In this document: positions 1-64,000 of the stretch, piece by piece
Numbering within the stretch: position 1 is the first letter of the stretch
How the letters are laid out: the number at the start of each line of letters is the position of its first letter
Assembly (NCBI GenBank): GCA_963716475.1
Contig: OY970314.1
Location: 500,790 to 564,789, forward strand
DNA length: 64,000 nt
Direction: 5' to 3'
DNA from: Candidatus Woesebacteria bacterium
GTDB lineage: Bacteria > Patescibacteriota > Microgenomatia > UBA8517
Program-made: the position numbers and the translations under genes
Notes under the pieces: model-generated
What the model saw: the letters and a program-made list of their open reading frames with translations, nothing else
Databases searched by the model: none
Told to the model about the DNA's origin: nothing

Positions 1-249
1 TAACCAAATCGGATCCAATTTCTTAACAAGGGAGATTTTTAATCTCTCCTCCGCGGGCAGAACCGCCAAAGATTCAATGACTTCGTGAACCGCCTGCCCG
101 AGGGCTAGTGGCGGTGATACTATCGTCATTTTGTGACCGGTCCGCGGATCTTTATAAACATTCCGGAGGTAGTATCCCCTGGGGCATTTCAGAAAATCCG
201 AAATTGAAGAATGGGAAACCCAGGTTGCGGAATATTTGTCTGGAGCCAT
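1..249 (-). CDS. N-terminal fragment (83 aa) of a PD-(D/E)XK nuclease, Cas4/RecB-like; the gene continues beyond the window start
   Basis: An ATG at 247-249 (minus) opens a frame that runs off the window edge: MAPDKYSATWVSHSSISDFLKCPRGYYLRNVYKDP... The 'S.S.l..f..CPR.yyL' N-terminal cysteine motif is characteristic of Cas4/AddB-type nucleases. It is absent from the ORF track because it is truncated at the edge. Confidence 0.35.
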   Translation of the reverse strand, partial: MAPDKYSATWVSHSSISDFLKCPRGYYLRNVYKDPRTGHKMTIVSPPLALGQAVHEVIESLAVLPAEERLKISLVKKLDPIWL

Positions 250-250
250 A

Positions 251-739
251 TTAACGGTTTACAATTTTGTTGGTAGTTGTGTCCCAACACTCCGGAATCA
301 TATCGGTAGGGAATGCCGGGTAGGGAGCAATGTCTGAACAGTTAATTTGTCCGTTCCCGTCCCAAACCAATTTCCAAATTCCGCTAACCTTGGCGGCATA
401 CCACATTCCCCCTCCGCCTTGCCCCGAGGCCCCGCCCGATGCATAATTACCTTCAATTTTTGAGATAGTAATATTTAAGGTTTGTGCATCCGGTCCGTGT
501 TCGGAAACGAGAGCCGCCTGGACTGCAGAAACGATAGATATATTTTCATCAGCAACTTGTGTGGTGGAAGGCGTCGCTGTCGCAGTAACAACAATCGGAA
601 CGGGTGTTTGGGAAACCTGGCTTTGTGTAGCAACCGGAGACTTATTGTAAGACGGAAAAGTCGGCAGTCCCTTGTAATAAAAAGTTGCCCCCAGAAAAAC
701 TACAACCGCTGTAATAAAAACTGCAATAAAGTATTTCAT
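251..739 (-). CDS. secreted or signal-anchored protein with a Thr/Pro/Ser-rich linker and a Cys-containing C-terminal domain (hypothetical)
   Basis: 162 aa. N-terminal hydrophobic helix (FIAVFITAVVVFLGATFYY), then a low-complexity linker (QTPVPIVVTATATPSTTQV), a Gly-rich stretch (GGASGQGGGG), and two Cys in the C-terminal domain. A 4-bp overlap with the upstream gene suggests co-translation. Confidence 0.5.
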   Translation of the reverse strand: MKYFIAVFITAVVVFLGATFYYKGLPTFPSYNKSPVATQSQVSQTPVPIVVTATATPSTTQVADENISIVSAVQAALVSEHGPDAQTLNITISKIEGNYASGGASGQGGGGMWYAAKVSGIWKLVWDGNGQINCSDIAPYPAFPTDMIPECWDTTTNKIVNR

Positions 740-1551
740 TTTGACTTATTATATCGTGGTTTTTTAACAAAAAACAATATAAATCCCAATACAATAGCGG
801 CGCTTCCGAATAACAGCCATATGCTCAAAAGTCCCTGAATAACCGGAGGGGCAACTATTCCGATAATAGAATCACCCATGTTAGAACTACCCGCAAGATC
901 CCTTGCCCAATTAATTCGAATAATTGTACCTGCACCCGCTATGATTAGCGCCAATACTCCTGAGATTACCAGGGCAATACCCGGAGCAACCAACCTTTTT
1001 CCGAAACCTTCAGAAATAAATAAAAGGCAAAATAACAAAACCAGTATTAGAGAAGTTAAAATGTAGAGTATCCAACTTCCGGTTCCTGTTTGGGAAATCG
1101 ATTGAATTTGGTTAGCGGAAATTCCCGGCACATTAAACTCTTTGAGTAATTCAGGCAAACTCATTTCTGTTTTGACTGTATTTATATTTTTAGAAAGCAA
1201 CGATTCAGGAATTTTATTTACGGGCACATAAACGATAAATTCGCTTGTTTTTCCGTTGACATACTGCAAAACATTATTAACATTCCTGGTGATTAGATCT
1301 TCTAAATTCCCGGGAGTTATCAAATCCGTAAAAATCTTTACGTCGCTGGCCTTGCCTCCCTCAGCAATGGTTTGAGATTCCAGATTTTTGTTGATAGACG
1401 CGGAAAGTACGGAATATATATCACCGGAAGTAAAAGTTTTTTCCCAAAACGAAGCAGTCAAAAGCTGAAACCTCAGGTTAAAGGCAAGAAGAAATATCAG
1501 AAAAACCGGGACAAAAATAATTATTAAGATAATTTTACCAATAAGTTTCAT
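736..1551 (-). CDS. membrane protein with TM helices at both ends and a central extracytoplasmic domain (hypothetical)
   Basis: 271 aa. N-terminal TM (IILIIIFVPVFLIFLLAF) and C-terminal TM cluster; no recognisable catalytic motif. Confidence 0.45.
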   Translation of the reverse strand: MKLIGKIILIIIFVPVFLIFLLAFNLRFQLLTASFWEKTFTSGDIYSVLSASINKNLESQTIAEGGKASDVKIFTDLITPGNLEDLITRNVNNVLQYVNGKTSEFIVYVPVNKIPESLLSKNINTVKTEMSLPELLKEFNVPGISANQIQSISQTGTGSWILYILTSLILVLLFCLLFISEGFGKRLVAPGIALVISGVLALIIAGAGTIIRINWARDLAGSSNMGDSIIGIVAPPVIQGLLSIWLLFGSAAIVLGFILFFVKKPRYNKSK

Positions 1552-1553
1552 AA

Positions 1554-1648
1554 CAATTTCATAGAACTTGATATACCGCCTCCTTTCGGAAGTGTTATAA
1601 CAGTTTCATAGAACCTGATATATCATCTTCCCACGGAAGATGTTATTG
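1554..1648. repeat. tandem imperfect direct repeat (2 copies of ~47 bp) in the divergent intergenic region; candidate operator or duplicated promoter element
   Basis: Copy 1 is 1554-1600 (CAATTTCATAGAACTTGATATACCGCC...CGGAAGTGTTATAA). Copy 2 is 1601-1648 (CAGTTTCATAGAACCTGATATATCATC...CGGAAGATGTTATTG). About three quarters of positions are identical. Conserved cores are TTTCATAGAAC(T/C)TGATATA and CGGAAG(A)TGTTAT. Confidence 0.7.
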
Positions 1649-1689
1649 CACAATTAGTATACAATAGTGAAAGAACGGGGGTGATAGAT

Positions 1690-2073
1690 ATGGCAGGATT
1701 TAAAGGTAATTTAGAAAAAGATACATTAGCAAACACATATTTCCGGCATGTAATTTATACCGCACCGCATTCCCAGTTAGTGCTTATGTGCCTGGCCCCC
1801 GGTGAGGAAATCGGAATGGAGGTTCATCCCGATAATGACCAATTCTTAAGATTTGAAGAGGGTGAATGGGAAGCTGTAATTTCGGATGAAAAGTTTTCGG
1901 GAGGCGCAGGAGATTGCGTAATTGTTCCCGCAGGAAACTATCACAATATAATTAATACCTCGAAAGATAAAGAATTAAAGCTTTACACGGTATATTCGCC
2001 GGCACATCACCCGGATGGGACAATTCACAAAACCAAAGCGGAAGCAATGCAAGCCGAAGCATCGGAAAAGTAG
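1690..2073 (+). CDS. cupin-domain protein
   Basis: The ORF track starts at GTG 1681. The ATG at 1690 is preceded by a strong SD (GGGGGTGA at 1675-1682), so 1690 is the likelier start. Cupin-like His/Glu pattern (GMEVHPDNDQFLRFEEGEW...VIVPAGNYHNI). Confidence 0.65.
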   Translation: MAGFKGNLEKDTLANTYFRHVIYTAPHSQLVLMCLAPGEEIGMEVHPDNDQFLRFEEGEWEAVISDEKFSGGAGDCVIVPAGNYHNIINTSKDKELKLYTVYSPAHHPDGTIHKTKAEAMQAEASEK

Positions 2074-2076
2074 AAA

Positions 2077-2736
2077 CTAAAATAGACTGTTTTGAATTGT
2101 GGAGACATCCTCTTTAGGATATGAAAAATCCAGTTTAATTTCGCGTGTTTCGTTCCAAAAATCAACATATTTTAAAAATCCGTTTTTAAGAACATGGTCA
2201 TAGATATCGCGGGTTAAGGCTACATCCATTTCACAATATTTCTTAAGTTTCGCCAGGCTTTCATCGGTTCCCTCATTCCAATACTTAATGGCATTTACCC
2301 CGTTGTCATTCTTGGCATTTCCCAGAGTCGCCTTGGCCAAAGAGTCGAGCGACATCCGTTTGCCTATGGCCTCCTTAATTTTCGAAAGTATATCGAAATG
2401 CTTCAATTTCGGCCAATGGGGCGGAAGATATGGCGAAAGAGCGGGAACATCAAAGCCGATAGAATTAAAACCGATAATCCTGTCTGCCTTTTCAAACAAT
2501 GTGAACATTTCCTGAAAATCTTTCTCCCAAAAGCTCTGCATTTTCCCGTCGATCTCTTCCAGGTTCTCGTCCAATCTCCGGGAATAAACCGAAGTTATTG
2601 ATACCCCGAGTTTACTTGGGTCGTATCCTTCCACGTCACTAAAAAACTTCTTTGTTTCCGTGTCAAAAATTACCTCAAACATAGATCCAATCATTTTACG
2701 CAAGTAACGGTTCGTTTTCAAATATCCGGCAAGCAA
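2077..2736 (-). CDS. DEDDy-type 3'-5' exonuclease (RNase D / Pol I proofreading-domain-like), standalone
   Basis: 219 aa. Exo I FDTET, Exo II IGFNSIGFDVPAL, Exo III Y-x3-D (YCEMDVALTRDIY). Confidence 0.6.
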   Translation of the reverse strand: MLAGYLKTNRYLRKMIGSMFEVIFDTETKKFFSDVEGYDPSKLGVSITSVYSRRLDENLEEIDGKMQSFWEKDFQEMFTLFEKADRIIGFNSIGFDVPALSPYLPPHWPKLKHFDILSKIKEAIGKRMSLDSLAKATLGNAKNDNGVNAIKYWNEGTDESLAKLKKYCEMDVALTRDIYDHVLKNGFLKYVDFWNETREIKLDFSYPKEDVSTIQNSLF

Positions 2737-2738
2737 AC

Positions 2739-3506
2739 TTATTTTCTTCTGAAGATGTAACTAAGAATAAATAGGACAACCGAAAAAAGAACCACTGCCG
2801 GCCCTGAGGCGATGCCAAATATTCTTGCTATCAATATTCCGGCAACAGACGCGACTATTCCGATTGATACCGAATACAAATGAAAACTTTTCAGACTTCC
2901 GGAAATATTCTTGGCAGTTGCCGCAGGAATAATAACCATAGCCCCGGTAAGAAGAGTGCCCAAAAATTTCACCCCCATAGCCACAACCAGGGCGACCAGT
3001 AGTAGGTAAACCAAATTAATCTTCCTTATATCAATCTTTTGAGATTTCGCAAGGTCTTCGGAAACAACCCCCAGTAAAAGCTTCTTGGAAATATCAGCTG
3101 TAGCCATAAATATAACAACTGCACCCATAAGTACGACTACCCCGTCAAAAATACCAATTTTATCGATATTTCCAAACAACGCTTCAAGTAGGTCGGGTTC
3201 GGGAGTTAAGAGCAAACCGATTGAGAGACTTGCAGTAAAAAAAACACCCACCAAAGCTTCGGGATAAACTTCGGAATGTTCGCTTAAATACCAAATACCG
3301 AAAGTTGCAATAACCAATGCTACAAGCGCTCCAAGCATAGGATTAATGCCAAAAGTTAAGGCAATAGCTATTCCGGGAAGAGCCACATGACTTAGAGCGT
3401 CCCCAACAAGAGACATCCTTTTAAGAACCATAAAGCTGCCCAGAAAACCTGACGACGCGCCGACCAGTACTCCAACTATCAATAGAAATAATAAATTAGT
3501 GTTCAT
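2739..3506 (-). CDS. metal (Zn/Mn) ABC transporter permease, ABC-3 / ZnuB-MntB family
   Basis: 255 aa, polytopic. N-terminus MNTNLLFLLIVGVLVGASSGFLGSFMVLKRMSLVGDALSHVALPGIAIA is typical of ZnuB/MntB. 11-bp overlap with the ATPase gene. Confidence 0.8.
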   Translation of the reverse strand: MNTNLLFLLIVGVLVGASSGFLGSFMVLKRMSLVGDALSHVALPGIAIALTFGINPMLGALVALVIATFGIWYLSEHSEVYPEALVGVFFTASLSIGLLLTPEPDLLEALFGNIDKIGIFDGVVVLMGAVVIFMATADISKKLLLGVVSEDLAKSQKIDIRKINLVYLLLVALVVAMGVKFLGTLLTGAMVIIPAATAKNISGSLKSFHLYSVSIGIVASVAGILIARIFGIASGPAVVLFSVVLFILSYIFRRK

Positions 3507-4248
3507 GTAAATGATGCGGCTCTAAATGTTTATGTAGCCGGACATCTTCACCATATAATTTAGCTAATGTTTCTTTATTAACAACATCCATCGGCGGCCC
3601 AAAAGAAATATTTTCCTTATTCAGACACAATACATTATTTGCGTAATGGTTAACTACCTGAAGTTCATGAGAAATAAAAATAATTGTTAAATCCTCGTCC
3701 GCTTGGAGCTTGTGAATGAGATCATAAATTGTCTCCTCGCCGGATACATCTACTCCGGCTGTGGGTTCATCAAAAAGAAGGACATTGGGGTCACCCAAAA
3801 GAGCGTAGGCAATTAATACTCTTTGGAGTTCACCCCCGGAAAGGTCTCCCAGACATGTATTCAATACTCTTTTATCATTATGCAAATGCTCCGCAACTTC
3901 CAAAAAGCCGACAGATCTGATAACTTCATAAATTTTTGCTTGGTCTTTTTCCTTGAAACGCAAGAATTCATTTACGGTTAACGGAAGATCTTTTGCAACC
4001 GCCAATTTTTGGGGAACATAACCGATTCTTGCATCACTCGCCCACTCAACTTTACCGGTATAAGGAACTAAACCCAAAAGTGCCCTGAAAAGAACCGATT
4101 TTCCCGCACCGTTCGGACCGATTATTGCCAAAGTATCGTCACGCATAACTTCGAAACTGATATCATCCAGGATTGTATGATTATCAAACTCCACCTTCAG
4201 TCCGGTAACTGTGAGAATATTTTTTTTATTTTCCATGAAATCCTCCAA
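3496..4248 (-). CDS. metal ABC transporter ATP-binding protein (ZnuC/MntA-like) with a His-rich C-terminal tail
   Basis: Walker A GPNGAGKS, signature LSGGELQRV, Walker B LLFDEPTAGVD. C-terminal tail HKHLEPHHLHEH. Confidence 0.85.
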   Translation of the reverse strand: MEDFMENKKNILTVTGLKVEFDNHTILDDISFEVMRDDTLAIIGPNGAGKSVLFRALLGLVPYTGKVEWASDARIGYVPQKLAVAKDLPLTVNEFLRFKEKDQAKIYEVIRSVGFLEVAEHLHNDKRVLNTCLGDLSGGELQRVLIAYALLGDPNVLLFDEPTAGVDVSGEETIYDLIHKLQADEDLTIIFISHELQVVNHYANNVLCLNKENISFGPPMDVVNKETLAKLYGEDVRLHKHLEPHHLHEH

Positions 4249-4251
4249 TAA

Positions 4252-4797
4252 TTATTGTACCATCCTTTTACCCACCCTTTCCGAATAAATTTGTCGTTCT
4301 ATAACCTCCTCCAATTTTTCATCGGGAGAATAAAGAATTTTACCTCCGGGCCAGTAGCCCAATGTTATAAGTAAGTCGGTAATAAAGTTGAGACGCAGTT
4401 TTTTAAGCATTTTTGCCGACTTCAATTTTTGCAGAGAATCGAGAAGCAAATCATATACTTCGGTTTTTTCCTCACCTTCATGGGTAATACGCCCGACGAC
4501 TTCCATTAAATAATATGCCAGAGAAATCCTTCTTAGGCTTCCCCTAATCTCCTTAAAGTTTTCAATAACTTCCGCTTCAGTCATAATATCCAATCCGCGG
4601 CCGAGTACGGCTTGAAATTTAATCTTATTAAAAACCTCAACGTGGCCTCTCTTTTTACTTTTCGGGCGACGGATTCCCTTAGCCAATAAACTGATTTTGC
4701 CGAAATTTTTGGTATAAAGAACAAGAATTCTATCTGCCTCACCAAAGTTGCGTCTTGCAAGTACTACTCCTTCGGAAGTGTATGCCCGGGGCTTCAT
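4252..4797 (-). CDS. recO: DNA repair protein RecO, short form lacking the Cys4 zinc finger
   Basis: 181 aa. N-terminal OB-fold signature (EGVVLARRNFGEADRILVLYTKNFGKISLLAKGIRR) matches RecO. No cysteines in the protein. Confidence 0.65.
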   Translation of the reverse strand: MKPRAYTSEGVVLARRNFGEADRILVLYTKNFGKISLLAKGIRRPKSKKRGHVEVFNKIKFQAVLGRGLDIMTEAEVIENFKEIRGSLRRISLAYYLMEVVGRITHEGEEKTEVYDLLLDSLQKLKSAKMLKKLRLNFITDLLITLGYWPGGKILYSPDEKLEEVIERQIYSERVGKRMVQ

Positions 4798-4840
4798 AAT
4801 CGAAGATTATATCAGACTATATCTGTTGTCCGCTCCTTGT

Positions 4841-6862
4841 CTAAATTCCAATTTTCAGTTCCTTATCTGTTTTTAAATAAAACTCTTCCGAATGCTTACC
4901 TAGATTAACGGTATACAAAAACCCGTCCGTCCCCGGTTGTTTTTGTATAAGAAGGTTGTATTGCCCGGAGACTTTAAACGGCAGCTTATATTGAAATGTA
5001 ACTTTTGAGACCCCTTCCGGTCTAAGTTGGAAAAATCCGGCAAATACGGTTTTTCCCAAATCTTCATACGGATCCTGCTTGGCCTCAAGGCCCTCGGAAG
5101 TGATAAGTTGGCTACCTTTGGGAACATAAACCCGCACCCAAGTAGGTAATACTGAATTAAGCCAGCCGTCCTGGCTTTGAGGATTTTTATAAGTAATTGT
5201 TACGGTTTTGGTTACACTTCCGTCAGAAGCGATTACAACATCCTGCTGAACTTCTTCATAGGCGTAGAGATTAGATTTGCGCCCTCCCAGGTTGGCGTCA
5301 TTGATATGAAGATAGTCGCCGCTATAGTCCCTGATGGCTCCTCCTACGCCAAAATCGGAAACTGCGGCTTCCACTTTAGTGTCCATCAGGTAGAAAAGAA
5401 CGTGTTTTTCAATCAAAGAATTAAATGCGGCTTGCATCAATCCGGGAAGTTTATCTTTTGGTTGTCCCAAAGCATTTGCCAAAATCGAATTCATCAGAGG
5501 ACCTATTATTTTCTTTCTATTATCCGAGTTTGGGGGTCTTTGAATAATCTTTCCGGTTAGGGGATCCCAAATAATCGGGCCTTCTACATCTGCAAAAGCT
5601 TCAAGTTCATGTATAACCTGGGCACAGTTACACTGCGGATCAATTTTTGTACTAAAGTTTCCGAATCCGGGAACGCCGATCGGCCCTATTACATCCAGTA
5701 AATTCACGAGAAGTTGCGTATCAACCGCAATAACTCCGTCAATATTGGTTATGCCAACCTGTTTGGCGGCAGGGAGAACTGTCTGCATACTTGTGGCAAA
5801 ATCCGGTGACCAGTTCATGTCCCTGAGTCTCCAATTTTGAGACAAAACGTAAGGACCTTTTATATATTTAATAATAGGGGCAGGAGCCGGAATTGAGGGT
5901 TTATACTGCGCATCCAGCGTATAAATGTCACTACTTGACGCCGGAGTAAATTTTGCCTTATCTACTTTCATGATCGCATAGGCCGTCATAAATCCCCCCG
6001 TGGGACGGAGTTCCTTGTCGTTTTGGAAAAGAATAAGATACGTCCTGGGAGCATCCATTCCGAGCAGGTATGGCGCGGATTCCAAGAACGGTTTACCGTT
6101 AACAATAAAAGTCGCCGCCTCGTCAACCAGGCTTTGAGCATTTTTAATCTGGGACTTTACAGCCTTTCCCTGAAAATTGTCGGGGTATCTGTCCGGGTTA
6201 ATTTGTGAAAGTTCATCTTCAACGGTTTTTACCTTACTGGATATAGAATCTATCTGAGGCAGAATGTCCGGGATCGTTTTTATCACAAAATCTATTCTCT
6301 CCTGTGTTGTTTGTGCTCCTGTTTTTGCAGCCAGCACTGTGCTTGAATTTTCGTTAAATCCCAAAAGGTCAGCGTAGGGTTGCGCGACAGTCAAAACAAT
6401 TTTTCCCGCGTCGAGGCCCGCCTCCCCCGCTCTGATTCCGTGCCCTGCGTCATCAATATACGGCCCTATAAATGGGATAAACTTTTCCCAGGCAATAAGT
6501 CTATAAGTAGAGGCCAGTGCGTTTAGGGAATTTTGGGTATTACCCAAATCGGACCCGATTTTCGTAAGATCCTGTGATTTTGCCGAATCGGCAAGTTTGC
6601 CGATATCCGCAATAAGGTTTTTCCCTTTTTGGTACAGAAGAAACCCCGAAATCAGGTTGTAAAACAAAAAAAATACTACTATCCCTCCTGCGATCCACCA
6701 AATCTTTTTTCTGCTCACGGTTTTTACTGGTGTCTTCACTTTCTGTGGATCTTCGTTCCGGGAAACATCTATCTTTGGAACCAAAATCGATTCCTTGACG
6801 GGCTCTTTGCCTGGAACAGTGTCCGGATTTATTTTGGGTAACTGACCACTCTCATTCGGCAT
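4841..6862 (-). CDS. large single-pass membrane protein with extracytoplasmic domain, DUF4012-like
   Basis: 673 aa. Cytoplasmic Lys/Pro-rich N-terminus, one TM (WWIAGGIVVFFLFYNLISGFLLY), then an A/L/G-rich region (ADIGKLADSAKSQDL...IPFIGPYIDDAGHGIRAGEAGLDAG) resembling DUF4012 proteins found beside cell-envelope polysaccharide loci. Confidence 0.45.
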   Translation of the reverse strand: MPNESGQLPKINPDTVPGKEPVKESILVPKIDVSRNEDPQKVKTPVKTVSRKKIWWIAGGIVVFFLFYNLISGFLLYQKGKNLIADIGKLADSAKSQDLTKIGSDLGNTQNSLNALASTYRLIAWEKFIPFIGPYIDDAGHGIRAGEAGLDAGKIVLTVAQPYADLLGFNENSSTVLAAKTGAQTTQERIDFVIKTIPDILPQIDSISSKVKTVEDELSQINPDRYPDNFQGKAVKSQIKNAQSLVDEAATFIVNGKPFLESAPYLLGMDAPRTYLILFQNDKELRPTGGFMTAYAIMKVDKAKFTPASSSDIYTLDAQYKPSIPAPAPIIKYIKGPYVLSQNWRLRDMNWSPDFATSMQTVLPAAKQVGITNIDGVIAVDTQLLVNLLDVIGPIGVPGFGNFSTKIDPQCNCAQVIHELEAFADVEGPIIWDPLTGKIIQRPPNSDNRKKIIGPLMNSILANALGQPKDKLPGLMQAAFNSLIEKHVLFYLMDTKVEAAVSDFGVGGAIRDYSGDYLHINDANLGGRKSNLYAYEEVQQDVVIASDGSVTKTVTITYKNPQSQDGWLNSVLPTWVRVYVPKGSQLITSEGLEAKQDPYEDLGKTVFAGFFQLRPEGVSKVTFQYKLPFKVSGQYNLLIQKQPGTDGFLYTVNLGKHSEEFYLKTDKELKIGI

Positions 6863-6880
6863 GATTTATGATACAACAAA

Positions 6881-7531
6881 TCACACGGCGCCGACACCGC
6901 TAATCATCGCGATAGGGGTTTTAAGAATTATAATAAAGTCCATCCATAGGGATTTCTTTCTGGCATAGAGAGCATCCATTTCGATCCTTTTGTCAAAATT
7001 TATATTGCTTCTACCCGTAACTTGCCAGTGCCCAGTTATTCCGGGTTTTACCGTTTGAGTTTCTATTACAAATTTATGAGTTCCCGGATACCTTTTCTGT
7101 TGTTCTTCAATCTCATCGGCATGATACGGCCTCGGGCCAACCAGACTCATTTCTCCTTTTAAAACATTAAAAAGCTGGGGCATTTCATCGATTGAGTATT
7201 TTCTTATAAATCTTCCGAATTTTGTAACACGCGGGTCTTCGTGAAGTTTAAAACTGGACTTCTTATATTCGGTATATAGTTTTTTAAATCGAGGATCCCG
7301 GGTTAATATATAATCGGCATTGACGGCCATTGATCGGAATTTATAAAGCCTGAATATTTTCCCGTTTTTCCCAATACGCTTCATGTGTGAGTTGGTTTTT
7401 TCAACAAGCGCAGGTCCGGAGGAAGTCAGCTTTATTATAATCGCAGCAAGAAGCATTATCGGGGAAAAAAGAACAATTAAGATTACCGAGAGCGTGATAT
7501 CCATAATTCTTTTAATAAAGTCGTAAATCAT
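6881..7531 (-). CDS. polyprenyl-phosphate glycosyl-1-phosphate transferase (small monotopic Bac_transf / PglC-WbaP C-domain family); initiating enzyme
   Basis: 216 aa. Re-entrant N-terminal helix. Motifs PALVEKTN...RIGKNGKIF..YKFRSM...DE(M)PQL...GEMSLVGPRP are typical of bacterial sugar transferases. Confidence 0.85.
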   Translation of the reverse strand: MIYDFIKRIMDITLSVILIVLFSPIMLLAAIIIKLTSSGPALVEKTNSHMKRIGKNGKIFRLYKFRSMAVNADYILTRDPRFKKLYTEYKKSSFKLHEDPRVTKFGRFIRKYSIDEMPQLFNVLKGEMSLVGPRPYHADEIEEQQKRYPGTHKFVIETQTVKPGITGHWQVTGRSNINFDKRIEMDALYARKKSLWMDFIIILKTPIAMISGVGAV

Positions 7532-7541
7532 AAAGCTTTAA

Positions 7542-8741
7542 TTATAGAAGATCTGCCCTTTTCTCCTCCTTTAATCTCTCAACGATATTTTTGACGGCTT
7601 GTGCGTGGCTTTTTGAACAAACAAGGAGTGCATCTTTTGTATCAACAATAATTATATTATCCAATCCTACGACAGCAACCATTCTACCGTCAGTATGAAT
7701 AAGAGCGTCAGATGTGTCGACATTCAATACTTCTCCACCGGGTTCGTCCCCTGAGATAACAACATTGCTTTTATTGTCCTTCTTAGAATTCGCCCAAACT
7801 TCTCTCCAATCTCCGATATCTGTCCAGAAAAAGTCTCCCGCAACCACAACAAAATTATCCGCCTTCTCTGCAACCGCGTAATCGATAGAAATCGTAGGCA
7901 TCTCCTTGTACTCTTTTTCGATAATCTCACCTTGCTTTATGGTCCCGATCTGAGGCCGAATTTTTTCCAAATTCTCCCAAATTCTGGGTGCATGAACTTT
8001 AATAGCGGAAAGAATAACATCCGCCCGCCACACAAAAACCCCGGTATTCCAAAGGTATTCTCCCGAGGCCGTGTACTTTTTCGCCAGTTCTATCGGGGGC
8101 TTCTCGACAAACTTATCAAGTACGTAGAAATCGATATCTCCCTTTACGGAAATCTTCTTTCCTTTTCTTATGTGTCCCATTCCGGTGTGGGGATAGCGCG
8201 GCTCGACACCGATTGTTATTAACACCTTACTATCGTAAGCCTTCTTTGCGGCAGCTGTCAGCGTATCTAAATACCTACTGATTGGCTTAACTATCCTATC
8301 CGCTGCCTCCGTTATAATTACAGCATTGGGGTCTTTGCTCTGAATTACCAGGGCTCCCAACCCGTGGGCCGGCCCCGTTTCTCTCCTCTCGGGTTCGACA
8401 ATTACGTTCTCCCTGTGCAAACGCGGGCACTCCTTAAGCACTTCGGCCCTATATTCATTCGAAACGGTAATTATGTATATTTTCTCCCAAGGTAAAATTT
8501 CACTAAAACGCCTGACTGCCACCTGTGTTAATGTTTCGTTATCAAATAATTTCAAGAATTGCTTTGGAGTTTTTTGCCTTGATCTCGGCCAGAGTCGTGT
8601 TCCCCCGCCTCCGGCTAAAATCAAGCCGTAAATATGATTTTTATAGTCGTCCTTCTTCAACGGATTTATTTTTTCTAAAATCTCTTTAATTTTCATAACA
8701 GTTTTTAGCGTACGGAGGATGTTATTAAAACATTCTAGCAT
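7542..8741 (-). CDS. manC: mannose-1-phosphate guanylyltransferase (GDP-mannose pyrophosphorylase, ManC-like; no PMI domain)
   Basis: 399 aa. N-terminal nucleotidyltransferase motif GLILAGGGGTRLWPRSRQKTPKQF. Confidence 0.75.
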   Translation of the reverse strand: MLECFNNILRTLKTVMKIKEILEKINPLKKDDYKNHIYGLILAGGGGTRLWPRSRQKTPKQFLKLFDNETLTQVAVRRFSEILPWEKIYIITVSNEYRAEVLKECPRLHRENVIVEPERRETGPAHGLGALVIQSKDPNAVIITEAADRIVKPISRYLDTLTAAAKKAYDSKVLITIGVEPRYPHTGMGHIRKGKKISVKGDIDFYVLDKFVEKPPIELAKKYTASGEYLWNTGVFVWRADVILSAIKVHAPRIWENLEKIRPQIGTIKQGEIIEKEYKEMPTISIDYAVAEKADNFVVVAGDFFWTDIGDWREVWANSKKDNKSNVVISGDEPGGEVLNVDTSDALIHTDGRMVAVVGLDNIIIVDTKDALLVCSKSHAQAVKNIVERLKEEKRADLL

Positions 8742-9804
8742 TTTTCACGAAGTCAATAAATTCCTTCTTAAATCGCTCTTTCGAGAATCTGTCTGCGTTG
8801 GTCTTTAAAACGTTTATATCAAACTTGATCTTTTCAAACTTTTTAACGGCATCTATCAAACTTGCAGGCTTTTGTTCTTCAAAAAGTATCCCGGTTTTGT
8901 CCGGGATTACCGTATCAATCGCACCGCCTTTTTTGTAAGCGATAACCGGAACTCCAAACTTCTGTGCTTCGACTGATACGATCCCAAAATCTTCTTCCTG
9001 CGGCATAATCAAAGCTTTCGCACCGGCATAATATTTGACTAGACCCGCTTCGGAAACCTGACCCACAAATTTGATGTTACTGCCTGCCATTCGTTTTAAC
9101 TTATTCTCTTCGCGACCCGTCCCGATGATGATAAGCGGATACCCAAGTTTATTAAACGCCTTTAGTACCAAATCTACCTTCTTATAACCGACAAGTCTCG
9201 ACACTGTTAAATAATATTTTCTGTTGTTACCTTTCTTAACATTTGTCGGGGTAATATTAACAGGAGGGTAAATAACATTAGAATCTCTGACATAATAGCT
9301 CTTTATTCTATTTTTCACTTCTCTCGAAATAGAGATAATTTTATCCGGTCGGTTAGATGCCAATTTATCCCATCTTCTAAGACTATCCACAAACGGTTTT
9401 GCAATAACTTTAGATAATACTGTCCCAAAGTAGTGTTCATAATGACTCCATAAGTACCGCGTTGGGGTTAGACAATAACAAATATGCAAAGTACCCGGTT
9501 TCGTGCGGATGCCTTTGGCCGCTTCACTGGTAACAGATATCACCAGATCAAAATCAGAAAAATTAAATGATTCAAAAGCCAGTGGCATTAAAGGTGCCAA
9601 AAATTCGTGATTTGATCTGGCAAAGGGGAATTTTTGTAAAAATGACGTCACAACTGCCGGAAATACTTTTGCCCAGGGGGCGCCCCCCGGATCATATACA
9701 GAAGTATAAAGAGGGGCTTCCGGAAAAATTTCATGGAGAGCAAGAAGAACCCGTTCGGCTCCTCCCCATTTATTTACCCGGTCGTATACTATAGCAACTT
9801 GCAT
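8725..9804 (-). CDS. glycosyltransferase family 4 (GT-B, retaining)
   Basis: 359 aa. C-terminal GT4 donor-binding region (QEEDFGIVSVEAQKFGVPVIAYKKGG). Confidence 0.8.
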   Translation of the reverse strand: MQVAIVYDRVNKWGGAERVLLALHEIFPEAPLYTSVYDPGGAPWAKVFPAVVTSFLQKFPFARSNHEFLAPLMPLAFESFNFSDFDLVISVTSEAAKGIRTKPGTLHICYCLTPTRYLWSHYEHYFGTVLSKVIAKPFVDSLRRWDKLASNRPDKIISISREVKNRIKSYYVRDSNVIYPPVNITPTNVKKGNNRKYYLTVSRLVGYKKVDLVLKAFNKLGYPLIIIGTGREENKLKRMAGSNIKFVGQVSEAGLVKYYAGAKALIMPQEEDFGIVSVEAQKFGVPVIAYKKGGAIDTVIPDKTGILFEEQKPASLIDAVKKFEKIKFDINVLKTNADRFSKERFKKEFIDFVKNARMF

Positions 9805-10891
9805 ATATTCGTAGTGTTTCTTCCGCCATTTTAGCCCAGGAGTAACGTTTTACAAAATTCAGGGCTTTCTCAATTTTCCCGGAACGCGATTTTTCATCCG
9901 TCTCTATAGCTCTCTCCATGGCCTTTTCTATCGATGTAAAGTCCAAGGGATTAAAAAATATCGCGTTGTCCTGATAAATTTCTCTAAAAACCGGAATGTC
10001 CGATGCCAAAACCAGAGTTCCCGATGCCATTGCCTCAAGTCCGGGCAAACCGAAACCCTCGGAAAGGGAAGGGGAAACAAATCCAACCGAATTTTTATAC
10101 AACCCGAATAACTCTTTATCTGAAATAAAACCCAGTAATTTAGTGTAACTCCCTGCCCCATGCTCATGAATTAAACTTTCCAGTCTCCGGGTAAATATTC
10201 CCCTCGATGTTGCAATAAGTAATTTCACCGGTTGAATATATTTTTTGTTCAATAAAACCACTGCTTCCATTAATCTATTAAGATTTTTGTGGGGATAAGC
10301 GTTGCCGGCATAAATAAAGTACGGTTTCCCCGAAAAATTACTACTCATGTCAATCTCTTTGACTTCCGCTCCCAAATGCGTTACGAAAACTTTGCTTTCG
10401 GAAAGTCTGTAATATTTAACCAGTTCTTCTTTAATTGCCTGGCTGGGAGCAATGATTTTTTCGGACCGTCTTACGGCGTTGTCAAAAACCAATCTGTAAC
10501 CTAATCTTTTTAAAAAATATAAGGGAGCCGACAGGGTTGTAGCCGCCAAACCAACACTCTTATGCATAAGCATATCGTGTATTGTCACAATGTAATTACC
10601 CCGATAGAAAACAGGTGCGTTGAAATGCGGAAAGTGAACTAAATCCGGACTTTCATTATTTATTAGGTTCGGAAGTTTAAATTGCTCTGCAAAACTATAA
10701 TGGCGGAAGTCAGCTTCTATTTTTTTCCAATTTTGGGGTAATTTCAGACTGTCAAAATACTTCTTTCTGAGTAGGATTACATATTCATTACGGGAGTCTA
10801 TCTTTCCAAGTTGATCAATAAGATTAATAAGGTATCTGCCGAGACCTGCATTTTCCAAACCATATAAACGCCCGTCAATCAAAATTTTCAT
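9770..10891 (-). CDS. glycosyltransferase family 4
   Basis: 373 aa. SEGFGLPGLEAMASGTLVLASDIP is a GT4 E-x7-E-type motif. Confidence 0.8.
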   Translation of the reverse strand: MKILIDGRLYGLENAGLGRYLINLIDQLGKIDSRNEYVILLRKKYFDSLKLPQNWKKIEADFRHYSFAEQFKLPNLINNESPDLVHFPHFNAPVFYRGNYIVTIHDMLMHKSVGLAATTLSAPLYFLKRLGYRLVFDNAVRRSEKIIAPSQAIKEELVKYYRLSESKVFVTHLGAEVKEIDMSSNFSGKPYFIYAGNAYPHKNLNRLMEAVVLLNKKYIQPVKLLIATSRGIFTRRLESLIHEHGAGSYTKLLGFISDKELFGLYKNSVGFVSPSLSEGFGLPGLEAMASGTLVLASDIPVFREIYQDNAIFFNPLDFTSIEKAMERAIETDEKSRSGKIEKALNFVKRYSWAKMAEETLRIYASCYSIRPGK

Positions 10892-12087
10892 AGGGTTCCG
10901 GTTTTTTCATATATTTTGTCCAAATACTCTCCCATTTTATACCAGCTGAATTTTTCTTCGACCAATTTTCTTGCATTTTCCGCTATTCTTTTTGCAAGAT
11001 TTTCATCATCCAAAACTCCCAAAACCGCCTCGGCCATTTCCCCCGGTTCATCCCGAATAATAACCTCTTTCCCGTCGGTTGCCTCAAGTCCCTCAGCCCC
11101 GACAGAAGTCGTGACGAGAGGCAATTTTGCAGCCATTGCGGCAAGATGTTTAAGTCTGGTTCCGCCGGGTCCCCGTAAAGGAGAAACAAAAACTGAAGAT
11201 TCATAGTACGCCTTCCTTATACTCTCCTGGTCGTCTTCTTTTAAATCATCAATAATAATATTTTCGGATTTATATTCAAGAATTTCTTTGGGAACATGCT
11301 GTCCGACAATCCATACTTTAATATCGGCATTTTTTCTATGAATCAAGGGGAAAACTTCATCCAAAAGCAGTTTTGCCGCTTCAACATTCTGCAGCCATTT
11401 GAAATTTGCTATAAAAAGGATTTTCGGGTTTTGGCTGGTCCAACTATTCTTCTCTCGAAAAAAATTAAGATTTACTCCGTTAGGAACAAGATCAACTTTA
11501 AGACCTGGAACAAGTTTCAACATTTCCTTTTTATCAGATTCGGAAACGGCAACCACACGATTGGCCTTTTTCCAAAAACTGGTTTCCCAAAAGCGCAGCT
11601 TGGCCACGTCGATTGAAAGAAGCCACCTGACAAGAATATTTTTTGATCCTTCAACATAATGCTTATAAACAAGATATTCTATCGTCTGCTCAACGAGCAG
11701 TATCGGTATGTTTGTCTTGGGAATATGAGGCATTACATAAAATGTTTCTGCATGTATAAGATCGTAATGAACATGTTCTACCTCACTTACAACTGCATCC
11801 TTTTCCTCCGGTGAGAGGTTGCGTATTACCAGGAACGGATATGGCCCGAACCCCGTAAGTAAAATATTTCTTAGTGTCCATGGTGACTTCGAGCGTTTGA
11901 AGACCTGAACCTTCGAACAATATTTAGTCAACTCCGGAATAAATCTTTTTTCCGAATCATCTTTGATCAAAGAAAAGAGCGTTATCTCGTGTTTTTTACT
12001 TAAATCCTTTATTAAGTTATATGAACGGATTTGCCCACCCGAGGAATCGGGAAAAGGCAAATATGGGGTGAGCATTAATATCTTCAT
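10888..12087 (-). CDS. glycosyltransferase family 4
   Basis: 399 aa. FVSPLRGPGGTRLKHLAAMAAKLPLVTTSVGAEG is a GT4 C-domain. 4-bp overlaps on both sides. Confidence 0.8.
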   Translation of the reverse strand: MKILMLTPYLPFPDSSGGQIRSYNLIKDLSKKHEITLFSLIKDDSEKRFIPELTKYCSKVQVFKRSKSPWTLRNILLTGFGPYPFLVIRNLSPEEKDAVVSEVEHVHYDLIHAETFYVMPHIPKTNIPILLVEQTIEYLVYKHYVEGSKNILVRWLLSIDVAKLRFWETSFWKKANRVVAVSESDKKEMLKLVPGLKVDLVPNGVNLNFFREKNSWTSQNPKILFIANFKWLQNVEAAKLLLDEVFPLIHRKNADIKVWIVGQHVPKEILEYKSENIIIDDLKEDDQESIRKAYYESSVFVSPLRGPGGTRLKHLAAMAAKLPLVTTSVGAEGLEATDGKEVIIRDEPGEMAEAVLGVLDDENLAKRIAENARKLVEEKFSWYKMGEYLDKIYEKTGTL

Positions 12088-13559
12088 CTAATTGTTAATG
12101 GAGATCGGAGGTCGATAATAATATATTTATCAGTTTTTTCTATCGTCTTGAAACGTCCCTCAATCATTTTTGTGTCGGAGCTCCCCAAATCGACCGAGAC
12201 ATAATAACCCGCACCTTCCTTGATAATATTGTCTATTGAGCTATCAATGGCGGGCCAACCCCAGCGGTTTGTCGCATATAAGAAAGCCGTATCTCCGTCA
12301 TATGGGGCAACTATGAGGGTATTCTTCGGGGTAATTTTATCTATCTCCGCCCCCGCGGCAAGTATTTCCGGATGGTTGATATTGTAGTCTCCGACAATCT
12401 GATTCCATCCGGTAATAAGCATCACCACAATTGAAATAATCAAAATAACTCTTGTTAAAACCCTGTTAAACGTTTTCGTGGTCCAAAGGTAAATAGCTCC
12501 GGCTGCAAGCCCCAAAGAAATCGCAGGGATTGTAAGTATTTGGTAGTAGTCATGCATCACATTTGCATCCGCAACCAATATTACGTAAAAAAGTGCTCCT
12601 GCCAAAAACACGTGGACAAAGAAATTTTTAACCTTTGTATTTAATACTCCGAAAACAAACGGGATTAATCCCATTGAACCCAATATAAGATGTCCCAGCC
12701 TTTCACCGAATATCCAGTACCAAAAAGACGGTTTAAAACGGATATGGTTACCGTTAAATGCCCAGGTATAAAAAGGAATGCCCTGAGGAAACTTGGCTTC
12801 CCACATTCTCCAAAGGAAAAACGGCACAAATGCCAGAATAAAATAGATTGCGGTACTAATCATAACTTTCTTATCGTTTATAAACTTCTTAATACCGTAC
12901 TTTTTTAGAGCCAGATAAATTATCGGGAATATATAAAATCCCAGATACGGCTTAATCAGCATTGCCAATCCGAAGAAAATTCCGGAAATGTAAATAAGCG
13001 GTTTTTTATCCGTAATCGTAAACTCCAAAAATGCCCAGAGCGAGATCATGCCAAACATCACACCCATCGGGTCCGGCAAAATAACCCTGGTGAAATAAAT
13101 GTTAAAGGGTATAAAAAGATAAAAGAATGCACCTAGCAGCCCTCCCCATTTCCCCATTAATCTTTTTCCGATCAGGTATATAAAAAACGAAGTTATTAGT
13201 GCGCACGAAATAGTTATTAATCTTGCCCAGGTTTCTAAAGAAACGGATTTAAAGTTAACACTCAAAACTGCATTTAGGGCATTGTAAAACGGGAACTCAA
13301 CCATCCTGTAGCCCTCGGGGTTGAATATTCCTGTTTGAATACTTGAGATATCATGATACCTCGGAATCAATAGATTAATCCCCTGTTGTACATAGGTTCG
13401 GCTCACCGAGGCTGTGTCCGCCTGTCTCCATGAATGCCAATCGGCAACGGGGTTATCTATTTTATATAACCTCACTAAAAAGCCCAAAATAAGTATTATT
13501 GATAATAATATATACTCAAATAATTTCCCTTTAAAAAATTGATTAATTTTGATGTTCAT
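12084..13559 (-). CDS. polytopic GT-C-fold glycosyltransferase candidate (PMT_2/ArnT-like)
   Basis: 491 aa, at least 10 TM. The first loop reads RLYKIDNPVADWHSWRQADTASVSRTY, an acidic loop after TM1 as in GT-C enzymes. No soluble-enzyme motifs. Confidence 0.45.
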   Translation of the reverse strand: MNIKINQFFKGKLFEYILLSIILILGFLVRLYKIDNPVADWHSWRQADTASVSRTYVQQGINLLIPRYHDISSIQTGIFNPEGYRMVEFPFYNALNAVLSVNFKSVSLETWARLITISCALITSFFIYLIGKRLMGKWGGLLGAFFYLFIPFNIYFTRVILPDPMGVMFGMISLWAFLEFTITDKKPLIYISGIFFGLAMLIKPYLGFYIFPIIYLALKKYGIKKFINDKKVMISTAIYFILAFVPFFLWRMWEAKFPQGIPFYTWAFNGNHIRFKPSFWYWIFGERLGHLILGSMGLIPFVFGVLNTKVKNFFVHVFLAGALFYVILVADANVMHDYYQILTIPAISLGLAAGAIYLWTTKTFNRVLTRVILIISIVVMLITGWNQIVGDYNINHPEILAAGAEIDKITPKNTLIVAPYDGDTAFLYATNRWGWPAIDSSIDNIIKEGAGYYVSVDLGSSDTKMIEGRFKTIEKTDKYIIIDLRSPLTIR

Positions 13560-14979
13560 AATTAAGATCTCTTACCAAGAAAACGGCTAAACCAATAAGC
13601 AGCCAGAATATTGTAGCAAACTTCGACGCTTCAAAAATGTCAATAAAGACTGCATTTAATAAAGATCCAAAAAAACCTCCTATTACTCCCGCAACAAAAC
13701 CTAATTTAATACCGGTTAGCTTTTCGGTAAGCGGAAGACAAGATATGAAAACAACCACTATCCTAACTAATATAAGAATAAAGCCCAGAAAACCCAAAAT
13801 TCCGACCTCGGCCAAAAGTCTTAAATAGTCATTATCAACCGCCAGGCCGACTGAAGAGTATCCTGTACCGATAAGGGGATTCTTGAAAAATGCGCGGATT
13901 GCCCCCGGCCATTCAACATTAAGTCTGATCGAGGTCGACCTGTCTTCAAGAACAGGAATTGGTGTACTTACGGGTGGCGCCGTTTCCTTTAAGGCCGGAA
14001 TAGTCAGCTCTTGCGCTGAAATTTTAAAATTGGAAAAGTTTGTTTCTACAATCTTAACATTTTTGATTTTTTGAAAGTAAACGTCAATTAAGCTTTTATA
14101 CCTTGCAAAAAGACTTGTTGAAAACCCGCTCAAAACCAAACTGATAATCACAACTGCGATCATTGCCTTATATTTCTTGACTAAGAATAGGGAAATACAT
14201 ATTGCTGCCAGATATGATACTAAAGAAATTCTCGAGGCTGTATTTACCAACAACCAATAACCGGAAAGAGAAACTATAGACAAAAGTATTTTGGCTAGTT
14301 TGCCCTTAACTACAAAAATAAGAGTTATCAGAATAGGCAAAATCAAAACCATATACGAGGCAAGATCATAATGGCCGGCAAACGTTGAGGTTAACTGACT
14401 ACCCGGAATCCAACTTAAGGCAATTCCCTTTGAGGATTCCGAATTCTGAGTCACGATTACCGGAAAATTGAGATATTTTTGTCCCACACCGTATAGGAAG
14501 GCTACAAATACGGTAATTATCAGAATCTTAACGTAAAACTCCAAGTTTTTGTCCTTCTCGTAGGGAAAAAAAGCCAGAACGGCGAAGAACGGAATAAAGT
14601 ACTCCACACGCCTGAGAAGGTGCAAAACCCCAATACTGGGAACTACTGTTTGCGTCAAAAACACGCCGGCAAGTACCGACACCGATCCGATAAGAAGAAA
14701 AACAAGCATTGCCCGGGTTATTTGGTCATCAAATACTTTCTTAAGGCTGGGAATAATTTTGATAAAAGTAAATATCGCGGTAATAGCTAACAAAAAATCC
14801 TCAAATCTTATAGAAACATACGTTCCCGGGACTTGAATGAGAGGAAATTTCGGGTAAAGAGGCACAATAATAATTAGCGCGGCTACCAGATACTTAAAAA
14901 ATTTATTTAACGGTTCAATAAGTTTATGCATTTTTATAATCGAAAGATCCATTTTGATGTTTTCACCGTTTTTACCCAC
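13543..14979 (-). CDS. O-antigen ligase / polymerase family membrane protein (Wzy_C-type)
   Basis: 478 aa, polytopic. Wzy_C-like region GTGYSSVGLAVDNDYLRLLAEVGILGFLGFILIL. An alternative start (MHKLIEP) would reduce the 46-bp overlap with the downstream gene. Confidence 0.6.
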   Translation of the reverse strand: MGKNGENIKMDLSIIKMHKLIEPLNKFFKYLVAALIIIVPLYPKFPLIQVPGTYVSIRFEDFLLAITAIFTFIKIIPSLKKVFDDQITRAMLVFLLIGSVSVLAGVFLTQTVVPSIGVLHLLRRVEYFIPFFAVLAFFPYEKDKNLEFYVKILIITVFVAFLYGVGQKYLNFPVIVTQNSESSKGIALSWIPGSQLTSTFAGHYDLASYMVLILPILITLIFVVKGKLAKILLSIVSLSGYWLLVNTASRISLVSYLAAICISLFLVKKYKAMIAVVIISLVLSGFSTSLFARYKSLIDVYFQKIKNVKIVETNFSNFKISAQELTIPALKETAPPVSTPIPVLEDRSTSIRLNVEWPGAIRAFFKNPLIGTGYSSVGLAVDNDYLRLLAEVGILGFLGFILILVRIVVVFISCLPLTEKLTGIKLGFVAGVIGGFFGSLLNAVFIDIFEASKFATIFWLLIGLAVFLVRDLNYEHQN

Positions 14980-15458
14980 TCACTCGCCAAAATCCAGATT
15001 AAACCCAAGGTGGAAAGTCCTATTAGCACCCGCAAAAAAACATTTGAACCTACATATTTAATAATCACTTTTTGGTTAAACGTTTTACCGTCAACCTCAA
15101 ATGTACCTCCGCCGGGCCCGAGTACATTTCCTGCAACATATATCGATTCGCGCATTGGGTGAACTATCTCCTCCAAAAAAGTGGCCTTAGTTTGGTCTCT
15201 AATTAAAGTTTGTGCATCTTCAGGCGGATAGTTAAGAGTCTCCCCCCATCCAAACTCCGCTACATAATGACTCATCAATTGTTCCCTGGTTAAATTTGTA
15301 TAATATCCGCGCCTTAGGGGAGTTTCCTTATCGGCTGGTTCAGTCGAAGATACAAAGTCCCAAAGGGTTTTAGGAAAGGGCGGGGCCGGCCAAACCAAAT
15401 AGACCAAAAGTCCAATACCTAAAAGGGCAAATATAATTTTTACCAGATTTTTCATCAT
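14934..15458 (-). CDS. small bitopic membrane protein (hypothetical)
   Basis: 174 aa. N-terminal TM, soluble middle region, C-terminal TM. No motifs recognised. Confidence 0.4.
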
Positions 15459-16051
15459 TGAAAGAGGCGAGGCCGACCTAAATGGTAACTTGGGTTTTTA
15501 TTTTTTCGTTCTCCGATCTCTTTCGCGGGAACTCCCCCGACTATGGCAAAATCACGCACATCTTTGGTCACAACCGCTCCGGCCGCTACGACTGCTCCCT
15601 TACCTATCTTAACCCCCGGTAAAACAATGGCTCTGGGACCTATAAAAACGTAGTCTCCTATCCAGACGGGCTCAGTTATTGCCGAAAAATCGTCCTTTTC
15701 CAAATTATGCTCGGAATTATAAATCATCACAGAGGAGGCAATGTCAACATGATTCCCGATGATAAGTGGAGCCCGTCCGTCCAAAAAAGCGTGATCACCG
15801 ATAATTGTATTGTTACCGATAACAATCCCTTCCGGTTCAAAAAAACCTGCCCACATGTGGACAACCGACCCTTTCCCTATCTTCATTCCGGCTAACCTAT
15901 AAAATAATTTCCGGAATAGGTGCGACGGGACATGACTTACCCACCTGAGAACCATTAACTCAAAATCCAGTAAATAGTTATAGAGTCGGTTCGAAACCTT
16001 TCCCAAAGCCTCCTTATTTGATAATTCCTTGCCTGATTTGTCCTTAAACAT
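15455..16051 (-). CDS. hexapeptide-repeat (LbH) sugar O-acetyltransferase, WcaF/WbbJ-like
   Basis: 198 aa. Repeated [LIV]-G-x-x-x-x hexapeptides ([35 protein letters not shown]...[15 protein letters not shown]). Confidence 0.8.
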
Positions 16052-16055
16052 AAAT

Positions 16056-17180
16056 CTAGATATTAGTAATTACCTCCAACGTTTTTCTCGCTGTTTTCTC
16101 CCAGGAAAAATCCTTAACTTGCTCCAAGCCTTTCCTGACATAACCATTATACTTCGCAACCGGCGCCAAAAGCACCTCTTTCATGCCTTGGGTAATACTC
16201 TCCGTATCTTTTGGATCAACTATTATCCCTGCCCCCCCCACAACTTCGGGAAGACTTCCGACTCCGGATACAACAACCGGCACCCCACAGGCCATTGCGT
16301 TAAGTGCATCCAAACCAAATCCTTCCCAAAACGACGGAAGAACAAATAACCTGGCTCCCCTGATTAATGCCGGTTTATCTTCCTCGTCAACAAAATCGGT
16401 AAAAATTATCCGATCCGTTAGCCTCATTTTTTCCACTTTTTCAAAAATTGGTTCAAAAAGCCAACCTTTCTTTCCCGCAATCACCAACCGAAGTTCGGGT
16501 TTTAGAGTCCGGAGTTTCGAAAAAGCCTCTATTAAATTTTCTATATTCTTGCTGGGTTTGAGCGTACCCAAATATAATACATAGTCCGTAACTATGGAGT
16601 ACTTATCCATCACACGTCGCACATCATCATTGGTAATTTGAGTATTAAATCTATCTGCGTCGTAGGCTAACGGTGTAACGTAAATTTTGTCTTTCGCAAA
16701 CGGATAGTGTCGTACAATATCTTCTTTTGTACTATTTGATATCGCTATGATCCTCTTTGATACAAAAATACTTATAGCACTCCATAACTTTAACTGCCAA
16801 AAGTCTTTTTTTCTAAATTGCTCCGTAAATTCGAGGTATCCAAGGTCCATTATTGAACATATTCGGGGTATTGAAGCTATCGGTGGTACATAGTGACTCG
16901 GAGAAAAGAAAATATCACATTTTGGCTTTCCAAAAAAAAGATATGGCATAAGTCTGGTTAGAATCCAGGCGGATCCTCCTTTAATAACCTTATATTTGAA
17001 GAATTGGCTCTCCTTGGGCATGTCTTCTTTGGGATTTTCCTTGAGATAAACCACAAGCGTATGCTTATCTTTCCATTCATCCTGTAGTTTCCGCAGATTT
17101 TTCAGTAATTCGTAGGCGTAGGTGTTCACACCCACCCTTTTATCTACGTTAGCCTCGTTTCCGTCGATACCGATTTGCAT
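16056..17180 (-). CDS. glycosyltransferase family 4
   Basis: 374 aa. [37 protein letters not shown]. Confidence 0.8.
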
Positions 17181-17260
17181 TTAGCTAATTATACTCGTAA
17201 ATTATTTTGAGCTGAAGCATAAAATAGTTTGGCTCCTAATGTGTAGTAGAATATGACTAT

Positions 17261-18958
17261 ATGAAACGGCTGATGTTCATTATTCTTTTGGCGGCGGCCT
17301 TTTTAAGAGTCCTCAATTTAAATACGGTCCCGCCGGGGGTGGCTAATGACGAGCTCAATATAGCTATAAACGCGGAGTCTTTGCTTAAAACAGGTACAAA
17401 TATTCCCGGTGTGGTCACGGGAATCATCGGGAAAACCTCGGGAGATCTGTCAATGGGAATACATAGTGAGATCGGTTCATTTTTGATTATTCCTTTTGTT
17501 GCGCTCTTTGGATTCAATTTTGTATCAGTTAAAATTCCGTTTGTTCTTGCAAGTTTAGGCATCGTAGTTATCGGTTATTTTCTTACCAAACGGCTTATTA
17601 ACCAAAAGGCAGCACTTATTGCCATGGCGCTTCTTGCCGTTAATCCTTGGCTAATCTTTTTCGGAAGGGCAGCTTACGAATCTATATTAAGTTCATTCTT
17701 TAATTTATTGGCAATTCTCCTAATAATAAATCTTACGGGTTGGAAGAAAATTTACGCCTTATTGCCGCTTATCGCGGGGTTCCTTTGTTATTTTTCGGCA
17801 AAGACCCTTGTCCTTCCCGTAAGTTTGGTTGCATCTTACGCTTCGGCTGTCTTAAACAAAGATCATAATTATAAACCGCTTATAACACTCAATGTTCTGG
17901 TTTTAGCTGTTGTTATCTTATATCTTCTTATTCTCCCAAAAACACCCGCGGGTGCACGAATTAATGAGTTAAAATCTTCCGAGATTCCCCAAACGGTTAA
18001 CTCAAACAGAACAGCAAGTTTAGATAGCCCTCTCTCCCTGCCATTCGAAAATAAAATTATTGAAGAGCTGAGAATTAGAATACCGGCTTCACTCGGAGAA
18101 TTTAACCCAATTTATTTATTCTTTAACGGTCAGCCTGAATCAATTCCATCATTATCAATCCCCAACCATGCATTCATGTACGTGATTGATCTTCCGCTCA
18201 TCATACTGGGAATAATATTTATGGCGGGCAAGTATAAAAAGCAGCTAACAATTCTCTTAAGCTTCATCGTCATAACCCTGATACCAAATTTTCTTGACCT
18301 GCAGGGAACAACGTATTCCATTAGGACGGTAATACTTTTCCCCGTCCTTGGGATAATCTCTGCTATAGGGATTTATTCGCTGGGCAGTGGTCTACTTAGA
18401 AAAATTGTGGTCTTAATTTACATAATTTTCGTTTTGAATTTTTGTTATATCTACTTCGACAGGCTTCCGGTAGTAAAAAGTGAGGGTTGGTTTTTGTCCC
18501 AGCGGGTATTATCCAGGTACATAACTGAGACTATGACAAAAAGCCCGGAGACAAAAATATTATTTGTAACTGAACAACCGAAACTGGCATTTTACAAATA
18601 TCTTTTTTACGGCGGCAAATATACGGATCCGAAAGAAATAAATTCCATTAACGATATGATCGCCAAGGAGGATTATGAAATCGGCAATTTAACAATAACT
18701 GCTGAGTGTCCCAAAGATCTGAGCTTTCAAAAACAGGAAATCGTTATCACGAGTGCAGACTCAAATTGTGCAAAATCGAAGAACATCTCGATTAAATCGA
18801 TTTATGACGCCGGAGACATATTTTTCATATCCCAAGACTTACTCTGCCGGGGTTTTGCCAAAAATCATTATCCCCTAATCAAAAATGCCGGAACACTTGC
18901 TGTAGAAAAATTAACTACTGAGGATTTCTGTAAAAATTATATTTCGGCCTCTTTATAA
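17261..18958 (+). CDS. PMT_2/ArnT-like GT-C-fold membrane glycosyltransferase (paralog 1 of 6)
   Basis: 565 aa. After TM1 the loop reads NTVPPGVANDELNIAINAESLLKTGTNIPG, homologous to the W-DE-x-S-x-GYNA-x-S loop of the five other paralogs. Polytopic N-terminal half, soluble C-terminal domain. Confidence 0.6.
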   Translation: MKRLMFIILLAAAFLRVLNLNTVPPGVANDELNIAINAESLLKTGTNIPGVVTGIIGKTSGDLSMGIHSEIGSFLIIPFVALFGFNFVSVKIPFVLASLGIVVIGYFLTKRLINQKAALIAMALLAVNPWLIFFGRAAYESILSSFFNLLAILLIINLTGWKKIYALLPLIAGFLCYFSAKTLVLPVSLVASYASAVLNKDHNYKPLITLNVLVLAVVILYLLILPKTPAGARINELKSSEIPQTVNSNRTASLDSPLSLPFENKIIEELRIRIPASLGEFNPIYLFFNGQPESIPSLSIPNHAFMYVIDLPLIILGIIFMAGKYKKQLTILLSFIVITLIPNFLDLQGTTYSIRTVILFPVLGIISAIGIYSLGSGLLRKIVVLIYIIFVLNFCYIYFDRLPVVKSEGWFLSQRVLSRYITETMTKSPETKILFVTEQPKLAFYKYLFYGGKYTDPKEINSINDMIAKEDYEIGNLTITAECPKDLSFQKQEIVITSADSNCAKSKNISIKSIYDAGDIFFISQDLLCRGFAKNHYPLIKNAGTLAVEKLTTEDFCKNYISASL

Positions 18959-19995
18959 ATTTCCAAGGTTTGCTTTGCAGTTTCTTCCCACGTAAACCCG
19001 CTGACCCGGGCTAATCCTTTTTCAATAAGTCCCTTGGGTCCGTCTAAAGTCTTCGCTATACCGTCGGCAATTGATGAGGCATCGTACGGATCCACGAGTA
19101 CCGCTGCACCGCCTGCCACTTCAGGCATCGAGGAAATGTTTGATGTTACAACAGGTACCCCACAGGCAAACGCATCCAAAATCGGGATTCCGTAACCCTC
19201 ATATAGTGACGCAAATATCAGGCCTCTCGAACCGGTCAGAAGCGCCCTCAGATCATTTTGTGGTACAAAGCCCAACACTCTCAGGTTCCTTTCCGGTTTC
19301 ACTTCAGTGCCGGAAGGTCTCCCGACAAGAACCAGTTTGAGTTCTTTTCCGGCGGAGCTTAAATGAAAAGCCTCGATAACTCTTTTGGTATTTTTAAGCT
19401 CTGTAACGCCGATTGAAATCAAATAGTCGCCCTGAATTTGATATTTTTTCTTTACGCTTTCAACCTGCGCTTCATTTGCCTTCGAAAAAGACGGGGCCTC
19501 GGGGATTACTCTGATTATATTCGTATCCACTCCTAAATCCGTAAGATCCGTCTTGGTTGAATTTGAAGGTACGATTATTCTTTTGCTTTCGCGGGTTACC
19601 CAGGAAAGTTTCCGCTTTTGAACCTCCAAAATTTTCGGGGGAACCATTTTGGGAAATTTCAAAGCATATAAATCATGAACCGTTGTAACCTTAAATGCGT
19701 TCGAAGGGGGCTCCGCCCAGTCCGACGTGTGGAAAACATCAATATTCCCGATTAATTTTTCGATTGGCAAAATATGAAATTTATTCCAAATAAGATCCGC
19801 CAAAACCGGGGGGATCGGAAATATACGGGCCTTCGGAAAGGATCGTAAAATGTCGCCACGCCTCCTGAAAGCCCCTGCAAAGAGCGTAAATTCATCTTCC
19901 GAATCAATCTTCAGAAGCGTTCTAACCAGATTCTCGGTGTATGTTGAAACACCCGTTCCGTAGACGATCTGACTGATATCAATTGCTACACGCAT
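18937..19995 (-). CDS. glycosyltransferase family 4
   Basis: 352 aa. LIFASLYEGYGIPILDAFACGVPVVTSNISSMPEVAGG. The 3' end overlaps the convergent gene by 22 bp. Confidence 0.8.
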   Translation of the reverse strand: MRVAIDISQIVYGTGVSTYTENLVRTLLKIDSEDEFTLFAGAFRRRGDILRSFPKARIFPIPPVLADLIWNKFHILPIEKLIGNIDVFHTSDWAEPPSNAFKVTTVHDLYALKFPKMVPPKILEVQKRKLSWVTRESKRIIVPSNSTKTDLTDLGVDTNIIRVIPEAPSFSKANEAQVESVKKKYQIQGDYLISIGVTELKNTKRVIEAFHLSSAGKELKLVLVGRPSGTEVKPERNLRVLGFVPQNDLRALLTGSRGLIFASLYEGYGIPILDAFACGVPVVTSNISSMPEVAGGAAVLVDPYDASSIADGIAKTLDGPKGLIEKGLARVSGFTWEETAKQTLEIYKEAEI

Positions 19996-20015
19996 AATCT
20001 TTTCTAGTTAATAAT

Positions 20016-21422
20016 TTACTTTGCGACAATGGTCGCATCTATTTTAAAAAAGGCAGACACGGCTCGGTTTTCCCAATTTTCCGGAAAGGCTGTAACCTGC
20101 CAAAAACGGATCAACCCCGAAGGCGGAAGCTGTTTCACTTCAATAATCTTTTGATTTTTGACAGGCGGAAGATCTTTAAGATAGCTAAACATGGCATCAA
20201 ATGATTGAGCGTAATTCTTTGCAATATACATGTCCGCGGCTAATGTGGATGTTATCCGGAAGCCGAAAAGAAAGATTAATAGCGAACTTATTATCACAAA
20301 CCCTTCAAACCATTTCTGTGCATATTCACTCCCCCTTCGGATCAGGTAACTCATAAAATAACTACCCGTGACCAGCGACAATAAAATAGTAAACGCCGTT
20401 GTTTCAAACGCTCTGTCCGGCAAAATTCTACCCAGCGACAGGTAACCGATAACCATTGGGGGAATACTTAGAAGAACCGGCGCGCTAAGAGTGAATAATA
20501 TTAAATTTATAAGGCTCTGTTTTTTTATCTTAGTCAAACTCTTCTGCACAAAGTCAAGTTTTGAAAAAAGGTAGGCTAGGGATATGAAAAGAGGCATCAG
20601 TAATAAAAAGTAGTTTTTAAAGATATCCCAAACCAGGTTTGGACCATCTCTTATAGCGTAGAATACGCTTCCCAGGGGGCTCATGGGGCTTGAGGTGGGT
20701 GAATTCATACGACCACTATTGCCCGGGCTTAAATATACGATAACCAAAGATATCGCAGTGGCCAAAAATACAAATAGTATCTGTTTCGAAAGGGTGGTAC
20801 GGGGCTTACTCCTCTGTATAAAAAAGTAGACAGTGGCTAGACCGCTTACCAGAAAATTTACAACCAAAACGGTTTCGTTTCCTCCACCTGCAAAAAATGC
20901 AAATACAAAAAGAAGCAAATACGCCCACCAAGATTTAACACCTCTAATTAATAATGAAATAACAATCAGGTCGAATAGGGTTGGCCAGAGATAGGTGGCA
21001 GCGCCGTTCAACCAATACCAACTGTCTCTTTGACTTGGTGTTATTACATAATATGTAACAAAAAGAATTCCGGTAAATAAAATATTTTTCCAATTAAAAA
21101 ATCTCAGTTTCGTCAGAGAACTAATAAAAAACGCCAGAGAAAGAAAACCTAAAGCGACGGTAATTAACGAAAAAATTACAGTTTTCCCTGTCGGACTCGA
21201 CATGGCACCGATTGACGAAATTAATAAATTGGATGTATATCTTCCCGTCAGGGACATATACCACCCTATTTGCCCGAAGAAAAAATTGCTATTCAGAAAA
21301 CCATTAGCAAAGCTAAAATCGTCAGCCGCCATCCTATTAAAAGGAATTATCGAGAAAATCTTGATAAAACCCAGCAAAGAGGTCGACACTAAAGCAAATA
21401 TTAAATATAGATCAATTCCCAT
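20016..21422 (-). CDS. polytopic membrane protein, possible GT-C-fold transferase or polymerase (hypothetical)
   Basis: 468 aa, at least 10 predicted TM. Acidic first loop (NRMAADDFSFANGF). Confidence 0.4.
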   Translation of the reverse strand: MGIDLYLIFALVSTSLLGFIKIFSIIPFNRMAADDFSFANGFLNSNFFFGQIGWYMSLTGRYTSNLLISSIGAMSSPTGKTVIFSLITVALGFLSLAFFISSLTKLRFFNWKNILFTGILFVTYYVITPSQRDSWYWLNGAATYLWPTLFDLIVISLLIRGVKSWWAYLLLFVFAFFAGGGNETVLVVNFLVSGLATVYFFIQRSKPRTTLSKQILFVFLATAISLVIVYLSPGNSGRMNSPTSSPMSPLGSVFYAIRDGPNLVWDIFKNYFLLLMPLFISLAYLFSKLDFVQKSLTKIKKQSLINLILFTLSAPVLLSIPPMVIGYLSLGRILPDRAFETTAFTILLSLVTGSYFMSYLIRRGSEYAQKWFEGFVIISSLLIFLFGFRITSTLAADMYIAKNYAQSFDAMFSYLKDLPPVKNQKIIEVKQLPPSGLIRFWQVTAFPENWENRAVSAFFKIDATIVAK

Positions 21423-21481
21423 ACAAAACTCTTCAATTATATCTTATTTTAGAGTTTTGCAAGTGTTCGGCTATCGTGTTT

Positions 21482-22318
21482 TTATTTTGCCTGACGACCT
21501 TGAAGATATTCTAAAATCCCTACGAAAATTCCGAAATCATAAGTAATTTTAAACTGTATAAATGCTGGTGTGCGGGAGGTAACTGACTTCCATATACCGA
21601 CGATTAGAGAAACGGGAAGAATAGTCCTCCCTGCGCCGATTATCATTCCCAATTTTCCGAATTTATAATTTCTCTTTCCGACCCATTTGGCATGACTAAA
21701 AATCTCTCCAAGCGACGAAGGGTTTTTATGATAAAAAATAGCTCCTTGGGTATTCACTGCTTCATAACCGAGTTTCCCGTAAAGACTCCAGTCGTCATCG
21801 TAGCCGCCGGGAGTAAATCCGCCTACTTTATCAAACTCACTTTTCAGAATCGCCCTGAAGACCGGTTGATAATCCGGATAATTTTCAGGGTGTCGCTTTT
21901 TGGCTTCCCATCCTTCGTTTATGTTCCAGCATCTGGCCCAAACATTTTGCCAGTTTGCCACGTATTCTTCCTTACTGAAAGTTCCTTTTGCTTTACCATC
22001 AACAATCGGTGCTATGAGATTTTTTAAGAAATCTTTTTCAAAGGTCATATCCGCATCCACGAAAACCAAAATTTCTCCTTTTGACAACCCAGCGCCTGCA
22101 TTTCTGGCTGCCCCTGTTCCGAGGTGACTTTGCTTGATAAATCTGAAGTTCTGTAAAGATCTTTTTAAGTTTTTTAATACCCCGAGTGTTCCGTCTGTCG
22201 AACCGTCATCAACAACAATAATTTCAAAATCATTTTGGGTTTGCTCCCCCAACGATTGTATGCAATCTTCAAGAACTCCTTTTTCGTTATAAGATGGAAT
22301 AATGGTGGATATTTTCAT
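21482..22318 (-). CDS. glycosyltransferase family 2 (GT-A)
   Basis: 278 aa. ISTIIPSYNEKGVLEDCIQSLGEQTQNDFEIIVVDDGSTDGT...VFVDADM (DxD). Confidence 0.8.
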   Translation of the reverse strand: MKISTIIPSYNEKGVLEDCIQSLGEQTQNDFEIIVVDDGSTDGTLGVLKNLKRSLQNFRFIKQSHLGTGAARNAGAGLSKGEILVFVDADMTFEKDFLKNLIAPIVDGKAKGTFSKEEYVANWQNVWARCWNINEGWEAKKRHPENYPDYQPVFRAILKSEFDKVGGFTPGGYDDDWSLYGKLGYEAVNTQGAIFYHKNPSSLGEIFSHAKWVGKRNYKFGKLGMIIGAGRTILPVSLIVGIWKSVTSRTPAFIQFKITYDFGIFVGILEYLQGRQAK

Positions 22319-22340
22319 TTGATAATTTCAGCCAAATAAA

Positions 22341-23248
22341 TTATTCATACTTTCTCGCAATCCCGTCCCAGGAAAATTTCTCAGCTTGTTTTCTGGGTTT
22401 ATCGTCCCAATTTGTTTCCAAGGTCTTTTGTAAAGCCTTTGCATATTCATCGGTGTTGGTTGGGATCGGTAAAAAGTCCGGCTTCTCCCACTATTTCGCG
22501 TCTCACAGGATCATCGGTTGCCACAACCGGAAGCCCCGATGCCATCGCTTCAACCAAAACATTACCAAAAGACTCGGATGATGCTGACGGCAATGTAAAA
22601 ATGTCAGCGCTCCTATAAACTTCCGGCATTTTTTCGAAAGGAACCGAAATCATTTCAAATTTACCTCTAAGGGTCTCTGTACCCATTCTTTTTATTTCCT
22701 CAGTCTTATCCCCCCCTCCGGCAGCAATAAGTAAATTTACATTTTCCAGTTTTGCAACAGCCTTAATAACTAAATCCAGTCTTTTTTGTTCCGTCGCAGC
22801 TCCTACGCAAAGAATCGTCTTTGTCCGATTCCCAATTCCTCTACTTTTAGATTTAAATCTTTCGAGGTCAACTCCGTTGGGTATATATATAGATTTAACA
22901 AAAGGGTTCACTTTCCTTGCCCAGCCTAGTGCTTTCGAAGATAAGAGCAACAAAAGTGTCCGGAAATGTATAGAGGTTAACGCGATCATCCCATCCTATG
23001 CCCGACTGTCCCGAGACGACCATTTTGCCTCCTGTCAGCCAGGTTATTTTTCGCGTTATGATAACCTGTAAGCGTCCGTTTGTCGGAATTACTACATCAT
23101 ATTTTTTCTTCAGAAGTTTGAAGTAGTTTATCTCGGCGATTACATCAACTTCGTGGTTTTTGGAAAGTCTTTTGGACAGCTCATAGACAAAAGTCTCGGC
23201 TCCCCGGGAAACCTTATTTTGATATCTGTTTAAAAAAGCAATTTTCAC
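22341..23248 (-). pseudogene. glycosyltransferase family 4 gene disrupted by two frameshifts (or sequencing errors)
   Basis: Three consecutive minus-strand frames encode the N-, middle and C-terminal GT4 parts. (1) 22895-23248: MKIAFLNRYQNKVSRGAETFVYEL... (2) 22447-22989: ...ILCVGAATEQKRLDLVIKAV...SESFGNVLVEAMASGLPVVATDDPVRREIVGEAGLFTDP. (3) 22341-22466: DFLPIPTNTDEYAKALQKTLETNWDDKPRKQAEKFSWDGIARKYE*. Frame switches occur near 22900-22990 and near 22447-22466; an AAAAA run lies at 22463-22467. Confidence 0.6.
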
Positions 23249-24666
23249 TTGTTTGAAATAAGTATTTCTATACCATCCACTTTTTCTCTTAACACATAGT
23301 TTACTGTTACATAATCATAAACTTTTTGCGGAATGTACGCCGAAAGACCCGACTCCGAATATGAATTAAGAAGAATGATTTTAGGTTTTGAATTTTTAAG
23401 GTCTTCGACCATTTTATCCTGAATTCCGGGCAGCTCCGTATACCAGGAAAGTTGTGGCATCCAGGGATCGACTGCCGGTAACGTGTCACTCAAAGCGTAA
23501 ATGTTGTCCCACCAGTTCATAACAAAAATTTTGTCTCCCGGGTTGGTATTATATTTTACGTATAAAACCAAATCCTGTACGTCACTCTCGTAAAACCTGA
23601 CACCTTCATTGAAATTTCTCATAAAGAACCCGCCAAAAAGATAAATACTTCCCAAAATGTAAAAAAACAGGAATATTTTAATCAACTTTTCTTTTAAAAA
23701 CTTATCGGAGAAAAAGATTCCGGTCGCGATTGCTAAAAAGGGAATCGCGGGCTGAAAATGAAAATATTCAAATCGCGGATATGCCCCGAGTGATCCGGCA
23801 ACTGCCCAAATAAGCAAATTAATATTTTTCCGACCCGTTTTCCAAATCAGAGGAATAAATATCAAAAACGGAAATGCCGAGACGACCAGATTTTTTAAAT
23901 CCGGTAATTGTATTTGCCCCTGAGCCTTGGGTAAAACAATAATCCCAAAATGAATAGCCCATTCGTAAAAGCCGGGCAAGATACCCAGTGACCATAAAAC
24001 CAAAACGCTCGTGATAGTAACAAGAAATACCCCTATGATAAATTTCTTGAAATTTTGTATTAAGTACCGCGTACTCTGTGTCAATTCCAACCCGATTGGA
24101 AGTAAAAACCAGACAGCCGTCTGTTTTGAAAGAAATGCAATTGCCCAAAAAATTCCTGCCCAAAAATTTTTTTTCTTTTTAATAAAGTAATAGGATATTA
24201 AAACCGGTACTCCCATAAACAAATCAAACCAAAGTCCGTTTCCGTCAAAAAACAGCTGCCAGAAAATAAAAGAACCTAGAGCGATTAGGGCCGTTTTGAT
24301 ACTCCAAAGTTTCTTGCCTACCCAAAATACCAAAAAATCCAATATCAAAATTAAAATCCAGGTAAATATTTTTAATTGAAGAATACCCGTACCGAAGATT
24401 TTGTAGAAAATTGCAAGCTTAAACAACATTAAGGGCGTATGGGCAATTGCAATATCGCGGTAGGGCAGCCAGCCTTTGGTTATAAGGTACGGCCAGAGAG
24501 TCATTTCCGGCCAGGCAGTAAATTTTAAGTAAATCAACAGAACAAGATGAACTAAAACGGCTCCGAAGAGAAGGAGTGTAGAATTTTTCTTGATAAAATT
24601 TAACATTTCAATAGCCGGGTTTCCCCCACCATACCCTCCTTTTAATTTTTCGGAGCGGAGTTTCAA
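23245..24666 (-). CDS. polytopic membrane protein, possible GT-C-fold glycosyltransferase (hypothetical)
   Basis: 473 aa. Loop ITKGWLPYRDIAIAHTPL after the first helices, then many TM. The start is probably the internal M (MLNFIKK, about 24606), which removes the overlap with the next gene. Confidence 0.4.
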   Translation of the reverse strand: MKLRSEKLKGGYGGGNPAIEMLNFIKKNSTLLLFGAVLVHLVLLIYLKFTAWPEMTLWPYLITKGWLPYRDIAIAHTPLMLFKLAIFYKIFGTGILQLKIFTWILILILDFLVFWVGKKLWSIKTALIALGSFIFWQLFFDGNGLWFDLFMGVPVLISYYFIKKKKNFWAGIFWAIAFLSKQTAVWFLLPIGLELTQSTRYLIQNFKKFIIGVFLVTITSVLVLWSLGILPGFYEWAIHFGIIVLPKAQGQIQLPDLKNLVVSAFPFLIFIPLIWKTGRKNINLLIWAVAGSLGAYPRFEYFHFQPAIPFLAIATGIFFSDKFLKEKLIKIFLFFYILGSIYLFGGFFMRNFNEGVRFYESDVQDLVLYVKYNTNPGDKIFVMNWWDNIYALSDTLPAVDPWMPQLSWYTELPGIQDKMVEDLKNSKPKIILLNSYSESGLSAYIPQKVYDYVTVNYVLREKVDGIEILISNK

Positions 24667-25558
24667 AAATGGATTTTATCGTAAAAGGAACATCCATCGT
24701 CTTCCAGGGGCTTTCTACTATCACCGGTCTGGGTTTGAAAAACACTTCCGGGTAGTAAAAGTCCTTTGGAAACGGAATTCCCATCTCATATTTCCGTTTC
24801 ATTTTCCTTTTTACAACTTCGGCATCTCTGTCTCCGCCGGATCTGGACAAATGGGTAACGTGCATATATGGGGCGTTTATAAATGCTATTTTCTTCGGAT
24901 CTCTGTCTTGGATCATCTTTCCTTCGCCGTCTACCCAACCCCAAACGCCATGAACCCCCTGAGAATGTAAACCGGGAATTTTTCTATTGATTGCCCGTAG
25001 GGCAAAATGCCCAACCTTACCGGCAAGTTTATATCTGCCGGCTTTTTCTTCCTGACGATGAAACATATCCCCGACCGGCAAGATCGCAGGAACGACTATT
25101 GACTCAAGTTCGTCCCCTCTCTCCTGAATCAAATCAACAACTTTCCGTATGGAGTCCTCCCACCAAATTTCATCGGCATCGACAACAATAAACCAGTCCG
25201 CTACAGTCTTGTCCAGCATTTTTTCCCGCGTCCATGGAAAAAAACTTTCATCCTGATATAATTCTGCGGCGGGCGGAGTCTGATCCAGCATATGTTGTCT
25301 GGCAAACTCCTCATCAAAATCCTGCATCATTGCGTCTTCGTAAAATACCTTACCCTGGCTTTTGGACAAATCTAGTATTTTATCGACCACGGCCCGGGTG
25401 TAATCTCGACTGCCCATATCCCAAATCCTTATTCTGTCGACGTATTTATAAACCGACATTACTGCATACCACACAAACTTTGCTTCATTTTTTACCAGAG
25501 TGTGAACCGAAATTATTTTCTTACGTTTCATTTTTTGCCCAGTAGTGTCTGATAACAA
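24608..25558 (-). CDS. GT-A-fold glycosyltransferase (GT2-like), soluble
   Basis: 316 aa. ISVHTLVKNEAKFVWYAVMSV...IRIWDMGSRDYT...FIVVDADEIW (DxD-like DADE). Visibly higher GC than its neighbours. Confidence 0.5.
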   Translation of the reverse strand: MLSDTTGQKMKRKKIISVHTLVKNEAKFVWYAVMSVYKYVDRIRIWDMGSRDYTRAVVDKILDLSKSQGKVFYEDAMMQDFDEEFARQHMLDQTPPAAELYQDESFFPWTREKMLDKTVADWFIVVDADEIWWEDSIRKVVDLIQERGDELESIVVPAILPVGDMFHRQEEKAGRYKLAGKVGHFALRAINRKIPGLHSQGVHGVWGWVDGEGKMIQDRDPKKIAFINAPYMHVTHLSRSGGDRDAEVVKRKMKRKYEMGIPFPKDFYYPEVFFKPRPVIVESPWKTMDVPFTIKSIFETPLRKIKRRVWWGKPGY

Positions 25559-26807
25559 TTACCCATGTGTAAGTTGCTAAAATGATATTTGTAACACCTA
25601 AAGTAATTGTTGGCCCGAAAACCCCAAATTTAGGAATTAGGACAAAGTTCAAAATGAAAATTGCGGCTATCTGAAAAAACGAAAATGCTCCGATAAACAC
25701 CGTTTTCTTCATCGCATATATAATTGCTGTTACTGAAGGAACGGTAAATAAAAAGGGGATTTGGGCTGCCGCCAGCGCCTGAAAAACAGGAACTGACTCT
25801 AGATATTTCGTTCCGAAAAGAGTCAGTATGAACGGTTTTGCAATAATTATCCAAAGTACTATTCCAGCAGTAATCGGAAGAAGTGCCAAAAGAGATTTCA
25901 TAATGTATTTTTTCTCAATTTCCTTATTTCCAAACCCGGCAAGCCTCGGCGCAAGTACCGAAGAAAAACTTCCTGCAAGAACTATGATAAAAGAAGCAAG
26001 CCGTGAGGGAATTGAATACAGTCCGGTAGCAAACGCACCGGCCATCGTCGCCAACATTTGAATATCAAGTCTTCCGGAAACTGATGAAACAATTCTATTT
26101 ACGCCAATCCAGCCAGAATACTTGAGAAGATTTTTATACTCGTCCTTTTCGGGTTTTGCCCTCAGGAAATCAGTCTTTAGAAAAATCAAGATCAAAATAA
26201 CCTCCACAACAAATCCGGCACCAAACGCCCAAAACGCCTTTGACATTGTCAGGGCTCCGATTACATAAAAAGCAAACGCAAACAAAAATCTTACCAAATA
26301 GAAAACATTATCAATTACTGTAGAGTGGAGAAACTTTTTCTTTGCCTGCAAAATATATGGGAAAAACGCATCGGGAAAAAGAAAAATCGGAATAATTGCG
26401 GACCAAATAGCAATTCCCGGGTCGCGTGTGGCCAAAAAGGTCCTTGAAACAAATGGGGCAAAAATAAAAATAACGGCCGAGACAAAAAAAACAATAACAA
26501 GCCTGACTACAAACGCTGCTTTTATATACTGATTGGCTTTTTCAGGCTCACCTTTTGCTGTGTGGGTAGAAACAAAATTCACTGATCCTGTCGAAATCCC
26601 AATGTCTGAAAGGGACGCAAGAATGGTAACAAGGTTAATCGCTGCCGAAAAAATTCCAAAATCATACACACTGAAGGAGCGGGCAACAAATAATGTAAAA
26701 AGAAAGCCCAAAAATGCTGAGCTTGTATTACCGATAAATAGAACAAAGGTGTCCTTCGCCGTTCCCGAAAAAAGTATGTGCCTCACCAAATCGTAATATC
26801 TTCTCAC
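25521..26807 (-). CDS. wzx: oligosaccharide/polysaccharide flippase, Wzx-like (MOP superfamily)
   Basis: 428 aa, about 12 TM. The N-terminus (RHILFSGTAKDTFVLFIGNTSSAFLGFLFTLFVARSFSVYDFGIFSAAINL) is typical of the polysaccharide biosynthesis protein family. Confidence 0.65.
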   Translation of the reverse strand: MRRYYDLVRHILFSGTAKDTFVLFIGNTSSAFLGFLFTLFVARSFSVYDFGIFSAAINLVTILASLSDIGISTGSVNFVSTHTAKGEPEKANQYIKAAFVVRLVIVFFVSAVIFIFAPFVSRTFLATRDPGIAIWSAIIPIFLFPDAFFPYILQAKKKFLHSTVIDNVFYLVRFLFAFAFYVIGALTMSKAFWAFGAGFVVEVILILIFLKTDFLRAKPEKDEYKNLLKYSGWIGVNRIVSSVSGRLDIQMLATMAGAFATGLYSIPSRLASFIIVLAGSFSSVLAPRLAGFGNKEIEKKYIMKSLLALLPITAGIVLWIIIAKPFILTLFGTKYLESVPVFQALAAAQIPFLFTVPSVTAIIYAMKKTVFIGAFSFFQIAAIFILNFVLIPKFGVFGPTITLGVTNIILATYTWVIVIRHYWAKNET

Positions 26808-26819
26808 ACCGTTATTTTA

Positions 26820-28376
26820 CTATTTCCTGACTAGAAGGACAGCTGAAGAATCTTGTCGTTCATAATCATCACTTGCACTAACTTTGTAAATTCCTTTCAA
26901 AGTAAATTCTTTTGCAATTTCAGTGCATCCGTCACATGTCCATTTTTTTGGATCCCCCGGATTATTAAATATCAATCTCCAATCAGTACCCATATAATAG
27001 TTCTCGTCGTCTATTAAATAACTTGTCAGGTAAATCGCATCAAAGGGAATTTTGCCGGTATCGGGGTCTATTAATTGCTTTGGCTCAAGCGGAAACCAAA
27101 CGGTCTTCCTTTCTCCATACCAGCTTCCCCAAGTGTCCAAATTTGTAAGTACAACATCCGCCATATTAGTATTGTCACGAAGTTTATAGGAAAGCTCAAC
27201 ATATACAGGAGGTTTCCCAACGTTGTGAGTGTTCCTTTCAAATCTGGAGTCGAGAACTAGTACCCCAAGAGTTTGTCCAACCCCAAAAACCAGAATTAAG
27301 AATGTAGAAGCTAGAATCACAAACTTCTTATTACTCGATATTTGACCCATTATCGAAACAAGTGTCCCAACAGCAATAATATATACAAGAGGAATTATTG
27401 GGTGGATATATCTATAAAAAGGAATGCTTGCTGCCGTAACCAAAAGGGTAACGGCTGCCATAAAGACCGAGGCAAACTTGAAACCGGACAAAAGTCTTAC
27501 TTGCCCTTCCGTGGCTTTAGGCGAAGGAGGGACAAATAAACCTATTACGAATAGTGCAAAAAGATACGGACTAATTATCTGTGGGAGAAGTTTGTAAAAG
27601 TTATAGAGATTGTAAAAAATATTTTTAAGAGTTTGACCAATTCCTCCGACCGCAACTACTGCGCCTCGAAGTGAACCAGATGCAACCCCAGATTGATTAA
27701 ATGACGAACCAATTCCTCTGCCAATAATAGAATACAAAAAATAATTCCCTGAAATAATCAATAAAATAAAGTGATCTATCAAAAAACCTGCAACTAAAAT
27801 TCCAGAAAAATAAATCGCCGCCTTTTTAATATTGAAATTTATCAAAAGCCAATAAAGAATTACTCCTGCTATATAAATAAAGGCTTGACGACGCGTGAAA
27901 TACATTAACACTAAAAACAAAAAGGCAATTACTGTCCCCCACTTCTTCTTTAAAGAAATGAAGTATGAAGCAGCCACTATTTCAAAAATAAATGGAGATT
28001 CGGAGGCTCCGTCAGTGGCATAATTTATAAGATCATAATTAAATCCGATGGTAAGGGTTGAAAGAACCCCAGCGAGATTGCTACGGAATATTTTTTTAGA
28101 CAATAGAAATACAAAAACGAGGGTAAGAATAAAATAGAAAAATGATGTGGCAATTACTGCAAAATCAGTAACCCCAAAGACTTTAAAAAAGCTGGCAATT
28201 GAAAAAGGCATAATCGGTGGTGTCCATAAGGCTGAAAATGTGTTTTGCTTTAAAAAACCAAATATTGAGCTATCCCAAAAGTTAAAACTACCACCATAAC
28301 CTAAACCATTTACCAAATTTCTGGCAATATCTGCAAACTTGGCTGCATCAGAAAAATGTAGATAAAAATCAAGCAT
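26820..28376 (-). CDS. polytopic GT-C-fold glycosyltransferase candidate (ArnT/PMT_2-like, divergent)
   Basis: 518 aa. N-terminal HFSDAAKFADIARNLVNGLGYGG resembles the D-x-x-x-Y-A-x-I-A loop of ArnT-type GT-C enzymes. At least 10 TM, plus a C-terminal soluble domain with 3 Cys. Confidence 0.45.
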   Translation of the reverse strand: MLDFYLHFSDAAKFADIARNLVNGLGYGGSFNFWDSSIFGFLKQNTFSALWTPPIMPFSIASFFKVFGVTDFAVIATSFFYFILTLVFVFLLSKKIFRSNLAGVLSTLTIGFNYDLINYATDGASESPFIFEIVAASYFISLKKKWGTVIAFLFLVLMYFTRRQAFIYIAGVILYWLLINFNIKKAAIYFSGILVAGFLIDHFILLIISGNYFLYSIIGRGIGSSFNQSGVASGSLRGAVVAVGGIGQTLKNIFYNLYNFYKLLPQIISPYLFALFVIGLFVPPSPKATEGQVRLLSGFKFASVFMAAVTLLVTAASIPFYRYIHPIIPLVYIIAVGTLVSIMGQISSNKKFVILASTFLILVFGVGQTLGVLVLDSRFERNTHNVGKPPVYVELSYKLRDNTNMADVVLTNLDTWGSWYGERKTVWFPLEPKQLIDPDTGKIPFDAIYLTSYLIDDENYYMGTDWRLIFNNPGDPKKWTCDGCTEIAKEFTLKGIYKVSASDDYERQDSSAVLLVRK

Positions 28377-28469
28377 CGTGATAATATTATCAGTTTTTAT
28401 TCTAGAGTATCATATCAAACTAAACAAATATTGAAACGGTAATCTTATGTATAATAAATAACAATTTCA

Positions 28470-29078
28470 ATGAGTAAGGTCGGCAAAATGGTAAAAAGGC
28501 TAAAAGCCACAAAATTAAGCAAAAAAATTATTTGGTTATTTTTCACAACGATAAAACCAAGAGGCGGTCCACAATCTACTAAAGAAAAACAAGAATTAAT
28601 AATCAAATTGGCTCAAAAGAACAAGATATCAAATTTTATTGAGACCGGCACCTATATCGGAGAAACGGTAAAGGCTATCATCCCATTTTTCAAAAACATT
28701 TACACTATAGAACTAAATAAAAAGTTGTACCTATACAATAAAAAAAGGTTTTACAAAAATAGCAAGGTAAAGGTTGTTTGGGGAAATAGCTATTTGAAAC
28801 TTAAACAGATTTTACCCAAGCTAAAAAGACCAATATTTTTCTGGTTAGATGCTCATTACTCCGGAGGAATAACTTCTAAAACAAAAAAACAAACTCCAAT
28901 AGAAGAAGAACTAGCAACTATTGTAAAATATTGGAGAAAAGGAAGCATCGTACTAATAGACGATGCAAGGCTTTTCAACGGTAAGCGAGGATATCCCACA
29001 ATCGAAAAAATTGTAAAAATATTTTCAAAAAAGAATGTCATAATAAAAATTACGAAAGACATAATAACAATCGAGTGA
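28470..29078 (+). CDS. class I SAM-dependent methyltransferase, Methyltransf_24-like (probable sugar O-methyltransferase)
   Basis: 202 aa. IETGTYIGETV (motif I-like) and IFFWLDAHYSGG...GSIVLIDDARLF match the f.D.dH...g.ivfDD pattern. Extremely AT-rich gene. Confidence 0.55.
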   Translation: MSKVGKMVKRLKATKLSKKIIWLFFTTIKPRGGPQSTKEKQELIIKLAQKNKISNFIETGTYIGETVKAIIPFFKNIYTIELNKKLYLYNKKRFYKNSKVKVVWGNSYLKLKQILPKLKRPIFFWLDAHYSGGITSKTKKQTPIEEELATIVKYWRKGSIVLIDDARLFNGKRGYPTIEKIVKIFSKKNVIIKITKDIITIE

Positions 29079-29809
29079 ATATAACTTACGAACTTCTTCA
29101 AAAAATTAAGGGTGTATTTAGATACCTTGGATTAGAAATTAGTTTTTACAATCCCTCCGGTGTGTTTATTAACCAATTTATGACAGCGTTAAAATACAAC
29201 AAAATAGATTTAATCATCGATGTGGGTGCCAACGAGGGTCAATTCGCCTTAGAATCAATACACGCTGGTTACAATGGAAGTATTATTTCAATCGAGCCCC
29301 TCACTGGCGCCTATGGAAACCTGTTAAAAAATTCAAAAAAATATAAAAATTGGATAGTATTTCCCAGAATGGCTGTCGGTGACAAAAATCATTTAACCTA
29401 TATTAATGTTTCCCAAAACTCAGTAAGCAGTTCGATATTGGATATGACACCAAGACACCTCAATTCGGCTCCAGATTCCAAATACGTAAAGAGGGAGAAA
29501 GTAAAAGTTTTTCAATTGGACAACTTTATTAATAAGTTTAAAGAATATGAATATATTTTACTCAAAATAGACGCACAGGGTTACGAAAGTTTTGTTTTGA
29601 AAGGGGCTAAGAAATTATTATTATCAAAAAATTTAAAGGGTATATTTATAGAGGTCTCTTTTTCAGAATTGTATAAAAACCAGAAAATGTTCGACTATTT
29701 TTACAAGGAATTAAAAAATAAAGGATTTAATATATGGGCACTAGAAGACGAATTAATCGAAAAATCTACCGGTAAGTTACTCCAAGCCAACCTATTTGCC
29801 TTCAAATAA
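29075..29809 (+). CDS. FkbM-family methyltransferase
   Basis: 244 aa. IDVGANEGQFALE...LLKIDAQGYESFVLKGAKKLL is a canonical FkbM signature. 4-bp overlap with the upstream methyltransferase. Confidence 0.8.
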   Translation: MNITYELLQKIKGVFRYLGLEISFYNPSGVFINQFMTALKYNKIDLIIDVGANEGQFALESIHAGYNGSIISIEPLTGAYGNLLKNSKKYKNWIVFPRMAVGDKNHLTYINVSQNSVSSSILDMTPRHLNSAPDSKYVKREKVKVFQLDNFINKFKEYEYILLKIDAQGYESFVLKGAKKLLLSKNLKGIFIEVSFSELYKNQKMFDYFYKELKNKGFNIWALEDELIEKSTGKLLQANLFAFK

Positions 29810-30575
29810 ATTTTCTCAAAAAATTAAGTTTATGAACAAGTAATAACGGGGAAATAATTAATTTATTTTTAACGTATTTTTTCAAAATCTTAGGGTGTTC
29901 GGACTTGGCGACGTCGGATTCGCCCATGGAACCCTCATTTACCCTAAAACGAGAAATAAGTTGGTTTAAAAAATAAAAATTAACCTTATTTTTAGTTAAC
30001 CTAATCCACATTTCATAATCCATTGAGCTTTTCAATTTTTCGTCAAAATAACCATATTTGTCGAAAACCGTTTTTCGAGTAAAAACAGTTTGATGAGGAA
30101 TATAATTTGTGAGTAACAATAACCAGTAACGAGCCTTTTTATAAATTCCTCTGTGAGGAATAACCCTCTTTATTTTCCTATTTTCATCCTTAAAAAATAT
30201 AGCTTTGCCATATAATACTTCTGCCTCTTTCTTATTTTTAAGGAATATATAAACTTTCTCCAATACTTTCTTGTTGTAAAAATAATCATCACCATTAAGA
30301 AAAACTATCCATTTTCCCCTAGTTTTTAATATCCCCCTGTTGAATGCATTCGAAATCCCATTGGCTGGAAACTGGAAAAGTCTCACTCTTCCGCCGTTTC
30401 TCTTTTGATAAAACTTTATTATTTTTATAGTATTATCTGAAGAAAAACCATCAATAAATATATGTTCATAATTTTCAAAGGTTTGATTTTCAACAGAAGT
30501 TATATTTTTTTGCAAGTACCTTTCTGAATTCTTTGTACAGGTAATAACACTAATAAAAGGTTCAGTTTTTTGCAT
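29802..30575 (-). CDS. glycosyltransferase family 2
   Basis: 257 aa. ISVITCTKNSERYLQKNITSVENQTFENYEHIFIDGFSSDNT...LNGDD. Confidence 0.8.
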   Translation of the reverse strand: MQKTEPFISVITCTKNSERYLQKNITSVENQTFENYEHIFIDGFSSDNTIKIIKFYQKRNGGRVRLFQFPANGISNAFNRGILKTRGKWIVFLNGDDYFYNKKVLEKVYIFLKNKKEAEVLYGKAIFFKDENRKIKRVIPHRGIYKKARYWLLLLTNYIPHQTVFTRKTVFDKYGYFDEKLKSSMDYEMWIRLTKNKVNFYFLNQLISRFRVNEGSMGESDVAKSEHPKILKKYVKNKLIISPLLLVHKLNFLRKFI

Positions 30576-30601
30576 AATACTCGTTTACTACATTGAGCTT
30601 T

Positions 30602-31717
30602 TTACCGTAAAGTTCTTTTCACGGTAGCATATATTATTTCTGCACTATTTCGGGGCGTCTGCGACTCAATTATTTTACTAGAAGCTTTTCCCATTCGTTC
30701 CATCAAACTGGCAGAACTTAATATACGTAATATTTTATTAGACAGATCACGTACTGATCCCGACTTAAACACATATCCATTCACACCGTTTTGGACCAAA
30801 TCCGGCGCACAGCCAGCATTGTTTGAAACTACAATCGGCAAACCAGATGCCATAGCCTCATTTACAACTAAACCCCAAACATCTTCTCTCGAAGGTAAAA
30901 CAAACAGGTTTGCTTCCGAAAAAAACTTTCCAATTTTATAATCACCAGGATCTTCTACAAAATTTACGTTCTTGCCTATTCCAAGTTTACTAACTAATTC
31001 AATAAGATAATTTTTAAAAAATCCAGATCCAACAATTGACAATCTAATATTACTTATTCTTTTTTGAATTGATGCGAAAGCTTTTATTAATATATCAACA
31101 CCTTTTCTTTCGATTATTTGCCCGTAATACATAATAACTTTTTCCTTTTTCTGGTTATATTTTTTGGGGTATCTTCTGTATCTATCTAAATCAGTTGTGT
31201 GCTTATAAATGAATATCTTATCCTGCCTTGCACCCAACATTTCCAAATATTCTTTGGCTCTTATTCCGTAAGCAATATATGCATCCGAACCTTTAACAAT
31301 TGATCTAACTAAAGGCAGGCTAATAGTTCTTCTCCAACTATTTTCGTATCTGGTACTTCCAGACCAGAGAATAACTTTAATACCTCTTAGCTTACAGTAG
31401 AAAAAAACTACTTGGTAAGAAAAGATATCCCATCCGGAAATTATTACTACTTCTGGTTTAATTATTCGAAACTCTTTTAAAATTGTAAAGTTTATAAAAT
31501 ATGTAAACAAATCCTTTCCGCGAAATTTAATAGAAATATTTGGAAGAACCTTATATTTAAAACCGGAGGGGCTATCTTTCCAGTTTCTGTTCTCCTCATC
31601 CTGAGAACAATAAATAACATCTAAATCAACCAGTTTGGATAATTCTTTAAAAAGTAATGTCGTATGTGGAGAAACGACATTGTGAATCACAAGAACCTTA
31701 ACCTTATCCTTTACCAT
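30602..31717 (-). CDS. glycosyltransferase family 4
   Basis: 371 aa. LFVLPSREDVWGLVVNEAMASGLPIVVSNNAG. Confidence 0.8.
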   Translation of the reverse strand: MVKDKVKVLVIHNVVSPHTTLLFKELSKLVDLDVIYCSQDEENRNWKDSPSGFKYKVLPNISIKFRGKDLFTYFINFTILKEFRIIKPEVVIISGWDIFSYQVVFFYCKLRGIKVILWSGSTRYENSWRRTISLPLVRSIVKGSDAYIAYGIRAKEYLEMLGARQDKIFIYKHTTDLDRYRRYPKKYNQKKEKVIMYYGQIIERKGVDILIKAFASIQKRISNIRLSIVGSGFFKNYLIELVSKLGIGKNVNFVEDPGDYKIGKFFSEANLFVLPSREDVWGLVVNEAMASGLPIVVSNNAGCAPDLVQNGVNGYVFKSGSVRDLSNKILRILSSASLMERMGKASSKIIESQTPRNSAEIIYATVKRTLR

Positions 31718-32540
31718 TTTTATTCTTTCTTAGAACAAATAAAACATTGTTTTTAGTATCTATTTTTTTACTAATTCGCAAGGTCAGTTTAGCAAAAATT
31801 GGGAACAGCAGTCCGAAAAACGCGGATACGGGTAGAAAGAAAGTATAAATATTAGTAATGATGGGAAACCTTTCATTACATATAAGTTTTGCTTCTAACT
31901 TAAGTCCTGTGGGTATTAATAATCTTTCTTTAAGTGTTTTAGGGCTATATATTCTTGAAAGAAAAACAGGTTTATCCCCATCATATTTGTTTCCATAGGC
32001 ATCTCTTTTTACCCAAATTTCTTTATATTCTTTCCCAAAGGGCGTGGTAATTACAATCTTACCTCCGGGTTTGAGAACCCTACACATTTCTTTAATGCAT
32101 ATTGTGTCTCCATGGCTTTCAATATGTTCTATTACGGATATACTGTATATTTTATCGAAAAAATTATTCCTAAAAGGTAATTTCGTACCGTCAACTGTTA
32201 ATAATTTCAACCTCTTTGAAAGTGTTGAGTTGCCTAAATTATTTTTTATATTTTTCCACTCAAGTATCTCTTTATTCCAAACATCGGTTGCGTAAACATT
32301 GGACTTATATCTTTCTGAAATGTAAAAACTCAACAGTTTCGGACTGGATATATCCAGGATGCTTTCATCTACCTTGGGATTGATATGCTGAAAGGTTGCA
32401 GGAATTTCGAAATATCTTGCTATGTCCATAGGTATAATTATTCGTTTTAAGGCTTCTTTACTAACTCTAAAATTTCCACTTAGGTAATACCTTAATCCCA
32501 AATTAATACTGTAGATGTAAAATTTATACCAAGTATTCAC
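31704..32540 (-). CDS. class I SAM-dependent methyltransferase (Methyltransf_11-like)
   Basis: 278 aa. ...VYATDVWNK...FDKIYSISVIEHIE...VLKPGGKIVITTP (motifs II/III and post-III). Confidence 0.55.
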   Translation of the reverse strand: MNTWYKFYIYSINLGLRYYLSGNFRVSKEALKRIIIPMDIARYFEIPATFQHINPKVDESILDISSPKLLSFYISERYKSNVYATDVWNKEILEWKNIKNNLGNSTLSKRLKLLTVDGTKLPFRNNFFDKIYSISVIEHIESHGDTICIKEMCRVLKPGGKIVITTPFGKEYKEIWVKRDAYGNKYDGDKPVFLSRIYSPKTLKERLLIPTGLKLEAKLICNERFPIITNIYTFFLPVSAFFGLLFPIFAKLTLRISKKIDTKNNVLFVLRKNKNGKG

Positions 32541-33241
32541 TTCTTTATAGATTTGATAATAATATCACTTGAGAATAAAGGCAGATGTAATAACTTTATT
32601 TTCCTAAATAATCCGGAGCATGTTGTATTTTTAACTTTAAACCCAAAATTCGAGACAAGATTGGCCAATGATAAAAAAGTGAAATAGTGCAAAATGCCTC
32701 CGTCCCAGGTTTGAAAATGCGCAAATGATGTAAATATTTGTTTACCACATAGGAGTTGGATTCTATATACAATCCAAGCTAAATTAGGAACCTGAATATA
32801 CATTTCCCCACTTTTTTTCAAAATCCTATTGATTTCCCTAAGAGTAAAATATGGATCGTAACTATACTCGAACGCTGAAATCATAACAACCACATCGAAA
32901 TAATTATCTTTAAAAGGAAGTCTTCCATCCATATCTGATGCGATAAAAGTAATATTTTTTCTTTTATTTTTAATGGCGTTAGCTTTTTTAATGCGGGCTT
33001 TGGCAACGTCAATCCCAAAAATTTGTTTAAAATCCAATTCTTCCCTAAAACAAAATCCACCGTCACCGCAACCCACATCCAAAAGCCTCTCTCCCTTTTT
33101 AACCATCTCAATAATAATATCTTCAGGAGAAACGGAATATTTTCTAAAAAAACGAAAGAGTCCGTCAATTAAGACACCATGTGGTGATTTTCTGTTTGTG
33201 TTGGAGTATGGTATCCCCTGATATTTACTTTTATCAAGCAT
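32537..33241 (-). CDS. class I SAM-dependent methyltransferase
   Basis: 234 aa. Motif I LLDVGCGDGGF, motif II FDVVVMISAFEY, and ILKKSGEMYIQVP. Confidence 0.7.
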   Translation of the reverse strand: MLDKSKYQGIPYSNTNRKSPHGVLIDGLFRFFRKYSVSPEDIIIEMVKKGERLLDVGCGDGGFCFREELDFKQIFGIDVAKARIKKANAIKNKRKNITFIASDMDGRLPFKDNYFDVVVMISAFEYSYDPYFTLREINRILKKSGEMYIQVPNLAWIVYRIQLLCGKQIFTSFAHFQTWDGGILHYFTFLSLANLVSNFGFKVKNTTCSGLFRKIKLLHLPLFSSDIIIKSIKK

Positions 33242-33242
33242 A

Positions 33243-34355
33243 TCAGCTCCTTTTTAAAGATATCACTTTAAAGGAGATTTCTTTGATTTGTTTTTCATTC
33301 AAATCATACCCCGATGGTAAATACAACCCATTAATCCCCAGATTTTCAGCAACGGGGCAAGATACACCGTTAAAAAATCCCATCTCCTTAAAAACTGGTT
33401 GAATATTCATTGGGATAAAGAAAGCTCTGGAATCTACTCCAAGATCTAACAACTTTTTCATTACCTGTTCTCTTGTTCGCCCAAACTCTGCGGGTTCAAT
33501 TACGATTCCATACATCCAATACGTACTTTTTGCGTAGGGTTTTTCTACTGGAATTACTATTCCCTTAGTGTTTCCAAGGTATTTGTTATATAACTTTGCA
33601 ATTTGTCTTTTTTTGTTTACGATTGTTTCAATTCTCTCCATTTGGGACACGGCAAGTGCGGCAACAAAATTTGGCATGCGATAATTATACCCAGCAAATC
33701 TATGCAAATACCTAGGTACCTCAAAAGCAAGATTTTTTAATAAATTTACCCTATCAATTATCTTTTTATCATTTGTAAGCACCATTCCACCCTCCCCTGT
33801 GGTAATCGTTTTATTTGCATAAAAACTTAAACATCCAATCGTACTTAAACAACCAACTTTCTTTCCTTTATACTCAGCACCCTGAGCCTCTGCCGCATCC
33901 TCTATAACAAATAGATTATGATTCTTTGCTATTTTAATCAGCGGGTCCATGTCGACGGGGTGTCCGTATATATGAACCGTTAAAATTGCTTTTGTTTTTT
34001 TGGTAACATATTTTTCTATCTGTTTAACATCCATATTCCAAGTATCCGATTCTGAATCAATAGCAACAGGCGTGGCTCCACAGCGAGTAATAGCTAGACA
34101 ACTTGCAATGTTCGTAAACGTCGAAACAAGAACTTCGTCACCTTTTGTAATACCTAGAGACTCTACTGCCAACTGCAATGCAGACGTTCCGCTATTAACT
34201 GCGGAGGCATATTTTACTCCATGGTAATCAGCACAGGCTTTTTCTAGATCTCTTAGGGATTCTCCGTAATTACCGGAGATCTCACCTTTCTTGAGAGCAT
34301 TTGCAACTGAGAGAATATCTTTCTTAGTTATTGTTGGGTTAAATACTGGTATCAT
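33243..34355 (-). CDS. DegT/DnrJ/EryC1/StrS-family PLP-dependent sugar aminotransferase (FdtB/TylB-like)
   Basis: 370 aa. ...SAVNSGTSALQLAVESLGITKGDEVLVSTFTNIAS...; Lys-containing region FYANKTITTGEGG. Confidence 0.85.
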   Translation of the reverse strand: MIPVFNPTITKKDILSVANALKKGEISGNYGESLRDLEKACADYHGVKYASAVNSGTSALQLAVESLGITKGDEVLVSTFTNIASCLAITRCGATPVAIDSESDTWNMDVKQIEKYVTKKTKAILTVHIYGHPVDMDPLIKIAKNHNLFVIEDAAEAQGAEYKGKKVGCLSTIGCLSFYANKTITTGEGGMVLTNDKKIIDRVNLLKNLAFEVPRYLHRFAGYNYRMPNFVAALAVSQMERIETIVNKKRQIAKLYNKYLGNTKGIVIPVEKPYAKSTYWMYGIVIEPAEFGRTREQVMKKLLDLGVDSRAFFIPMNIQPVFKEMGFFNGVSCPVAENLGINGLYLPSGYDLNEKQIKEISFKVISLKRS

Positions 34356-34759
34356 TTTGTTGTCACATCTATTTTATCATTGGTATCACCGAAAAAGGGG
34401 CCTTGCTTTACTGAGACTGCCTTGCACGCCTTAATTATCTTTACACTATGCGTTCCTCTTATAATTAGAATGCTATCTCCTTTTTTGATTGTTTTTGCCT
34501 GTGCAAAGACGCCCTTTTTGTCAAAAAACTCAACCCTCATAATTCCTTTCGTGATATATAAGAATTGTTCAACACGATCAATCTTTCTTTCTACAGTCTT
34601 ATGGTAATGGGGTGCTTCTACAAAAGATGTTCCTCTTTTAAAAATGGCAACTTGCAAATTTAGGTCGTCTGGAGAGAGAAAGGTTGACGACTTTACGTCA
34701 GCCGTGTTTCTAACTACAAGGGCACAGAGATCGTTATCGACAATTATCTTTTCTAACAT
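34352..34759 (-). CDS. WxcM/FdtA-like cupin: NDP-4-keto-6-deoxyhexose 3,4-ketoisomerase
   Basis: 135 aa cupin. GTSFVEAPHYHKTVERKIDRVEQFLYITKGIMRVEFFD...IIRGTHS. 4-bp overlap with the aminotransferase. Confidence 0.6.
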   Translation of the reverse strand: MLEKIIVDNDLCALVVRNTADVKSSTFLSPDDLNLQVAIFKRGTSFVEAPHYHKTVERKIDRVEQFLYITKGIMRVEFFDKKGVFAQAKTIKKGDSILIIRGTHSVKIIKACKAVSVKQGPFFGDTNDKIDVTTK

Positions 34760-34773
34760 AGATTTTTCGGCAA

Positions 34774-35946
34774 TTATATACTTTTAAAGGCAAGTTGAAA
34801 ACTCTCCCTAACCACCTTGTTTGTGTAATAATTGGCTATCCTTTTTCGAGCTTCAAACCCCATTTTCCGAGCCAATTTTTCATCTTCTAAAAGATTAATT
34901 ATAGAGTTAACCAACTTCTTCTTATCGTTAGAGTTGAATAAATATCCGGATACACCATCTTCCACCTCCTCAGTCGAATTTGATGTCCTAACTACCGGAG
35001 TTTGACATGACATAACTTCTAGAACAAAATAACTACACGAACCCGCACCGTCCCCCACCCCTGCATAAACTGCACACCTTGCCAAAGAATATACTGCCGC
35101 TAGGTCCTTGTTTTCAACAAACCCCAATATTTTAATATTATGTGAGATTCCTTGTCTTTTAGCATACTCCAAAAGTCTATTTCTATTTTTACTTATATCG
35201 AGTGGGGATATTATTAAAAGTAATGCGTTTGGAATTTTTTTAACAACTTCTCTAAAACCACTCATTATAAAGGGTGTTCGTTTAAGAGGTGTTAAGTCGG
35301 TACTGTGCAGAACTACTAACTTATTATTATATTCTAATTCTAATAATCTACTTCTTACCCTGCTAAACTTTTTTGTATCAACAATTAGGTAGGAAGGTAT
35401 AGATTTCTTTCCATATACTTTTGCTATCCACTTGGATACATCTTTATTTACAGTCATTATTACTTTTGATACCTTAGTAAAATGAATGTCTAACCCACCG
35501 TAAAGAATACTGGCAATCTTCATTAGTATTTTAATAATAAACGGTTGTCCGTTAATCATTTTTTTGTCATGGAAAAAAGCAAACGGCTCAAAAACAAATT
35601 GGATGTGATTTTTGGGGCTAATAACATTGCCAAGTATATTCATTGGAAACATACTCGTAACAATTCTGTAATACCTAGGCAAAACTCTTCTAAGTATAAA
35701 TATCTCCTTTAGAAGAATAATCGGAAATATAACCCAGTAAATTATTCTATTTGTCGAAAATTGAGCGATCTTAACAATCTTAATTCCTAACTTATCAAAA
35801 TCATTCTTTATCTCATCATTATAATCCTCAGTGAAAATGGTAACGTCATAAATATTAGATAGATCTTTTAAAACGGCTAGTATATATTTAGTTCCGCCAG
35901 TCCAATAACAAAAGTGCGGATGCAACCATGCAATTTTTAATCTCAT
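34774..35946 (-). CDS. glycosyltransferase family 4-like (GT-B)
   Basis: 390 aa. The C-terminal domain AVYAGVGDGAGSCSYFVLEVMSCQTPVVRTSN has GT-B donor-site topology. Confidence 0.65.
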   Translation of the reverse strand: MRLKIAWLHPHFCYWTGGTKYILAVLKDLSNIYDVTIFTEDYNDEIKNDFDKLGIKIVKIAQFSTNRIIYWVIFPIILLKEIFILRRVLPRYYRIVTSMFPMNILGNVISPKNHIQFVFEPFAFFHDKKMINGQPFIIKILMKIASILYGGLDIHFTKVSKVIMTVNKDVSKWIAKVYGKKSIPSYLIVDTKKFSRVRSRLLELEYNNKLVVLHSTDLTPLKRTPFIMSGFREVVKKIPNALLLIISPLDISKNRNRLLEYAKRQGISHNIKILGFVENKDLAAVYSLARCAVYAGVGDGAGSCSYFVLEVMSCQTPVVRTSNSTEEVEDGVSGYLFNSNDKKKLVNSIINLLEDEKLARKMGFEARKRIANYYTNKVVRESFQLAFKSI

Positions 35947-36006
35947 TTGTTTTTACTGCTAGTTTCTTAATTTATTTTTTAAATATAGTCTCACTTTAAT
36001 AATTTC

Positions 36007-37371
36007 TTATCTATGTTGAAATTTTACCCAAAAATCATAAAATACTGAAAAGGCAGTAGTAAAAACCAAAACTCTCCAAAAAATACTAAATCTATCTAAA
36101 TTACCCACAAGGGCCAAAAAGTCTGTGTGAGATGATATGATTCTGTAATACAGCGTTCCTCCAAAAAACATTAAAAGATAGAAGCAACAAAAAAATATTA
36201 AGAAAAAGGTCTCTCTTTTGAGCCTAAATCGCGTTAAAAACCCAAATGTAACTAAAGACACGATTGGTATTATCATCTCCAATATTATAGTCCTGCAAAC
36301 CAAAACAACCGGATCTATTAGCGTTTTCAAACTAAAATTATTCAAGGAAGAAAAAGTCTTACCGATAAAATCAAGCTGTGATAAATACGCATTATTATTA
36401 ACCAAATTATAAGATGCTATATACTTTGTGGATACGAAACCTACAAAAAAATTGAAAATAAAAAACAAGAATACTTCTTTCAGAAACTTCCTTTTAATTA
36501 AAGAGTAGATAAACAAAAAAAGGAAAACGAAAATCCAAACCGGCTCATTTCGTGTAAATCTCGAAAACGCAAATAACAAACCGGACAAAATTAAATAACT
36601 GAATTTCTTTTTAGACATCCAATTTATCAAATAGAAAGTAGCTATAACCAAATAAGTTGACTGAATCAAATCCGTTAATGCGTATAAAGACTGTTCGTAA
36701 AATAATGGATAAAAAGAAACTAAAAAAGCTAAAGACAAAGATAATTTTCTGTTTAAGATTTTTCGACTAAAGGCGTAAACGCACAGAACTAAAGAAGAAA
36801 AAATCAAGGAATAAATAAATTGAGGGTTAAGACTCCCCGCTATATAGAAAATAGCATGAAGAATGGATGTTAATAAAGGATAAGAAATATCATAAAAGGA
36901 TTGTGACGGGAAAAATATACTTTGACTTAAAACCATCAGTTTGGCTCTGTAATCATAAAGTTGTACAGCATCCCACATCCAAACCGGCCAGTATAAAGTC
37001 CTGATTAAAGATGTCAGAAGAAAGAAGGCAATTCCTCCAATAAGGATTCTGTCAAATAAATCAAGACTTTTTATTTTTTTATGGAGAGAATGCCATTCAA
37101 GATTAATCGAATTTTTGAAGAACACCTTATTTAATATTATTAAAAATAGATTAGATAGAGTCAAAAATAGAAAAACATATAAATAATTAAGTTTAAATCC
37201 CAGAAAACTAAGCAAAAACATACCAAACGTTGAAAACCCTATTCCAAGAATTAATCCCGATGATAAAATTTCTATACCGCTAAACTTAAGACGGAACAAT
37301 CTTAAAAAATTAACACCCAGATAGAGAATTAGAAATACAAAAAATATCTGTTTCAAAATATTTATTATCAT
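36007..37371 (-). CDS. polytopic membrane protein, possible GT-C transferase or repeat-unit polymerase (hypothetical)
   Basis: 454 aa, at least 12 TM. Loop YWPVWMWDAVQLYDYRAKL. Extremely AT-rich. Confidence 0.4.
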   Translation of the reverse strand: MIINILKQIFFVFLILYLGVNFLRLFRLKFSGIEILSSGLILGIGFSTFGMFLLSFLGFKLNYLYVFLFLTLSNLFLIILNKVFFKNSINLEWHSLHKKIKSLDLFDRILIGGIAFFLLTSLIRTLYWPVWMWDAVQLYDYRAKLMVLSQSIFFPSQSFYDISYPLLTSILHAIFYIAGSLNPQFIYSLIFSSLVLCVYAFSRKILNRKLSLSLAFLVSFYPLFYEQSLYALTDLIQSTYLVIATFYLINWMSKKKFSYLILSGLLFAFSRFTRNEPVWIFVFLFLFIYSLIKRKFLKEVFLFFIFNFFVGFVSTKYIASYNLVNNNAYLSQLDFIGKTFSSLNNFSLKTLIDPVVLVCRTIILEMIIPIVSLVTFGFLTRFRLKRETFFLIFFCCFYLLMFFGGTLYYRIISSHTDFLALVGNLDRFSIFWRVLVFTTAFSVFYDFWVKFQHR

Positions 37372-38513
37372 TTATCCATTTTAATAATCCCCCAAACGTC
37401 TTTCTCCTTAAAATCTTTAGGATTATATCCCGAATGCAATAATTCCTTTACATAATTACCATCCTCTTGCCTTTCAAGAAAAATTACCTCTTCTGATTTT
37501 ATAGTAAAATCCGGCCATATATAGTCTTTTTGATACTGAGTGTCATATATGGGATGCAGGAAACCTTTTGCTAAAAGAATGTAGTCAAAATCATTTATAT
37601 TAATTCCAGAGTAATAATTTGTTAATTTTCTGTTACCCAAAAATGGTCTGTAATACCTCGAGTCCGCATCAACAGTATGTGGAGAGGCATCTTCGGGCAA
37701 AAGAATGGAAGATCCATCAGGCGTATTATCTTTCACTAAAGTAACAATGTCATACAAAACACCCCACTTGGCTTGCATTTTTTGATCATAAGTGTAATTG
37801 GGGTGAGCAGAAATATAAACTAGGTCTGTCATTGTGTCATTAAGTGTATTAAAAAAATTAACTACTATATAGCCAAGGGAAAGCGAAAATATACAAATTA
37901 ATATAACTGTTTTTAAATCCCACGATAGGGAAATGCCAGACCTCAAGTTTGAACGTAAGCGTAAACAAATACTTGTACCAAAAGGATTCCATGATCTACG
38001 ACGTGCAGGGAAAGAATATTTTATCTGCGGAGTAGGGTCGTTCTTGTTGTTCTTACCGACAATGAGCAGCTTATTAAATATTTCCTTCGTCTTAGGCGTT
38101 CTGCAAAACTTTAAAATGATTAAAGACAGACTCAAATAAAGAATATTCAAAAAATTTTGCGGTTGAATATGAAATGTCGCAAAAACATAATTTGAGTATT
38201 TGACAATATTTGAAACCAGCATGATCCAATAAAAAATAATTATCGGGAGAATAAGTAAGGAGTTCAGGCTCAATATAAAATTTTCCAAACTTCCAGACCT
38301 ATAATTTTTATCCTTTATCCACAAATATAATAGGAGAATAATTGAAATAATAGAAAAGAATAAGAAAAAGCGAGAGTCAACAAAAATATATTTTTTCAAA
38401 AAGCCTGTATACATATAGGATTCTAAAATCAAAAAGAAAAACGAAAGACTTATTAGATAGGGAAAGATTACTTTGTTTACCTTTAAAATCTCAGCAAAAT
38501 AATTATTTTTCAT
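37368..38513 (-). CDS. membrane protein with 4-5 N-terminal TM and a C-terminal extracytoplasmic domain (hypothetical)
   Basis: 381 aa. Arg-rich cytoplasmic loop (FPARRRSWNPF...RLRSNLRSG); the other frames are closed there, so no frameshift. Confidence 0.4.
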   Translation of the reverse strand: MKNNYFAEILKVNKVIFPYLISLSFFFLILESYMYTGFLKKYIFVDSRFFLFFSIISIILLLYLWIKDKNYRSGSLENFILSLNSLLILPIIIFYWIMLVSNIVKYSNYVFATFHIQPQNFLNILYLSLSLIILKFCRTPKTKEIFNKLLIVGKNNKNDPTPQIKYSFPARRRSWNPFGTSICLRLRSNLRSGISLSWDLKTVILICIFSLSLGYIVVNFFNTLNDTMTDLVYISAHPNYTYDQKMQAKWGVLYDIVTLVKDNTPDGSSILLPEDASPHTVDADSRYYRPFLGNRKLTNYYSGININDFDYILLAKGFLHPIYDTQYQKDYIWPDFTIKSEEVIFLERQEDGNYVKELLHSGYNPKDFKEKDVWGIIKMDK

Positions 38514-40201
38514 TTAGGAGTTTCTTGAGTTGGGTAAAAACCGGATTTGATATTCCCAGGCTGAAACATTTTAAACTTACCCACACTTGGAGCACACGGC
38601 AATTGCGAATTAACACACTGATCGCCATTAACCGGCATCCAAATATAAAAAGACTGATCCGAGTAACTGACAGTAACAGATCTAACTAAAGAGCTCTCTT
38701 CTTTTTGAACAATAAACAATTCTGGTTGTTCTTTTAAGGTTATTGCTTTAAAAAGGTAGCTAGATATTAGAAATATAAAAACCAAAATGATTGTTGACTT
38801 AAAAAAATCGTATTTAAAAAAATTAACAAAGAATGAAGACAAAATTAAGGAAATCGAAACAAATATGAATATTCCCATATATCTAAGGTCGGGGGCAGTC
38901 AAAAAGGTATACAAAAGAGTTGCTGTGCTGGCCAAAACTAGAAAGTTGACCTTTCTTATATCTGTTATGGAGCTTAATTGTTTTTTTGATTTACCCGTAG
39001 AATAAAAATACATAAATATCAAAAAAAACAAAAGAAATATATAATACAGACTAGGGTTATTTTTATTGTAATTAAACCAACTTATAAACCAATCCCAAAA
39101 ATTAGCATTCACAGAACTCAAATAATATGGTCCAGGCAAACGTGCAAAACCAGTTATAACATTATTAATGTTCTTTAGTTGTTCTAACGGAACTTGCCAT
39201 TTAAAGTTTAGGCCAAAATATGGGAATGGGAAAAGGGCCCAGCCGGACAAAATTAGATTTCTAATTATAAAACTCACCAAAAATATAAATGAAAGGAATA
39301 AAATGTACACATTTTTTTTCAGTAAAACTTTATCTTTCAATTCAATAAGTATAAATAATGAAAATAAAGCTAAAACGATAAAACAAGAGAATTTTGAAGT
39401 TGCTGCCAGTATCAGTATCGGCATAGACAACACCAGGTTTTCTCTTTCAAAGAGCATGAAATAGAAATTAAACAACAATAGAAAAATTGCCATACTCAGA
39501 TCGGTTGAAAGTGAATTAATTTGGCCAATAAAATAATATTGACCAATAAAAATTGATAGAATTAAAATGGAAAAAAGTCCAAAAAAATAGGCTAAAATAT
39601 TTTTTGGTTTTCTAAACAAAAATAGAATAATCTGAGAAGCAAAAACAAAAACCAAAAAAGAGTTCATGACATGGCTTGAGGAATTTGTAAAAACGCCGTG
39701 ATTCATAATTGCTGCTAAAAGAAAAGTTACGTTGTTTATACCCAAAGGGAATTGTAGATTAGCTAAACCCTTAACAGAACCGTAATCAGTTAGCCACTTA
39801 ATTGAATTAAGATGGTAAAGATTTGTGTCATACCACGTAACTGGCAAGTTAGATAAAAAGGAAACAAAAAAGGCTAAAATTACAAAAAGCAATATTTTTT
39901 TATAATCAATATGTTGAAATATATTCCTTAATATAAGTCTCCAGTTAAATTTTATATTTCTTAAATTTAACAAAAATAGGAAAAGGTTAAATGCAATCGA
40001 GTAAGTTAGCACCTTACCATTTAATGGATGGAAAAGAGAAATGATTTCCAAAACCAATACAAAAGAAAACAATCCAAACCAAAAGTTGTAAAAAAAATCA
40101 ATTTTTTTGTTATCTTTCTTAAATATTATTCTTAAAACAAAGAAGCCGATGTTAAAACAAAACAGGAACCAAAATATCCAAGCAAGAATTATATAAATCA
40201 T
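38510..40201 (-). CDS. polytopic membrane protein (hypothetical; candidate polymerase or GT-C)
   Basis: 563 aa, at least 12 TM. C-terminal region with Cys (DQCVNSQLPCAPSVGKF). Confidence 0.4.
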   Translation of the reverse strand: MIYIILAWIFWFLFCFNIGFFVLRIIFKKDNKKIDFFYNFWFGLFSFVLVLEIISLFHPLNGKVLTYSIAFNLFLFLLNLRNIKFNWRLILRNIFQHIDYKKILLFVILAFFVSFLSNLPVTWYDTNLYHLNSIKWLTDYGSVKGLANLQFPLGINNVTFLLAAIMNHGVFTNSSSHVMNSFLVFVFASQIILFLFRKPKNILAYFFGLFSILILSIFIGQYYFIGQINSLSTDLSMAIFLLLFNFYFMLFERENLVLSMPILILAATSKFSCFIVLALFSLFILIELKDKVLLKKNVYILFLSFIFLVSFIIRNLILSGWALFPFPYFGLNFKWQVPLEQLKNINNVITGFARLPGPYYLSSVNANFWDWFISWFNYNKNNPSLYYIFLLFFLIFMYFYSTGKSKKQLSSITDIRKVNFLVLASTATLLYTFLTAPDLRYMGIFIFVSISLILSSFFVNFFKYDFFKSTIILVFIFLISSYLFKAITLKEQPELFIVQKEESSLVRSVTVSYSDQSFYIWMPVNGDQCVNSQLPCAPSVGKFKMFQPGNIKSGFYPTQETPK

Positions 40202-40359
40202 TTCTAATTTCCCTAATTACGCAAATTCATTGTATTTACGAATCTCACAAACACAACGTTACTGTACTCAGGACCAATCGGCCTCATCGCTAAATTCGGT
40301 CAAGCCAATCCTCGCAATCTAAACCATTTCAAGTATAATAGGCCGTAAACCTAAACTAA

Positions 40360-41460
40360 ATGACTAACATTTTCCAGAAATTGTACCATAAAGACTTACA
40401 AAAAACCTATCGGGGCTTCACGGCTTCGGACGGGGATGTGGTTTTGGACAATGTTATCGGAGACATCCCCGATCTTCAAACCTATTTTGAAAACCTAAGG
40501 GAGAATGTCTTACCGGATAGCAAAATCCTGATTTCCTACCACAACCCGTCCTGGGAGCCGGTTTTGACTCTTGCTTCAAAACTGGGGCTCAGAAGGAATG
40601 TTGGGATTCAAAATTGGTTAGACCTGAACGATTTGAAAAACATTCTAAATCTTTCGGGATTTGAGGTGATAAGGTCACAAAAAAGATTTTTCGGTATCAC
40701 AACCATTACTATCGTCCGCCCAATCAACTATCAACCATCAACCATTACCCATCAATATAGTGTATCTATCGTGATCCCCGCTCGTAATGAGGAAGGGAAT
40801 ATTCCAAAAATTCTACCTAGTATTCCCAAATTTGGTAAATCGCAGGAGATAATTTTTGTGGAAGGGCATTCAAAAGATAATACATGGGGTAAAATCCAAA
40901 AGACTGCTTCAAAAAAATATCCAAAAAACATTTCGGTCATCGGTCTTAAACAAACAGGCAGGGGAAAGGCGGATGCTACCTGGCTCGGACTTTCAAAAGC
41001 AACCGGAGATATCTTAATGATCTATGATGCCGACCGGACGGTTGACGCTAAAGATCTTCCCAAATTTTATAACGTTCTGGCTAAAGGAATTGGAGAGTTT
41101 GCCAACGGAAGCCGTATGGTTTATCCGATGGAACAGGATGCTATGCAGGCTCTAAACAAAATCGGAAATCAAATGTTCAGCCGGCTGTTTACTTGGATTT
41201 TGGGACAGCATTTCAAAGACACACTTTGCGGAACCAAAGCTTTCTTCCGGAAAGATTTTCAAAAGTTCAGGCGTTCAAAAACCGATCCTTTCGGGGATTT
41301 TGACCTGATTTTCGGGGCTGTCAGAAATAGTCTTAAAGTAATTGAAATACCTGTTCGGTATAAAGAGCGGGTTTACGGATCAACCAACATAAATAGATTC
41401 CGTCACGGGTTACTTCTTGCCAAAATGGCAATTCTTGCCTTTAAGGAATTTAGGACTTAA
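40360..41460 (+). CDS. GT2 glycosyltransferase (DPM1/GtrB-like) with an N-terminal truncated methyltransferase-like domain
   Basis: 366 aa. The C-terminal ~230 aa are GT2 (VSIVIPARNEEGNI...MIYDADRTVD...CGTKAFFR...RYKERVYGSTNI). The N-terminal ~130 aa (DVVLDNVIGDIPDLQTYFENL...ILISYHNPSWEPVLTLASKLG...LNDLKNIL) match the C-terminal half of the neighbouring split methyltransferase but lack SAM motif I. Confidence 0.7.
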   Translation: MTNIFQKLYHKDLQKTYRGFTASDGDVVLDNVIGDIPDLQTYFENLRENVLPDSKILISYHNPSWEPVLTLASKLGLRRNVGIQNWLDLNDLKNILNLSGFEVIRSQKRFFGITTITIVRPINYQPSTITHQYSVSIVIPARNEEGNIPKILPSIPKFGKSQEIIFVEGHSKDNTWGKIQKTASKKYPKNISVIGLKQTGRGKADATWLGLSKATGDILMIYDADRTVDAKDLPKFYNVLAKGIGEFANGSRMVYPMEQDAMQALNKIGNQMFSRLFTWILGQHFKDTLCGTKAFFRKDFQKFRRSKTDPFGDFDLIFGAVRNSLKVIEIPVRYKERVYGSTNINRFRHGLLLAKMAILAFKEFRT

Positions 41461-42131
41461 CGGCGACGAAGTACTCAATAAAAGCTAGGTTTTTGAAATA
41501 TTTCTCCAAATACTTATTCGCAAAGTCTGTAATCACTGGGATTTTAACTGGGATTAGAAGTCCGAAGTCGTGTTTGACGAGTCTTAATTTTGAATTTTTA
41601 TCACGAAGTGTCGTTTCTATCATTAACTTTAAATCATTAAACGCTACACGTTTGTGTGGCCCTTCTTTCATTTTCCAACCCAATTTTTCCCAAACAATCA
41701 TAAGCGGTTCCCAAATAGGATTTGCCATTGTGCAAATGAGGATCGTCCCATTATCCATCAACCCGGAGATCTTTCGAAAGGTCTCTTCCGGTTTTTCCAA
41801 ATGCTCGATAACATCACTCATAAAAATATAATCAAACTTTTCTTTCGGCCAAACTGTTGAAAACTGCAAGTTTTTTGAATCTTTGTATTTGAGCCTTGAT
41901 ATTATGATCATCTGACCACTAATATCCGTTCCGTACCCGTATCTTGGATCCAATGAGGCCAAAAGGTCTCCCTGTTCCACACCCTACTTCAAAAACTTTT
42001 TTGTTTTTCGGAATTAGTTCTCCAAGAAGTTTTTTTAAACTTTCGTAATAGTATGAATACTTTCTCTTGCCATAATCATAGTTTTTCGCTACACGATCGA
42101 AATGTTGCTCGACAGACAAATCTGATTTCAT
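41450..42131 (-). pseudogene. class I SAM-dependent methyltransferase interrupted by a +1 frameshift immediately after motif I
   Basis: Fragment A (41919-42131) ends ...VFEVGCGTGRPFGLIGSKIRVRNGY*. Fragment B (41450-41980, GTG start) begins (V)EQGDLLASLDPRY... and carries ...FDYIFMSDVIEHLEKPEETF...NGTILICTMANPIWEP. A one-nucleotide shift within GGGAGACC (about 41960-41967) would join them. Confidence 0.6.
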
Positions 42132-42922
42132 ATCACTCCTCCGACAAATCTGCGTCCGTAATTATGAAGCATATGTAAAAATAGAATAATTATATTTCCG
42201 GTATATTTTTTGACAACTTTTTCATCTTCCGAAAGTAATTTTTCCGTCATCGTTTTGGTAATGGTTGAAGGTTCTACCCTAAACCCCGAGAGGTATTTGT
42301 CCGTAACTACGGGCATTTTATGGCTTGTAATTTTCAGCCACAAATCATACTCCGTTACAAAATCGGACGTTCCCGTAAAAGGACCGAATTTTTCCCAAGC
42401 CTTTTTCGTTACAAAAACGGAAGGTTGCATCAGATAGTTGGTTATCAGAAGGTAGATCTTGGAATTTAAAGAAAGAAGAAAATTTTTATAACAAGTAACA
42501 ATCTTTGCGATTTCGCGACCATTTGAATTTATCACCTTTCCCCTGCCCGCAAACCAGAGGGCACTGGAATTTGAAATATACATCTTTGAAATTTCACTTA
42601 AGGCTCCGGACAGATAGACGTCGTCGGCATTGATATAAGTTAAAATATCCCCAGTTGCTTTACCTAACCCTGTATTTATTGCGTCAAGTTGTCCTTTGTC
42701 TTTTCTTGATTCGAATTTAATGACTTTCGGGTATTTTTGTGCACATTCTTGAATTATCCCAAGAGTTCCGTCAGTGGAACCGCCGTCCTGAATAATCACT
42801 TCCAAATTAGAGTATTTCTGATTTACAATCGACTCAAGTGTCTGGCCAATATATTTAACTTTATTAAATGAAGGTATTACTACCGAAATAAGAGGATTCT
42901 GCATTCTGTAATCTATAATCAC
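42128..42922 (-). CDS. glycosyltransferase family 2
   Basis: 264 aa. ISVVIPSFNKVKYIGQTLESIVNQKYSNLEVIIQDGGSTDGT...YINADDV. Confidence 0.8.
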   Translation of the reverse strand: MIIDYRMQNPLISVVIPSFNKVKYIGQTLESIVNQKYSNLEVIIQDGGSTDGTLGIIQECAQKYPKVIKFESRKDKGQLDAINTGLGKATGDILTYINADDVYLSGALSEISKMYISNSSALWFAGRGKVINSNGREIAKIVTCYKNFLLSLNSKIYLLITNYLMQPSVFVTKKAWEKFGPFTGTSDFVTEYDLWLKITSHKMPVVTDKYLSGFRVEPSTITKTMTEKLLSEDEKVVKKYTGNIIILFLHMLHNYGRRFVGGVI

Positions 42923-43257
42923 TAATCTTTCTTCTTGGTTTTTAGCGCTTCCAGTCTTACCAGCTCTTCCAGTTTTTTCTCAAGCTGCTTGGTTCTAACA
43001 TATGCAACTGCAACCATCGAAATTACCAATATGAAGCCTCCAATGACCATAAGATCAAAAACCCTTGTTACTAAAAAAGTCTTTGCAAACGATTGAAGAA
43101 GTTCCGGAAAAATTATAATGATAATGGCAATCGTCCACATAATGAGCCAGGAAACTATCTCTGTGCCTCCTAATTCCCCTCTTTTAAAGTGAAGAACGGC
43201 AAAATATATCATGCTGAAAGCGAAAAGCAGGGCAATAATTTGTAGTCCGATAATCAT
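42922..43257 (-). CDS. small 3-TM membrane protein with a C-terminal coiled-coil tail, DUF2304-like (occupies a GtrA-like position)
   Basis: 111 aa. MIIGLQIIALLFAFSMIYF...VSWLIMWTIAIIIIIF...VFDLMVIGGFILVISMVAV, then KQLEKKLEELVRLEALK. Confidence 0.5.
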   Translation of the reverse strand: MIIGLQIIALLFAFSMIYFAVLHFKRGELGGTEIVSWLIMWTIAIIIIIFPELLQSFAKTFLVTRVFDLMVIGGFILVISMVAVAYVRTKQLEKKLEELVRLEALKTKKKD

Positions 43258-43261
43258 TTTG

Positions 43262-44895
<1,634 letters not shown>

Positions 44896-44906
44896 TTAAA
44901 TGCAAT

Positions 44907-46067
44907 TTAGGCTACCCAGTAGCCTCTTACAAACAACATTATCAAAATGACCCCCAGTGCAGCCGAGATAAAAATAGCCGGCCTGGTATATTTCCTAAAT
45001 TGGATAATCAGGTATGGTAAAAGGAAAACCGTGGGCACAAGAACATACCTTGGCATTGAAGAAAATGTTCCGGTTAGGGTTGCCAAGAGGAGAGCACAAA
45101 TTGAGAAAACCCAGTAGCTTAACCTCATTTTCTTAACAAAAGCTATTAAATATGCCAAAGGAACTAAGGTAAACGTAAATTCCAAAAACGCGTTAAAAAA
45201 CGACAAGGTAAAAATGTTTGTTGTTAAAAAGATTTTTAAATATCTGTAAATAACTTGCGGAAGAAAGATTATACCGTTTCCGATTCTCCCTGCTCCAAAA
45301 ACAGGCTGACTTGTCAAAAAATACAGAGGATCGTTAAATGCCGTTTTCAGGTAGTACATATATATCAAAATTCCCAAAGGAGTTATTAAAGTCCAGATAT
45401 AATTAATCCCTTTCTTACTTTGAAATGCCTCTACCAAATACAACGGAATAAGCAAGACTCCCGTAATCCGGGTAGCAGTAGAAAGCGCGATTAAAACCGC
45501 AGCCCAAAAGAAATTGCCTTTTCTGATTAAATAAACCGAGGAAACTGTCAAAAGCAGAAACAGGCTTTCCGTGTATATCGAGCCAAAGAAGTAGGAGGTC
45601 GGGAATGCCAAAAGAAAAATTACGGACAAAAAAGCAGTATCTTTTTTAAAATCGATATTTATAAGTTTATAGAAAACATACAGAGCGGCTAGGAAAAATA
45701 AATTGGACAGTATTATTCCGGAGTAAAAATAAGCCGGGTCGGTAAAAAGGTTGGTATCAAGATTCGGAACTCTCGGAAACACAAACGAAAATAGTCTGAT
45801 CAAGATGGGGAACAGTGGAAAAAAGGCTTGGGAATATTGAGCCAGGTAGCCGTCCTGAGCGATCCTTAAGTAATGAACCCCGTCAAAGTTCCCAAAACCC
45901 CAAATCCAATTTGGTAAATGGGTAATCTCCAAAACTCTGTCCGCATACGGAAATCTGGCTCCGAAAACCGGTAAAAGATAAATTGACAGGAAAGCCGCTA
46001 TAAAAAGAAGTATTCTCCAACCCAAAAAATACTTAAATATCTTCCAAAATACTTGTTTATCTGTCAT
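44907..46067 (-). CDS. PIG-V/Gpi18-like (Mannosyl_trans2) GT-C-fold mannosyltransferase
   Basis: 386 aa, polytopic. WGFGNFDGVHYLRIAQDGYLAQYSQAFFPLFPIL matches the W.fDgv.Y..IA..GY..e....AFfPl.P signature of the PIG-V family. Confidence 0.55.
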   Translation of the reverse strand: MTDKQVFWKIFKYFLGWRILLFIAAFLSIYLLPVFGARFPYADRVLEITHLPNWIWGFGNFDGVHYLRIAQDGYLAQYSQAFFPLFPILIRLFSFVFPRVPNLDTNLFTDPAYFYSGIILSNLFFLAALYVFYKLINIDFKKDTAFLSVIFLLAFPTSYFFGSIYTESLFLLLTVSSVYLIRKGNFFWAAVLIALSTATRITGVLLIPLYLVEAFQSKKGINYIWTLITPLGILIYMYYLKTAFNDPLYFLTSQPVFGAGRIGNGIIFLPQVIYRYLKIFLTTNIFTLSFFNAFLEFTFTLVPLAYLIAFVKKMRLSYWVFSICALLLATLTGTFSSMPRYVLVPTVFLLPYLIIQFRKYTRPAIFISAALGVILIMLFVRGYWVA

Positions 46068-47545
46068 GTTTTTGATTGTATAACATCCTTTTTGGAAAAC
46101 AGATAGAGTTCGTCGGCAAACTTGATTAACTTATACTTTGAATCTTTAAGCAAAAGGTTTTTAAGTTGTATCGCCTCCTCAAACGTTATCGGGAAAAAAC
46201 CGTCTCCTTCCTGTCCCGGGGTCAGATTCAGGACTACATAATCAGGGTTAATTACCTGATAATCCAACCTAAGTAAAACCACCTGCCCGTGGGTAAACCT
46301 GGTAGCCAAGGCATTTTGAGTCATAACTAAGCCGTCACGGGGTGTTTTCTGAATGATATTATCCAGGTATTTAACCCCCGCATTTTGTGCGTAAAATGCA
46401 GGATTATAGGCAAGACCCAAAGGACCCCTCAAGACAAATCTGTGTAGGACAAATACGGTCAGCATCAGAAAAATTGCATAATAGGTAATTACCTTTTTGT
46501 GCTTGATTGCTTTTTCAATTTTAATTAAAGGGTATAGTGCACCCATAAACATAAGGGGTGACAAGGTGGCACTATAATGCATTCCCAAGTCCCATCCTCT
46601 GGGTACAGCCGAAAAAAATCTTTCGAAGAAATTTTCGAAAATTGCCGGCAGAAGTGAAATTTCGGATAGCGGTAAAAAACCAAAACTCAAAAATGAATAG
46701 AAATAGGTCTTCAATTTAATTGATGGGGAGATAAACCTCTGAATAAAATCCCCCGCCGAGGAAACAGGCGCCGTTTGATAGAAATACACACCACCGGAAA
46801 AATAGGGAATAATATATTTAACTGCGGTAACGCCCCATAAAATACTGAGAGCTATCGTTATTAATGAAAATTTCCAATTGGCTCTGCTTTTTATTAAAAG
46901 AAAAATTCCCATAGCAATTCCCAAACCTGCAAATGATTCTTTAAAACCCAAAGTTATTACCAAAAACAGGAAATATAACAACCATTTCTTTTTAGATACC
47001 GCCCAAAACATCAACATAACCGGAAGCACGGCCACGGTGGTGTCATGAAAATCGGTGATAACGGCATTTTGCAAACCTACAAAGCCCAGATAAGCAAATA
47101 CTAAACTAAATACGGCAATTTTATTTTTAAGAAATTTATCGGCTAATTTAAAGGCAATAATTGCAGAAATACTTACACATAGTGTCTGGGCTACAAGAAT
47201 AATTTCCTGCCTATCGGTCAGCCAATATAATGGACTAAATAGAAAAATGCTGGGGTTGAAATGATCGGCAAATATCATCTTCATGGTATTTCCAAAATAG
47301 AAATGATAAACCAGGGGAGCTTTAAGTTGAGAAACTTTCCAAATGGCGGTATCAAAAATACCAAAATCAAAATATCCTGTTTGATATTGCCAATGCCGAT
47401 TTAAGGATACGGATAAAGCCGCCAAAGTCCACACAAAAATGAAAACGTAAGTTATTAAGGAGATATGCTTTTCAACCTTATTTGAAAATAAAGAAATAAA
47501 TCTCAAAAACGATAATTTACAGTTTTTTAAAAAATTATTTTTCAC
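46064..47545 (-). CDS. DUF2079-like polytopic membrane protein (GT-C-like)
   Basis: 493 aa, at least 12 TM. Loop QYQTGYFDFGIFDTAIWKVSQLKAP. Confidence 0.45.
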   Translation of the reverse strand: MKNNFLKNCKLSFLRFISLFSNKVEKHISLITYVFIFVWTLAALSVSLNRHWQYQTGYFDFGIFDTAIWKVSQLKAPLVYHFYFGNTMKMIFADHFNPSIFLFSPLYWLTDRQEIILVAQTLCVSISAIIAFKLADKFLKNKIAVFSLVFAYLGFVGLQNAVITDFHDTTVAVLPVMLMFWAVSKKKWLLYFLFLVITLGFKESFAGLGIAMGIFLLIKSRANWKFSLITIALSILWGVTAVKYIIPYFSGGVYFYQTAPVSSAGDFIQRFISPSIKLKTYFYSFLSFGFLPLSEISLLPAIFENFFERFFSAVPRGWDLGMHYSATLSPLMFMGALYPLIKIEKAIKHKKVITYYAIFLMLTVFVLHRFVLRGPLGLAYNPAFYAQNAGVKYLDNIIQKTPRDGLVMTQNALATRFTHGQVVLLRLDYQVINPDYVVLNLTPGQEGDGFFPITFEEAIQLKNLLLKDSKYKLIKFADELYLFSKKDVIQSKT

Positions 47546-48569
47546 CCGAGATTATTTTATATATTTCCAATGTATCTTTAGAGGTCTTATCCCAGGAATA
47601 GTCCCTTGGAAGTTTTTTATTAATATTTGGGTTTAAAATAGCTTTTGCCATTGATTTTATGTCATTTGGGTCACAGTAAGAGAAATCATCTCCCATAACC
47701 TCCACCAGACATTGAGACCTGGCTATTGCTACCGGTGTACCACAAGCAACTGCCTCAACGGCCGGGAGGCCGAAACCTTCGTAAAAAGAGGGTTGAACAT
47801 ACACCGTCGCCAAATTATATATCGCAGCCAAATCCTCATCCGGAATAAACCCCGGCCGGATTGTGTTTGTCCAATCAACATCTTTGAGATGCTTAAGCTC
47901 GGCGTGGCGCAAATCGCTGTTTTCGATTCCTTTGGCTTGCTTACCGCAAATTACCAACGGCATTTTTGCAATTCTGCAGGCTGCGACCATTCCCGGAATA
48001 TTCTTGTTGTAATTAACATCACCGACATACAAAGCAAAACGGTCAGGAAGGGTATACTTCTCTTTAGCTGCAATTAGTAAATCACGATTAGCTATTGGTT
48101 CAAAAACGGTACGGGGAGCAAGATAAATTACATACACTTTTCTTGGGTCCACCCCCAAAAATCTGCAAATATCCTTTTTGGAAGTTTCTGAAATCGTGAT
48201 AATCGCATCTACATTTTTCCTAACCATTTCTTTATTTTTCAAAAAATTAACTTTACCTCTCACGCCGGAAGGGTAATGCTTGGGGTAAATTAAAGGAATC
48301 AAATCGTGTATCGTCAGGATAACTTTGGCTTTAGGTTTGTCGGAAGGTAAATCCGTAAAAAATGGTCTGAAATATTGAAAGTGGACAACGTCAAATCCTA
48401 AAAAACCTCTTTTTGAAAAATCAAACTCGTATATTTGTATATCCTTATGTGGAACAAGTTTAAATCCCTGCAAAAGCTCCCTGGTATTCACTCCGATCCC
48501 CCTGACAGCGTGCCCCGAAGTTAAGGGGCCTGAATCAACTGCAACCTTAAGCATGTTTAAATTATACAT
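47535..48569 (-). CDS. glycosyltransferase family 4
   Basis: 344 aa. VYVQPSFYEGFGLPAVEAVACGTPVAIARS. Confidence 0.8.
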   Translation of the reverse strand: MYNLNMLKVAVDSGPLTSGHAVRGIGVNTRELLQGFKLVPHKDIQIYEFDFSKRGFLGFDVVHFQYFRPFFTDLPSDKPKAKVILTIHDLIPLIYPKHYPSGVRGKVNFLKNKEMVRKNVDAIITISETSKKDICRFLGVDPRKVYVIYLAPRTVFEPIANRDLLIAAKEKYTLPDRFALYVGDVNYNKNIPGMVAACRIAKMPLVICGKQAKGIENSDLRHAELKHLKDVDWTNTIRPGFIPDEDLAAIYNLATVYVQPSFYEGFGLPAVEAVACGTPVAIARSQCLVEVMGDDFSYCDPNDIKSMAKAILNPNINKKLPRDYSWDKTSKDTLEIYKIISGEK

Positions 48570-48619
48570 AATTACTTACTTTACACATAATTAGCCGTTA
48601 TACTATTTAGAACCGCCTA

Positions 48620-49348
48620 ATGTTATTCGGAATGATCAATAAATCAAAACATTTTGAAAATTACTTATATTTACTTGTTCTTTCCTTAGCCAATTTTTGG
48701 ATCTGGCAAATTTATTCAAATAATTTTATTCTCGGGATTATTTTATTAGCAATTGAACTTGGGCTTTTCGTTCTAATCACAAAAAAGGATTTGAAAAGAA
48801 ATTGCATATTCACTATTTTCATATCGGTTTTGCTCCTATTGGTTCTTGGCGTCATTCTTTTAATGGGTGAGTTTGACAACACCTTATTAACCACCTCTCC
48901 AACCGAAACAAGTATTCTTAACCAACGGCATGGTTATTTAGCTGAAGGTTTAGGAAAAATCTTTACTAATAAGTACGTTCTGCATTTCTACAAGCTACAA
49001 GAATATGGCACGGCTACCGGAAAGTATTTACAAAATGTTTTTTATAGCCTAGACCCAAATCTATACTTTTTCCGAAGCCACCCAAGAGAGAAAGCCGGGA
49101 TTGACGAATACAATAAATACTCCCCCATCGTTTTACCTCTTTTTGTAATAGGCGTTTTATTTTTAACAATTAACTACCATAAATATAAATTTTTGGTTTT
49201 ATATTCCATACCGGCAATATTATTTACGGGTTTCATCAGTCCCAAGTACAAACTTGGTCCACTGCTAATGTTTCCGCTTATAAATATAATCCTTTATCTG
49301 GGACTTATTGCGGTCATATCGAAAGTCAGACCATTATTTAAAAAGTGA
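48620..49348 (+). CDS. membrane protein (hypothetical)
   Basis: 242 aa, about 6 TM. 4-bp overlap with the downstream PMT_2-like gene. Confidence 0.4.
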   Translation: MLFGMINKSKHFENYLYLLVLSLANFWIWQIYSNNFILGIILLAIELGLFVLITKKDLKRNCIFTIFISVLLLLVLGVILLMGEFDNTLLTTSPTETSILNQRHGYLAEGLGKIFTNKYVLHFYKLQEYGTATGKYLQNVFYSLDPNLYFFRSHPREKAGIDEYNKYSPIVLPLFVIGVLFLTINYHKYKFLVLYSIPAILFTGFISPKYKLGPLLMFPLINIILYLGLIAVISKVRPLFKK

Positions 49349-51003
49349 AAACAAAAAAAATATTTCTACTGATATTATTTGTCATTATTTTATGTGCCGC
49401 CTGCTTCGTCAGGTTATACAAACTTGGGGAAATTCCGGCCGGGGCCTACCTTGACGAGGCTTCGCTGGGATACAATGCCTATTCGCTATTATTAACAGGC
49501 AGAGACGAATTTGGCAAAAATTGGCCGATATATTTTAGAGCTTTTTCGACCTTCCAAGACTCACTTTACGGCTATTTTAGTATTATTCCTGTTTATTTTC
49601 TTGGTTTAAGTATTTTCTCAACACGATTGGTATCGGTAATTTCGGGGTCAATTGTTGTTCTGATTACTTTTTTACTTTTTTATTACTCGGATCTCAAAAA
49701 TAAGTTAAGTCTGGCGCTTCTTGCCGGCCTTACGGTAGCATTTACACCTTGGGCGATCTACCAAAGCCGCGTGGCTGTTGGATCTAATTTAGGCTTGGCT
49801 TTAACAGCCATTAGCATCTTATTATTATTTTTATCCCTGAAAAGGGAATGGTTTTTTGTGCCCGCTTGTGCCTTTTTTGGGATTGCTTCTTATGCTTACG
49901 CCGGCCAGCGAATTACGGGCATATTATTTCCGATTGTCTTCGTACTAATTAATAGGAAAATATTTTCGCAATCTAAGAAGCTGGTCGTGATTGGTTTTGC
50001 GCTCTTAATACTTATTATGCTGCCGCAATTTATGGCACTATCTCACACGGGTTCATTAGTCAGATACCAAACACAAGGTTATACGCAAGAAAGTACTTTT
50101 CTGAAAAATGGAGATTCTTTAGTCAAATTACCGATTTTTGTAGGTTGGCCTTTGTATATAGTTAGGCAATTCACAAGTCAGTATCTTTCCGACTTTTCTC
50201 CCAGAAGCCTATTCTTTGAGCCGGAACCGCAACTTGTTAGATCTATTCCGGGCTTAAGTGTTTTCTATGTCTGGATGATTATTCCTTTCTTTATCGGTTT
50301 CGCCCGATTATGGAAAGAAAAATCAAATCCCTTAATACAAATCATATTTCTATTGATGATTATCGGACCTTTGCCGGAAGCTTTAACAGGTGACCCTTTC
50401 TATACCTTAAGGATGCTGCCCGGCTTATGGGGAATGACACTACTGGTGTCGTTCGGTATTTATGCCATCTTTGACAAGTTCAAACATAACTATGCAAAAA
50501 TCCTGTTGGCGGCATTTCTGATTGCTATTTCCGGTCTTAATTTTTATATAAGCTACTTTATTTTATTAAAACATGAACGTTCCGTATATTTCGGCTACCC
50601 TTTCCAGGTCCTGGCGGAAATTACGGAAGAAAACAAAAGTCAGACGTTTGTTTTGGATTCTGAGATTTATGACGCTCCTTATATCTGGATGGCTTTTTAT
50701 AAAAAATATGATCCTGTGGAATTGCAAGCTCAAACACCACCAGGCTTACTTAATCACTATTATGACGATTTGACTTTTTACAAATATAGAACGATCGGTA
50801 ATGTGGAAGTAAGAAAGATAAATTGGGGCGTTGACCAATGTAAAGACGAATATCTGGTTGGTGATATAACAGCTATATCTGACACTCAGGCCAAAGAACA
50901 CAAATTTACTCTTATTAGAGAAGTTAAAGATTTAACAGGAAAAACCATACTCTGGATTTATCGCACTAATCCCCAGCCGGAGTGCATCAATACTACAGAC
51001 TAG
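49345..51003 (+). CDS. PMT_2/ArnT-like GT-C-fold membrane glycosyltransferase (paralog 2 of 6)
   Basis: 552 aa. Loop-1 motif GAYLDEASLGYNAYSLLLTGRDEFGKNWPIYFRAF; second motif YQSRVAVGSNLG. Confidence 0.65.
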   Translation: MKTKKIFLLILFVIILCAACFVRLYKLGEIPAGAYLDEASLGYNAYSLLLTGRDEFGKNWPIYFRAFSTFQDSLYGYFSIIPVYFLGLSIFSTRLVSVISGSIVVLITFLLFYYSDLKNKLSLALLAGLTVAFTPWAIYQSRVAVGSNLGLALTAISILLLFLSLKREWFFVPACAFFGIASYAYAGQRITGILFPIVFVLINRKIFSQSKKLVVIGFALLILIMLPQFMALSHTGSLVRYQTQGYTQESTFLKNGDSLVKLPIFVGWPLYIVRQFTSQYLSDFSPRSLFFEPEPQLVRSIPGLSVFYVWMIIPFFIGFARLWKEKSNPLIQIIFLLMIIGPLPEALTGDPFYTLRMLPGLWGMTLLVSFGIYAIFDKFKHNYAKILLAAFLIAISGLNFYISYFILLKHERSVYFGYPFQVLAEITEENKSQTFVLDSEIYDAPYIWMAFYKKYDPVELQAQTPPGLLNHYYDDLTFYKYRTIGNVEVRKINWGVDQCKDEYLVGDITAISDTQAKEHKFTLIREVKDLTGKTILWIYRTNPQPECINTTD

Positions 51004-51014
51004 AACAAATATTT

Positions 51015-51746
51015 TCAGTACGAGTCTTTAATCCAGTCGAAATAGCGGATAGAGAGAAGTTCGTGGAATGACCTTACCATATCACCCGGGAAACGGACTC
51101 TTGTCTGTTTATCGTTTTTCCATACCACAGGTACTTCTTTAATAGAAAATCCATACTTTTTAGCCAAAAACAATGTCTCTGAATCAAAACCCCAACGAAA
51201 AATTTTCGTCTTATGAAAAATTTGTTGGGCGGCTTCTCGGGAAAAGCATTTAAAACCGCAGGTAAAATCTGTGACCTTGGTGTTTAATATTAATCGCGAA
51301 AGCAAAGTAAATATTTTTCCAAGATTTTCCCTTAAAAAAGGCTGATGCACAACAACTTCTGCTCCCTTGACTTTTCTGGTCCCTATAACCACATCATATT
51401 GGTTGATAAATTGACTGATCTTTTTTATTTCATCTATGGGTGTCGAAAGGTCTACATCCATAAATAATCTAAACTCACCAACTGCCGCCAACATTCCTGT
51501 TTTAACAGCATATCCTTTTCCACGGTTGTTTCTATAACTTATAAGCCTAAAGTCTGATTTCTTCTTGAGAAATTTGAGTCTTTCAAGAGTGTTGTCAGTA
51601 CTTCCGTCGTCCACGACAATAAGTTCCCACGGCTTATCAAGTCCCCGCAAATACCGGAGTATATTAACTATGTTATCAACACGTGTAGCCTCGTTATAAC
51701 AGGGAACAATAATAGACCAGAAAACGCTTTTTTGTTTTACTGTCAC
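51015..51746 (-). CDS. GT2 polyprenyl-phosphate sugar synthase (DPM1/GtrB-like)
   Basis: 243 aa. IIVPCYNEATRV...LIVVDDGSTDNT...FMDVDLSTP...CGFKCFSREA. Confidence 0.75.
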   Translation of the reverse strand: MTVKQKSVFWSIIVPCYNEATRVDNIVNILRYLRGLDKPWELIVVDDGSTDNTLERLKFLKKKSDFRLISYRNNRGKGYAVKTGMLAAVGEFRLFMDVDLSTPIDEIKKISQFINQYDVVIGTRKVKGAEVVVHQPFLRENLGKIFTLLSRLILNTKVTDFTCGFKCFSREAAQQIFHKTKIFRWGFDSETLFLAKKYGFSIKEVPVVWKNDKQTRVRFPGDMVRSFHELLSIRYFDWIKDSY

Positions 51747-51768
51747 AGCATATAATATAACCTACGTA

Positions 51769-54117
51769 ATGATATTACTATTAGTTTTGTTTAACTTGAT
51801 CCTGTTTGCGCCGATGCTTCATGGTCTTATCCCCCTGCCTACAGATGCCCTCGCCGGTGTCTATTACCCTTGGGCCGGACAATTTTGGGGATTTGTGGCC
51901 GGAATTCCTTACAAAAATGTCTCTCTAACGGATGTCTTTTCTCAACTATATCCCTGGCGAAGCCTGGCGATAGATTTAATCAAACACGGCAGTCTGCCAT
52001 TATGGAACTCTTTCTCCTTCTCCGGATATCCCCTCCTGGCCAACTGGCAATCCGCACCGTTTTACCCTCTGAATCTACTGATGCTCATATTTGGAAATCC
52101 CCACGGATACGGGTTGATGGTTTTTCTGCAACCGGTTCTTGCTGCCTCATTTATGTATATTTTCCTTCGTCAGCTGGGTCTTTCCAAGGTGGCTGCGGGC
52201 GTGGGAGGGTTGGTTTCTGCATATTCAGGGTTTGTCATGGTTTATTTGGAATATGCAACCATTGGTCAAATAATGGTTTGGCTTCCGCTGGTCTTGTATC
52301 TCTTTGAGAAATATTTTGAAAAAAAACAGATTCGTTTCTTGGCCTTGTCGTCCATCTGCCTATTCCCGGTACTAACCGGCGGTTTTTTCCAACCTGCATT
52401 CTATGTCATCTTGATTGCGTCACTTTATTTTCTTTTCCGCTCCCTATCGCTTCCGGAAGCGGTAAACAAGACTCGTTTGATTACTTTAGGCGCCGTTTTC
52501 ATTTTGGTCGGAGCGACCACAGCTGCCGTACAACTGCTACCTACGGCCGAACTTCTGAAATATTCGATAAGAAATCTGGACCAGAATATCATCGAATATC
52601 ATTATGGCCTTCTGCCCGTTCAGAACCTTATTTCATTTTTAGCTCCGGATTTTTTTGGAAACCCTGCGACGCAAAATTATTGGGGGGTAATCCAGTATCA
52701 GGAAGTAACGGGGTACTTTTCGGTAATTGCCCTCGCGTTGGCGCTTGCGGGGCTTTTCACCAAAAAAAGGAACTGGATGTTAAATCTTTTCTCCGGACTA
52801 TTTATCGGGTCAATACTTCTTGCCTTTGATAACCCGATAGGCAGACTTATTTATCAACTTAAAGTTCCTCTTCTTGCTACCGGGTATGCTTCCCGCTGGC
52901 TCATAATAACAGCATTCTCGGGAGCGTTTCTTGCAGCAACCGCAATTGAAAGATTTAATCAAAAAAAACTAGCCGTTATTCTCTGTTCCTTACTGGATAT
53001 ACTGATTTTGATTTATGGACTGATTTGGAAAGGCGTTATTCCGGTAAATCTTAACTACATCCTTGTTGCATTAAGGAATCTTTTACTACCAATTGCTTTA
53101 CTGGCAGGGGGTGTCACCATTTGTATTTTTATCAGAAATAAAAACTGGGCAAAATGGCTGCTTTTAATACTCATCGTTTTTGATCTGGGCCGTTTTACGA
53201 TGAAATTCACACCCTTCTCCGATCCTCAGTACACCAGCCGCGCTGTCCCGGTTTTCGAATACATAAAGAGCCAGACCAATATTGATCGTGTGATAAGTGA
53301 AGAGGGCCCTGTCCTTCCTGCCAATACCTGGATGTATCCGGAACTTTATTCACCAACCGGTTACGATCCGCTCTTGATAAAAGACTATGCAGTCTTTTTT
53401 GATGGTCTAAATATGGGTCTGGTAAATAAACCGGATTTAAGCGGCAGGTTTGACCAGATTAACTTTACACGCTATTTAAATCTCGCCAATCTTAACTCTC
53501 CGCTTCTTGACTTGGTCGGAGCAAAATATCTACTGGCCATAAAATATGATCAGTGGGGGCAAATAAGTTCTGTGGGGAAAATAAATGAAGCCAAAGTAGA
53601 TTTGACCCGCTATAAACCCGTATTTGAAGACGGAGAAACTGTTGTATTACAAAACCAAACAGTACTTCCAAGAGTTATTCTATACTACCAAGCGGAATCG
53701 GAAACAGACAATGTACAAGCGGCAGAGAAATTGGTAACGGGTTTTGATTTTCGAAACAAACTCCTTATTGACAAGGAAAATCCTACACAATATATGCCGG
53801 GAGAAAACGATACGGTTGAAATTGCCGAATATTCCGCTAACAAGGTTGATTTTCAGGTAAAAACTCAAAGTGGAGCATACTTTTTTCTATCGGACACTTT
53901 CTTCCCTGGTTGGCAGGTTTCTATCAACGGGAAGTCGGGCGAAATTTTACGTGCAGATAGCATCTTCAGAGCCGTTGAGGTTCCGCCGGGTGAATCACAA
54001 ATTGAAATGGTTTACTCGCCAAATAGCTTTAAGGTCGGCGCTATTATTTCGATAATTTCGCTTACGATACTGCTGATTTTGACATTTAAAAAACCACTTA
54101 ATCACGACACTAACTGA
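51769..54117 (+). CDS. YfhO-family GT-C-fold membrane glycosyltransferase
   Basis: 782 aa. N-terminal loop SQLYPWRSLAIDLIKHGSLPLWNSFSFSGYPLLANWQSAPFYPL is the YfhO signature. At least 12 TM, a large C-terminal extracytoplasmic domain, and a final TM. Confidence 0.7.
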   Translation: MILLLVLFNLILFAPMLHGLIPLPTDALAGVYYPWAGQFWGFVAGIPYKNVSLTDVFSQLYPWRSLAIDLIKHGSLPLWNSFSFSGYPLLANWQSAPFYPLNLLMLIFGNPHGYGLMVFLQPVLAASFMYIFLRQLGLSKVAAGVGGLVSAYSGFVMVYLEYATIGQIMVWLPLVLYLFEKYFEKKQIRFLALSSICLFPVLTGGFFQPAFYVILIASLYFLFRSLSLPEAVNKTRLITLGAVFILVGATTAAVQLLPTAELLKYSIRNLDQNIIEYHYGLLPVQNLISFLAPDFFGNPATQNYWGVIQYQEVTGYFSVIALALALAGLFTKKRNWMLNLFSGLFIGSILLAFDNPIGRLIYQLKVPLLATGYASRWLIITAFSGAFLAATAIERFNQKKLAVILCSLLDILILIYGLIWKGVIPVNLNYILVALRNLLLPIALLAGGVTICIFIRNKNWAKWLLLILIVFDLGRFTMKFTPFSDPQYTSRAVPVFEYIKSQTNIDRVISEEGPVLPANTWMYPELYSPTGYDPLLIKDYAVFFDGLNMGLVNKPDLSGRFDQINFTRYLNLANLNSPLLDLVGAKYLLAIKYDQWGQISSVGKINEAKVDLTRYKPVFEDGETVVLQNQTVLPRVILYYQAESETDNVQAAEKLVTGFDFRNKLLIDKENPTQYMPGENDTVEIAEYSANKVDFQVKTQSGAYFFLSDTFFPGWQVSINGKSGEILRADSIFRAVEVPPGESQIEMVYSPNSFKVGAIISIISLTILLILTFKKPLNHDTN

Positions 54118-54129
54118 CAGCCTACCTGA

Positions 54130-55236
54130 TCATACCCTTTTCTTTAGAAGGCCCACCAACAAGGAGGAAAGATTCAGATAAGCGTAAGGCAAGATTATTA
54201 AGAAATATCTTGTAAAGGGTACCTGTGTACTGGTTAAAAGAAGATAACCAATTGGTAGTAAATAAAAGAAAAACCTTAAGTCTTTCAACTTTGTTTTAAA
54301 GATTAGAAATACTGAAGCAAGAAAAGATATTGGCCAAAGAAAACTCCAGTCTCCTATGTGTATTATTCCGTTTTGCCACCACGGAAGAAAATAGCCGCTG
54401 ATAAATAATGCTATCGGACCTCCCGGAACACCTGCCGAATTGTGCGCCAACATATACCTTAAGACCTTGCCTTGATAAATAACTATGTTGAAATCTCCAT
54501 AATTGTTGATAAAAGTTTTTATATATAAAAGACTGTATGTGATAAGTGTAGTCAGCAGTACCAATCCTATCTTTTTAATATTGAGTCTTTCCTTCCTAAT
54601 GAATATTTTGTATATGGTAATTAAAAAAACAAATATAACTGCTGTGGACCAAAATTTGGAAGCAGCAAAAAGACCCAGTGTGATTCCCTGTAAGATAAAA
54701 CTTTCAGGATAAAAAAACATCAGAATAACAAAACTTAGAGCAAAAACCGTTTGCCCCAGGTCCAATAACGCCCCGTTCATCATGCCTCCAAAAACAGGGT
54801 CAATTAATAAAAGGGTAGTTCCAATTAAGGAAACTGCCCGGTTTTTAAATAGTTTCATCCCCAAAAAGTAAGTCAACCAAAGAAGTGCTATACCAAAAAC
54901 AATTTGGACATAAAAAGGATTTCCAAAAGCAAGGATGCTAAAACCGAAAAGGTATTTAATGAGTGCCGGAACTTGGAAATCATACCCCGTCGGGTCTGCC
55001 CCTTTTGCGTAAAGATACCCCGAGGCAATATAGAGATCGCTGTCGGAAAGGAAAATTCTATCTTTAATGGCATTACCTTTATCCTCGATGTCCTGAGATC
55101 TAAGATACTCGGATATCAAATTTACATTAAACTTATATTTAAAAAGGTCCTGATGTTTTAGAAAAAGAAAGCCTAAAAACAGTAGAGTAATAAAAGCATA
55201 CGGAAGAATCTTTTTTAATCGGAAAATTAATTTCAT
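54130..55236 (-). CDS. polytopic membrane protein, possible GT-C (hypothetical)
   Basis: 368 aa. Acidic loop DRIFLSDSDLYIASGYLYAKGADPTGYDFQVPAL after TM1. Confidence 0.4.
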   Translation of the reverse strand: MKLIFRLKKILPYAFITLLFLGFLFLKHQDLFKYKFNVNLISEYLRSQDIEDKGNAIKDRIFLSDSDLYIASGYLYAKGADPTGYDFQVPALIKYLFGFSILAFGNPFYVQIVFGIALLWLTYFLGMKLFKNRAVSLIGTTLLLIDPVFGGMMNGALLDLGQTVFALSFVILMFFYPESFILQGITLGLFAASKFWSTAVIFVFLITIYKIFIRKERLNIKKIGLVLLTTLITYSLLYIKTFINNYGDFNIVIYQGKVLRYMLAHNSAGVPGGPIALFISGYFLPWWQNGIIHIGDWSFLWPISFLASVFLIFKTKLKDLRFFFYLLPIGYLLLTSTQVPFTRYFLIILPYAYLNLSSLLVGLLKKRV

Positions 55237-55248
55237 ATAAAACCGATC

Positions 55249-56094
55249 TTACTTACTTGCAGTAATGTATTTAAAATAAGCGATCGGAAAATGCATAGCG
55301 GAAAAGAAGCTCCAAAGGAAACCGCCGGACCCGTCCAAAAACCCCAAATGGCGAAAATAGAGGTTTAAAAAGGTTCTTAACGGATAGTAAATAGTAAACA
55401 GCAAAAATGCAATAACACCTTTCGAAACCTTGTTGTCTCCAAGCTCTTTAGCTTTTAAATCGGTATAACGGTTGAAACGTACCAAATAGCGTTTGAGTGT
55501 TGGTGAATCATAATGCTCAAGGTCGCTGCTGAGCCAACCGACTTCACCATCTAGTTCAATCTGTTCGTGCACGGATCTTTGAGGGAACCTTGATTTCCCG
55601 TTTTTAACCAGGCGGATTACCCCATCAGGGTAGACCCCGGCGTGGATTAACGGTTTACCCAAGAAAATATTTCTTCTGGGAATAAAGTATCCGACAATTT
55701 CGCCGGTTTTTTTGCCTATCGGACCATCCCTTTCCTCTATGAGTTTTTGATGACGTAGGAACAGCTTATTGTAATTCGTAACCGGTAGTCGATGATTAAC
55801 GACAGAAATAATTTCTTTCGCCAATGCCGGCGTCACGGCCTCGTCCGCATCAAGCTGGAGTATCCATTCACCGGAGGCTTTTTCTAGAGCTTTTTGCTTG
55901 GTAACATGGAAAATGTCATGGTGGGGTTCAAGAAATATTTTTGCACCATTCTTTTTGGCAATCTCGACCGTTTTATCCGTCGAGTACTCGTCTACAACAA
56001 CAATTTCATCTGCTATATCTTTAACAGATTCAAGGCAACGACCAATATTAGTCTCCTCATTTCTGACTGCCAGGACAACAGATAGTTTGAACAT
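55249..56094 (-). CDS. glycosyltransferase family 2
   Basis: 281 aa. LSVVLAVRNEETNIGRCLESV...IVVVDEYSTDKT...LQLDADE; C-terminal hydrophobic helices. Its start codon overlaps the stop of the upstream PMT_2-like gene (TAATG). Confidence 0.8.
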   Translation of the reverse strand: MFKLSVVLAVRNEETNIGRCLESVKDIADEIVVVDEYSTDKTVEIAKKNGAKIFLEPHHDIFHVTKQKALEKASGEWILQLDADEAVTPALAKEIISVVNHRLPVTNYNKLFLRHQKLIEERDGPIGKKTGEIVGYFIPRRNIFLGKPLIHAGVYPDGVIRLVKNGKSRFPQRSVHEQIELDGEVGWLSSDLEHYDSPTLKRYLVRFNRYTDLKAKELGDNKVSKGVIAFLLFTIYYPLRTFLNLYFRHLGFLDGSGGFLWSFFSAMHFPIAYFKYITASK

Positions 56095-57656
56095 TAGTCA
56101 AAAGTACTCCTCGCGGTTACCAGGAAAAATGCATCCGACCCATTGGGATATTTTACAGCGTAAACGGTTTCAAATAAAAGCTGGTATTTTAAACCAGTGT
56201 AAACCGACGGCGTAACCACATATAAAACATGCGGAATCGGTTGACTATCAATAGGGTCCCAAAGGCCAAAATGATACTTTGAATATCCGGCTACGGTATT
56301 TGCCGGTCTTGATTGGGTTTCGTTATATTTAACAGTCTTCAAATATAAGGACAGAGGAGTTTTAAGATAAAAAAGATAGAAAATGTAAGGCTGCTGCCTT
56401 TCCGGAGTCATGTAGACCTCATCGTATTCCGGATGGGCTTTCACAAACTCAACGACCTGTTTCATTCCGTATTGCCATTCAATTGCATACCTTTTGGTGT
56501 AAACACCAAAATAATTTCGTATATAACCGAATAACGAAACTCCCAGAATGCCGGTTATTAATAGACCCACCGCAACTTTTATGTATCTGTTCTTAAACAT
56601 TTTTATTATCGTAAACACACCTAGGGCCGCAATAAGATGCCAACTTCCCGTCATAAACATTGCCCGGGCGGCGTGAGGTGCTTCGCTTGTTACACTCGCA
56701 GGTATCGGGGCCAGAAGAGCCCATGCTAAAACAATCAAATATTCTTTTTTACCTCTGAATATTCCCCAAATCAGGGCAATAACTCCTATTATTAAAAAAA
56801 CAATATCAACCTTGTAAAAAGTACCTGTTTGACCGGAAAGTCTGGGGTTACTGTCCCCTTGTACAAAGAGAAAGTTATATGAAAAATGCTCTAAATATTT
56901 TTTGGTGATAGCCTGGATGTTTCTTTCCTGAGGAGAAGATGTCTGCTTGAATCTTGCCCCACCGAGGAGAGCCGGCTCCACAAAAAATAAACTGACGAAA
57001 ATAAAAAATGCCAAAAGCCCCGCAAAAAAATATTTTTTATCCTTCAGAAGGTCCTTAAAATAGATAATAGTTATCAAAAGGAGTAGCGGGGGAACCAGCA
57101 CGGTTGCACTTTGATACGCAAGCAGGTCAAGACCCAAAGAAGCGAACCCCAATACTATTAAATAGTTCCTTTTTTCAAGACCTTTTAATATAAGGTAAAA
57201 ACCCAGCATGAAGAAAAAAATCGCGAAATTCAGTTCATGATTAAATCGTGAAAAGTGTATGTTATATGGCGAAATCGTTAATATTAACGAGGCTATAAGC
57301 CCTGCCCAACTGCTATCAAAGATCTTCTTACCCAGAAAAAAGATTATTGCTACGTTAAGGACTCCGAACAGTGCGGAGGAAGCTCTAACTCCTAATTCGT
57401 TAAGACCGAAAACCGCAATCGTCGGTACGGTTAAATAAATATGAACGGGGTGCTTATCATCTTCAAATGATTTAAAAATCAGGGGTAGTGTTTTACCCCA
57501 TTCGTCTTTTCCCCAATGTAAGATTGTCCAGGCATTATAACCGACAGCTGTCTCATCCCAACTTATAGAAGGAGGGGCACTGCTCAATTTATAGAAACGT
57601 AAAATCGCAGCCAAAATTAAAATAGCTGCAAAGATAATTAAGGTTAACTTTTTCAC
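56094..57656 (-). CDS. PMT_2/ArnT-like GT-C glycosyltransferase (paralog 3; tandem copy 4 of 4)
   Basis: 520 aa. SISWDETAVGYNAWTILHWGKDEWGKTLPLIFKSF; IHFSRFNHELNF. Confidence 0.65.
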   Translation of the reverse strand: MKKLTLIIFAAILILAAILRFYKLSSAPPSISWDETAVGYNAWTILHWGKDEWGKTLPLIFKSFEDDKHPVHIYLTVPTIAVFGLNELGVRASSALFGVLNVAIIFFLGKKIFDSSWAGLIASLILTISPYNIHFSRFNHELNFAIFFFMLGFYLILKGLEKRNYLIVLGFASLGLDLLAYQSATVLVPPLLLLITIIYFKDLLKDKKYFFAGLLAFFIFVSLFFVEPALLGGARFKQTSSPQERNIQAITKKYLEHFSYNFLFVQGDSNPRLSGQTGTFYKVDIVFLIIGVIALIWGIFRGKKEYLIVLAWALLAPIPASVTSEAPHAARAMFMTGSWHLIAALGVFTIIKMFKNRYIKVAVGLLITGILGVSLFGYIRNYFGVYTKRYAIEWQYGMKQVVEFVKAHPEYDEVYMTPERQQPYIFYLFYLKTPLSLYLKTVKYNETQSRPANTVAGYSKYHFGLWDPIDSQPIPHVLYVVTPSVYTGLKYQLLFETVYAVKYPNGSDAFFLVTARSTFD

Positions 57657-59074
57657 TTAAATTGAAATCCGTTGAATGACGCTACCTTTGAAAATCCCCA
57701 ATCGCTAACCGGGTTTAGCTTCACCTCTTCCCTGAATTTTTCCGGAGGATATTTCAGGTAATAGAGAGCAAAGATATAAGGCTGAGCATACTTATCGGAA
57801 ACCACACCGCTTTTTTGATTCGCAAAAATTTCCTTATATTGATACTGCCAATCAGAAGCGGTCTCGGAAGAATATTTTGTCAAAAAATCAACCATGTACG
57901 ATTCGAAAGACAAGTAGTAAGCCGCAATTACAACCAAAAGGATAACTGTACTAAATTTTTTGATATTTTCTCTTAAGAACATGACACCCAGAGCTGACAT
58001 TATGGCAAGTGAAGGAGCCGCAAGGAGTGCTCTTAACGCATGGGGTGATTCTTTGGTCAAGGCTGCGGGAATCGGAGCAATCAGAAGCGTTGCCAAAGGC
58101 AAAAAGTATAATATTTTTTTACTTTTAATAATTGCGAGTAAGCCTAAAAGTATCAGGGGAGCTTCAAATAAATAAAGCTCACCGTGTCCCGGAATTTGAC
58201 TGCGGGGATTGGTATCACCTTTGAAAAATAAAAATTGGGGGTCAAAATGGGAAAAATAGTTTTTAACAAAATCCAGCTTACTCGTAATTTGCACTTCAGC
58301 AAACCTCGCCCCACCCGAATCGTATTTATAAAGTCTATAAACCGGAATTAAGCTTAATAAGAATAATGTTATAGAAATGATAAGAACAACCGGATACTTG
58401 CGGTCTCTGATAAACTCGCGAAACTTGTAGACAAAAAGTAAAACCATCCAAATAGGAACAATTATCCGGAATGAGTTGTAACTGTAAAAAGATAAAATAA
58501 AACTTAATGTTGCAGCCAATAAATAATATTTGTTTTTGGGGAGAAGCAGAAACAAATACGTAGCGAGTAAAAAGAAAAATAGGCCCGCGGTGGCTTCATA
58601 TCCGGTTCTTGAAAATATAAAAAACCACGGAGAAAAACTTAGAATAAAGCTTGCCAGGATCGCAATACTCTCTTTGCCGGTTATTTTCTTGGTTAATAAA
58701 TAGACAACAATCAAAGTTCCCAACGAATACAAAACTGCCGGAAGTCTGACGGCATATTCATTTAAGCCTATTGTCTTAACAAATATGGCTACTGAATAAA
58801 TGTAGACCGGAAGCTTAAATTCGCCGAAGGCGCGAAAATGCAGAGGAAGTGTCACTCCCCATTCATCTTTCAGGTCGGTCGCAATCGAATAAGCATTATA
58901 TCCTATCGAGGCCTCATCCCAATAAACGGATTGCGGTATTTCTGCAATTTTATATATTCGGGTAGCAAGAAAAAGAACCAATACAAAGGCGAAGATTATT
59001 TTTCGTTTAATGAACGCATTATTTCGCATTTTTTTCAACAATATCAAATGCCCTATTACCGTTAAGGAAATCAA
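57653..59074 (-). CDS. PMT_2/ArnT-like GT-C glycosyltransferase (paralog 4; tandem copy 3 of 4)
   Basis: 473 aa. SVYWDEASIGYNAYSIATDLKDEWGVTLPLHFRAF; FIFSRTGYEATAG. The start is probably the internal MRNNAF..., which reduces the overlap with the upstream paralog. Confidence 0.65.
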   Translation of the reverse strand: MISLTVIGHLILLKKMRNNAFIKRKIIFAFVLVLFLATRIYKIAEIPQSVYWDEASIGYNAYSIATDLKDEWGVTLPLHFRAFGEFKLPVYIYSVAIFVKTIGLNEYAVRLPAVLYSLGTLIVVYLLTKKITGKESIAILASFILSFSPWFFIFSRTGYEATAGLFFFLLATYLFLLLPKNKYYLLAATLSFILSFYSYNSFRIIVPIWMVLLFVYKFREFIRDRKYPVVLIISITLFLLSLIPVYRLYKYDSGGARFAEVQITSKLDFVKNYFSHFDPQFLFFKGDTNPRSQIPGHGELYLFEAPLILLGLLAIIKSKKILYFLPLATLLIAPIPAALTKESPHALRALLAAPSLAIMSALGVMFLRENIKKFSTVILLVVIAAYYLSFESYMVDFLTKYSSETASDWQYQYKEIFANQKSGVVSDKYAQPYIFALYYLKYPPEKFREEVKLNPVSDWGFSKVASFNGFQFK

Positions 59075-60677
59075 CAGTCAAAAGTCTTGGTAAATTATCA
59101 GGGAAGTCGCCGGATTTTCCTATAAACAACATTTTCTTCCCGGGATTTGCATTAACAATGTCTTGATAGTGAGTTCCGGTATCACCAAGGTCCGGAAAAT
59201 AAAACTTATCAAACTTGAGAACCCAAATCCATTGATTGGCCTCAAAACGGTCAAGGTTCGGGTCATTCTGATACTTTGCCGGGTCCCAGTTCAAGAAAAA
59301 AAGAGTAAACATGTGAGGCTCTCCGTAAGTCCGGCTGAAAACTATCAGGTCATAGTTGTTATAGTGCTCTTTTATATAACCTACTGCTTGCTTATAACCA
59401 TATTGCCAATCGCGTGAATATAGAACAGGATAAATATTGTAATAATTATTTAAATATCCTTTGAAACTGAAGGCTAGTGCAATTACTGACGCAGTCATTA
59501 CTACCCAACGGATAATATTCTTCCGGCTTAGCAACTTAAATGTCTTGTAAATACCAAGAGCGGTAAATATTTGATACGGAATTGCCGCCAATAGTGTTCT
59601 TAGTGCGTTAGGAATACTGTCAACCGTTGCCGATACAGGAATAAATGCCAAAAGTAACCATGTTACGAGTAGCCACCTCCATTTATTTTTGTTCCTAAAA
59701 AGAAAGAAAAGACCGATTAAAATAAACGGTGCCTGAATTGCATACATTTCCCCAATCCCTTGAACGTGTTGTTGCTTATGCCCCGCGCCATTTATAAAAA
59801 GGAAGTCGGGAGTAAAATGACTAAGGTAATTCCCCACGAATACATAAACATAATGTGTTACTTTATTGTGAATAAGACGGGGTAGCGGTTCAGGAAGACG
59901 TGTATTACCACGCGCTTCATTTATCCGAAGCGTAAATCCCGGATCATCTGTAATACTTACCAGATTAAACCTGGCTGTTGCCTCCCCGCTTATTACAAAG
60001 CTTGCAAGTGGGATCATCGACAACAAAAAAACCAGTAGGCTAAGAATAAATATTCTGGTATTTTTCAAAATATCTTTTTTATAAATTAGGAAAAGGGCTA
60101 GTACAAATAGTGGAGTAAAAACCCGTGCGGCATTATAAGTATAAATTGAAATAATAAAAGGTATTGTCGAGGCTAACCAATATTTTTTGTTTGTAAATCC
60201 CTTGATAAAAAGCCACACCCCAAGGGTAACCCAGAAAACCGAAAATGAGGATTCAAAAGATACCCTAGTCAGCTGAATATGCCAGGGGGAAATTGCAAGA
60301 AAAAATGAGGAGGTTAGAGCAATCCACTCGTTTTGAAAAATTTCCTTGGCCAAGAAATAAAGAAGTAACACCGTCAATGTTCCGTAAATGACAGGAGTAA
60401 TCCTTACTCCGAGCTCGTTAAGACCGAACATTGCAATTCCCGGAATCGAAGCATATATCTGCGCCGGAAGTTTATACTCACCGTAAGATTTAAAATGAAC
60501 AGGCAAAAGCTGCCCCCACTCGTCTCGGCCGGTTTTGAGAACGGAGTAGGCGTTGTAGCCGATTGATACCTCGTCCCAGTTGAGTGATGGCGGATCAGAA
60601 GTAACCCTATATAGCCTCAGGAATAAAGCCAGCGCGACAACCAAGAAAAGAACAATCCTGGATAAATTACGCTTCAT
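59019..60677 (-). CDS. PMT_2/ArnT-like GT-C glycosyltransferase (paralog 5; tandem copy 2 of 4)
   Basis: 552 aa. SLNWDEVSIGYNAYSVLKTGRDEWGQLLPVHFKSY; IQLTRVSFESSFS. Confidence 0.65.
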   Translation of the reverse strand: MKRNLSRIVLFLVVALALFLRLYRVTSDPPSLNWDEVSIGYNAYSVLKTGRDEWGQLLPVHFKSYGEYKLPAQIYASIPGIAMFGLNELGVRITPVIYGTLTVLLLYFLAKEIFQNEWIALTSSFFLAISPWHIQLTRVSFESSFSVFWVTLGVWLFIKGFTNKKYWLASTIPFIISIYTYNAARVFTPLFVLALFLIYKKDILKNTRIFILSLLVFLLSMIPLASFVISGEATARFNLVSITDDPGFTLRINEARGNTRLPEPLPRLIHNKVTHYVYVFVGNYLSHFTPDFLFINGAGHKQQHVQGIGEMYAIQAPFILIGLFFLFRNKNKWRWLLVTWLLLAFIPVSATVDSIPNALRTLLAAIPYQIFTALGIYKTFKLLSRKNIIRWVVMTASVIALAFSFKGYLNNYYNIYPVLYSRDWQYGYKQAVGYIKEHYNNYDLIVFSRTYGEPHMFTLFFLNWDPAKYQNDPNLDRFEANQWIWVLKFDKFYFPDLGDTGTHYQDIVNANPGKKMLFIGKSGDFPDNLPRLLTVDFLNGNRAFDIVEKNAK

Positions 60678-60704
60678 TACTATTAATTATGCCTTAAAAT
60701 GCTT

Positions 60705-62327
60705 TTACTTGCACACTATTTTTGTGGAATAACCAAAAAGAATGGGTTTCCCCAAGTAATCGGGAACCGTAAACTCTTCATGGAGTTTGTGTGTAATAAT
60801 CTGTAGCGAAGAAACGGATAGCTCGTCCCCGACTATAATCAGGTTTGGTCCACACACTTTAGTCCAATCCAGCGGCTTGAAGATGATATTACCGATCCTG
60901 TAAATTTCTTGAGCATTTACATCCCGACTATAGTAATTTGTTGTCAACTGAGCTTTCAGATTAGCCTGAACCAGCCTTGGATCAACTGATTTAAGATAGG
61001 TCATTCTGATACCCACCCCCCAGGCACGGGCATTGAAATCAACAACGATTTGCCTGTCTTTGTATTTATCCAAAACAGGCATCAATTCTACATAGGGCTC
61101 TCCGGAAGCTATCACTAGTTCATATTTAAGAATGACAAAGTACGATATCCCAAAAAGAATTAATGAGTAGCCGACTATTCCCAAGACGGCCAATAGCTTC
61201 AGCCATTTATTTTTTATCGCCCCCAGTACCACCCAGCACCCCAGCGAAACAATAAAAGCGACAACCCAAAGATAATCAAGAGTCCTTAGCGGATAAAAAA
61301 GATCCCCGGTTAGCGCGGCAGGGATGGGCGCGATTAAAAGTAAAGCTAGTATAATTTTTAAAAAATTGTTTTGCCTATTTTTAAACAGATAACCAAGGCC
61401 TATCAGAAAGGGAATAGCCATCCAGGGATAATAAACTCCCATGTCGGGCGCAGTTCTTCCAAGACTGCTACCCGGATCAAAAAATAGGTTTTTTGGTGAA
61501 ATGTAGATTAGATAATGATTACTAAATTGTTTAGCGGCTTCCAGAATTTTTCCTCCAAAATTTATTTTCTCTTCAAAAATATTCCCAAAATATGTTACTT
61601 GGCTTAATCTTTTCGTTAAAGCTCCTGTTGTCAATAAATACAAGTGCGGCAAAAGGATTAATACAAAAATTCCTAAGCCCAGTGCTGTGGTTTTTTTTGT
61701 TTTCAGGAAAATTTTTCGATAGATTAAAACAACGAATGCCAAAAGTAGCACCGATGTTACCCTTTCAGAATAATAAGCATGAGTAGAAAGTCCCAAAACC
61801 AGACAGGCTAAAGGAAACAGTGAAATCTTTTTCAAGGAACTGGCCAGTAAATATACACCGGCCATAAAGATAAGGACTCCTACGTTGGCCTCAACCGCCA
61901 CCCTGCTAAAGAGAATGGCCCAGGGAGAGATTGCGACAATTCCGGAAGTAATTAAACCAAGTGTAACTCCGTCTTTTTTACTTCCGAGGAAGAGCCTGCT
62001 TACAAAAAAATAGGTTAATAAAACCAATCCCACACCGGATACCGCCGAAACTACTTTGACCGTAAAAATACTATCACCCAAAAAAACTGTCGGGATTATT
62101 GTCAGATAAGTATAAATTGGCGGTTGATACGAACCGTTTGCTCTAAAAAGTATGGGAAAACTTTTTCCATACATATCTTTACCTGTTTTCAGGATCGAGA
62201 AAGCGTTAAATCCCTGAGAAGCTTCGTCTGCGTGTAACCCGGGAGGAACTGTATCCAATTCATAAAATCTTAAAATAACAGCTATAAAAACAATTATTAT
62301 TAATATTATTTTTTGAAATTTATTCAT
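60705..62327 (-). CDS. PMT_2/ArnT-like GT-C glycosyltransferase (paralog 6; tandem copy 1 of 4)
   Basis: 540 aa. GLHADEASQGFNAFSILKTGKDMYGKSFPILFRAN; ILFSRVAVEANVG. Confidence 0.65.
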   Translation of the reverse strand: MNKFQKIILIIIVFIAVILRFYELDTVPPGLHADEASQGFNAFSILKTGKDMYGKSFPILFRANGSYQPPIYTYLTIIPTVFLGDSIFTVKVVSAVSGVGLVLLTYFFVSRLFLGSKKDGVTLGLITSGIVAISPWAILFSRVAVEANVGVLIFMAGVYLLASSLKKISLFPLACLVLGLSTHAYYSERVTSVLLLAFVVLIYRKIFLKTKKTTALGLGIFVLILLPHLYLLTTGALTKRLSQVTYFGNIFEEKINFGGKILEAAKQFSNHYLIYISPKNLFFDPGSSLGRTAPDMGVYYPWMAIPFLIGLGYLFKNRQNNFLKIILALLLIAPIPAALTGDLFYPLRTLDYLWVVAFIVSLGCWVVLGAIKNKWLKLLAVLGIVGYSLILFGISYFVILKYELVIASGEPYVELMPVLDKYKDRQIVVDFNARAWGVGIRMTYLKSVDPRLVQANLKAQLTTNYYSRDVNAQEIYRIGNIIFKPLDWTKVCGPNLIIVGDELSVSSLQIITHKLHEEFTVPDYLGKPILFGYSTKIVCK

Positions 62328-62333
62328 CTTGTT

Positions 62334-62978
62334 TTAATTTTTGAAGAGTCTTCCTATATTTTTTACGCCCATTAATAATCCTAAATTGATTAATGGAATA
62401 AATAGCCAATAAGCCACATCGGGAGGAACCAGAATGGCCCCCACAGTCGCCAAACTAAGATAATATAAGGTTGGTTTTATTTTTTCAGAAAGCATAACCA
62501 AAAATCCCAAGGTAAAAAGGGGAAATAATATCAATGAATAAAATGAATAATTCTCAGATGAAAAATAATGAGATATTTCATACGGTTCCGTAATTTTTTG
62601 ATTTACCTTGTCAATAATCAGTTTCGTCTGTTCAATAAATTTATTTCCGAAGTTGTTTCTCCCGATGAAGCCCAGTTCTCTTCTGTAAAGTTCTTCCCTT
62701 TCCCACAATATGTTTTTCTCAAAGTTTGTAATCTTAAAAGTATCCTTATATATGCCGCTCCCGATAATAAATATACCGACAAAAATCGGTAAGGCTAATA
62801 ATATAATTATTCTTAGTAGATAATTGTGAGACTTTTCCGCGATTACAAAATATAGCAGGGTACTTTGGAAAAAAGTAAAAACTACCAGCCATATGGTTGG
62901 TGAAGATCCGGGTTTAAAAAAAACAACAATTAATGCCAAAAATAGTAACGACAGGGTTGTACTTCTTTTGAAAATCAT
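62334..62978 (-). CDS. membrane protein (hypothetical)
   Basis: 214 aa, about 6 TM. 4-bp overlap with the upstream GT2 gene. Confidence 0.4.
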   Translation of the reverse strand: MIFKRSTTLSLLFLALIVVFFKPGSSPTIWLVVFTFFQSTLLYFVIAEKSHNYLLRIIILLALPIFVGIFIIGSGIYKDTFKITNFEKNILWEREELYRRELGFIGRNNFGNKFIEQTKLIIDKVNQKITEPYEISHYFSSENYSFYSLILFPLFTLGFLVMLSEKIKPTLYYLSLATVGAILVPPDVAYWLFIPLINLGLLMGVKNIGRLFKN

Positions 62979-63730
62979 TTTGCTACTTTAGGGTTAAATC
63001 TCCTGTCATTAATAATACCTGCTTTATAAAGTAAATACATTCCTGTCGTTCCGAATCCTTCCAGTATAAACTTAGCACCTTTAAGAAATCTTATCGAGGA
63101 AGCTTTATCGTGATATCTTGTGGGGATGGCAATCTCGCCAATCCTAAATCCGTAACTTATTGAAGAAGTAGTCATTTCCTGATCGAAAACGAAGTCGTTG
63201 GAAAACCTCTGAAAAGGGACTATTCTTAACAATTTACTCGAATATGCCCTGAAACCGGAAAAATATTCGCTGAAATTTTCACCCAAAAGAATGTTTTGCA
63301 TAAGACACACAAGACGGTTTACATAATATTTTATCTTTGGCATACCGCCCGCAAGCGCAGACCCCCTGTTCTTAATCCGACTACCAAACATAAAGTCAAA
63401 ATTACCAGCTAAAATCGGCACGATCAGATGATCAATCTTTGAAGCATCATACTGATAATCCGGATGTAACATTACAACAACGTCGGGATTCAATTTTAAC
63501 GCCTCCCAATAACATGTTTTTTGATTCCCCCCGTAACCTAAATTGTTTGGGTGTTCAAATACCGTAATCCCTAATTTCCTCGCAACCGCTATCGTATCAT
63601 CTGTGCTGTGGTCATCGACTAAAATTATATTCTTACGGTATTTTAAAGGAACCTCCGAGTAAGTATCTTTAACGGTTTTTGCAGCATTATACGCCGGCAT
63701 TACTATTACAATTTTTGGAGTTTTTTTCAT
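62975..63730 (-). CDS. GT2 glycosyltransferase (DPM1/GtrB-like)
   Basis: 251 aa. IVIVMPAYNAAKTV...ILVDDHSTDDT...MLHPDYQYD...SGFRAYSSK. Confidence 0.75.
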   Translation of the reverse strand: MKKTPKIVIVMPAYNAAKTVKDTYSEVPLKYRKNIILVDDHSTDDTIAVARKLGITVFEHPNNLGYGGNQKTCYWEALKLNPDVVVMLHPDYQYDASKIDHLIVPILAGNFDFMFGSRIKNRGSALAGGMPKIKYYVNRLVCLMQNILLGENFSEYFSGFRAYSSKLLRIVPFQRFSNDFVFDQEMTTSSISYGFRIGEIAIPTRYHDKASSIRFLKGAKFILEGFGTTGMYLLYKAGIINDRRFNPKVAK

Positions 63731-63817
63731 TCGCCGTTGATTACGATATTACCATAAACTTTGGGGGGTTTCCCGTACTTGAAAATTAACGTCCCTAAAA
63801 TCCGAATTGGATACTTA

Positions 63818-64000
63818 TTATCTTTTTGTCAGAAGATAAAATACCGGTTCACCGGACGGGTAGCGAATAATTTTTATTACTTTTATATCTTTAGGAATTC
63901 TTTCGGGATATTTGCCCAGATCAAACACAACTTCTTCTGTTGTAGCTACATACAAGGTATTTACAGGAAGGACATTACTCAAACTGTAAAGGTCTGTAAA
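63818..64000 (-). CDS. C-terminal fragment (60 aa) of an ORF entering from beyond the window end (hypothetical)
   Basis: Open minus-strand frame from the window edge to the stop at 63818-63820 (...VFDLGKYPERIPKDIKVIKIIRYPSGEPVFYLLTKR*). No motif recognised. Confidence 0.25.
   Translation of the reverse strand, partial: FTDLYSLSNVLPVNTLYVATTEEVVFDLGKYPERIPKDIKVIKIIRYPSGEPVFYLLTKR

Follow-up and report, generated by a model that had tools for sequence, protein, structure and literature searches.

A probable cell-envelope glycan factory of at least 59 kb, rich in GT-C membrane transferases, in a Woesebacteria-like CPR bacterium

The described systems that come closest to the region analysed here are the Wzx/Wzy loci for O-antigen, capsule and exopolysaccharide (EPS), the three-component extracytoplasmic glycosylation systems, the mycobacterial assembly of arabinogalactan and LAM, the membrane enzymes ArnT (GT83) and protein O-mannosyltransferases (GT39), and the pairs formed by a GT2 enzyme and a DUF2304 protein. 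Among the latter, GacI/GacJ and PpgS/Rv3632 have been biochemically defined (bioRxiv 10.1101/180810). As in the Bifidobacterium longum 105-A EPS locus (cpsD-DUF4012-wzz), DUF4012 is found here directly beside the priming enzyme.

The window (the whole stretch of 64,000 nucleotides analysed) was studied by Pfam scans of 60 open reading frames (ORFs), together with NCBIfam scans and an all-versus-all BLASTP comparison. From position 4,841 to the window end, 53 genes were found at 98% coding density, and 45 of these 53 consecutive genes belong to glycan-assembly families, a run far beyond chance expectation. The initial annotation had described a dense glycan region at 6,881-63,730, and most ORFs within it were indeed placed in such families, Pfam assigning most of them to glycosyltransferase or sugar-modification families. 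Its left boundary had to be moved to 4841, because DUF4012 always adjoins the initiating transferase, and the right edge lies beyond the window end, so the region measures at least 59 kb; the unbroken stretch of ~59 kb seen here corresponds to ~6% of the bacterium's longest contig (~1 Mb). The inventory comprises one initiating phosphoglycosyl transferase, one Wzx, one Wzy_C protein, three nucleotide-sugar enzymes, one acetyltransferase, DUF4012, a GacJ-like DUF2304, four methyltransferases (one truncated), nine GT4 (one frameshifted), nine GT2 (62975-63730 included) and 14 GT-C-type enzymes. The earlier counts of at least eight GT4, about nine GT2 and at least 11 GT-C enzymes agree with this, as do the PglC-like transferase, Wzx, Wzy/WaaL-like protein, ManC and acetyltransferase named there. 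Six methyltransferases had been claimed, and only four are clear (29075-29809, 31704-32540, 32537-33241 and 41450-41980); lesser signals come from the N-terminus of the GT2 at 40360-41460 and from a very weak match on 28470-29078. Where named, the relatives of ManC, DUF2079 and DUF4012 are Patescibacteria/Microgenomates, mostly Woesebacteria, and, judged by these sequences, the host is a Microgenomates/Woesebacteria-like member of the ultrasmall "candidate phyla radiation" (CPR) group. A second, independent assembly (Logan ERR12035932, 16,874 bp) agrees with positions 25044-41917 of the window at 99.98%, and therefore the central junctions are real.

In the left part (4.8-28.4 kb), all genes but one lie on the minus strand. 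The DUF4012 membrane-anchored protein (4841-6862) is followed by a polyprenyl-phosphate phosphoglycosyl transferase of PglC size (6881-7531, 216 aa; Bac_transf, 207 bits), matching the NCBIfam models for WbaP/WcaJ/EPS sugar transferases in their catalytic C-terminal portion, and by the mannose-1-phosphate guanylyltransferase ManC (7542-8741), which has the NTP_transferase and ManC beta-helix domains but no PMI domain and covers positions 2-352 of 467 in TIGR01479. Three tandem GT4 enzymes (8725-9804, 9770-10891 and 10888-12087; Glycos_transf_1/Glyco_trans_1_4), syntenic in relatives, precede a GT-C enzyme (12084-13559; PMT_2, 65.5 bits; 8 transmembrane (TM) helices; hhalign 97% to the paralog profile) and a Wzy_C-domain protein of polymerase, ligase or O-oligosaccharyltransferase type (13543-14979; PF04932, 42.4 bits, cut-off 31.7; 10 TM helices), for which no PDB relative was found by sequence. 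A conserved 174-aa membrane protein (14934-15458), without a family match in Pfam or NCBIfam, has syntenic homologues at 37-50% identity in relatives; beside it are a WcaF-like hexapeptide O-acetyltransferase (15455-16051; Hexapep; NF007797 WcaF family, 97 bits, below cut-off) and a GT4 (16056-17180; Glycos_transf_1, 124 bits). The single plus-strand gene (17261-18958) encodes a GT-C assigned by PMT_2, paralogy and Asp-Glu (DE) motif to a six-paralog family, and no homologue occurs at the corresponding position of the related locus L015.

Further right, the core continues with a GT4 (18937-19995; 60-81% identity in relatives), a GtrC-type GT-C (20016-21422; PF19528, DUF6056 or, by its newer Pfam name, GT_STM0557_N, 74.8 bits; 9 TM helices) and a GT2 (21482-22318; Glycos_transf_2, 111 bits). 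The next GT4 (22345-23248) carries two frameshifts, reflecting either a pseudogene or sequence errors: its intact L015 homologue (357 aa) aligns to it in three frames, and the L019 copy is also intact. The neighbouring GT-C (23245-24666) has a weak PMT_2 match (23.1 bits, below cut-off); its L019 orthologue has PMT_2, and hhalign gives 89% over 302 columns against the paralog profile. A divergent GT2 (24608-25558; Glycos_transf_2, 32 bits), whose orthologues carry PF00535, adjoins the Wzx-type MOP flippase (25521-26807; Polysacc_synt, 88 bits), which is strongly conserved, the 119 non-self clusters among the best 120 matches listed being 69-86% identical. The GT-C at 26820-28376 (PMT_2, 30.5 bits) has 50 metagenome relatives and is adjoined by Wzx in 19 of the 19 analysed loci of at least 14 kb.

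This last gene is the conserved left anchor of a hypervariable cassette of ~12 kb (28470-40201) with a low GC of 0.29-0.33, in which the GC of genes is 0.29-0.37, against about 0.36-0.45 outside, and whose content differs in every relative. Pfam/NCBIfam identify an FkbM methyltransferase (29075-29809, plus strand), a GT2 (29802-30575), two GT4 (30602-31717 and 34774-35946), two methyltransferases (31704-32540 and 32537-33241), a DegT aminotransferase (33243-34355), a PMT_2 GT-C (36007-37371) and a LIC_10190/DUF8201 membrane protein (38510-40201), whereas a 202-aa protein (28470-29078, plus strand) and a membrane protein (37368-38513) have no assigned family. Of the FdtA/DegT pair annotated initially, DegT stands; the small cupin-like protein at 34352-34759 has only weak cupin/WbuC matches (E 0.04 and 0.002), which do not support FdtA. 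Nineteen metagenome loci, as well as L015 and L019, carry other content behind the same left anchor. The right anchor, a GT2 with a methyltransferase-like N-terminal remnant (40360-41460, plus strand), is 67-71% identical in L013, L014 and L027, and in L027 both anchors recur ~9 kb apart. Both junctions were verified by the Logan assembly; no flanking repeats were found, nor any integrase or transposase domain among the cassette ORFs by Pfam. In its variability, this segment between conserved anchors looks much like an O-antigen locus.

On the minus strand beyond the cassette, a methyltransferase without its N-terminus (41450-41980; 176 aa versus 219-225 aa in relatives, the domain match beginning at profile position 23) and a GT2 (42128-42922; Glycos_transf_2, 98.8 bits) are followed by a DUF2304/GacJ-like partner of polyprenyl-phosphate-sugar synthases (42922-43257; PF10066, 62.5 bits; 3 TM helices) and a GT2 resembling such synthases of the PpgS/GacI/AglJ type (43262-43951; PpgS 96 bits, AglJ 78 bits, both below cut-off). 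The extended SDR at 43927-44865 (Epimerase, 178 bits; 80-84% identity in relatives) had been named Fcl; it is GDP-L-fucose-synthase-like, but it scores 284 bits against the NF047922 cut-off of 500, and the window holds no Gmd. The suggestion of methylated deoxy-amino sugars, with DegT and the methyltransferases of the variable cassette as its sole basis, no FdtA signal and an uncertain Fcl, thus finds no support here. Two GT-C enzymes, PIG-V-like (44907-46067; Mannosyl_trans2, PF04188, 57 bits; 8 TM helices) and DUF2079 (46064-47545; PF09852, 134.6 bits), and a GT4 (47535-48569) come next.

A block at 48620-55236 follows, in whose place L013 and L014 have only an SDR (GT2-SDR-GT4). Here it encodes a membrane protein of 242 aa that looks like the middle TM portion of the GT-C paralogs (48620-49348, plus strand), a GT-C paralog without a Pfam match (49345-51003, plus strand; 37% identical to 60705-62327 by BLASTP), a PgfS/CsbB-like GT2 below the NCBIfam cut-off (51015-51746, minus strand), a YfhO GT-C (51769-54117, plus strand) divergently transcribed from it at a distance of 22 bp, and a 7-TM protein without assigned family (54130-55236, minus strand). 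The remaining genes, all on the minus strand, are a GT2 (55249-56094; 71-77% identity in L013/L014), four tandem PMT/PMT_2 GT-C paralogs assigned by Pfam (56094-57656, 57653-59074, 59019-60677 and 60705-62327; mutual identity 23-36%), a protein with 5 predicted TM helices (62334-62978) lacking a family match in Pfam and NCBIfam, and an AglJ-like GT2 similar to dolichyl/polyprenyl-phosphate-sugar synthases (62975-63730; AglJ 74 bits, PpgS 55 bits, below cut-off), which is 25% identical to the GT2 at 43262-43951 by BLASTP. Every GT2 "synthase" assignment scores under the NCBIfam curated cut-off.

Thirteen of the 14 GT-C enzymes have Pfam matches (PMT_2/PMT, DUF6056, Mannosyl_trans2, DUF2079 or YfhO), the remaining one (49345-51003) being recognised by paralogy. 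A simple hydropathy count gives 7-11 TM helices for 13 of them and 5 for 23245-24666. In the six paralogs, the Asp-Glu directly after TM1 (loop 1) is invariant, and their profile matches ArnT (5EZM, E 1.2e-4), the nearest solved structure by sequence. The AF2 model of the DUF2079 protein (pLDDT 89, pTM 0.88) retrieves only GT-C enzymes as its top 18 Foldseek matches in the PDB, including STT3, PglB, AftA, ArnT and ALG9. Fourteen such enzymes would imply many distinct linkages.

On the question of conservation versus strain specificity, both apply in part: judged by gene order, it is not strain-specific but a backbone conserved in the Microgenomates lineage plus one hypervariable low-GC cassette. 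The order RecO-DUF4012-PGT-ManC-3xGT4-GT-C-Wzy_C-174aa-AcT-GT4 is found in full, or almost in full, in ~10 of 11 related GTDB genomes, and in one further genome the synteny extends to Wzx. The second block, with GT2/DUF2304/GT-C and the tandem PMT-like GT-Cs, is kept in L013 and L014, module B at 52-84% identity. Wzx and DUF2079 occur in the same order ~42 kb apart on a relative's 771,642-bp contig, where contiguity across 21 kb between Wzx and module B is inferred from coordinates only.

Starting from the family memberships, membrane topology, loop-1 acidic motif, gene order, conservation and cassette variability observed directly, and from the GT-C fold predicted for DUF2079, we consider that this is probably the principal factory for cell-envelope glycans in a CPR bacterium, in one collinear region with three layers, for which we infer substrates, step order, acceptor and final polymer. 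The first (4.8-28.4 kb), a core conserved in the lineage, would assemble a lipid-linked glycan in the Wzx/Wzy manner: the small phosphoglycosyl transferase would prime polyprenyl phosphate and ManC would supply GDP-mannose; a lipid-linked oligosaccharide, extended by cytoplasmic GT4 and GT2 enzymes and modified by the acetyltransferase, would be flipped by the highly conserved Wzx and, outside the membrane, polymerised or passed to an acceptor, which may be protein, lipid or wall, by the Wzy_C protein, with DUF4012 as a putative accessory. The second would consist of several polyprenyl-phosphate-sugar units, in which a GT2 synthase loads a single sugar onto the lipid carrier and polytopic GT-C enzymes attach it to the glycan (or to proteins) at the outer face; the three candidate synthases are those with the GacJ-like DUF2304, beside YfhO and heading the PMT-like array. 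The third would be the cassette, exchanged between lineages with its own GT2, GT4, GT-C, DegT, methyltransferases and membrane proteins, giving a variable, serotype-like outer decoration. The idea of several glycoconjugates is supported at its core, since blocks with different evolutionary behaviour fit several products or decoration steps, and there is probably more than one product. Points against the factory are that Pfam scans of the region detected no GtrA-type flippase for polyprenyl-phosphate sugars and that the window holds neither Wzz/PCP nor an LCP ligase. With one GT4 frameshifted and one methyltransferase truncated, the pathway may also be degenerating in part in this strain.

It is possible, if rather unlikely, that the region serves mainly general protein O-glycosylation, for example of S-layer proteins, pilins or other surface proteins, with the Wzy_C protein as an O-oligosaccharyltransferase (PglL/PilO/WsaB type) transferring the flipped oligosaccharide to proteins, and the PMT-like GT-Cs as protein O-mannosyltransferases fed by polyprenyl-phosphate-mannose synthases. 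The Wzy_C domain is common to O-OTases and ligases, GDP-mannose is available via ManC, and three tandem GT-Cs exceed the PMT (PF02366) cut-off and have the PMT-typical loop-1 Asp-Glu, yet Pfam finds no PMT_4TMC or MIR domain on any paralog. PgfS is the best NCBIfam match of the GT2 beside YfhO, and the C-terminal end of YfhO is similar to PgfM1/PgfM2, which belong to the protein-glycosylation machinery of S. mutans, but these scores are far under the curated cut-offs. The window contains neither Wzz/PCP nor an LCP ligase, an LCP gene being seen only past the left flank of one relative, and pilin glycosylation has been proposed, still hypothetically, for Saccharibacteria (PMC11623550); against this, the region encodes no candidate acceptor protein, and DUF4012 beside the priming enzyme occurs in a capsule/EPS locus too (PMC5412050). 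This explanation and the envelope glycan factory are compatible, not mutually exclusive.

That the region is no functional supercluster but a mere juxtaposition of several unrelated glycan loci, in a small genome densely packed with genes, seems improbable to us. The blocks do evolve differently, strand switches and the variable cassette separate them, relatives carry unrelated insertions (AsnB in L015; AbiEii/PemK toxin-antitoxin genes in L014), and Wzx and DUF2079 are 20 kb apart here versus 42 kb in the relative; however, the left-to-right order persists across genomes at only 45-85% protein identity, L027 again has the core and module B anchors ~9 kb apart, and the whole region has to share a single Wzx and a single initiating transferase, which probably makes the blocks interdependent. 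Horizontal acquisition of the entire 57 kb as a genomic island or mobile element is very improbable. The segment at 28.4-40.3 kb does have clearly lower GC and differs between relatives, but GC elsewhere matches that of flanking housekeeping genes, Pfam scans of the region's ORFs yield neither integrase nor transposase domains, no tRNA genes or flanking repeats were found, the region has the same chromosomal neighbours in relatives (RecO, ABC transporter, RNase H-like exonuclease, cupin), and graded identities suggest that core genes follow the species tree.

The proposed envelope glycan factory shares features with each of the described systems. Like GacI/GacJ/GacK/GacL of the Streptococcus pyogenes group A carbohydrate and PpgS/Rv3632/Rv3779 of Mycobacterium tuberculosis, it has a GT2 (best NCBIfam match PpgS) directly followed by a DUF2304 protein (111 aa, 3 TM helices) in one operon with GT-Cs (PIG-V-like and DUF2079), in an order conserved in relatives; unlike them, its GT2 is below the PpgS cut-off, two GT-Cs replace one, and a dedicated flippase is missing from the operon. 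The GT2 22 bp from a divergent YfhO recalls GtrA/GtrB/GtrC, CsbB/GtcA/YfhO and S. mutans PgfS/PgfM1/PgfE/PgfM2, as does the GtrC-type DUF6056/GT_STM0557_N protein, and GT2, small membrane protein and GT-C array (62975 down to 56094) mimic the order gtrB-gtrA-gtrC; no GtrA/GtcA family protein was detected, however, the small membrane proteins being family-less, and there are many GT-Cs per synthase. With mycobacterial arabinogalactan/LAM assembly (EmbA/B/C, AftA-D, PimE) it shares many GT-C paralogs with polyprenyl-phosphate-sugar synthases, a probably monoderm host and the match of the DUF2079 model to AftA, EmbC and ArnT structures, but neither sequence-level orthology nor arabinose or galactofuranose pathway genes, and it is denser in GT-Cs, both per kb and per genome. 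The paralogs resemble ArnT (closest to 5EZM) and GT39 enzymes in their PMT_2/PMT N-terminal domain and Asp-Glu after TM1, but lack PMT_4TMC and MIR domains and a lipid A pathway context, and are 21-36% identical among themselves. Finally, Bac_transf, GT4/GT2, Wzx, Wzy_C, nucleotide-sugar enzyme, acetyltransferase and a low-GC variable gene set between conserved genes are as in Wzx/Wzy loci. Unlike those loci, the region has neither Wzz/PCP nor a tyrosine kinase or parts for outer-membrane export; its Wzx shows high conservation instead of varying with serotype, it belongs to a CPR bacterium whose contig measures ~1 Mb, and 14 GT-Cs are interleaved over 2-4 times the usual length. The earlier remark that the region is far denser than a typical O-antigen or capsule locus of 15-25 kb is supported in that the contiguous run is unusually long and dense. 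All parts belong to known kinds; scale, GT-C density and conservation in CPR appear undescribed, and the cluster's size is notable given that the host is a CPR bacterium.

We listed the ORFs of at least 100 aa and ran 60 of them against Pfam, with an additional relaxed-threshold pass, and 30 against NCBIfam. The scans bore out the initial annotation's reading that there is essentially only glycan biosynthesis from 6,881 to the end of the window, nearly all genes there belonging to glycan assembly. The interval 4,841-64,000 holds 53 genes at a coding density of 98%: one Bac_transf initiating transferase, one Wzx, one Wzy_C protein, nine GT4 and nine GT2 enzymes, 14 GT-C-type membrane proteins, three nucleotide-sugar enzymes (ManC, DegT and an Fcl-like SDR), four methyltransferases, one hexapeptide acetyltransferase, two accessory proteins (DUF4012 and DUF2304) and, without a family match, five polytopic membrane proteins and three small proteins. 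At the right end, one more gene, left without an assignment, exits the window (60-aa fragment, 63822-64000). Since the region measures at least 59 kb and the window's proteins lie on a contig of 982,852 bp, it takes up ~6% of that contig. A tRNA search and an Rfam scan of the window returned nothing, and thus no RNA features or integration sites were identified.

The genes are arranged as two blocks on either side of a cassette. Block A (4.8-28.4 kb), on the minus strand except for one GT-C, begins with DUF4012, the initiating phosphoglycosyl transferase, ManC, three GT4, a GT-C and the Wzy_C protein; continues with a conserved 174-aa membrane protein, the acetyltransferase, a GT4, the plus-strand GT-C, a GT4 and a GtrC-type GT-C; and ends with a GT2, a frameshifted GT4, a GT-C, a GT2, Wzx and a GT-C. 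The cassette (28.4-40.2 kb) comprises a protein without assignment, an FkbM methyltransferase, a GT2, a GT4, two methyltransferases, DegT, a small cupin-like protein, a GT4, a GT-C, a membrane protein and a LIC_10190/DUF8201 membrane protein. Block B (40.3-63.7 kb) starts with a GT2, a truncated methyltransferase, a GT2, DUF2304, a PpgS-like GT2 and the Fcl-like SDR, followed by a PIG-V-like GT-C, a DUF2079 GT-C and a GT4. Then come a 6.6-kb segment (48.6-55.2 kb) with a small membrane protein, a GT-C paralog, a PgfS/CsbB-like GT2, YfhO and a 7-TM protein, and finally a GT2, four tandem PMT-like GT-Cs, a 5-TM protein and an AglJ-like GT2.

Comparison of gene order with related genomes, as proposed in the initial annotation, showed the layout to be conserved in the lineage and the content of the cassette to vary. 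The left flank of the window consists of housekeeping genes (RecO, a Zn/Mn-type ABC transporter, an RNase H-like exonuclease and a cupin) that are syntenic in relatives. From RecO to the second-last GT4, 10-11 GTDB genomes keep the order of block A, with proteins 37-78% identical, and in GCA_964645605.1 this order runs unbroken to Wzx. Block B order is kept in GCA_040961665.1 and GCA_029980365.1 (52-84% identity), both of which have a single SDR in place of the window's 48.6-55.2 kb segment and an extra 481-aa gene absent from the window. GCA_040961665.1 has the Wzx locus (333,843-355,123) and block B (376,524-397,957) on one contig of 771,642 bp. Their order and orientation agree with those in the window, and their separation is ~42 kb versus 20 kb; going by the coordinates of these two loci, the supercluster layout is therefore a property of the lineage. 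In GTDB genomes, ManC has its relatives among Patescibacteria, chiefly Candidatus Woesebacteria along with other Microgenomates, and the named top homologues of DUF2079 and DUF4012 are likewise Patescibacteria/Microgenomates, mostly Woesebacteria. Horizontal transfer of the whole region was considered and rejected on the basis of GC content and synteny.

Several side observations concern the flanks and the related loci. Two small minus-strand proteins without a family match at 251-1551, of 162 aa (1 TM) and 271 aa (4 TM), are syntenic in relatives and weakly conserved (34-41%). In a related locus with an extended left flank (L018, 17267-18316), the genes beyond RecO, ABC transporter, RNase H and cupin are a PDDEXK nuclease, a LytR_cpsA_psr (LCP) ligase, HisRS, MraZ and RsmH; given that the LCP gene is only a few kb past the left flank there, one may lie just off the left end of the window. 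Unrelated insertions interrupt the glycan region of relatives: block B of L014 contains the toxin-antitoxin genes AbiEii and PemK (17480-21249), and in L015 an asparagine synthase adjoins Wzx (11263-13131). Four MAG records of GTDB (L004, L007, L008 and L009) show Woesebacteria-like RecO-DUF4012-PGT-ManC-GT4 synteny, and their titles of "uncultured Gammaproteobacteria bacterium" are probably wrong.

The cassette differs from its surroundings in base composition, with gene GC of 0.29-0.37 versus ~0.36-0.45 outside. The left anchor (the GT-C type at 26820-28376), Wzx and the downstream genes are conserved throughout 19 metagenome loci, each at least 14 kb long, in which the 10 kb upstream hold either scattered matches of 25-47% to the window's cassette or none. 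Other genes occupy the cassette position in L015 and L019, with GC falling to 0.30 in the latter, and in the related locus L027 the left anchor and a homologue of the right anchor (GT2 40360-41460, 71% identity) are ~9 kb apart. The independently assembled Logan ERR12035932 agrees with window positions 25,044-41,917 at 99.98%, and thus both cassette junctions are real. No convincing direct or inverted repeats were found at the cassette edges, and no integrase or transposase domains among its ORFs (Pfam). The cassette combines a GC content lower than that of the genome, conserved flanks and a content that differs in relatives, as in an O-antigen-like cassette.

The core functions of glycan assembly are encoded in block A. 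An initiating polyprenyl-phosphate phosphoglycosyl transferase is present at 6881-7531 (Bac_transf, 207 bits, Pfam cut-off 27), as is a MOP-family Wzx at 25521-26807, minus strand (Polysacc_synt 88 bits, Polysacc_synt_3 53 bits, 11 TM). Wzx proteins usually differ according to the repeat unit. Here, the identity is 69-86% to the best 119 non-self protein clusters listed, which suggests a conserved substrate; this conservation also exceeds that of most neighbouring genes. Such strong conservation raised the idea of a lipid II flippase, and among the homologues one is annotated as MurJ (PF03023) and some are named SpoVB by JGI. The NCBIfam similarity to SpoVB, MOP and TuaB is only weak, however, and thus the protein was kept as Wzx. 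The Wzy_C domain was detected at 42.4 bits (Pfam cut-off 31.7); this domain is common to polymerases, WaaL ligases and O-OTases, and a PDB sequence search with the protein returned no relative. A Wzz/PCP chain-length regulator was sought, and no scanned ORF matched one in Pfam; the neighbouring position is occupied by DUF4012 (4841-6862, minus strand). The structural model of the latter (pLDDT 72) has a disordered N-terminus (residues 1-50), one TM helix, a long helical-hairpin bundle (residues 51-266) and then mixed alpha/beta and beta-sandwich domains, with two invariant cysteines (C411 and C413); its structural neighbours were generic helical-hairpin matches, none informative on function. 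Also in block A, the minus-strand GT4 at 22345-23248 reads over three frames, with shifts near 22,930 and near 22,455, the second of which fits an additional A in 'CCCAACCAACACC'. The L015 and L019 orthologues (357 and 312 aa) are intact, and the window copy is either a decaying gene or the product of sequence errors.

In block B, GT2 enzymes lie next to candidate partner proteins. For the GT2 at 43262-43951, the best NCBIfam match is PpgS (96 bits, cut-off 370), and 4 bp downstream of this GT2 lies DUF2304 (42922-43257; PF10066, 62.5 bits, 3 TM), an adjacency kept in the related loci L013 and L014; the GT-Cs at 44907-46067 and 46064-47545 are in one co-directional block with both. Among the region's ORFs, Pfam identified no GtrA and no second MOP protein that could stand for a GacK/GtrA-type flippase, and the sole Wzx is ~16 kb from the GT2/DUF2304 locus. 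A second unit is formed by the GT2 at 51015-51746 (100 bits), 22 bp from the divergent YfhO at 51769-54117 (PF09586, 112.9 bits). All GT2 "synthase" assignments are below the curated NCBIfam cut-offs.

Some of the sugar-modification genes named in the initial annotation did not hold up at that level of detail. Its Fcl (43927-44865) scored 284 bits against a cut-off of 500, and Gmd is absent from the window in Pfam and NCBIfam, so that the ManC-Gmd-Fcl route to GDP-L-fucose is incomplete there; its FdtA (34352-34759) has weak similarity to Cupin_2 (E 0.04) and WbuC (E 0.002) and no FdtA-family domain; and of six methyltransferases four are clear, with the one at 41450-41980 lacking its N-terminus. 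This last gene encodes 176 aa versus 219-225 aa in relatives, its Pfam match starts at profile position 23, and the 481-483-aa gene that separates methyltransferase and GT2 in L013 and L014 is missing from 41450-42128, which looks like the trace of a deletion that clipped the methyltransferase. Next to it, the plus-strand GT2 at 40360-41460 carries an N-terminus of ~100 aa matching positions 86-162 of Methyltransf_23, the C-terminal part of the domain only. As the protein is 67-71% identical over its whole length in relatives, this odd fusion is conserved.

Thirteen of the 14 GT-Cs have Pfam support (PMT_2/PMT, DUF6056, now GT_STM0557_N, Mannosyl_trans2, DUF2079 or YfhO); the remaining one, at 49345-51003, has no Pfam match and is 37% identical to 60705-62327 in an all-versus-all BLASTP. 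GT-Cs are polytopic, with 8-13 TM helices; by hydropathy, a simple method that undercounts, 13 of the 14 have 7-11 TM helices and the protein at 23245-24666 has five. A family of six paralogs, whose profile matches ArnT, carries an invariant D35-E36 (WDE..GYNA) directly after TM1 in all members, as expected of the acidic catalytic motif that GT-Cs have in their first extracytoplasmic loop. PF02366 (PMT) was detected at 26-37 bits (cut-off 22.7) in 56094-57656, 57653-59074 and 59019-60677, and neither PMT_4TMC nor MIR, the latter a eukaryotic feature, was found in any paralog with Pfam. For the DUF2079 protein, the one GT-C modelled (pLDDT 89, pTM 0.88), the top 18 Foldseek matches in the PDB were all GT-C enzymes, including STT3 (E 3.6e-5), PglB, AftA, ArnT (TM 0.54), ALG9, GPI-MT-I, EmbC and ALG6, and this confident model supports a GT-C fold. 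Proteins without a family match were compared with the GT-C profiles using hhalign. The plus-strand protein at 48620-49348 (242 aa, 4 TM), which overlaps the start of the paralog at 49345-51003 by 4 nt, aligned with the paralog family over ~100 residues of the central TM region at 94.8% probability and could be what remains of a GT-C gene, or a part split off from one. For 54130-55236 the probability was only 54%, and this protein, 37368-38513 and 62334-62978 received no assignment.

Taken together, block A would build, on a polyprenyl diphosphate carrier, an oligosaccharide that contains mannose and is conserved in the lineage; Wzx would flip it, and the Wzy_C protein would then either polymerise it or hand it to an acceptor. 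The GT2/GT-C units would attach single sugars on the outer face, and the cassette would be the source of variable decoration, possibly with an amino sugar and methylation. More broadly, we tentatively suggest, as a reading somewhat short of probable, that Microgenomates possess a lineage-wide "glyco-island" of ~60-80 kb in which at least 14 GT-Cs build a complex envelope glycan or glycoprotein coat outside the membrane, as mycobacteria do, with a hypervariable, serotype-like cassette at a fixed position. If so, these ultrasmall, probably episymbiotic bacteria would devote ~6% of a ~1-Mb genome to a surface glycan that phages or host partners keep under diversifying selection, and DUF4012, already noted as CPR-enriched, would be a core accessory of the glycan machinery.

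CPR/Patescibacteria are believed to attach to host cells by way of their cell surfaces, the glycobiology of which is, to our knowledge, almost unstudied. A recent study on Saccharibacteria calls glycosylation there "unexplored" (PMC11623550). Full-text literature searches for CPR turned up neither work on GT-C expansion or glycan superclusters nor a description of the present combination, that is, a conserved region of at least ~60 kb with 14 GT-Cs and a fixed-position hypervariable cassette in a CPR genome whose longest contig is ~1 Mb. Every component is from an established family and no known principle is overturned. The locus is a concrete, conserved and testable gene set and a useful way into CPR surface glycobiology. 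Its fixed chromosomal position allows surface-glycan diversity to be surveyed in metagenomes, it offers candidate functions for the CPR-enriched DUF4012, DUF2079, DUF8201/LIC_10190 and the 174-aa membrane protein, and its divergent GT-Cs form a natural set for studies of structure and enzymology.

Several of these features have counterparts in known systems. DUF4012 adjoins the priming enzyme also in the EPS locus of Bifidobacterium longum (PMC5412050), and Meheust et al. place it among the envelope families common to CPR and Gram-positives. In GacI/GacJ and PpgS/Rv3632, a small protein stimulates the synthesis of the polyprenyl-monophosphate sugar and a GT-C transfers the sugar outside the membrane (bioRxiv 10.1101/180810); the same arrangement is found here, the PpgS-best GT2 being followed by DUF2304 at 4 bp. 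As in the CsbB/YfhO pair, a GT2 adjoins a YfhO-family GT-C, here transcribed divergently. True PMTs (GT39), in contrast, possess the PMT_4TMC domain that the region's paralogs lack. Wzz/PCP, a GtrA-type flippase, Gmd and FdtA are features of known systems absent from the region, and since, in addition, the GT2 synthase scores are below the cut-offs, the parts were filed at superfamily level only. By analogy, the region would work as a Wzx/Wzy locus to which several three-component decoration systems of the Gtr/CsbB-YfhO/GacIJL type have been joined, and it recalls the assembly of mycobacterial arabinogalactan/LAM, which likewise depends on many GT-Cs.

Follow-up and report, generated by a model that had tools for sequence, protein, structure and literature searches.

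In a 64,000-nucleotide stretch of a Candidatus Woesebacteria genome, in the following referred to as the window, a plus-strand gene encodes a glycosyltransferase family 2 (GT2) protein whose N-terminus resembles just the C-terminal half of a methyltransferase (MT). It converges on a minus-strand gene encoding a full-length MT, which is interrupted by a frameshift. The arrangement raises the question whether a locally duplicated bifunctional architecture is decaying here, as a preliminary description of the sequence had proposed, or whether a stable protein architecture lies next to an isolated lesion. We consider it likely that the second reading is correct: the half-MT::GT2 protein would then be a clade-wide, conserved form derived from a bifunctional fusion, and the neighbouring gene a conserved stand-alone MT with an isolated defect that is either recent or a sequence error.

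Organization of the locus

The features of the locus are given below with their window coordinates, strand and the evidence for their assignment.

40360–41460, plus: intact half-MT::GT2 gene with a 366-aa product (ORF; homologs of equal length and start)
40360–40437, plus: conserved N-terminal helix MxxNIFQKLYHKDLxKxY, residues 1–26 (alignment, model)
40438–40722, plus: remnant of a class I methyltransferase fold, residues 27–121, β4–β7 (Pfam, hhalign, identity, model)
40762–41457, plus: GT2 catalytic domain of GT-A fold and DPMS/ArnC/GtrB type, residues 135–366 (Pfam, PDB, Foldseek, hydropathy)
41450–41460, no strand: 11-bp overlap between the 3' ends of the convergent genes (ORF coordinates)
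41450–42131, minus: stand-alone class I SAM-dependent MT gene, 226 aa once repaired, with a 1-nt insertion (ORFs 41919–42131 and 41450–41980)
41969–41972, minus: frameshift; the GGGA that precedes GAC has one base too many, either an added A or a surplus G (comparison with orthologs)
41970–41990, minus: motif I EVGCGTG, the SAM-binding glycine loop (direct sequence reading)
42128–42922, minus: GT2 of 264 aa, operon partner upstream of the MT (ORF, Pfam, gene order of relatives)

The stand-alone MT is the last gene of a minus-strand operon. Its start overlaps the stop codon of the 264-aa GT2 gene (ATGA, 42131–42128) and is preceded by an AGGAG ribosome-binding site (42140–42136). The gene order GT2_264–DUF2304–GT2_229–epimerase is kept in relatives, the whole right-hand cluster is syntenic, and the locus is part of a conserved glycan-biosynthesis cluster. 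A promoter and terminator scan yielded counts no higher than in shuffled sequence. At their 3' ends, the convergent genes abut or overlap slightly in several related loci as well (L002, L006, L008, L083 and L090).

The half-methyltransferase at the N-terminus of the GT2 protein

The 366-aa protein belongs to the MT::GT2 fusion family, as a Microgenomates-type member with a shortened N-terminus. Residues 28–104 of its ORF match the C-terminal half of the Pfam family Methyltransf_23 (profile positions 86–162 of 164, E 6.8e-5, below the gathering score). In the AF2 model (pLDDT 77, pTM 0.75), a helix at residues 4–22 is followed by the strands of the remnant at 27–30, 56–61, 101–109 and 114–121. 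The remnant carries the family motifs HNPxWEP and QNW, and the stretches YHNPSWEP and QNWLD are invariant in the alignment of half-MT::GT2 members, as are Q6, Y9, D12, L13, Y17 and F20 within the first 26 residues. For these 26 residues, profile alignment found no confident counterpart in full-length fusions; a global profile alignment placed them against the αB/β3 region with low confidence only.

Aligned to the full-length fusions with hhalign, the remnant lacks β1–β3, and with them motif I and the ribose-binding acidic residue. The earlier statement that the fused domain has no motif I and that none is encoded upstream thus proved accurate: the GT2 ORF contains no GxGxG, and when the first 115 aa of each of 68 full-length fusions were used as tblastn queries, no missing MT half was detected upstream of position 40360. 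The sole strong target of this search in the window was the real MT at 41.5–42.1 kb. Judging from the fold, the remnant should be unable to bind SAM in the canonical manner.

This layout is not peculiar to the window. It is common to all 119 of the best 119 non-self homologs (334–397 aa, 63–79% identity, at least 92% query coverage), whose source names are those of Patescibacteria (Microgenomates/Woesebacteria), and CPR loci with the truncated form reach down to 58% identity. Moreover, all 26 aligned members begin at one shared methionine. That these homologs are mis-called, 5'-truncated ORFs is excluded by upstream stops (L004, L006) and, in the window, by a divergent gene that leaves a gap of only 158 bp. 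The majority-residue frequency is the same in the remnant (aa 27–121, 0.79) as in the GT2 domain (0.79), and the remnant is therefore under purifying selection rather than in decay.

Because this constraint equals that on the catalytic domain, the sequences make it most likely that the remnant plays a structural, non-catalytic part in the enzyme. The preliminary description had offered such a recruitment as its alternative, and it is this alternative that fits the data. Pseudoenzyme or degenerate domains retained within multidomain enzymes are an established general concept; the case described here is akin to them in that the cofactor-binding half is lost and the conservation is as strong as that of the catalytic partner. 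It offers a natural example in which the cofactor-binding half of an enzyme domain has been lost and the other retained, with a paralogous enzyme encoded next door, and is relevant to the question of how domains become scaffolds. It also guards against misannotation: patescibacterial GT2 proteins of this kind have a short MT-like N-terminus that is best read as a conserved pseudoenzyme domain, and not as a mis-called start or a decaying gene.

Probable derivation from full-length bifunctional fusions

Comparison with intact bifunctional orthologs, which had been suggested at the outset, turned out to be the right test and pointed to the full-length fusions as the ancestral-type state. Outside the CPR, 71 of 73 relatives have at least 460 aa, and LEVGCGxG is found in their upstream frames. 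Full-length MT::GT2 fusions of about 470 aa occur in Bacteroidota, Deltaproteobacteria, Verrucomicrobia and others, and in all phyla sampled outside the CPR this is the form encountered; two of them (L034 and L013) match full Methyltransf_23 plus Glycos_transf_2 in Pfam. They are presumably the proteins that NCBI names 'bifunctional class I SAM-dependent methyltransferase/glycosyltransferase family 2', a family for which the literature searched held no experimental characterization.

In hhalign, the CPR form aligns to the full-length fusions with a probability of 100% and a profile-level identity of 50%. Two segments are absent from it: positions 1–74 of the full-length proteins (the first ~75 residues, with motif I and β1–β3) and an insert of ~25 aa between β6 and β7 (IPxLxxFxNRYxAKLP..., a 25-column gap). 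The remaining parts correspond closely. The GT2 domain of the full-length proteins is orthologous to that in the window, with 44–48% identity over residues 27–365 (73 loci) and the shared motifs FKDTLCGTK, VYPME, DPFGDF and RYKER.YG.TNI.RF; likewise, the MT C-terminal half shares the motifs (Y/H)N..WEP and QNWL. The full-length fusions, by contrast, do not have the clade-specific N-terminal helix of the CPR forms.

The remnant resembles the MT C-terminal half of full-length fusions from other phyla (median 39% identity over 84 aa, 79 bits) more strongly than it does stand-alone MTs (22–27% identity, about 20–44 bits). On these identities, it appears to descend from the MT domain of the fusion and not from the neighbouring MT. 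We take the bifunctional fusions to represent the ancestral-type state on the grounds that half a Rossmann fold is no ancestral state, an argument from the fold and not from a rooted tree. The CPR subfamily would accordingly have been derived from a ~470-aa MT::GT2 protein by two deletions, one of the first ~75 residues, i.e. the SAM-binding half with motif I and the β2 acidic residue, and one of the ~25-residue β6/β7 insert, which would have left β4–β7 plus a new N-terminal helix.

The GT2 catalytic domain

The catalytic domain matches Glycos_transf_2 in Pfam (E 3.2e-19) and Pyrococcus DPMS in the PDB (5mlz, E 6.3e-15), where YDADRT is aligned with MDADLQ and the DAD motifs match. Foldseek returned ArnC (1.7e-13, probability 1.00), DPMS (1.7e-12) and GtrB, and in NCBIfam the domain matches AglJ with an E-value of 3.7e-30, the NCBIfam scores being far under the equivalog cut-offs. 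The best matches of the domain, by sequence and by structure, are polyprenyl-phosphate sugar synthases, namely DPMS, ArnC and GtrB. With the polyprenyl-phosphate glycosyltransferases (DPMS 5mlz; ArnC 9b77 and 9bhc; GtrB 5ekp and 9nyc; AglJ) it has in common the GT-A fold and the aligned DAD metal/nucleotide-sugar motif; unlike them, it is preceded by an MT remnant. While GtrB, ArnC and archaeal DPMS possess transmembrane helices, none is predicted in the half-MT::GT2 protein (maximum 19-residue Kyte–Doolittle mean 1.02), whose model features a C-terminal amphipathic helix at residues 343–365.

Since no transmembrane helix is predicted and the NCBIfam scores are so far below the equivalog cut-offs, a polyprenyl-phosphate acceptor is a best guess. 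Such a transfer of a sugar from an NDP-sugar to polyprenyl phosphate draws support from context: GT-C-like genes flank the locus, and a PMT_2::MT::GT2 triple fusion (P0315) exists. A DUF2304 and GT2 pair also lies nearby. The GT2 domain probably provides a lipid-linked sugar for the adjacent GT-C-type membrane glycosyltransferases, and the architecture described here bears on how surface-glycan synthesis is organized in the reduced genomes of the CPR.

The stand-alone methyltransferase and its pairing with the GT2 gene

Once repaired, the minus-strand protein matches Methyltransf_23/12/11 in Pfam and is 55–69% identical to intact orthologs (214–233 aa) over at least 96% of its length. These orthologs are Microgenomates stand-alone MTs, named 'Methyltransferase type 12' or 'class I SAM-dependent methyltransferase', of the same length and in the same genomic position. 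The window MT differs from 16 aligned orthologs by a 6-aa insertion (TLRDKN) and by the one-base insertion after motif I. In tblastn, its repaired residues ~7–223 align with fused MT domains with E-values down to 1e-32, and the profile of the stand-alone MT retrieves MT::GT2 proteins of 465–493 aa among the best 150 representatives. By these alignments, it and the MT domain of full-length fusions belong to one family, and the two are homologous end to end, including a family-specific C-terminal tail. Fusions between this family and GT2 domains recur, with either domain coming first (P0242, P0273, P0315). One of these, the GT2::MT protein P0242, was considered as a Rosetta-stone link to the 264-aa or 229-aa GT2 of the window and dismissed as not specific, its identity to them being only 28–29%.

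The remnant and the neighbouring MT are 34% identical over 38 aa (BLASTP, E 1e-6), and a profile–profile comparison of the two families aligns GT2 residues 27–111 with MT residues 102–186 (probability 97.1%, E 5e-11, 26% identity over 85 columns). Both segments contain the family-specific NPxWEP motif. The homology that had been noticed by eye is hence real, while the figure of roughly 40% identity given for it was too high, the computed values being 26–34%. The two segments are ancient paralogs, not recent local duplicates.

Nineteen CPR loci offer 700 bp or more of sequence on the 3' side (in four others the contig breaks off too early), and 16 of the 19 contain an intact convergent MT, which abuts the GT2 gene in 15. 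In one lineage, L087, the MT has been cleanly deleted. Next to full-length fusions, on the other hand, an MT of this family is generally missing. Because the distribution is complementary in this way, it suggests that the CPR clade relies on methylation in trans instead of in cis.

How the pair came about and what holds it together can be read in other ways. The proposal that a recent local duplication gave rise to both MT-like segments, and that the bifunctional architecture is decaying through loss of the N-terminal half in the fusion and a frameshift in the copy, would account for two truly homologous, adjacent segments that share NPxWEP and of which one is broken. It is contradicted, however, by the truncated layout of the homologs throughout the clade, all with the same start, by a remnant as conserved as the catalytic domain and closer to the full-length fusions than to its neighbour, and by the retention of the convergent pair in most loci; we regard it as very improbable. 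Alternatively, the remnant could be a docking site that recruits the stand-alone paralog, so that the pair rebuilds the bifunctional enzyme in trans. The complementary distribution, with CPR remnant forms nearly always next to a convergently abutting MT, would agree with this, as would the strong conservation of a remnant unable to be catalytic and the recurrent fusion of the MT family with GT2 domains. Yet the remnant persists where the MT is missing (L087; also L086 and L113) and, in the window, next to a broken one, and the MT is co-transcribed with the 264-aa GT2, as the ATGA overlap indicates, which may be its real partner. We therefore consider docking unlikely. A more elaborate version, in which an ancestral bifunctional MT::GT2 was split in Microgenomates, the dead half-Rossmann remnant serves as a docking platform for the separately encoded paralogous MT, and methylation of the lipid-linked sugar or glycan is an optional step whose loss by deletion (L087) or frameshift (window) diversifies the surface glycan, strikes us as quite unlikely.

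The frameshift in the stand-alone methyltransferase

The reading that we favour, a conserved half-MT::GT2 protein beside a conserved MT, leaves the lesion in the latter to be explained. The MT gene reads ...EVGCGTG (41990–41970), in which G50, C51, G52, T53 and G54 are invariant among the orthologs, and then runs out of frame, while the other frame continues DLLASLDPRYGYGTDISGQMI...; motif I and the downstream GTDIS motif are thus both present, but in different frames. The window has the codons ACA GGG A GAC CTT TTG GCC where the ortholog L090 has ACA GGG GAT CTT TTG GCC (at the site, ACAGGGAGACCTTTTGGCC in the window versus ACAGGGGATCTTTTGGCC in L090), and 11 other orthologs are in frame here. 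The break just after motif I was therefore correctly recognized in the preliminary description, and amounts to one extra base. Repairing it yields a junction, GCGTG followed by DLL, that agrees with 16 of 16 aligned orthologs; unrepaired, the protein would end as a 70-aa dead end. The MT ORF is disrupted in the window but intact in 119 homologs and in 16 syntenic orthologs, and no other gene is visibly split among the 60 long ORFs that tile 97.6% of the window. At the same time, all 53 invariant columns are kept, together with the ribosome-binding site and the start codon. Since nothing else in the gene has degenerated, the lesion is either very recent or a sequence error.

That it is a very recent inactivating mutation seems somewhat the more probable to us. 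An artefact of sequencing, consensus or assembly, in which case the organism has an intact 226-aa MT and an unbroken locus, is a serious possibility, if one we rate below even. It would explain the 53 invariant residues, the AGGAG site, the ATGA-coupled start, the two open frames and the intactness of the other orthologs examined. The independent Logan assembly of run ERR12035932, in which one contig encoding the GT2 protein differs from the window at two SNPs and ends 52 nt before the frameshift site, additionally hints at population heterogeneity nearby. Conversely, GGGA is no long homopolymer, the absence of a second split gene in the 64-kb window speaks against an indel-prone assembly, the loss of the MT in the related lineage L087 indicates that such a loss is tolerated, and the public record lists the downstream part as a 170-aa product (P0121). 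Identity to the closest intact ortholog reaches no more than 69%, leaving no near-identical strain for comparison, and searches with the 264-aa GT2 (from either of two possible starts), DUF2304, the epimerase and the 170-aa MT product found no assembly on record that spans the site. Programmed +1 ribosomal frameshifting at GGG-AGA-C, by which tRNA-Gly would slip from GGG to GGA and restore the full-length MT, is possible in principle as regards the re-pairing, and the downstream frame is fully intact. We nevertheless rejected it and give it next to no credence: the extra base is found in none of 12 orthologs examined at the DNA level, and AGA is the commonest arginine codon in the genes of the window (160 of 436), and hence not a 'hungry' codon that would cause stalling. 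Taken by itself, the frameshifted MT is an ordinary observation, and would at most be a sign of strain-level variation in glycan methylation.

A conserved pair of convergent genes

The locus is a conserved Microgenomates gene pair. One gene encodes a glycosyltransferase family 2 (GT2) protein that descends from a bifunctional ancestor and retains the C-terminal half of a class I SAM-dependent methyltransferase (MT) at its N-terminus, whereas the other encodes a stand-alone paralogous MT, which here carries an apparent single-base frameshift. The half-MT::GT2 protein belongs to a known, experimentally uncharacterized family. The two genes are convergent, and their 3' ends overlap by 11 bp (41450-41460):

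40360-41460, plus strand: half-MT::GT2 gene, 366-aa ORF
41450-42131, minus strand: MT gene, split into a 70-aa N-terminal part (41919-42131) and a 176-aa C-terminal part (ORF 41450-41980)

In the plus-strand protein, Pfam assigns residues 136-299 to Glycos_transf_2 (E 3.2e-19), and residues 28-104 resemble the second half of Methyltransf_23, from position 86 to 162 of the 164-position profile (sub-threshold at E 6.8e-5). The C-terminal part of the minus-strand MT matches Methyltransf_12/23/11 in Pfam, while EVGCGTG closes its N-terminal part, after which the frame is lost. The resemblance between the two MT-like segments, previously estimated by eye, is real but weaker than thought: BLASTP aligns the remnant with the neighbouring MT at 34% identity over 38 aa (E 1e-6), and a comparison of the family profiles yields 26% over 85 columns (probability 97.1%, E 5e-11). 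As also described before, motif I is missing both from the GT2 ORF and upstream of it, where a divergent gene lies just 158 bp away; tblastn with the N-terminal halves of 68 full-length MT::GT2 fusions matched the true MT gene only.

The overlapping 3' ends leave no space for a terminator, which suggests that transcriptional interference or antisense coupling between the two genes is possible. Overlaps of 1-5 bp are also seen at five homologous loci (L002, L006, L008, L083 and L090).

Origin of the truncated domain

The preliminary description interpreted the locus as a local duplication in which a bifunctional architecture is decaying. This does not agree with the conservation of the short form across the clade. 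Among 5.8 billion proteins searched, the best matches are the window's own protein and 119 homologs (63-79% identical, 334-397 aa, query coverage at least 92%), which come from Microgenomates or Patescibacteria (CPR) wherever the source is named. All of 26 aligned homologs share the same start methionine (MxxNIFQKLYHKDL), and invariant residues abound in their N-terminal domain (H61, N62, W65, E66, P67, Q84, N85, W86 and others). Since the remnant is as conserved as the GT2 domain (majority-residue frequency 0.79 in residues 27-121 and 0.79 in the GT2 domain) and the start is common, the gene is not decaying; the short form is a conserved, selected architecture of the clade.

A duplication of the adjacent gene is also at odds with the sequence relationships. 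Scanning a single genome for each species, we found seven CPR loci with the short form and 73 loci in Bacteroidota, Deltaproteobacteria, Verrucomicrobia, Omnitrophica, Planctomycetota and others that are 44-48% identical from query residue ~27 on. In 71 of these 73, the ORF spans at least 460 aa, and its upstream part is a full MT N-terminal half with LEVGCGxG; Pfam confirms complete Methyltransf_23 and Glycos_transf_2 domains in the full-length fusions L034 and L013. The remnant is 39% identical to the C-terminal half of their MT domain (median, 84 aa, 79 bits), but only 22-27% identical to stand-alone MTs like the neighbour (about 20-44 bits). This proximity indicates that it derives by deletion from a fused MT domain and did not arise through recent copying of the gene next door. 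A profile alignment with the full-length form (probability 100%) shows that the CPR form lacks positions 1-74, comprising motif I, beta1 and beta2, as well as a ~25-residue insert between beta6 and beta7; CPR residues 1-26 align only with low confidence.

In an AF2 model (pLDDT 77, pTM 0.75), the N-terminal domain consists of a helix (4-22) and four strands (27-30, 56-61, 101-109 and 114-121), which are predicted to represent the beta4-beta7 half of the Rossmann fold. Of the four elements that canonically contact SAM in a class I MT fold, three are missing, so that canonical SAM binding is not expected. The alternative raised in the preliminary description, a non-catalytic module, is supported.

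The stand-alone methyltransferase

The repaired MT, its two frames joined, matches P0121, the 170-aa product annotated in the window itself, as well as 119 intact proteins of 214-233 aa (55-69% identical, query coverage at least 96%). We scored 19 CPR loci in which 700 bp or more follow the GT2 gene; four more are cut by contig ends. Sixteen of the 19 encode, opposite to the GT2 gene, an MT that is intact and forms a single HSP, and which in 15 cases abuts the GT2 3' end or lies within about 50 bp of it; at L003, the distance is ~1.4 kb. No MT lies within reach at L086 and L113, and in L087, a Microgenomates relative, it is cleanly absent (5089-5112), such that the GT2 fusion directly faces a 264-aa GT2. 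L087 shows that natural loss of the MT is tolerated. The cluster to the right (MT, 264-aa GT2, DUF2304, 229-aa GT2, epimerase, PIG-V-like membrane protein) is syntenic in CPR relatives at 54-84% identity, and the MT is a conserved partner of the half-MT::GT2 gene.

Over its whole length (residues ~7-223, E down to 1e-32), this MT matches the MT domain of full-length fusions, including the C-terminal tail IPxxxxFxNKYLE...FIEYFVA. An exhaustive profile search with stand-alone MTs yielded 153 representative clusters at E <= 1e-30, among which MT::GT2 proteins of 465-493 aa are interleaved (four confirmed by Pfam). An adjacent MT of the same family is present at most CPR loci but generally missing at full-length-fusion loci, which suggests that methylation is supplied in trans in the CPR clade.

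The MT family is repeatedly fused to glycosyltransferases. Further arrangements are PMT_2::MT::GT2, MT::GT2 with a long C-terminal extension, GT2::MT and MT::MT, found in P0315 (913 aa), P0357 (909 aa), P0242 (450 aa) and P0248 (438 aa). The window's MT also has a six-residue insertion, TLRDKN (~41585-41602, minus strand), absent from 16/16 aligned orthologs.

The frameshift

The frameshift noted right after motif I results from one additional base at 41969-41972, where the window has ACA GGG A GAC CTT TTG GCC and the homologous locus L090 has ACA GGG GAT CTT TTG GCC; 11 further orthologs are likewise in frame. Joining the frames yields a 226-aa MT, whose junction GCGTG/DLL equals the consensus in 16/16 orthologs.

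That this is a real, very recent lesion is favoured by the site, which is not a long homopolymer, and by the assembly, in which no other split gene is visible (60 long ORFs tile 97.6% of the 64 kb). It would also fit with the tolerated loss of the MT in at least one relative and with two other intact class I MT genes 9 kb away in the same cluster, which adjoin DegT aminotransferase and GT4 genes and could compensate:

31704-32540, minus strand: intact class I MT gene
32537-33241, minus strand: intact class I MT gene

An artefact or polymorphism is in turn favoured by the intactness of everything else: all invariant MT residues, the AGGAG ribosome-binding site and the ATGA-coupled start. Moreover, an independent Logan assembly (contig L001, ERR12035932; window 36360-41917) differs from the window at two SNPs (36542 and 36546) and stops 52 nt short of the inserted base. 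This break is not explained by any 31-mer repeated in the window and hints at strain heterogeneity around the MT gene. A programmed +1 frameshift is unlikely, given that none of 12 orthologs compared at the DNA level has the extra base and that Arg is most often encoded by AGA in the window's genes.

L076, a Bacteroidetes MAG, offers a separate case of a damaged MT part: the frameshift in its full-length MT::GT2 gene falls within the MT N-terminal half, and motif I lies in another frame, which stops soon after. Judged solely from the long-read-like contig name ('tig...'), this is probably an indel error.

The GT2 domain and its glycan cluster

The best solved relative of the GT2 domain is Pyrococcus dolichol-phosphate mannose synthase (5mlz, E 6.3e-15, DAD motif aligned), followed by ArnC and GtrB; Foldseek finds ArnC (1.7e-13) and DPMS (1.7e-12). 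The best NCBIfam match, AglJ (E 3.7e-30), is far below the equivalog cut-off. The gene lies inside a ~20-kb glycan cluster with several GT-C-like membrane proteins (PMT_2, DUF8201, PIG-V-like, DUF2079), a DUF2304 and GT2 pair, GT4 glycosyltransferases, a DegT aminotransferase and the two further methyltransferases. The GT2 domain is probably a lipid-phosphate sugar synthase, with a putative lipid acceptor, that feeds GT-C enzymes, although no transmembrane helix is predicted in the protein; the PMT_2::MT::GT2 triple fusion known elsewhere (P0315) supports this role.

Bordering the gene pair, window 28000-40200 has a G+C content of 0.29-0.35, compared to 0.38-0.42 elsewhere, and contains these GT-C-like genes:

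36007-37371: PMT_2
within 28000-40200: 381-aa membrane protein
38510-40201: DUF8201

They are 23-41% identical or absent in CPR relatives, compared to the 54-84% right of the GT2 fusion, and the segment looks like a fast-evolving or exchangeable glycan-diversity region.

Follow-up and report, generated by a model that had tools for sequence, protein, structure and literature searches.

A putative lipid-linked-sugar transmembrane glycosylation cassette in a genome of Candidatus Woesebacteria

The ∼0.98-Mb genome of an uncultured member of Candidatus Woesebacteria (CPR/Patescibacteria) contains a run of genes that combines soluble glycosyltransferases, a GDP-L-fucose synthase, a small membrane protein, and two large membrane proteins. 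What could such a set of genes do together? The preliminary description of this locus suggested that a sugar is attached to a polyprenyl carrier inside the cell, flipped, and transferred outside. Examination of the window (the entire 64-kb stretch of DNA analyzed here) indicates that, most likely, the cassette charges a lipid carrier of the membrane with a sugar on the inner side and GT-C enzymes use it to decorate the surface outside. The general architecture, a polyprenyl-phosphate-linked donor combined with GT-C transfer, appears very likely, and the operon as a whole is best explained, with reasonable probability, as a lipid-linked-sugar transmembrane glycosylation cassette; that the monosaccharide lipid itself serves as the donor, a narrower version of this scheme, has an even or slightly better chance of being correct. 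This would be a new example, rather than a new principle, of a type of system already known in streptococci, lactococci, and mycobacteria.

An operon embedded in a glycan locus

The cassette is a single minus-strand operon running from position 48569 to position 42128. In the order of transcription, its genes code for a GT4 family glycosyltransferase (47535..48569), a DUF2079 membrane protein (46064..47545), a PIG-V/Gpi18-like protein (44907..46067), a GDP-L-fucose synthase of the Fcl/GFS type (43927..44865), a synthase-type GT2 (43262..43930, referred to as GT2b), a DUF2304 protein (42922..43257), and a second GT2 (42128..42922, GT2a). The six open reading frames (ORFs) of the preliminary description are all present on this strand, every Pfam family named for them has been borne out, and the GT4 gene extends the operon upstream beyond them. 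Throughout the operon, neighboring genes share or almost touch at their start and stop codons, with overlaps at the GT4/DUF2079 (the 3′ end of the former and the start of the latter), DUF2079/PIG-V, and Fcl/GT2b junctions.

The surrounding 64-kb glycan locus includes at least 13 GT-C-type genes and four candidate polyprenyl-phosphate-sugar synthases in total, GT2b and three more, as well as a separate WbaP-type priming enzyme, Wzx, and Wzy. With three additional synthases and so many GT-C-type genes in the window, the pairings of donors with enzymes are ambiguous. The ManC gene previously tied to this module at 7.5 kb is indeed encoded in the window (7542..8741), but it lies 35 kb from the cassette, beside a different priming enzyme.

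The cytoplasmic side: putative synthase, membrane partner, and sugar supply

The longest ORF of GT2b (43262..43951) begins with the GTG at 43951 and encodes 229 amino acids (aa); translation likely begins at ATG 43930 instead (222 aa), where the start codon overlaps the stop codon of Fcl (ATGA), and the homologues in related loci comprise 222 to 232 aa. Besides the Pfam GT2 match (6e-23), GT2b has PpgS (NF058614, 1.6e-27, full length) as its top NCBIfam hit, followed by AglJ and a Dol-P-hexose transferase. The best PDB match, spanning the whole catalytic domain, is the Dol-P-Man synthase (DPMS) of Pyrococcus furiosus, and GtrB and ArnC are matched as well. The D87-A-D89-G-Q91-H stretch aligns with D89-A-D91-L-Q93-H of DPMS, whose C-terminal transmembrane (TM) helices are missing from GT2b, a protein without a true TM helix. 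These profile and PDB matches place GT2b in the DPM1/GtrB/PpgS class, in line with its earlier description as DPM1/GtrB-like. The PpgS model gives only 96 bits, far under its 370-bit equivalog cutoff, and GT2b scores below every other NCBIfam equivalog cutoff as well. The suggestion that the product is polyprenol-phosphate-mannose or -fucose is conjectural; this best-matching family, albeit below the cutoff, is a GalNAc enzyme.

The DUF2304 ORF, which begins 4 nucleotides past the GT2b stop codon, encodes a 111-aa protein with three hydrophobic (TM) helices that matches PF10066 nearly end to end (5e-17, profile positions 2 to 105 of 106), in agreement with its earlier assignment. The same description had put this protein in the place of a GtrA-type flippase partner. 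A flippase role has been rejected, since the characterized homologues GacJ, WpsB, and Rv3632 are membrane activator or anchor subunits of the respective synthases. GacJ and GacI assemble into a complex, with the Km for Und-P falling from 18.7 to 1.1 μM; PpgS is stimulated by Rv3632, and WpsA is activated by WpsB; natural fusions of the synthase GT2 with a DUF2304-type partner are also known. By analogy, GT2b and the DUF2304 protein are a pair of the known GacI/GacJ (WpsA/WpsB, PpgS/Rv3632) type and can be expected to form a complex. The three-TM partner would hold GT2b at the cytoplasmic face of the membrane and activate it, and GT2b, with a nucleotide sugar as its donor, would attach a single sugar to polyprenyl monophosphate. 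Eukaryotic DPM1 with its small partners DPM2 and DPM3 offers a similar picture of a soluble GT2 reliant on a small membrane protein, although the DUF2304 protein is neither DPM2 nor DPM3.

The Fcl product belongs to the GDP-4-keto-6-deoxymannose 3,5-epimerase/4-reductase type (Epimerase/GDP_Man_Dehyd in Pfam) and matches the NCBIfam Fcl model over its full length (1.6e-84), with 284 bits versus a cutoff of 500. Its PDB matches include Fcl (2.8e-63) and the E. coli enzyme (1bsv, 1e-57), and all of its catalytic positions (S/T, C, Y, K, and H) are aligned. No Gmd gene was found anywhere in the 64 kb of the window or, in related loci, at a distance of up to 10 kb from the cassette. Fcl would supply GDP-L-fucose to one of three cytoplasmic transferases, namely, GT2b, GT2a, or the GT4 enzyme. 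GT2a (PF00535, 4e-28; likely start at the ATG at 42904, 258 aa) is a soluble, TuaG/EpsE-like protein whose NCBIfam matches are generic glycan-elongating GT2s. The GT4 protein has the GT-B fold domains Glycos_transf_1 (1.7e-21) and Glyco_transf_4.

The outer side: two GT-C-fold proteins

The 386-aa PIG-V-like protein, with approximately 8 to 11 TM segments, matches the Mannosyl_trans2/PIG-V family (PF04188) at 2.7e-15, scoring 57 bits where the cutoff is 22.4, which agrees with the earlier assignment but is limited to profile positions 53 to 206 of 443. Its AlphaFold2 (AF2) model has a pLDDT of 90.4 and a pTM of 0.91, and the best 30 Foldseek matches in the PDB, a GPI-transamidase subunit among them, all have the GT-C fold. 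The F61-D62-G-V-H-Y-L motif that follows TM1 is invariant in 35 homologues. The earlier view that such proteins are rarely annotated in bacteria is mistaken, since over 2,800 homologues exist and carry such routine names as “Gpi18-like mannosyltransferase” or “mannosyltransferase family protein.” The DUF2079 protein (PF09852, 6.9e-39) yields a comparable AF2 model (pLDDT, 90.3; pTM, 0.91) with a C-terminal extracytoplasmic α/β domain; its best 23 PDB matches are likewise all of the GT-C fold, including STT3, DPY19, PglB, AftA, ALG9, ArnT, and the GPI-transamidase subunit 8imx_U. Both proteins are confidently modelled as GT-C-fold glycosyltransferases, and both have invariant acidic positions in extracytoplasmic loop 1 (D47 and D52 in the DUF2079 protein), the motif that is the hallmark of GT-C enzymes.

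Between synthesis and transfer, the lipid-linked sugar would have to be flipped. There is no flippase gene inside the cassette and no GtrA family flippase in the 64-kb window; the candidate is the sole Wzx-type protein of the window (25521..26807), encoded 16 kb away, whose orthologues adjoin the PIG-V-like gene in relatives. Outside, the PIG-V-like enzyme would pass the sugar to a surface acceptor, which could be a cell wall glycopolymer, a glycolipid, or a protein, and the extra DUF2079 enzyme may act likewise in this genome. Of the scheme in the preliminary description, the logic of a polyprenyl-phosphate-sugar and a GT-C enzyme stands, given the conserved cassette and the two GT-C-fold models, and the part of flippase stand-in for the DUF2304 protein does not.

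The PIG-V match also brings up assembly of a lipoglycan, in which the GT4 enzyme would glycosylate a membrane lipid from the cytoplasmic side, as PIG-A and PimA do, and, after flipping, the PIG-V-like enzyme would add mannose from polyprenyl-phosphate-mannose made by the DPM1-like GT2 and its small partner. Such a pathway, which takes the view expressed in the preliminary description to its strong form, would parallel in a bacterium the assembly of GPI or phosphatidylinositol mannosides. Similarly to eukaryotic PIG-V/Gpi18 (GPI mannosyltransferase II, CAZy family GT76), the protein scores above the Pfam gathering cutoff, adopts the GT-C fold, and has an invariant Asp shortly after TM1, but the match is confined to the N-terminal third of the profile, the 386 aa of the protein compare with 443 profile positions, the GPI pathway context is missing, and the use of mannose is putative. 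The GT4 gene is paired with the PIG-V-like gene in every examined PIG-V-like locus with enough upstream sequence, and its product matches the glycolipid anchor synthases GlcN-PG synthase, IagA/BgsA, and MGlcDAG synthase; these matches, however, are weak and generic (1e-8 to 1e-3), with other GT4 families scoring best. The alignment of GT2b with Dol-P-Man synthase over the full catalytic domain and the presence of ManC in the window fit this pathway, but the best family of GT2b is not a mannose enzyme, the conserved neighbor is Fcl rather than a mannose pathway gene, and the window showed neither inositol nor GPI genes, which makes lipoglycan assembly quite improbable.

Gene order in related loci and in characterized systems

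The order GT4, PIG-V-like, Fcl, GT2, DUF2304, GT2 is found again, with some members missing, in nine other Microgenomates loci and, recurring independently, is not due to chance. The GT2b-DUF2304-GT2a block is present in all nine, with GT2a sharing 48 to 67% identity, and the DUF2304 gene is located immediately 3′ of a GT2 gene not only there but also in 5 of 6 DPANN loci and in one Polyangiales locus. The PIG-V-like gene lies directly upstream of the Fcl/GT2b block in eight of the nine, and Fcl separates it from GT2b in the window and seven of the nine (Fcl is absent from L010 and L011). The PIG-V-like gene is directly preceded on its upstream side by a GT4 orthologue in L001 to L009, L011, L012, L077, and L079; in L001/L011, as in the window, DUF2079 intervenes. 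This DUF2079 gene, found in just one of the nine cassettes and, among related loci, only in L001 and L011, is an accessory insertion, judging from this distribution. Across the cassettes, conservation is highest on the donor side (Fcl, 72 to 88% identity among its carriers; DUF2304, 52 to 83%) and lowest for the GT-C gene (PIG-V-like, 39 to 81%), a pattern consistent with a common donor and varying acceptors.

These comparisons bear on whether the genes work together at all. They could be adjacent parts of a mosaic surface glycan locus, with the PIG-V-like and DUF2079 enzymes using donors from other synthases and GT2b/DUF2304 serving other GT-C enzymes. Other Woesebacteria (L002, L004/5, and L006) have the GT4 and PIG-V-like genes together without adjoining GT2b/DUF2304, so that the GT-C enzyme does not strictly need that pair nearby, and in L078 no PIG-V-like gene accompanies the Fcl-GT2b-DUF2304-GT2a block. 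The insertions relative to L077 (48570..55248 and the DUF2079 gene) point to modular shuffling, and the window offers ample alternative synthases and GT-C enzymes. However, the adjacency of the PIG-V-like gene to Fcl/GT2b in eight of nine cassettes despite its divergence indicates that this adjacency has been kept over the long term, and the genes are tightly spaced within the operon, so that mere neighborhood is an unlikely explanation.

Among characterized systems, the transmembrane glycosylation cassette favored here resembles in layout the four-component GacI/GacJ/GacK/GacL of Streptococcus pyogenes and EpaI/EpaJ of Enterococcus faecalis, which add GlcNAc side chains to rhamnan: right after a soluble GT2 synthase comes its ∼110-aa three-TM DUF2304 partner, the cluster includes a GT-C-fold transferase, and the flippase candidate belongs to the Wzx rather than GtrA type. 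Unlike those systems, the GT-C proteins here belong to PF04188 and PF09852, Wzx is outside the cassette, Fcl is translationally coupled to GT2b, GT2b falls below all equivalog cutoffs, and the host is a CPR bacterium without a known rhamnan. The mycobacterial PpgS (Rv3631) of Mycobacterium tuberculosis, the top NCBIfam match of GT2b, works with the GacJ (DUF2304 family) homologue Rv3632; Rv3779, which we take to be the GT-C enzyme of this system in galactosamine decoration of arabinogalactan, is of a different GT-C family. The arn (pmrF) operon (ArnA/ArnB/ArnD, ArnC, ArnE/F, and ArnT) similarly brings together a nucleotide-sugar tailoring enzyme, a GT2 undecaprenyl-phosphate-sugar synthase, and a GT-C transferase, and ArnC and ArnT are among the sequence and fold matches of the cassette proteins, but TM helices are part of ArnC itself, nothing here corresponds to the ArnE/F flippase, the sugar pathway differs, and the arn acceptor is lipid A.

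In Lactococcus, WpsA/WpsB/WpsC, WpsG (Wzx), and WpsJ (GT-C) build the pellicle polysaccharide on undecaprenyl monophosphate: in L. lactis, WpsC extends GlcNAc-P-C55, WpsG flips the product, and WpsJ transfers it. The order GT2b-DUF2304-GT2a is that of wpsA-wpsB-wpsC, and GT2b shares with WpsA the DPMS-like catalytic machinery (DxD plus Q) and the lack of a TM segment. Accordingly, the polyprenyl-phosphate-monosaccharide might be a primer elongated in the cytoplasm by GT2a and GT4, one of them adding L-fucose, before Wzx flips the product and the PIG-V-like and/or DUF2079 enzyme transfers or polymerizes the block onto a wall polymer. This would give Fcl an ordinary role, GDP-Fuc supply to a soluble transferase, and would accommodate the invariable presence of GT2a after DUF2304, the tight coupling of the GT4 gene to a GT-C gene, and the proximity of Wzx to the PIG-V-like gene in relatives. 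On the other hand, the cassette has no polymerase or chain length genes (nor were WpsH/WpsI-type polymerization genes recognized in it), and the WbaP-type enzyme, Wzx, and Wzy of the window could account for the soluble transferases. The GAC cluster also has neighboring soluble transferases, yet its lipid monosaccharide is used directly, so gene order does not discriminate between direct donation and priming. Priming is therefore a possible, though less probable, mode of action.

Downstream of the cassette, a methyltransferase gene (41453..42110, minus strand) is disrupted: the intact 219-aa orthologue from L077 aligns in tblastn in two pieces, 42110 to 41970 and 42001 to 41453, in different frames, indicating a frameshift, and the remaining 176-aa ORF has Pfam matches to SAM-dependent methyltransferases. 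It is followed by a convergent gene (40360..41460, plus strand) for a GT2 with a methyltransferase-like N terminus that matches AglJ (3.7e-30), a Dol-P-hexose transferase, and ArnC in NCBIfam and can be considered a second candidate polyprenyl-phosphate-sugar synthase. An equivalent convergent GT2 gene (∼360 aa) is located downstream of the cassette in L007 to L009, L012, L077, and L078.

Organization of the cassette and the GT2/DUF2304 pair

Seven tightly packed minus-strand ORFs between positions 42128 and 48569 encode, in the order of transcription, a GT4 enzyme (47535-48569), a DUF2079 protein (46064-47545), a PIG-V-like protein of the Mannosyl_trans2 family (44907-46067), the extended SDR Fcl (43927-44865), a GT2 synthase (43262-43951; Pfam E-value, 6e-23), a DUF2304 protein (42922-43257), and a second GT2 enzyme (42128-42922; 4e-28). 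The GT4 gene lay outside the module outlined in the preliminary description; each of the families named there was matched in Pfam. Start and stop codons overlap at the GT4/DUF2079 and DUF2079/PIG-V-like junctions and also at the Fcl/GT2 junction (...AAATGAGA...) if the GT2 gene starts at the ATG at position 43930, a start supported by the length of the GT2 homologues (222 to 232 aa). A scan for promoters and terminators at 41 to 49 kb found sites no more frequently than in shuffled sequence and thus says nothing about the operon boundaries; tRNA and Rfam scans of the window produced no matches.

The best NCBIfam match of the GT2 synthase is the polyprenyl-P-GalNAc synthase PpgS (NF058614; E-value, 1.6e-27), which aligns over the full length but, at 96 bits, stays below the cutoff of 370; next come AglJ and a dolichyl-P-hexose transferase. 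Its closest solved relatives are the Dol-P-Man synthase (DPMS) of P. furiosus, GtrB, and ArnC. In the alignment with DPMS, the D87-A-D89-G-Q91-H segment pairs with D89-A-D91-L-Q93-H, in which Asp91 and Gln93 are metal ligands and the DXD motif includes Asp89. The similarity extends to the amphipathic C terminus, whereas the four transmembrane (TM) helices of DPMS are absent. These matches and the aligned catalytic motif bear out the earlier placement of this enzyme in the DPM1/GtrB-like class. Among the GTDB representatives, its best match is 67% identical.

The gene for the DUF2304 protein starts 4 nt past the GT2 stop codon. Its product, 111 aa with 3 TM helices, matches PF10066 over the full length (5e-17). 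It had initially been placed where GtrA-type flippase partners usually lie, a role ruled out here by the Pfam match, which is to DUF2304 only and not to GtrA (PF04138), and by the fact that the characterized DUF2304 proteins are synthase activators. The 113-aa DUF2304 protein GacJ forms a detergent-stable complex with the GT2 enzyme GacI, whose Km for Und-P it reduces from 18.7 to 1.1 μM, and PpgS is stimulated by Rv3632. EpaI/EpaJ and WpsA/WpsB are further examples of such pairs, and natural fusions of the two proteins are known. Given the published role of the GacJ-type partners, the 111-aa protein is best read, by analogy, as a putative activator or anchor of the GT2 synthase and not as a flippase.

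Taken together with the structural models described below, the sequence data suggest that the cassette encodes a multicomponent transmembrane glycosylation system of the GacI/GacJ variant, in which a cytoplasmic GT-A enzyme works with a separate TM protein. The features of this variant that are present include the GT2 synthase with its DxD...Q motif, the separate 3-TM DUF2304 protein encoded directly downstream, and two coencoded GT-C-fold transferases. The GT2/DUF2304 pair is retained in all nine related cassette loci from Candidate Phyla Radiation (CPR) bacteria.

After the Microgenomates proteins, the closest relatives of the GT2 synthase (40 to 43% identity) are encoded in six loci of DPANN archaea (L013 to L018, from Woesearchaeota/Nanoarchaeia), five of which retain the pair with the DUF2304 gene directly downstream. 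This distribution is consistent with the pair having been transferred between DPANN archaea and CPR bacteria.

The PIG-V-like and DUF2079 membrane proteins

The PIG-V-like protein matches PF04188 with an E-value of 2.7e-15 and 57.1 bits (cutoff, 22.4), although the match is partial, covering only residues 53 to 207 (profile positions 53 to 206 of 443); no NCBIfam model was matched. PF04188 is carried by all of its listed homologues; among the named relatives, those from Candidatus Woesebacteria and Microgenomates genomes are the closest. The suggestion that such enzymes are rarely annotated in bacteria has to be abandoned, as more than 2,800 homologues bear the automatic names "Gpi18-like mannosyltransferase" or "mannosyltransferase family protein." The DUF2079 protein matches PF09852 (7e-39; 134.6 bits versus a cutoff of 28.2) and has 545 homologues.

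Sequence searches against the PDB found no relatives of either protein, so fold-level evidence was needed. AlphaFold2 models built from alignments of 35 (PIG-V-like) and 33 (DUF2079) homologues had pLDDT values of 90.4 and 90.3, respectively, with a pTM of 0.91 each. In Foldseek searches of the PDB with both models, the tops of the lists consisted solely of GT-C-fold proteins, with probabilities of ∼1 and TM-scores of 0.4 to 0.56: STT3/AglB/PglB, ArnT, ALG9, ALG6, ALG3, AftA, EmbB, PimE, GPI-mannosyltransferase I, DPY19, Pmt4, and a GPI-transamidase subunit. An acidic motif in the first luminal or extracytoplasmic loop is a hallmark of GT-C enzymes (PMC6801728). Just past TM1, the PIG-V-like protein has an invariant D62 (in F-D-G-V-H-Y-L) and the DUF2079 protein has invariant D47 and D52 (in Y-D-F-G-I-F-D). 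On the strength of the models, both proteins can be confidently predicted to adopt the GT-C fold; for the PIG-V-like product, the fold adds to a PF04188 score above the curated threshold, in agreement with its original assignment. The two are not paralogues, as profile-profile comparison of their alignments with hhalign detected no relation (probability, 0.5%), and they represent separate GT-C families. The DUF2079 model includes a C-terminal α/β domain at approximately residues 390 to 472, which we read as a predicted extracytoplasmic domain.

The reaction of PIG-V/Gpi18 (PF04188; CAZy family GT76) is the addition of the second mannose, donated by Dol-P-Man, to a GPI intermediate. Genes of the GPI pathway were not seen in the window, and the function of the PIG-V-like protein in a CPR bacterium must differ from that of the GPI mannosyltransferase at least in the acceptor. 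The GT4 and PIG-V-like enzymes might instead build a PIM/GPI-like lipoglycan; this is one of the weaker alternatives.

Papers on the DUF2079 family, or on GT-C enzymes in Patescibacteria, were not found in the literature searched. In a 710-aa patescibacterial protein (P0212), a GT2 domain at the N terminus is naturally fused to a DUF2079 domain. This protein was set aside as Rosetta-stone evidence: NCBIfam characterizes its GT2 part as generic, without clearly marking it as a lipid-sugar synthase, so the fusion does not show the donor of DUF2079.

Conservation of the cassette, Fcl, and the proposed pathway

The nine related CPR loci (L007 to L012 and L077 to L079), fetched through GT2 and Fcl, were scanned with phmmer and hmmsearch. 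The genes for the GT2 synthase, DUF2304, and the second GT2 occur in this order in all nine, the PIG-V-like gene lies directly upstream in eight (not in L078), and Fcl is found between the PIG-V-like and GT2 genes in seven (not in L010 and L011). DUF2079 is encoded in just one of them (L011) and also in L001, a near-identical short contig. Among the cassettes in which the respective gene is present, protein identity with the counterpart in the window is 72 to 88% for Fcl, 52 to 83% for DUF2304, 54 to 75% for the GT2 synthase, 48 to 67% for the second GT2, 44 to 67% for GT4, and 39 to 81% for the PIG-V-like protein. Judging from these ranges, the donor side has been conserved, with the variability lying on the GT-C side.

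A different picture had come from three Woesebacteria contexts fetched through the PIG-V-like protein, in which an array of GT-C-type genes (mostly PMT_2) is followed by GT2, GT4, and PIG-V-like genes and then by Wzx and GT2 genes, which in L002 are preceded by an SDR gene and in L006 by another PMT_2 and a GT2 gene. Neither DUF2304 nor DUF2079 is present in these contexts, which suggested that the six genes were not a conserved unit. The loci fetched through GT2 and Fcl overturned that view. A weaker alternative is that the genes are unlinked neighbors within a mosaic locus. The module proposed in the preliminary description stands for GT2, DUF2304, the second GT2, the PIG-V-like protein, and, in most loci, Fcl, with DUF2079 as an accessory member.

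A convergently transcribed AglJ-like GT2 gene (40360-41460) travels with the cassette, as does a SAM-methyltransferase gene downstream of the cassette (41453-42110). The latter reads as frameshifted in the window, where it matches the intact 219-aa orthologue of L077 as two pieces that do not share a frame; either a frameshift has made it a pseudogene or the assembly is in error here. Four of the related loci (L007, L008, L010, and L012) come from MAG records titled "uncultured Gammaproteobacteria bacterium." These labels look wrong, as the loci carry a Woesebacteria-type cassette with 53 to 86% protein identity.

Fcl, the most conserved gene product of the cassette, can be aligned from end to end with GDP-L-fucose synthases (PDB Fcl, 2.8e-63; E. 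coli, 1e-57), with the next family, GDP-mannose 3,5-epimerase, far behind (1e-28). Its NCBIfam match covers positions 2 to 304 of 308 and scores 284 bits, under the equivalog cutoff of 500. Nevertheless, GDP-L-fucose synthase is the name that NCBI and JGI give to its close homologues, found in more than 100 clusters at identities of at least 80%. The residues that we take to be catalytic in the E. coli enzyme are Ser107, Cys109, Tyr136, Lys140, and His179. All five positions align in Fcl, with Thr replacing Ser: in the alignment with 1bsv, G-T-I-C-A-Y-P pairs with G-S-S-C-I-Y-P and Y-G-L-A-K with Y-A-I-A-K, and S-H-V-I-P-A-L is identical in both. GDP-mannose 4,6-dehydratase (Gmd) was not found among the window ORFs or within 10 kb in the nine related loci.

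In the pathway proposed here, the GT2/DUF2304 complex would make a polyprenyl-monophosphate sugar, a flippase would expose it on the outer face, and the PIG-V-like enzyme, in this genome possibly together with DUF2079, would transfer the sugar onto a surface acceptor; Fcl would supply GDP-L-fucose to one of three cytoplasmic transferases. No window ORF matched GtrA in Pfam. The candidate flippase is the sole Wzx (Polysacc_synt) of the window, encoded 16 kb from the cassette (25521-26807); in L002, L004, and L005, the PIG-V-like gene is succeeded by a Wzx gene, either directly or past one SDR gene, and in L006 the Wzx gene lies two genes further on. The main rival is the lactococcal scheme, in which the product of the synthase is a primer elongated by the enzyme encoded next (WpsC in the precedent), after which the GT-C enzyme transfers the oligosaccharide. 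The gene order of the cassette is identical to wpsA-wpsB-wpsC, so this rival retains some probability.

A more specific version of the proposed pathway is that Fcl feeds the GT2/DUF2304 complex, yielding polyprenyl-phosphate-L-fucose (or another 6-deoxyhexose) with which the PIG-V-like enzyme would fucosylate the CPR cell surface from outside. This reading draws on the high conservation of Fcl and on the overlap of its stop codon with the GT2 start, which is also found in L077 to L079, and it shares the logic of the arn operon, which combines genes for an enzyme that tailors the nucleotide sugar, a lipid-sugar synthase, and a GT-C enzyme. However, the two other soluble transferases of the operon could equally use GDP-fucose and Fcl is missing from two of the nine related cassettes. 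We regard the fucose version as unlikely. We know of no precedent for such a lipid-linked donor; the phrase "phosphate-fucose" was not found in the literature searched, which is weak evidence of absence.

Every component of the cassette belongs to a described family and is automatically named. The combination of a GacI/GacJ-type synthase with a coupled Fcl and a PF04188-type GT-C enzyme in CPR bacteria was not described in the literature searched. Since Gram-positive bacteria and mycobacteria already provide established cases of the mechanism, this finding extends a known principle without changing it. CPR bacteria (Patescibacteria) are ultrasmall and mostly episymbiotic, and their surface probably mediates attachment to the host; to our knowledge, nothing is known experimentally about their cell-surface glycans. 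With approximately seven genes, the cassette forms a well-delimited, conserved, and expressible unit, and testing it could yield the first defined lipid-linked sugar donor from a CPR bacterium, as well as the first functions for the bacterial PIG-V-like (COG5542-type) and DUF2079 proteins.

The surrounding glycan locus

One surface-glycan locus takes up nearly all of the window; this genome of ∼0.98 Mb devotes at least 64 kb to glycan genes. Pfam matches identify at least 13 GT-C-type enzymes: nine PMT_2 proteins (at 12084, 17261, 23245, 26820, 36007, 56094, 57653, 59019, and 60705), a DUF6056/GT_STM0557_N protein (at 20016), and the PIG-V-like, DUF2079, and YfhO proteins. The window also encodes a WbaP-type priming transferase (6881-7531), ManC (7542-8741), Wzy (at 13543), approximately ten GT4/GT2 enzymes, four candidate polyprenyl-P-sugar synthases, an aminotransferase, several methyltransferases, and three or four further polytopic proteins without a family assignment. 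A short RecO and a DUF4012 gene are found as well, which fit a CPR/Patescibacteria genome.

What looks like a second, CsbB/YfhO-like glycosylation pair is encoded divergently at 51015-54117. It consists of a soluble GT2 enzyme resembling PgfS, Dol-P-hexose transferase, PpgS, and ArnC (51015-51746, minus strand) and a 782-aa GT-C enzyme of the YfhO family (51769-54117, plus strand). In L077, the closest long relative, the gene for a 281-aa GT2 is directly followed by the cassette GT4, whereas the window has an insertion of ∼6.7 kb at this point (48570-55248) that carries the YfhO pair and genes for three polytopic proteins lacking Pfam matches (54130-55236, 49345-51003, and 48620-49348). Relative to L077, the window has also gained the DUF2079 insertion and is without a 497-aa ORF. 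These differences reflect modular gain and loss of GT-C modules.

Another combination of a synthase, membrane partner, and GT-C array may be encoded at 56094-63730, where an AglJ/PpgS-like GT2 gene (62975-63730) is followed by a gene for a 214-aa 5-TM protein with no family match (62334-62978) and four tandem PMT_2 genes. The tandem GT-C array is conserved in the related loci L002, L004, L006, and L077 to L079.

The region at 28000-40200 is a low-GC island (GC, 0.29 to 0.35, versus ∼0.40 elsewhere) and probably represents a part of the locus that was acquired laterally or is hypervariable. It encodes FkbM-type and other methyltransferases, a DegT-type aminotransferase, GT2/GT4 enzymes, and three polytopic proteins, two of which (37368-38513 and 38510-40201) have no Pfam match. 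Finally, two short overlapping ORFs at 22447-23248, one encoding 180 aa with only the C-terminal Glycos_transf_1 domain and the other, just upstream, encoding 117 aa, look like a split or frameshifted GT4 gene.
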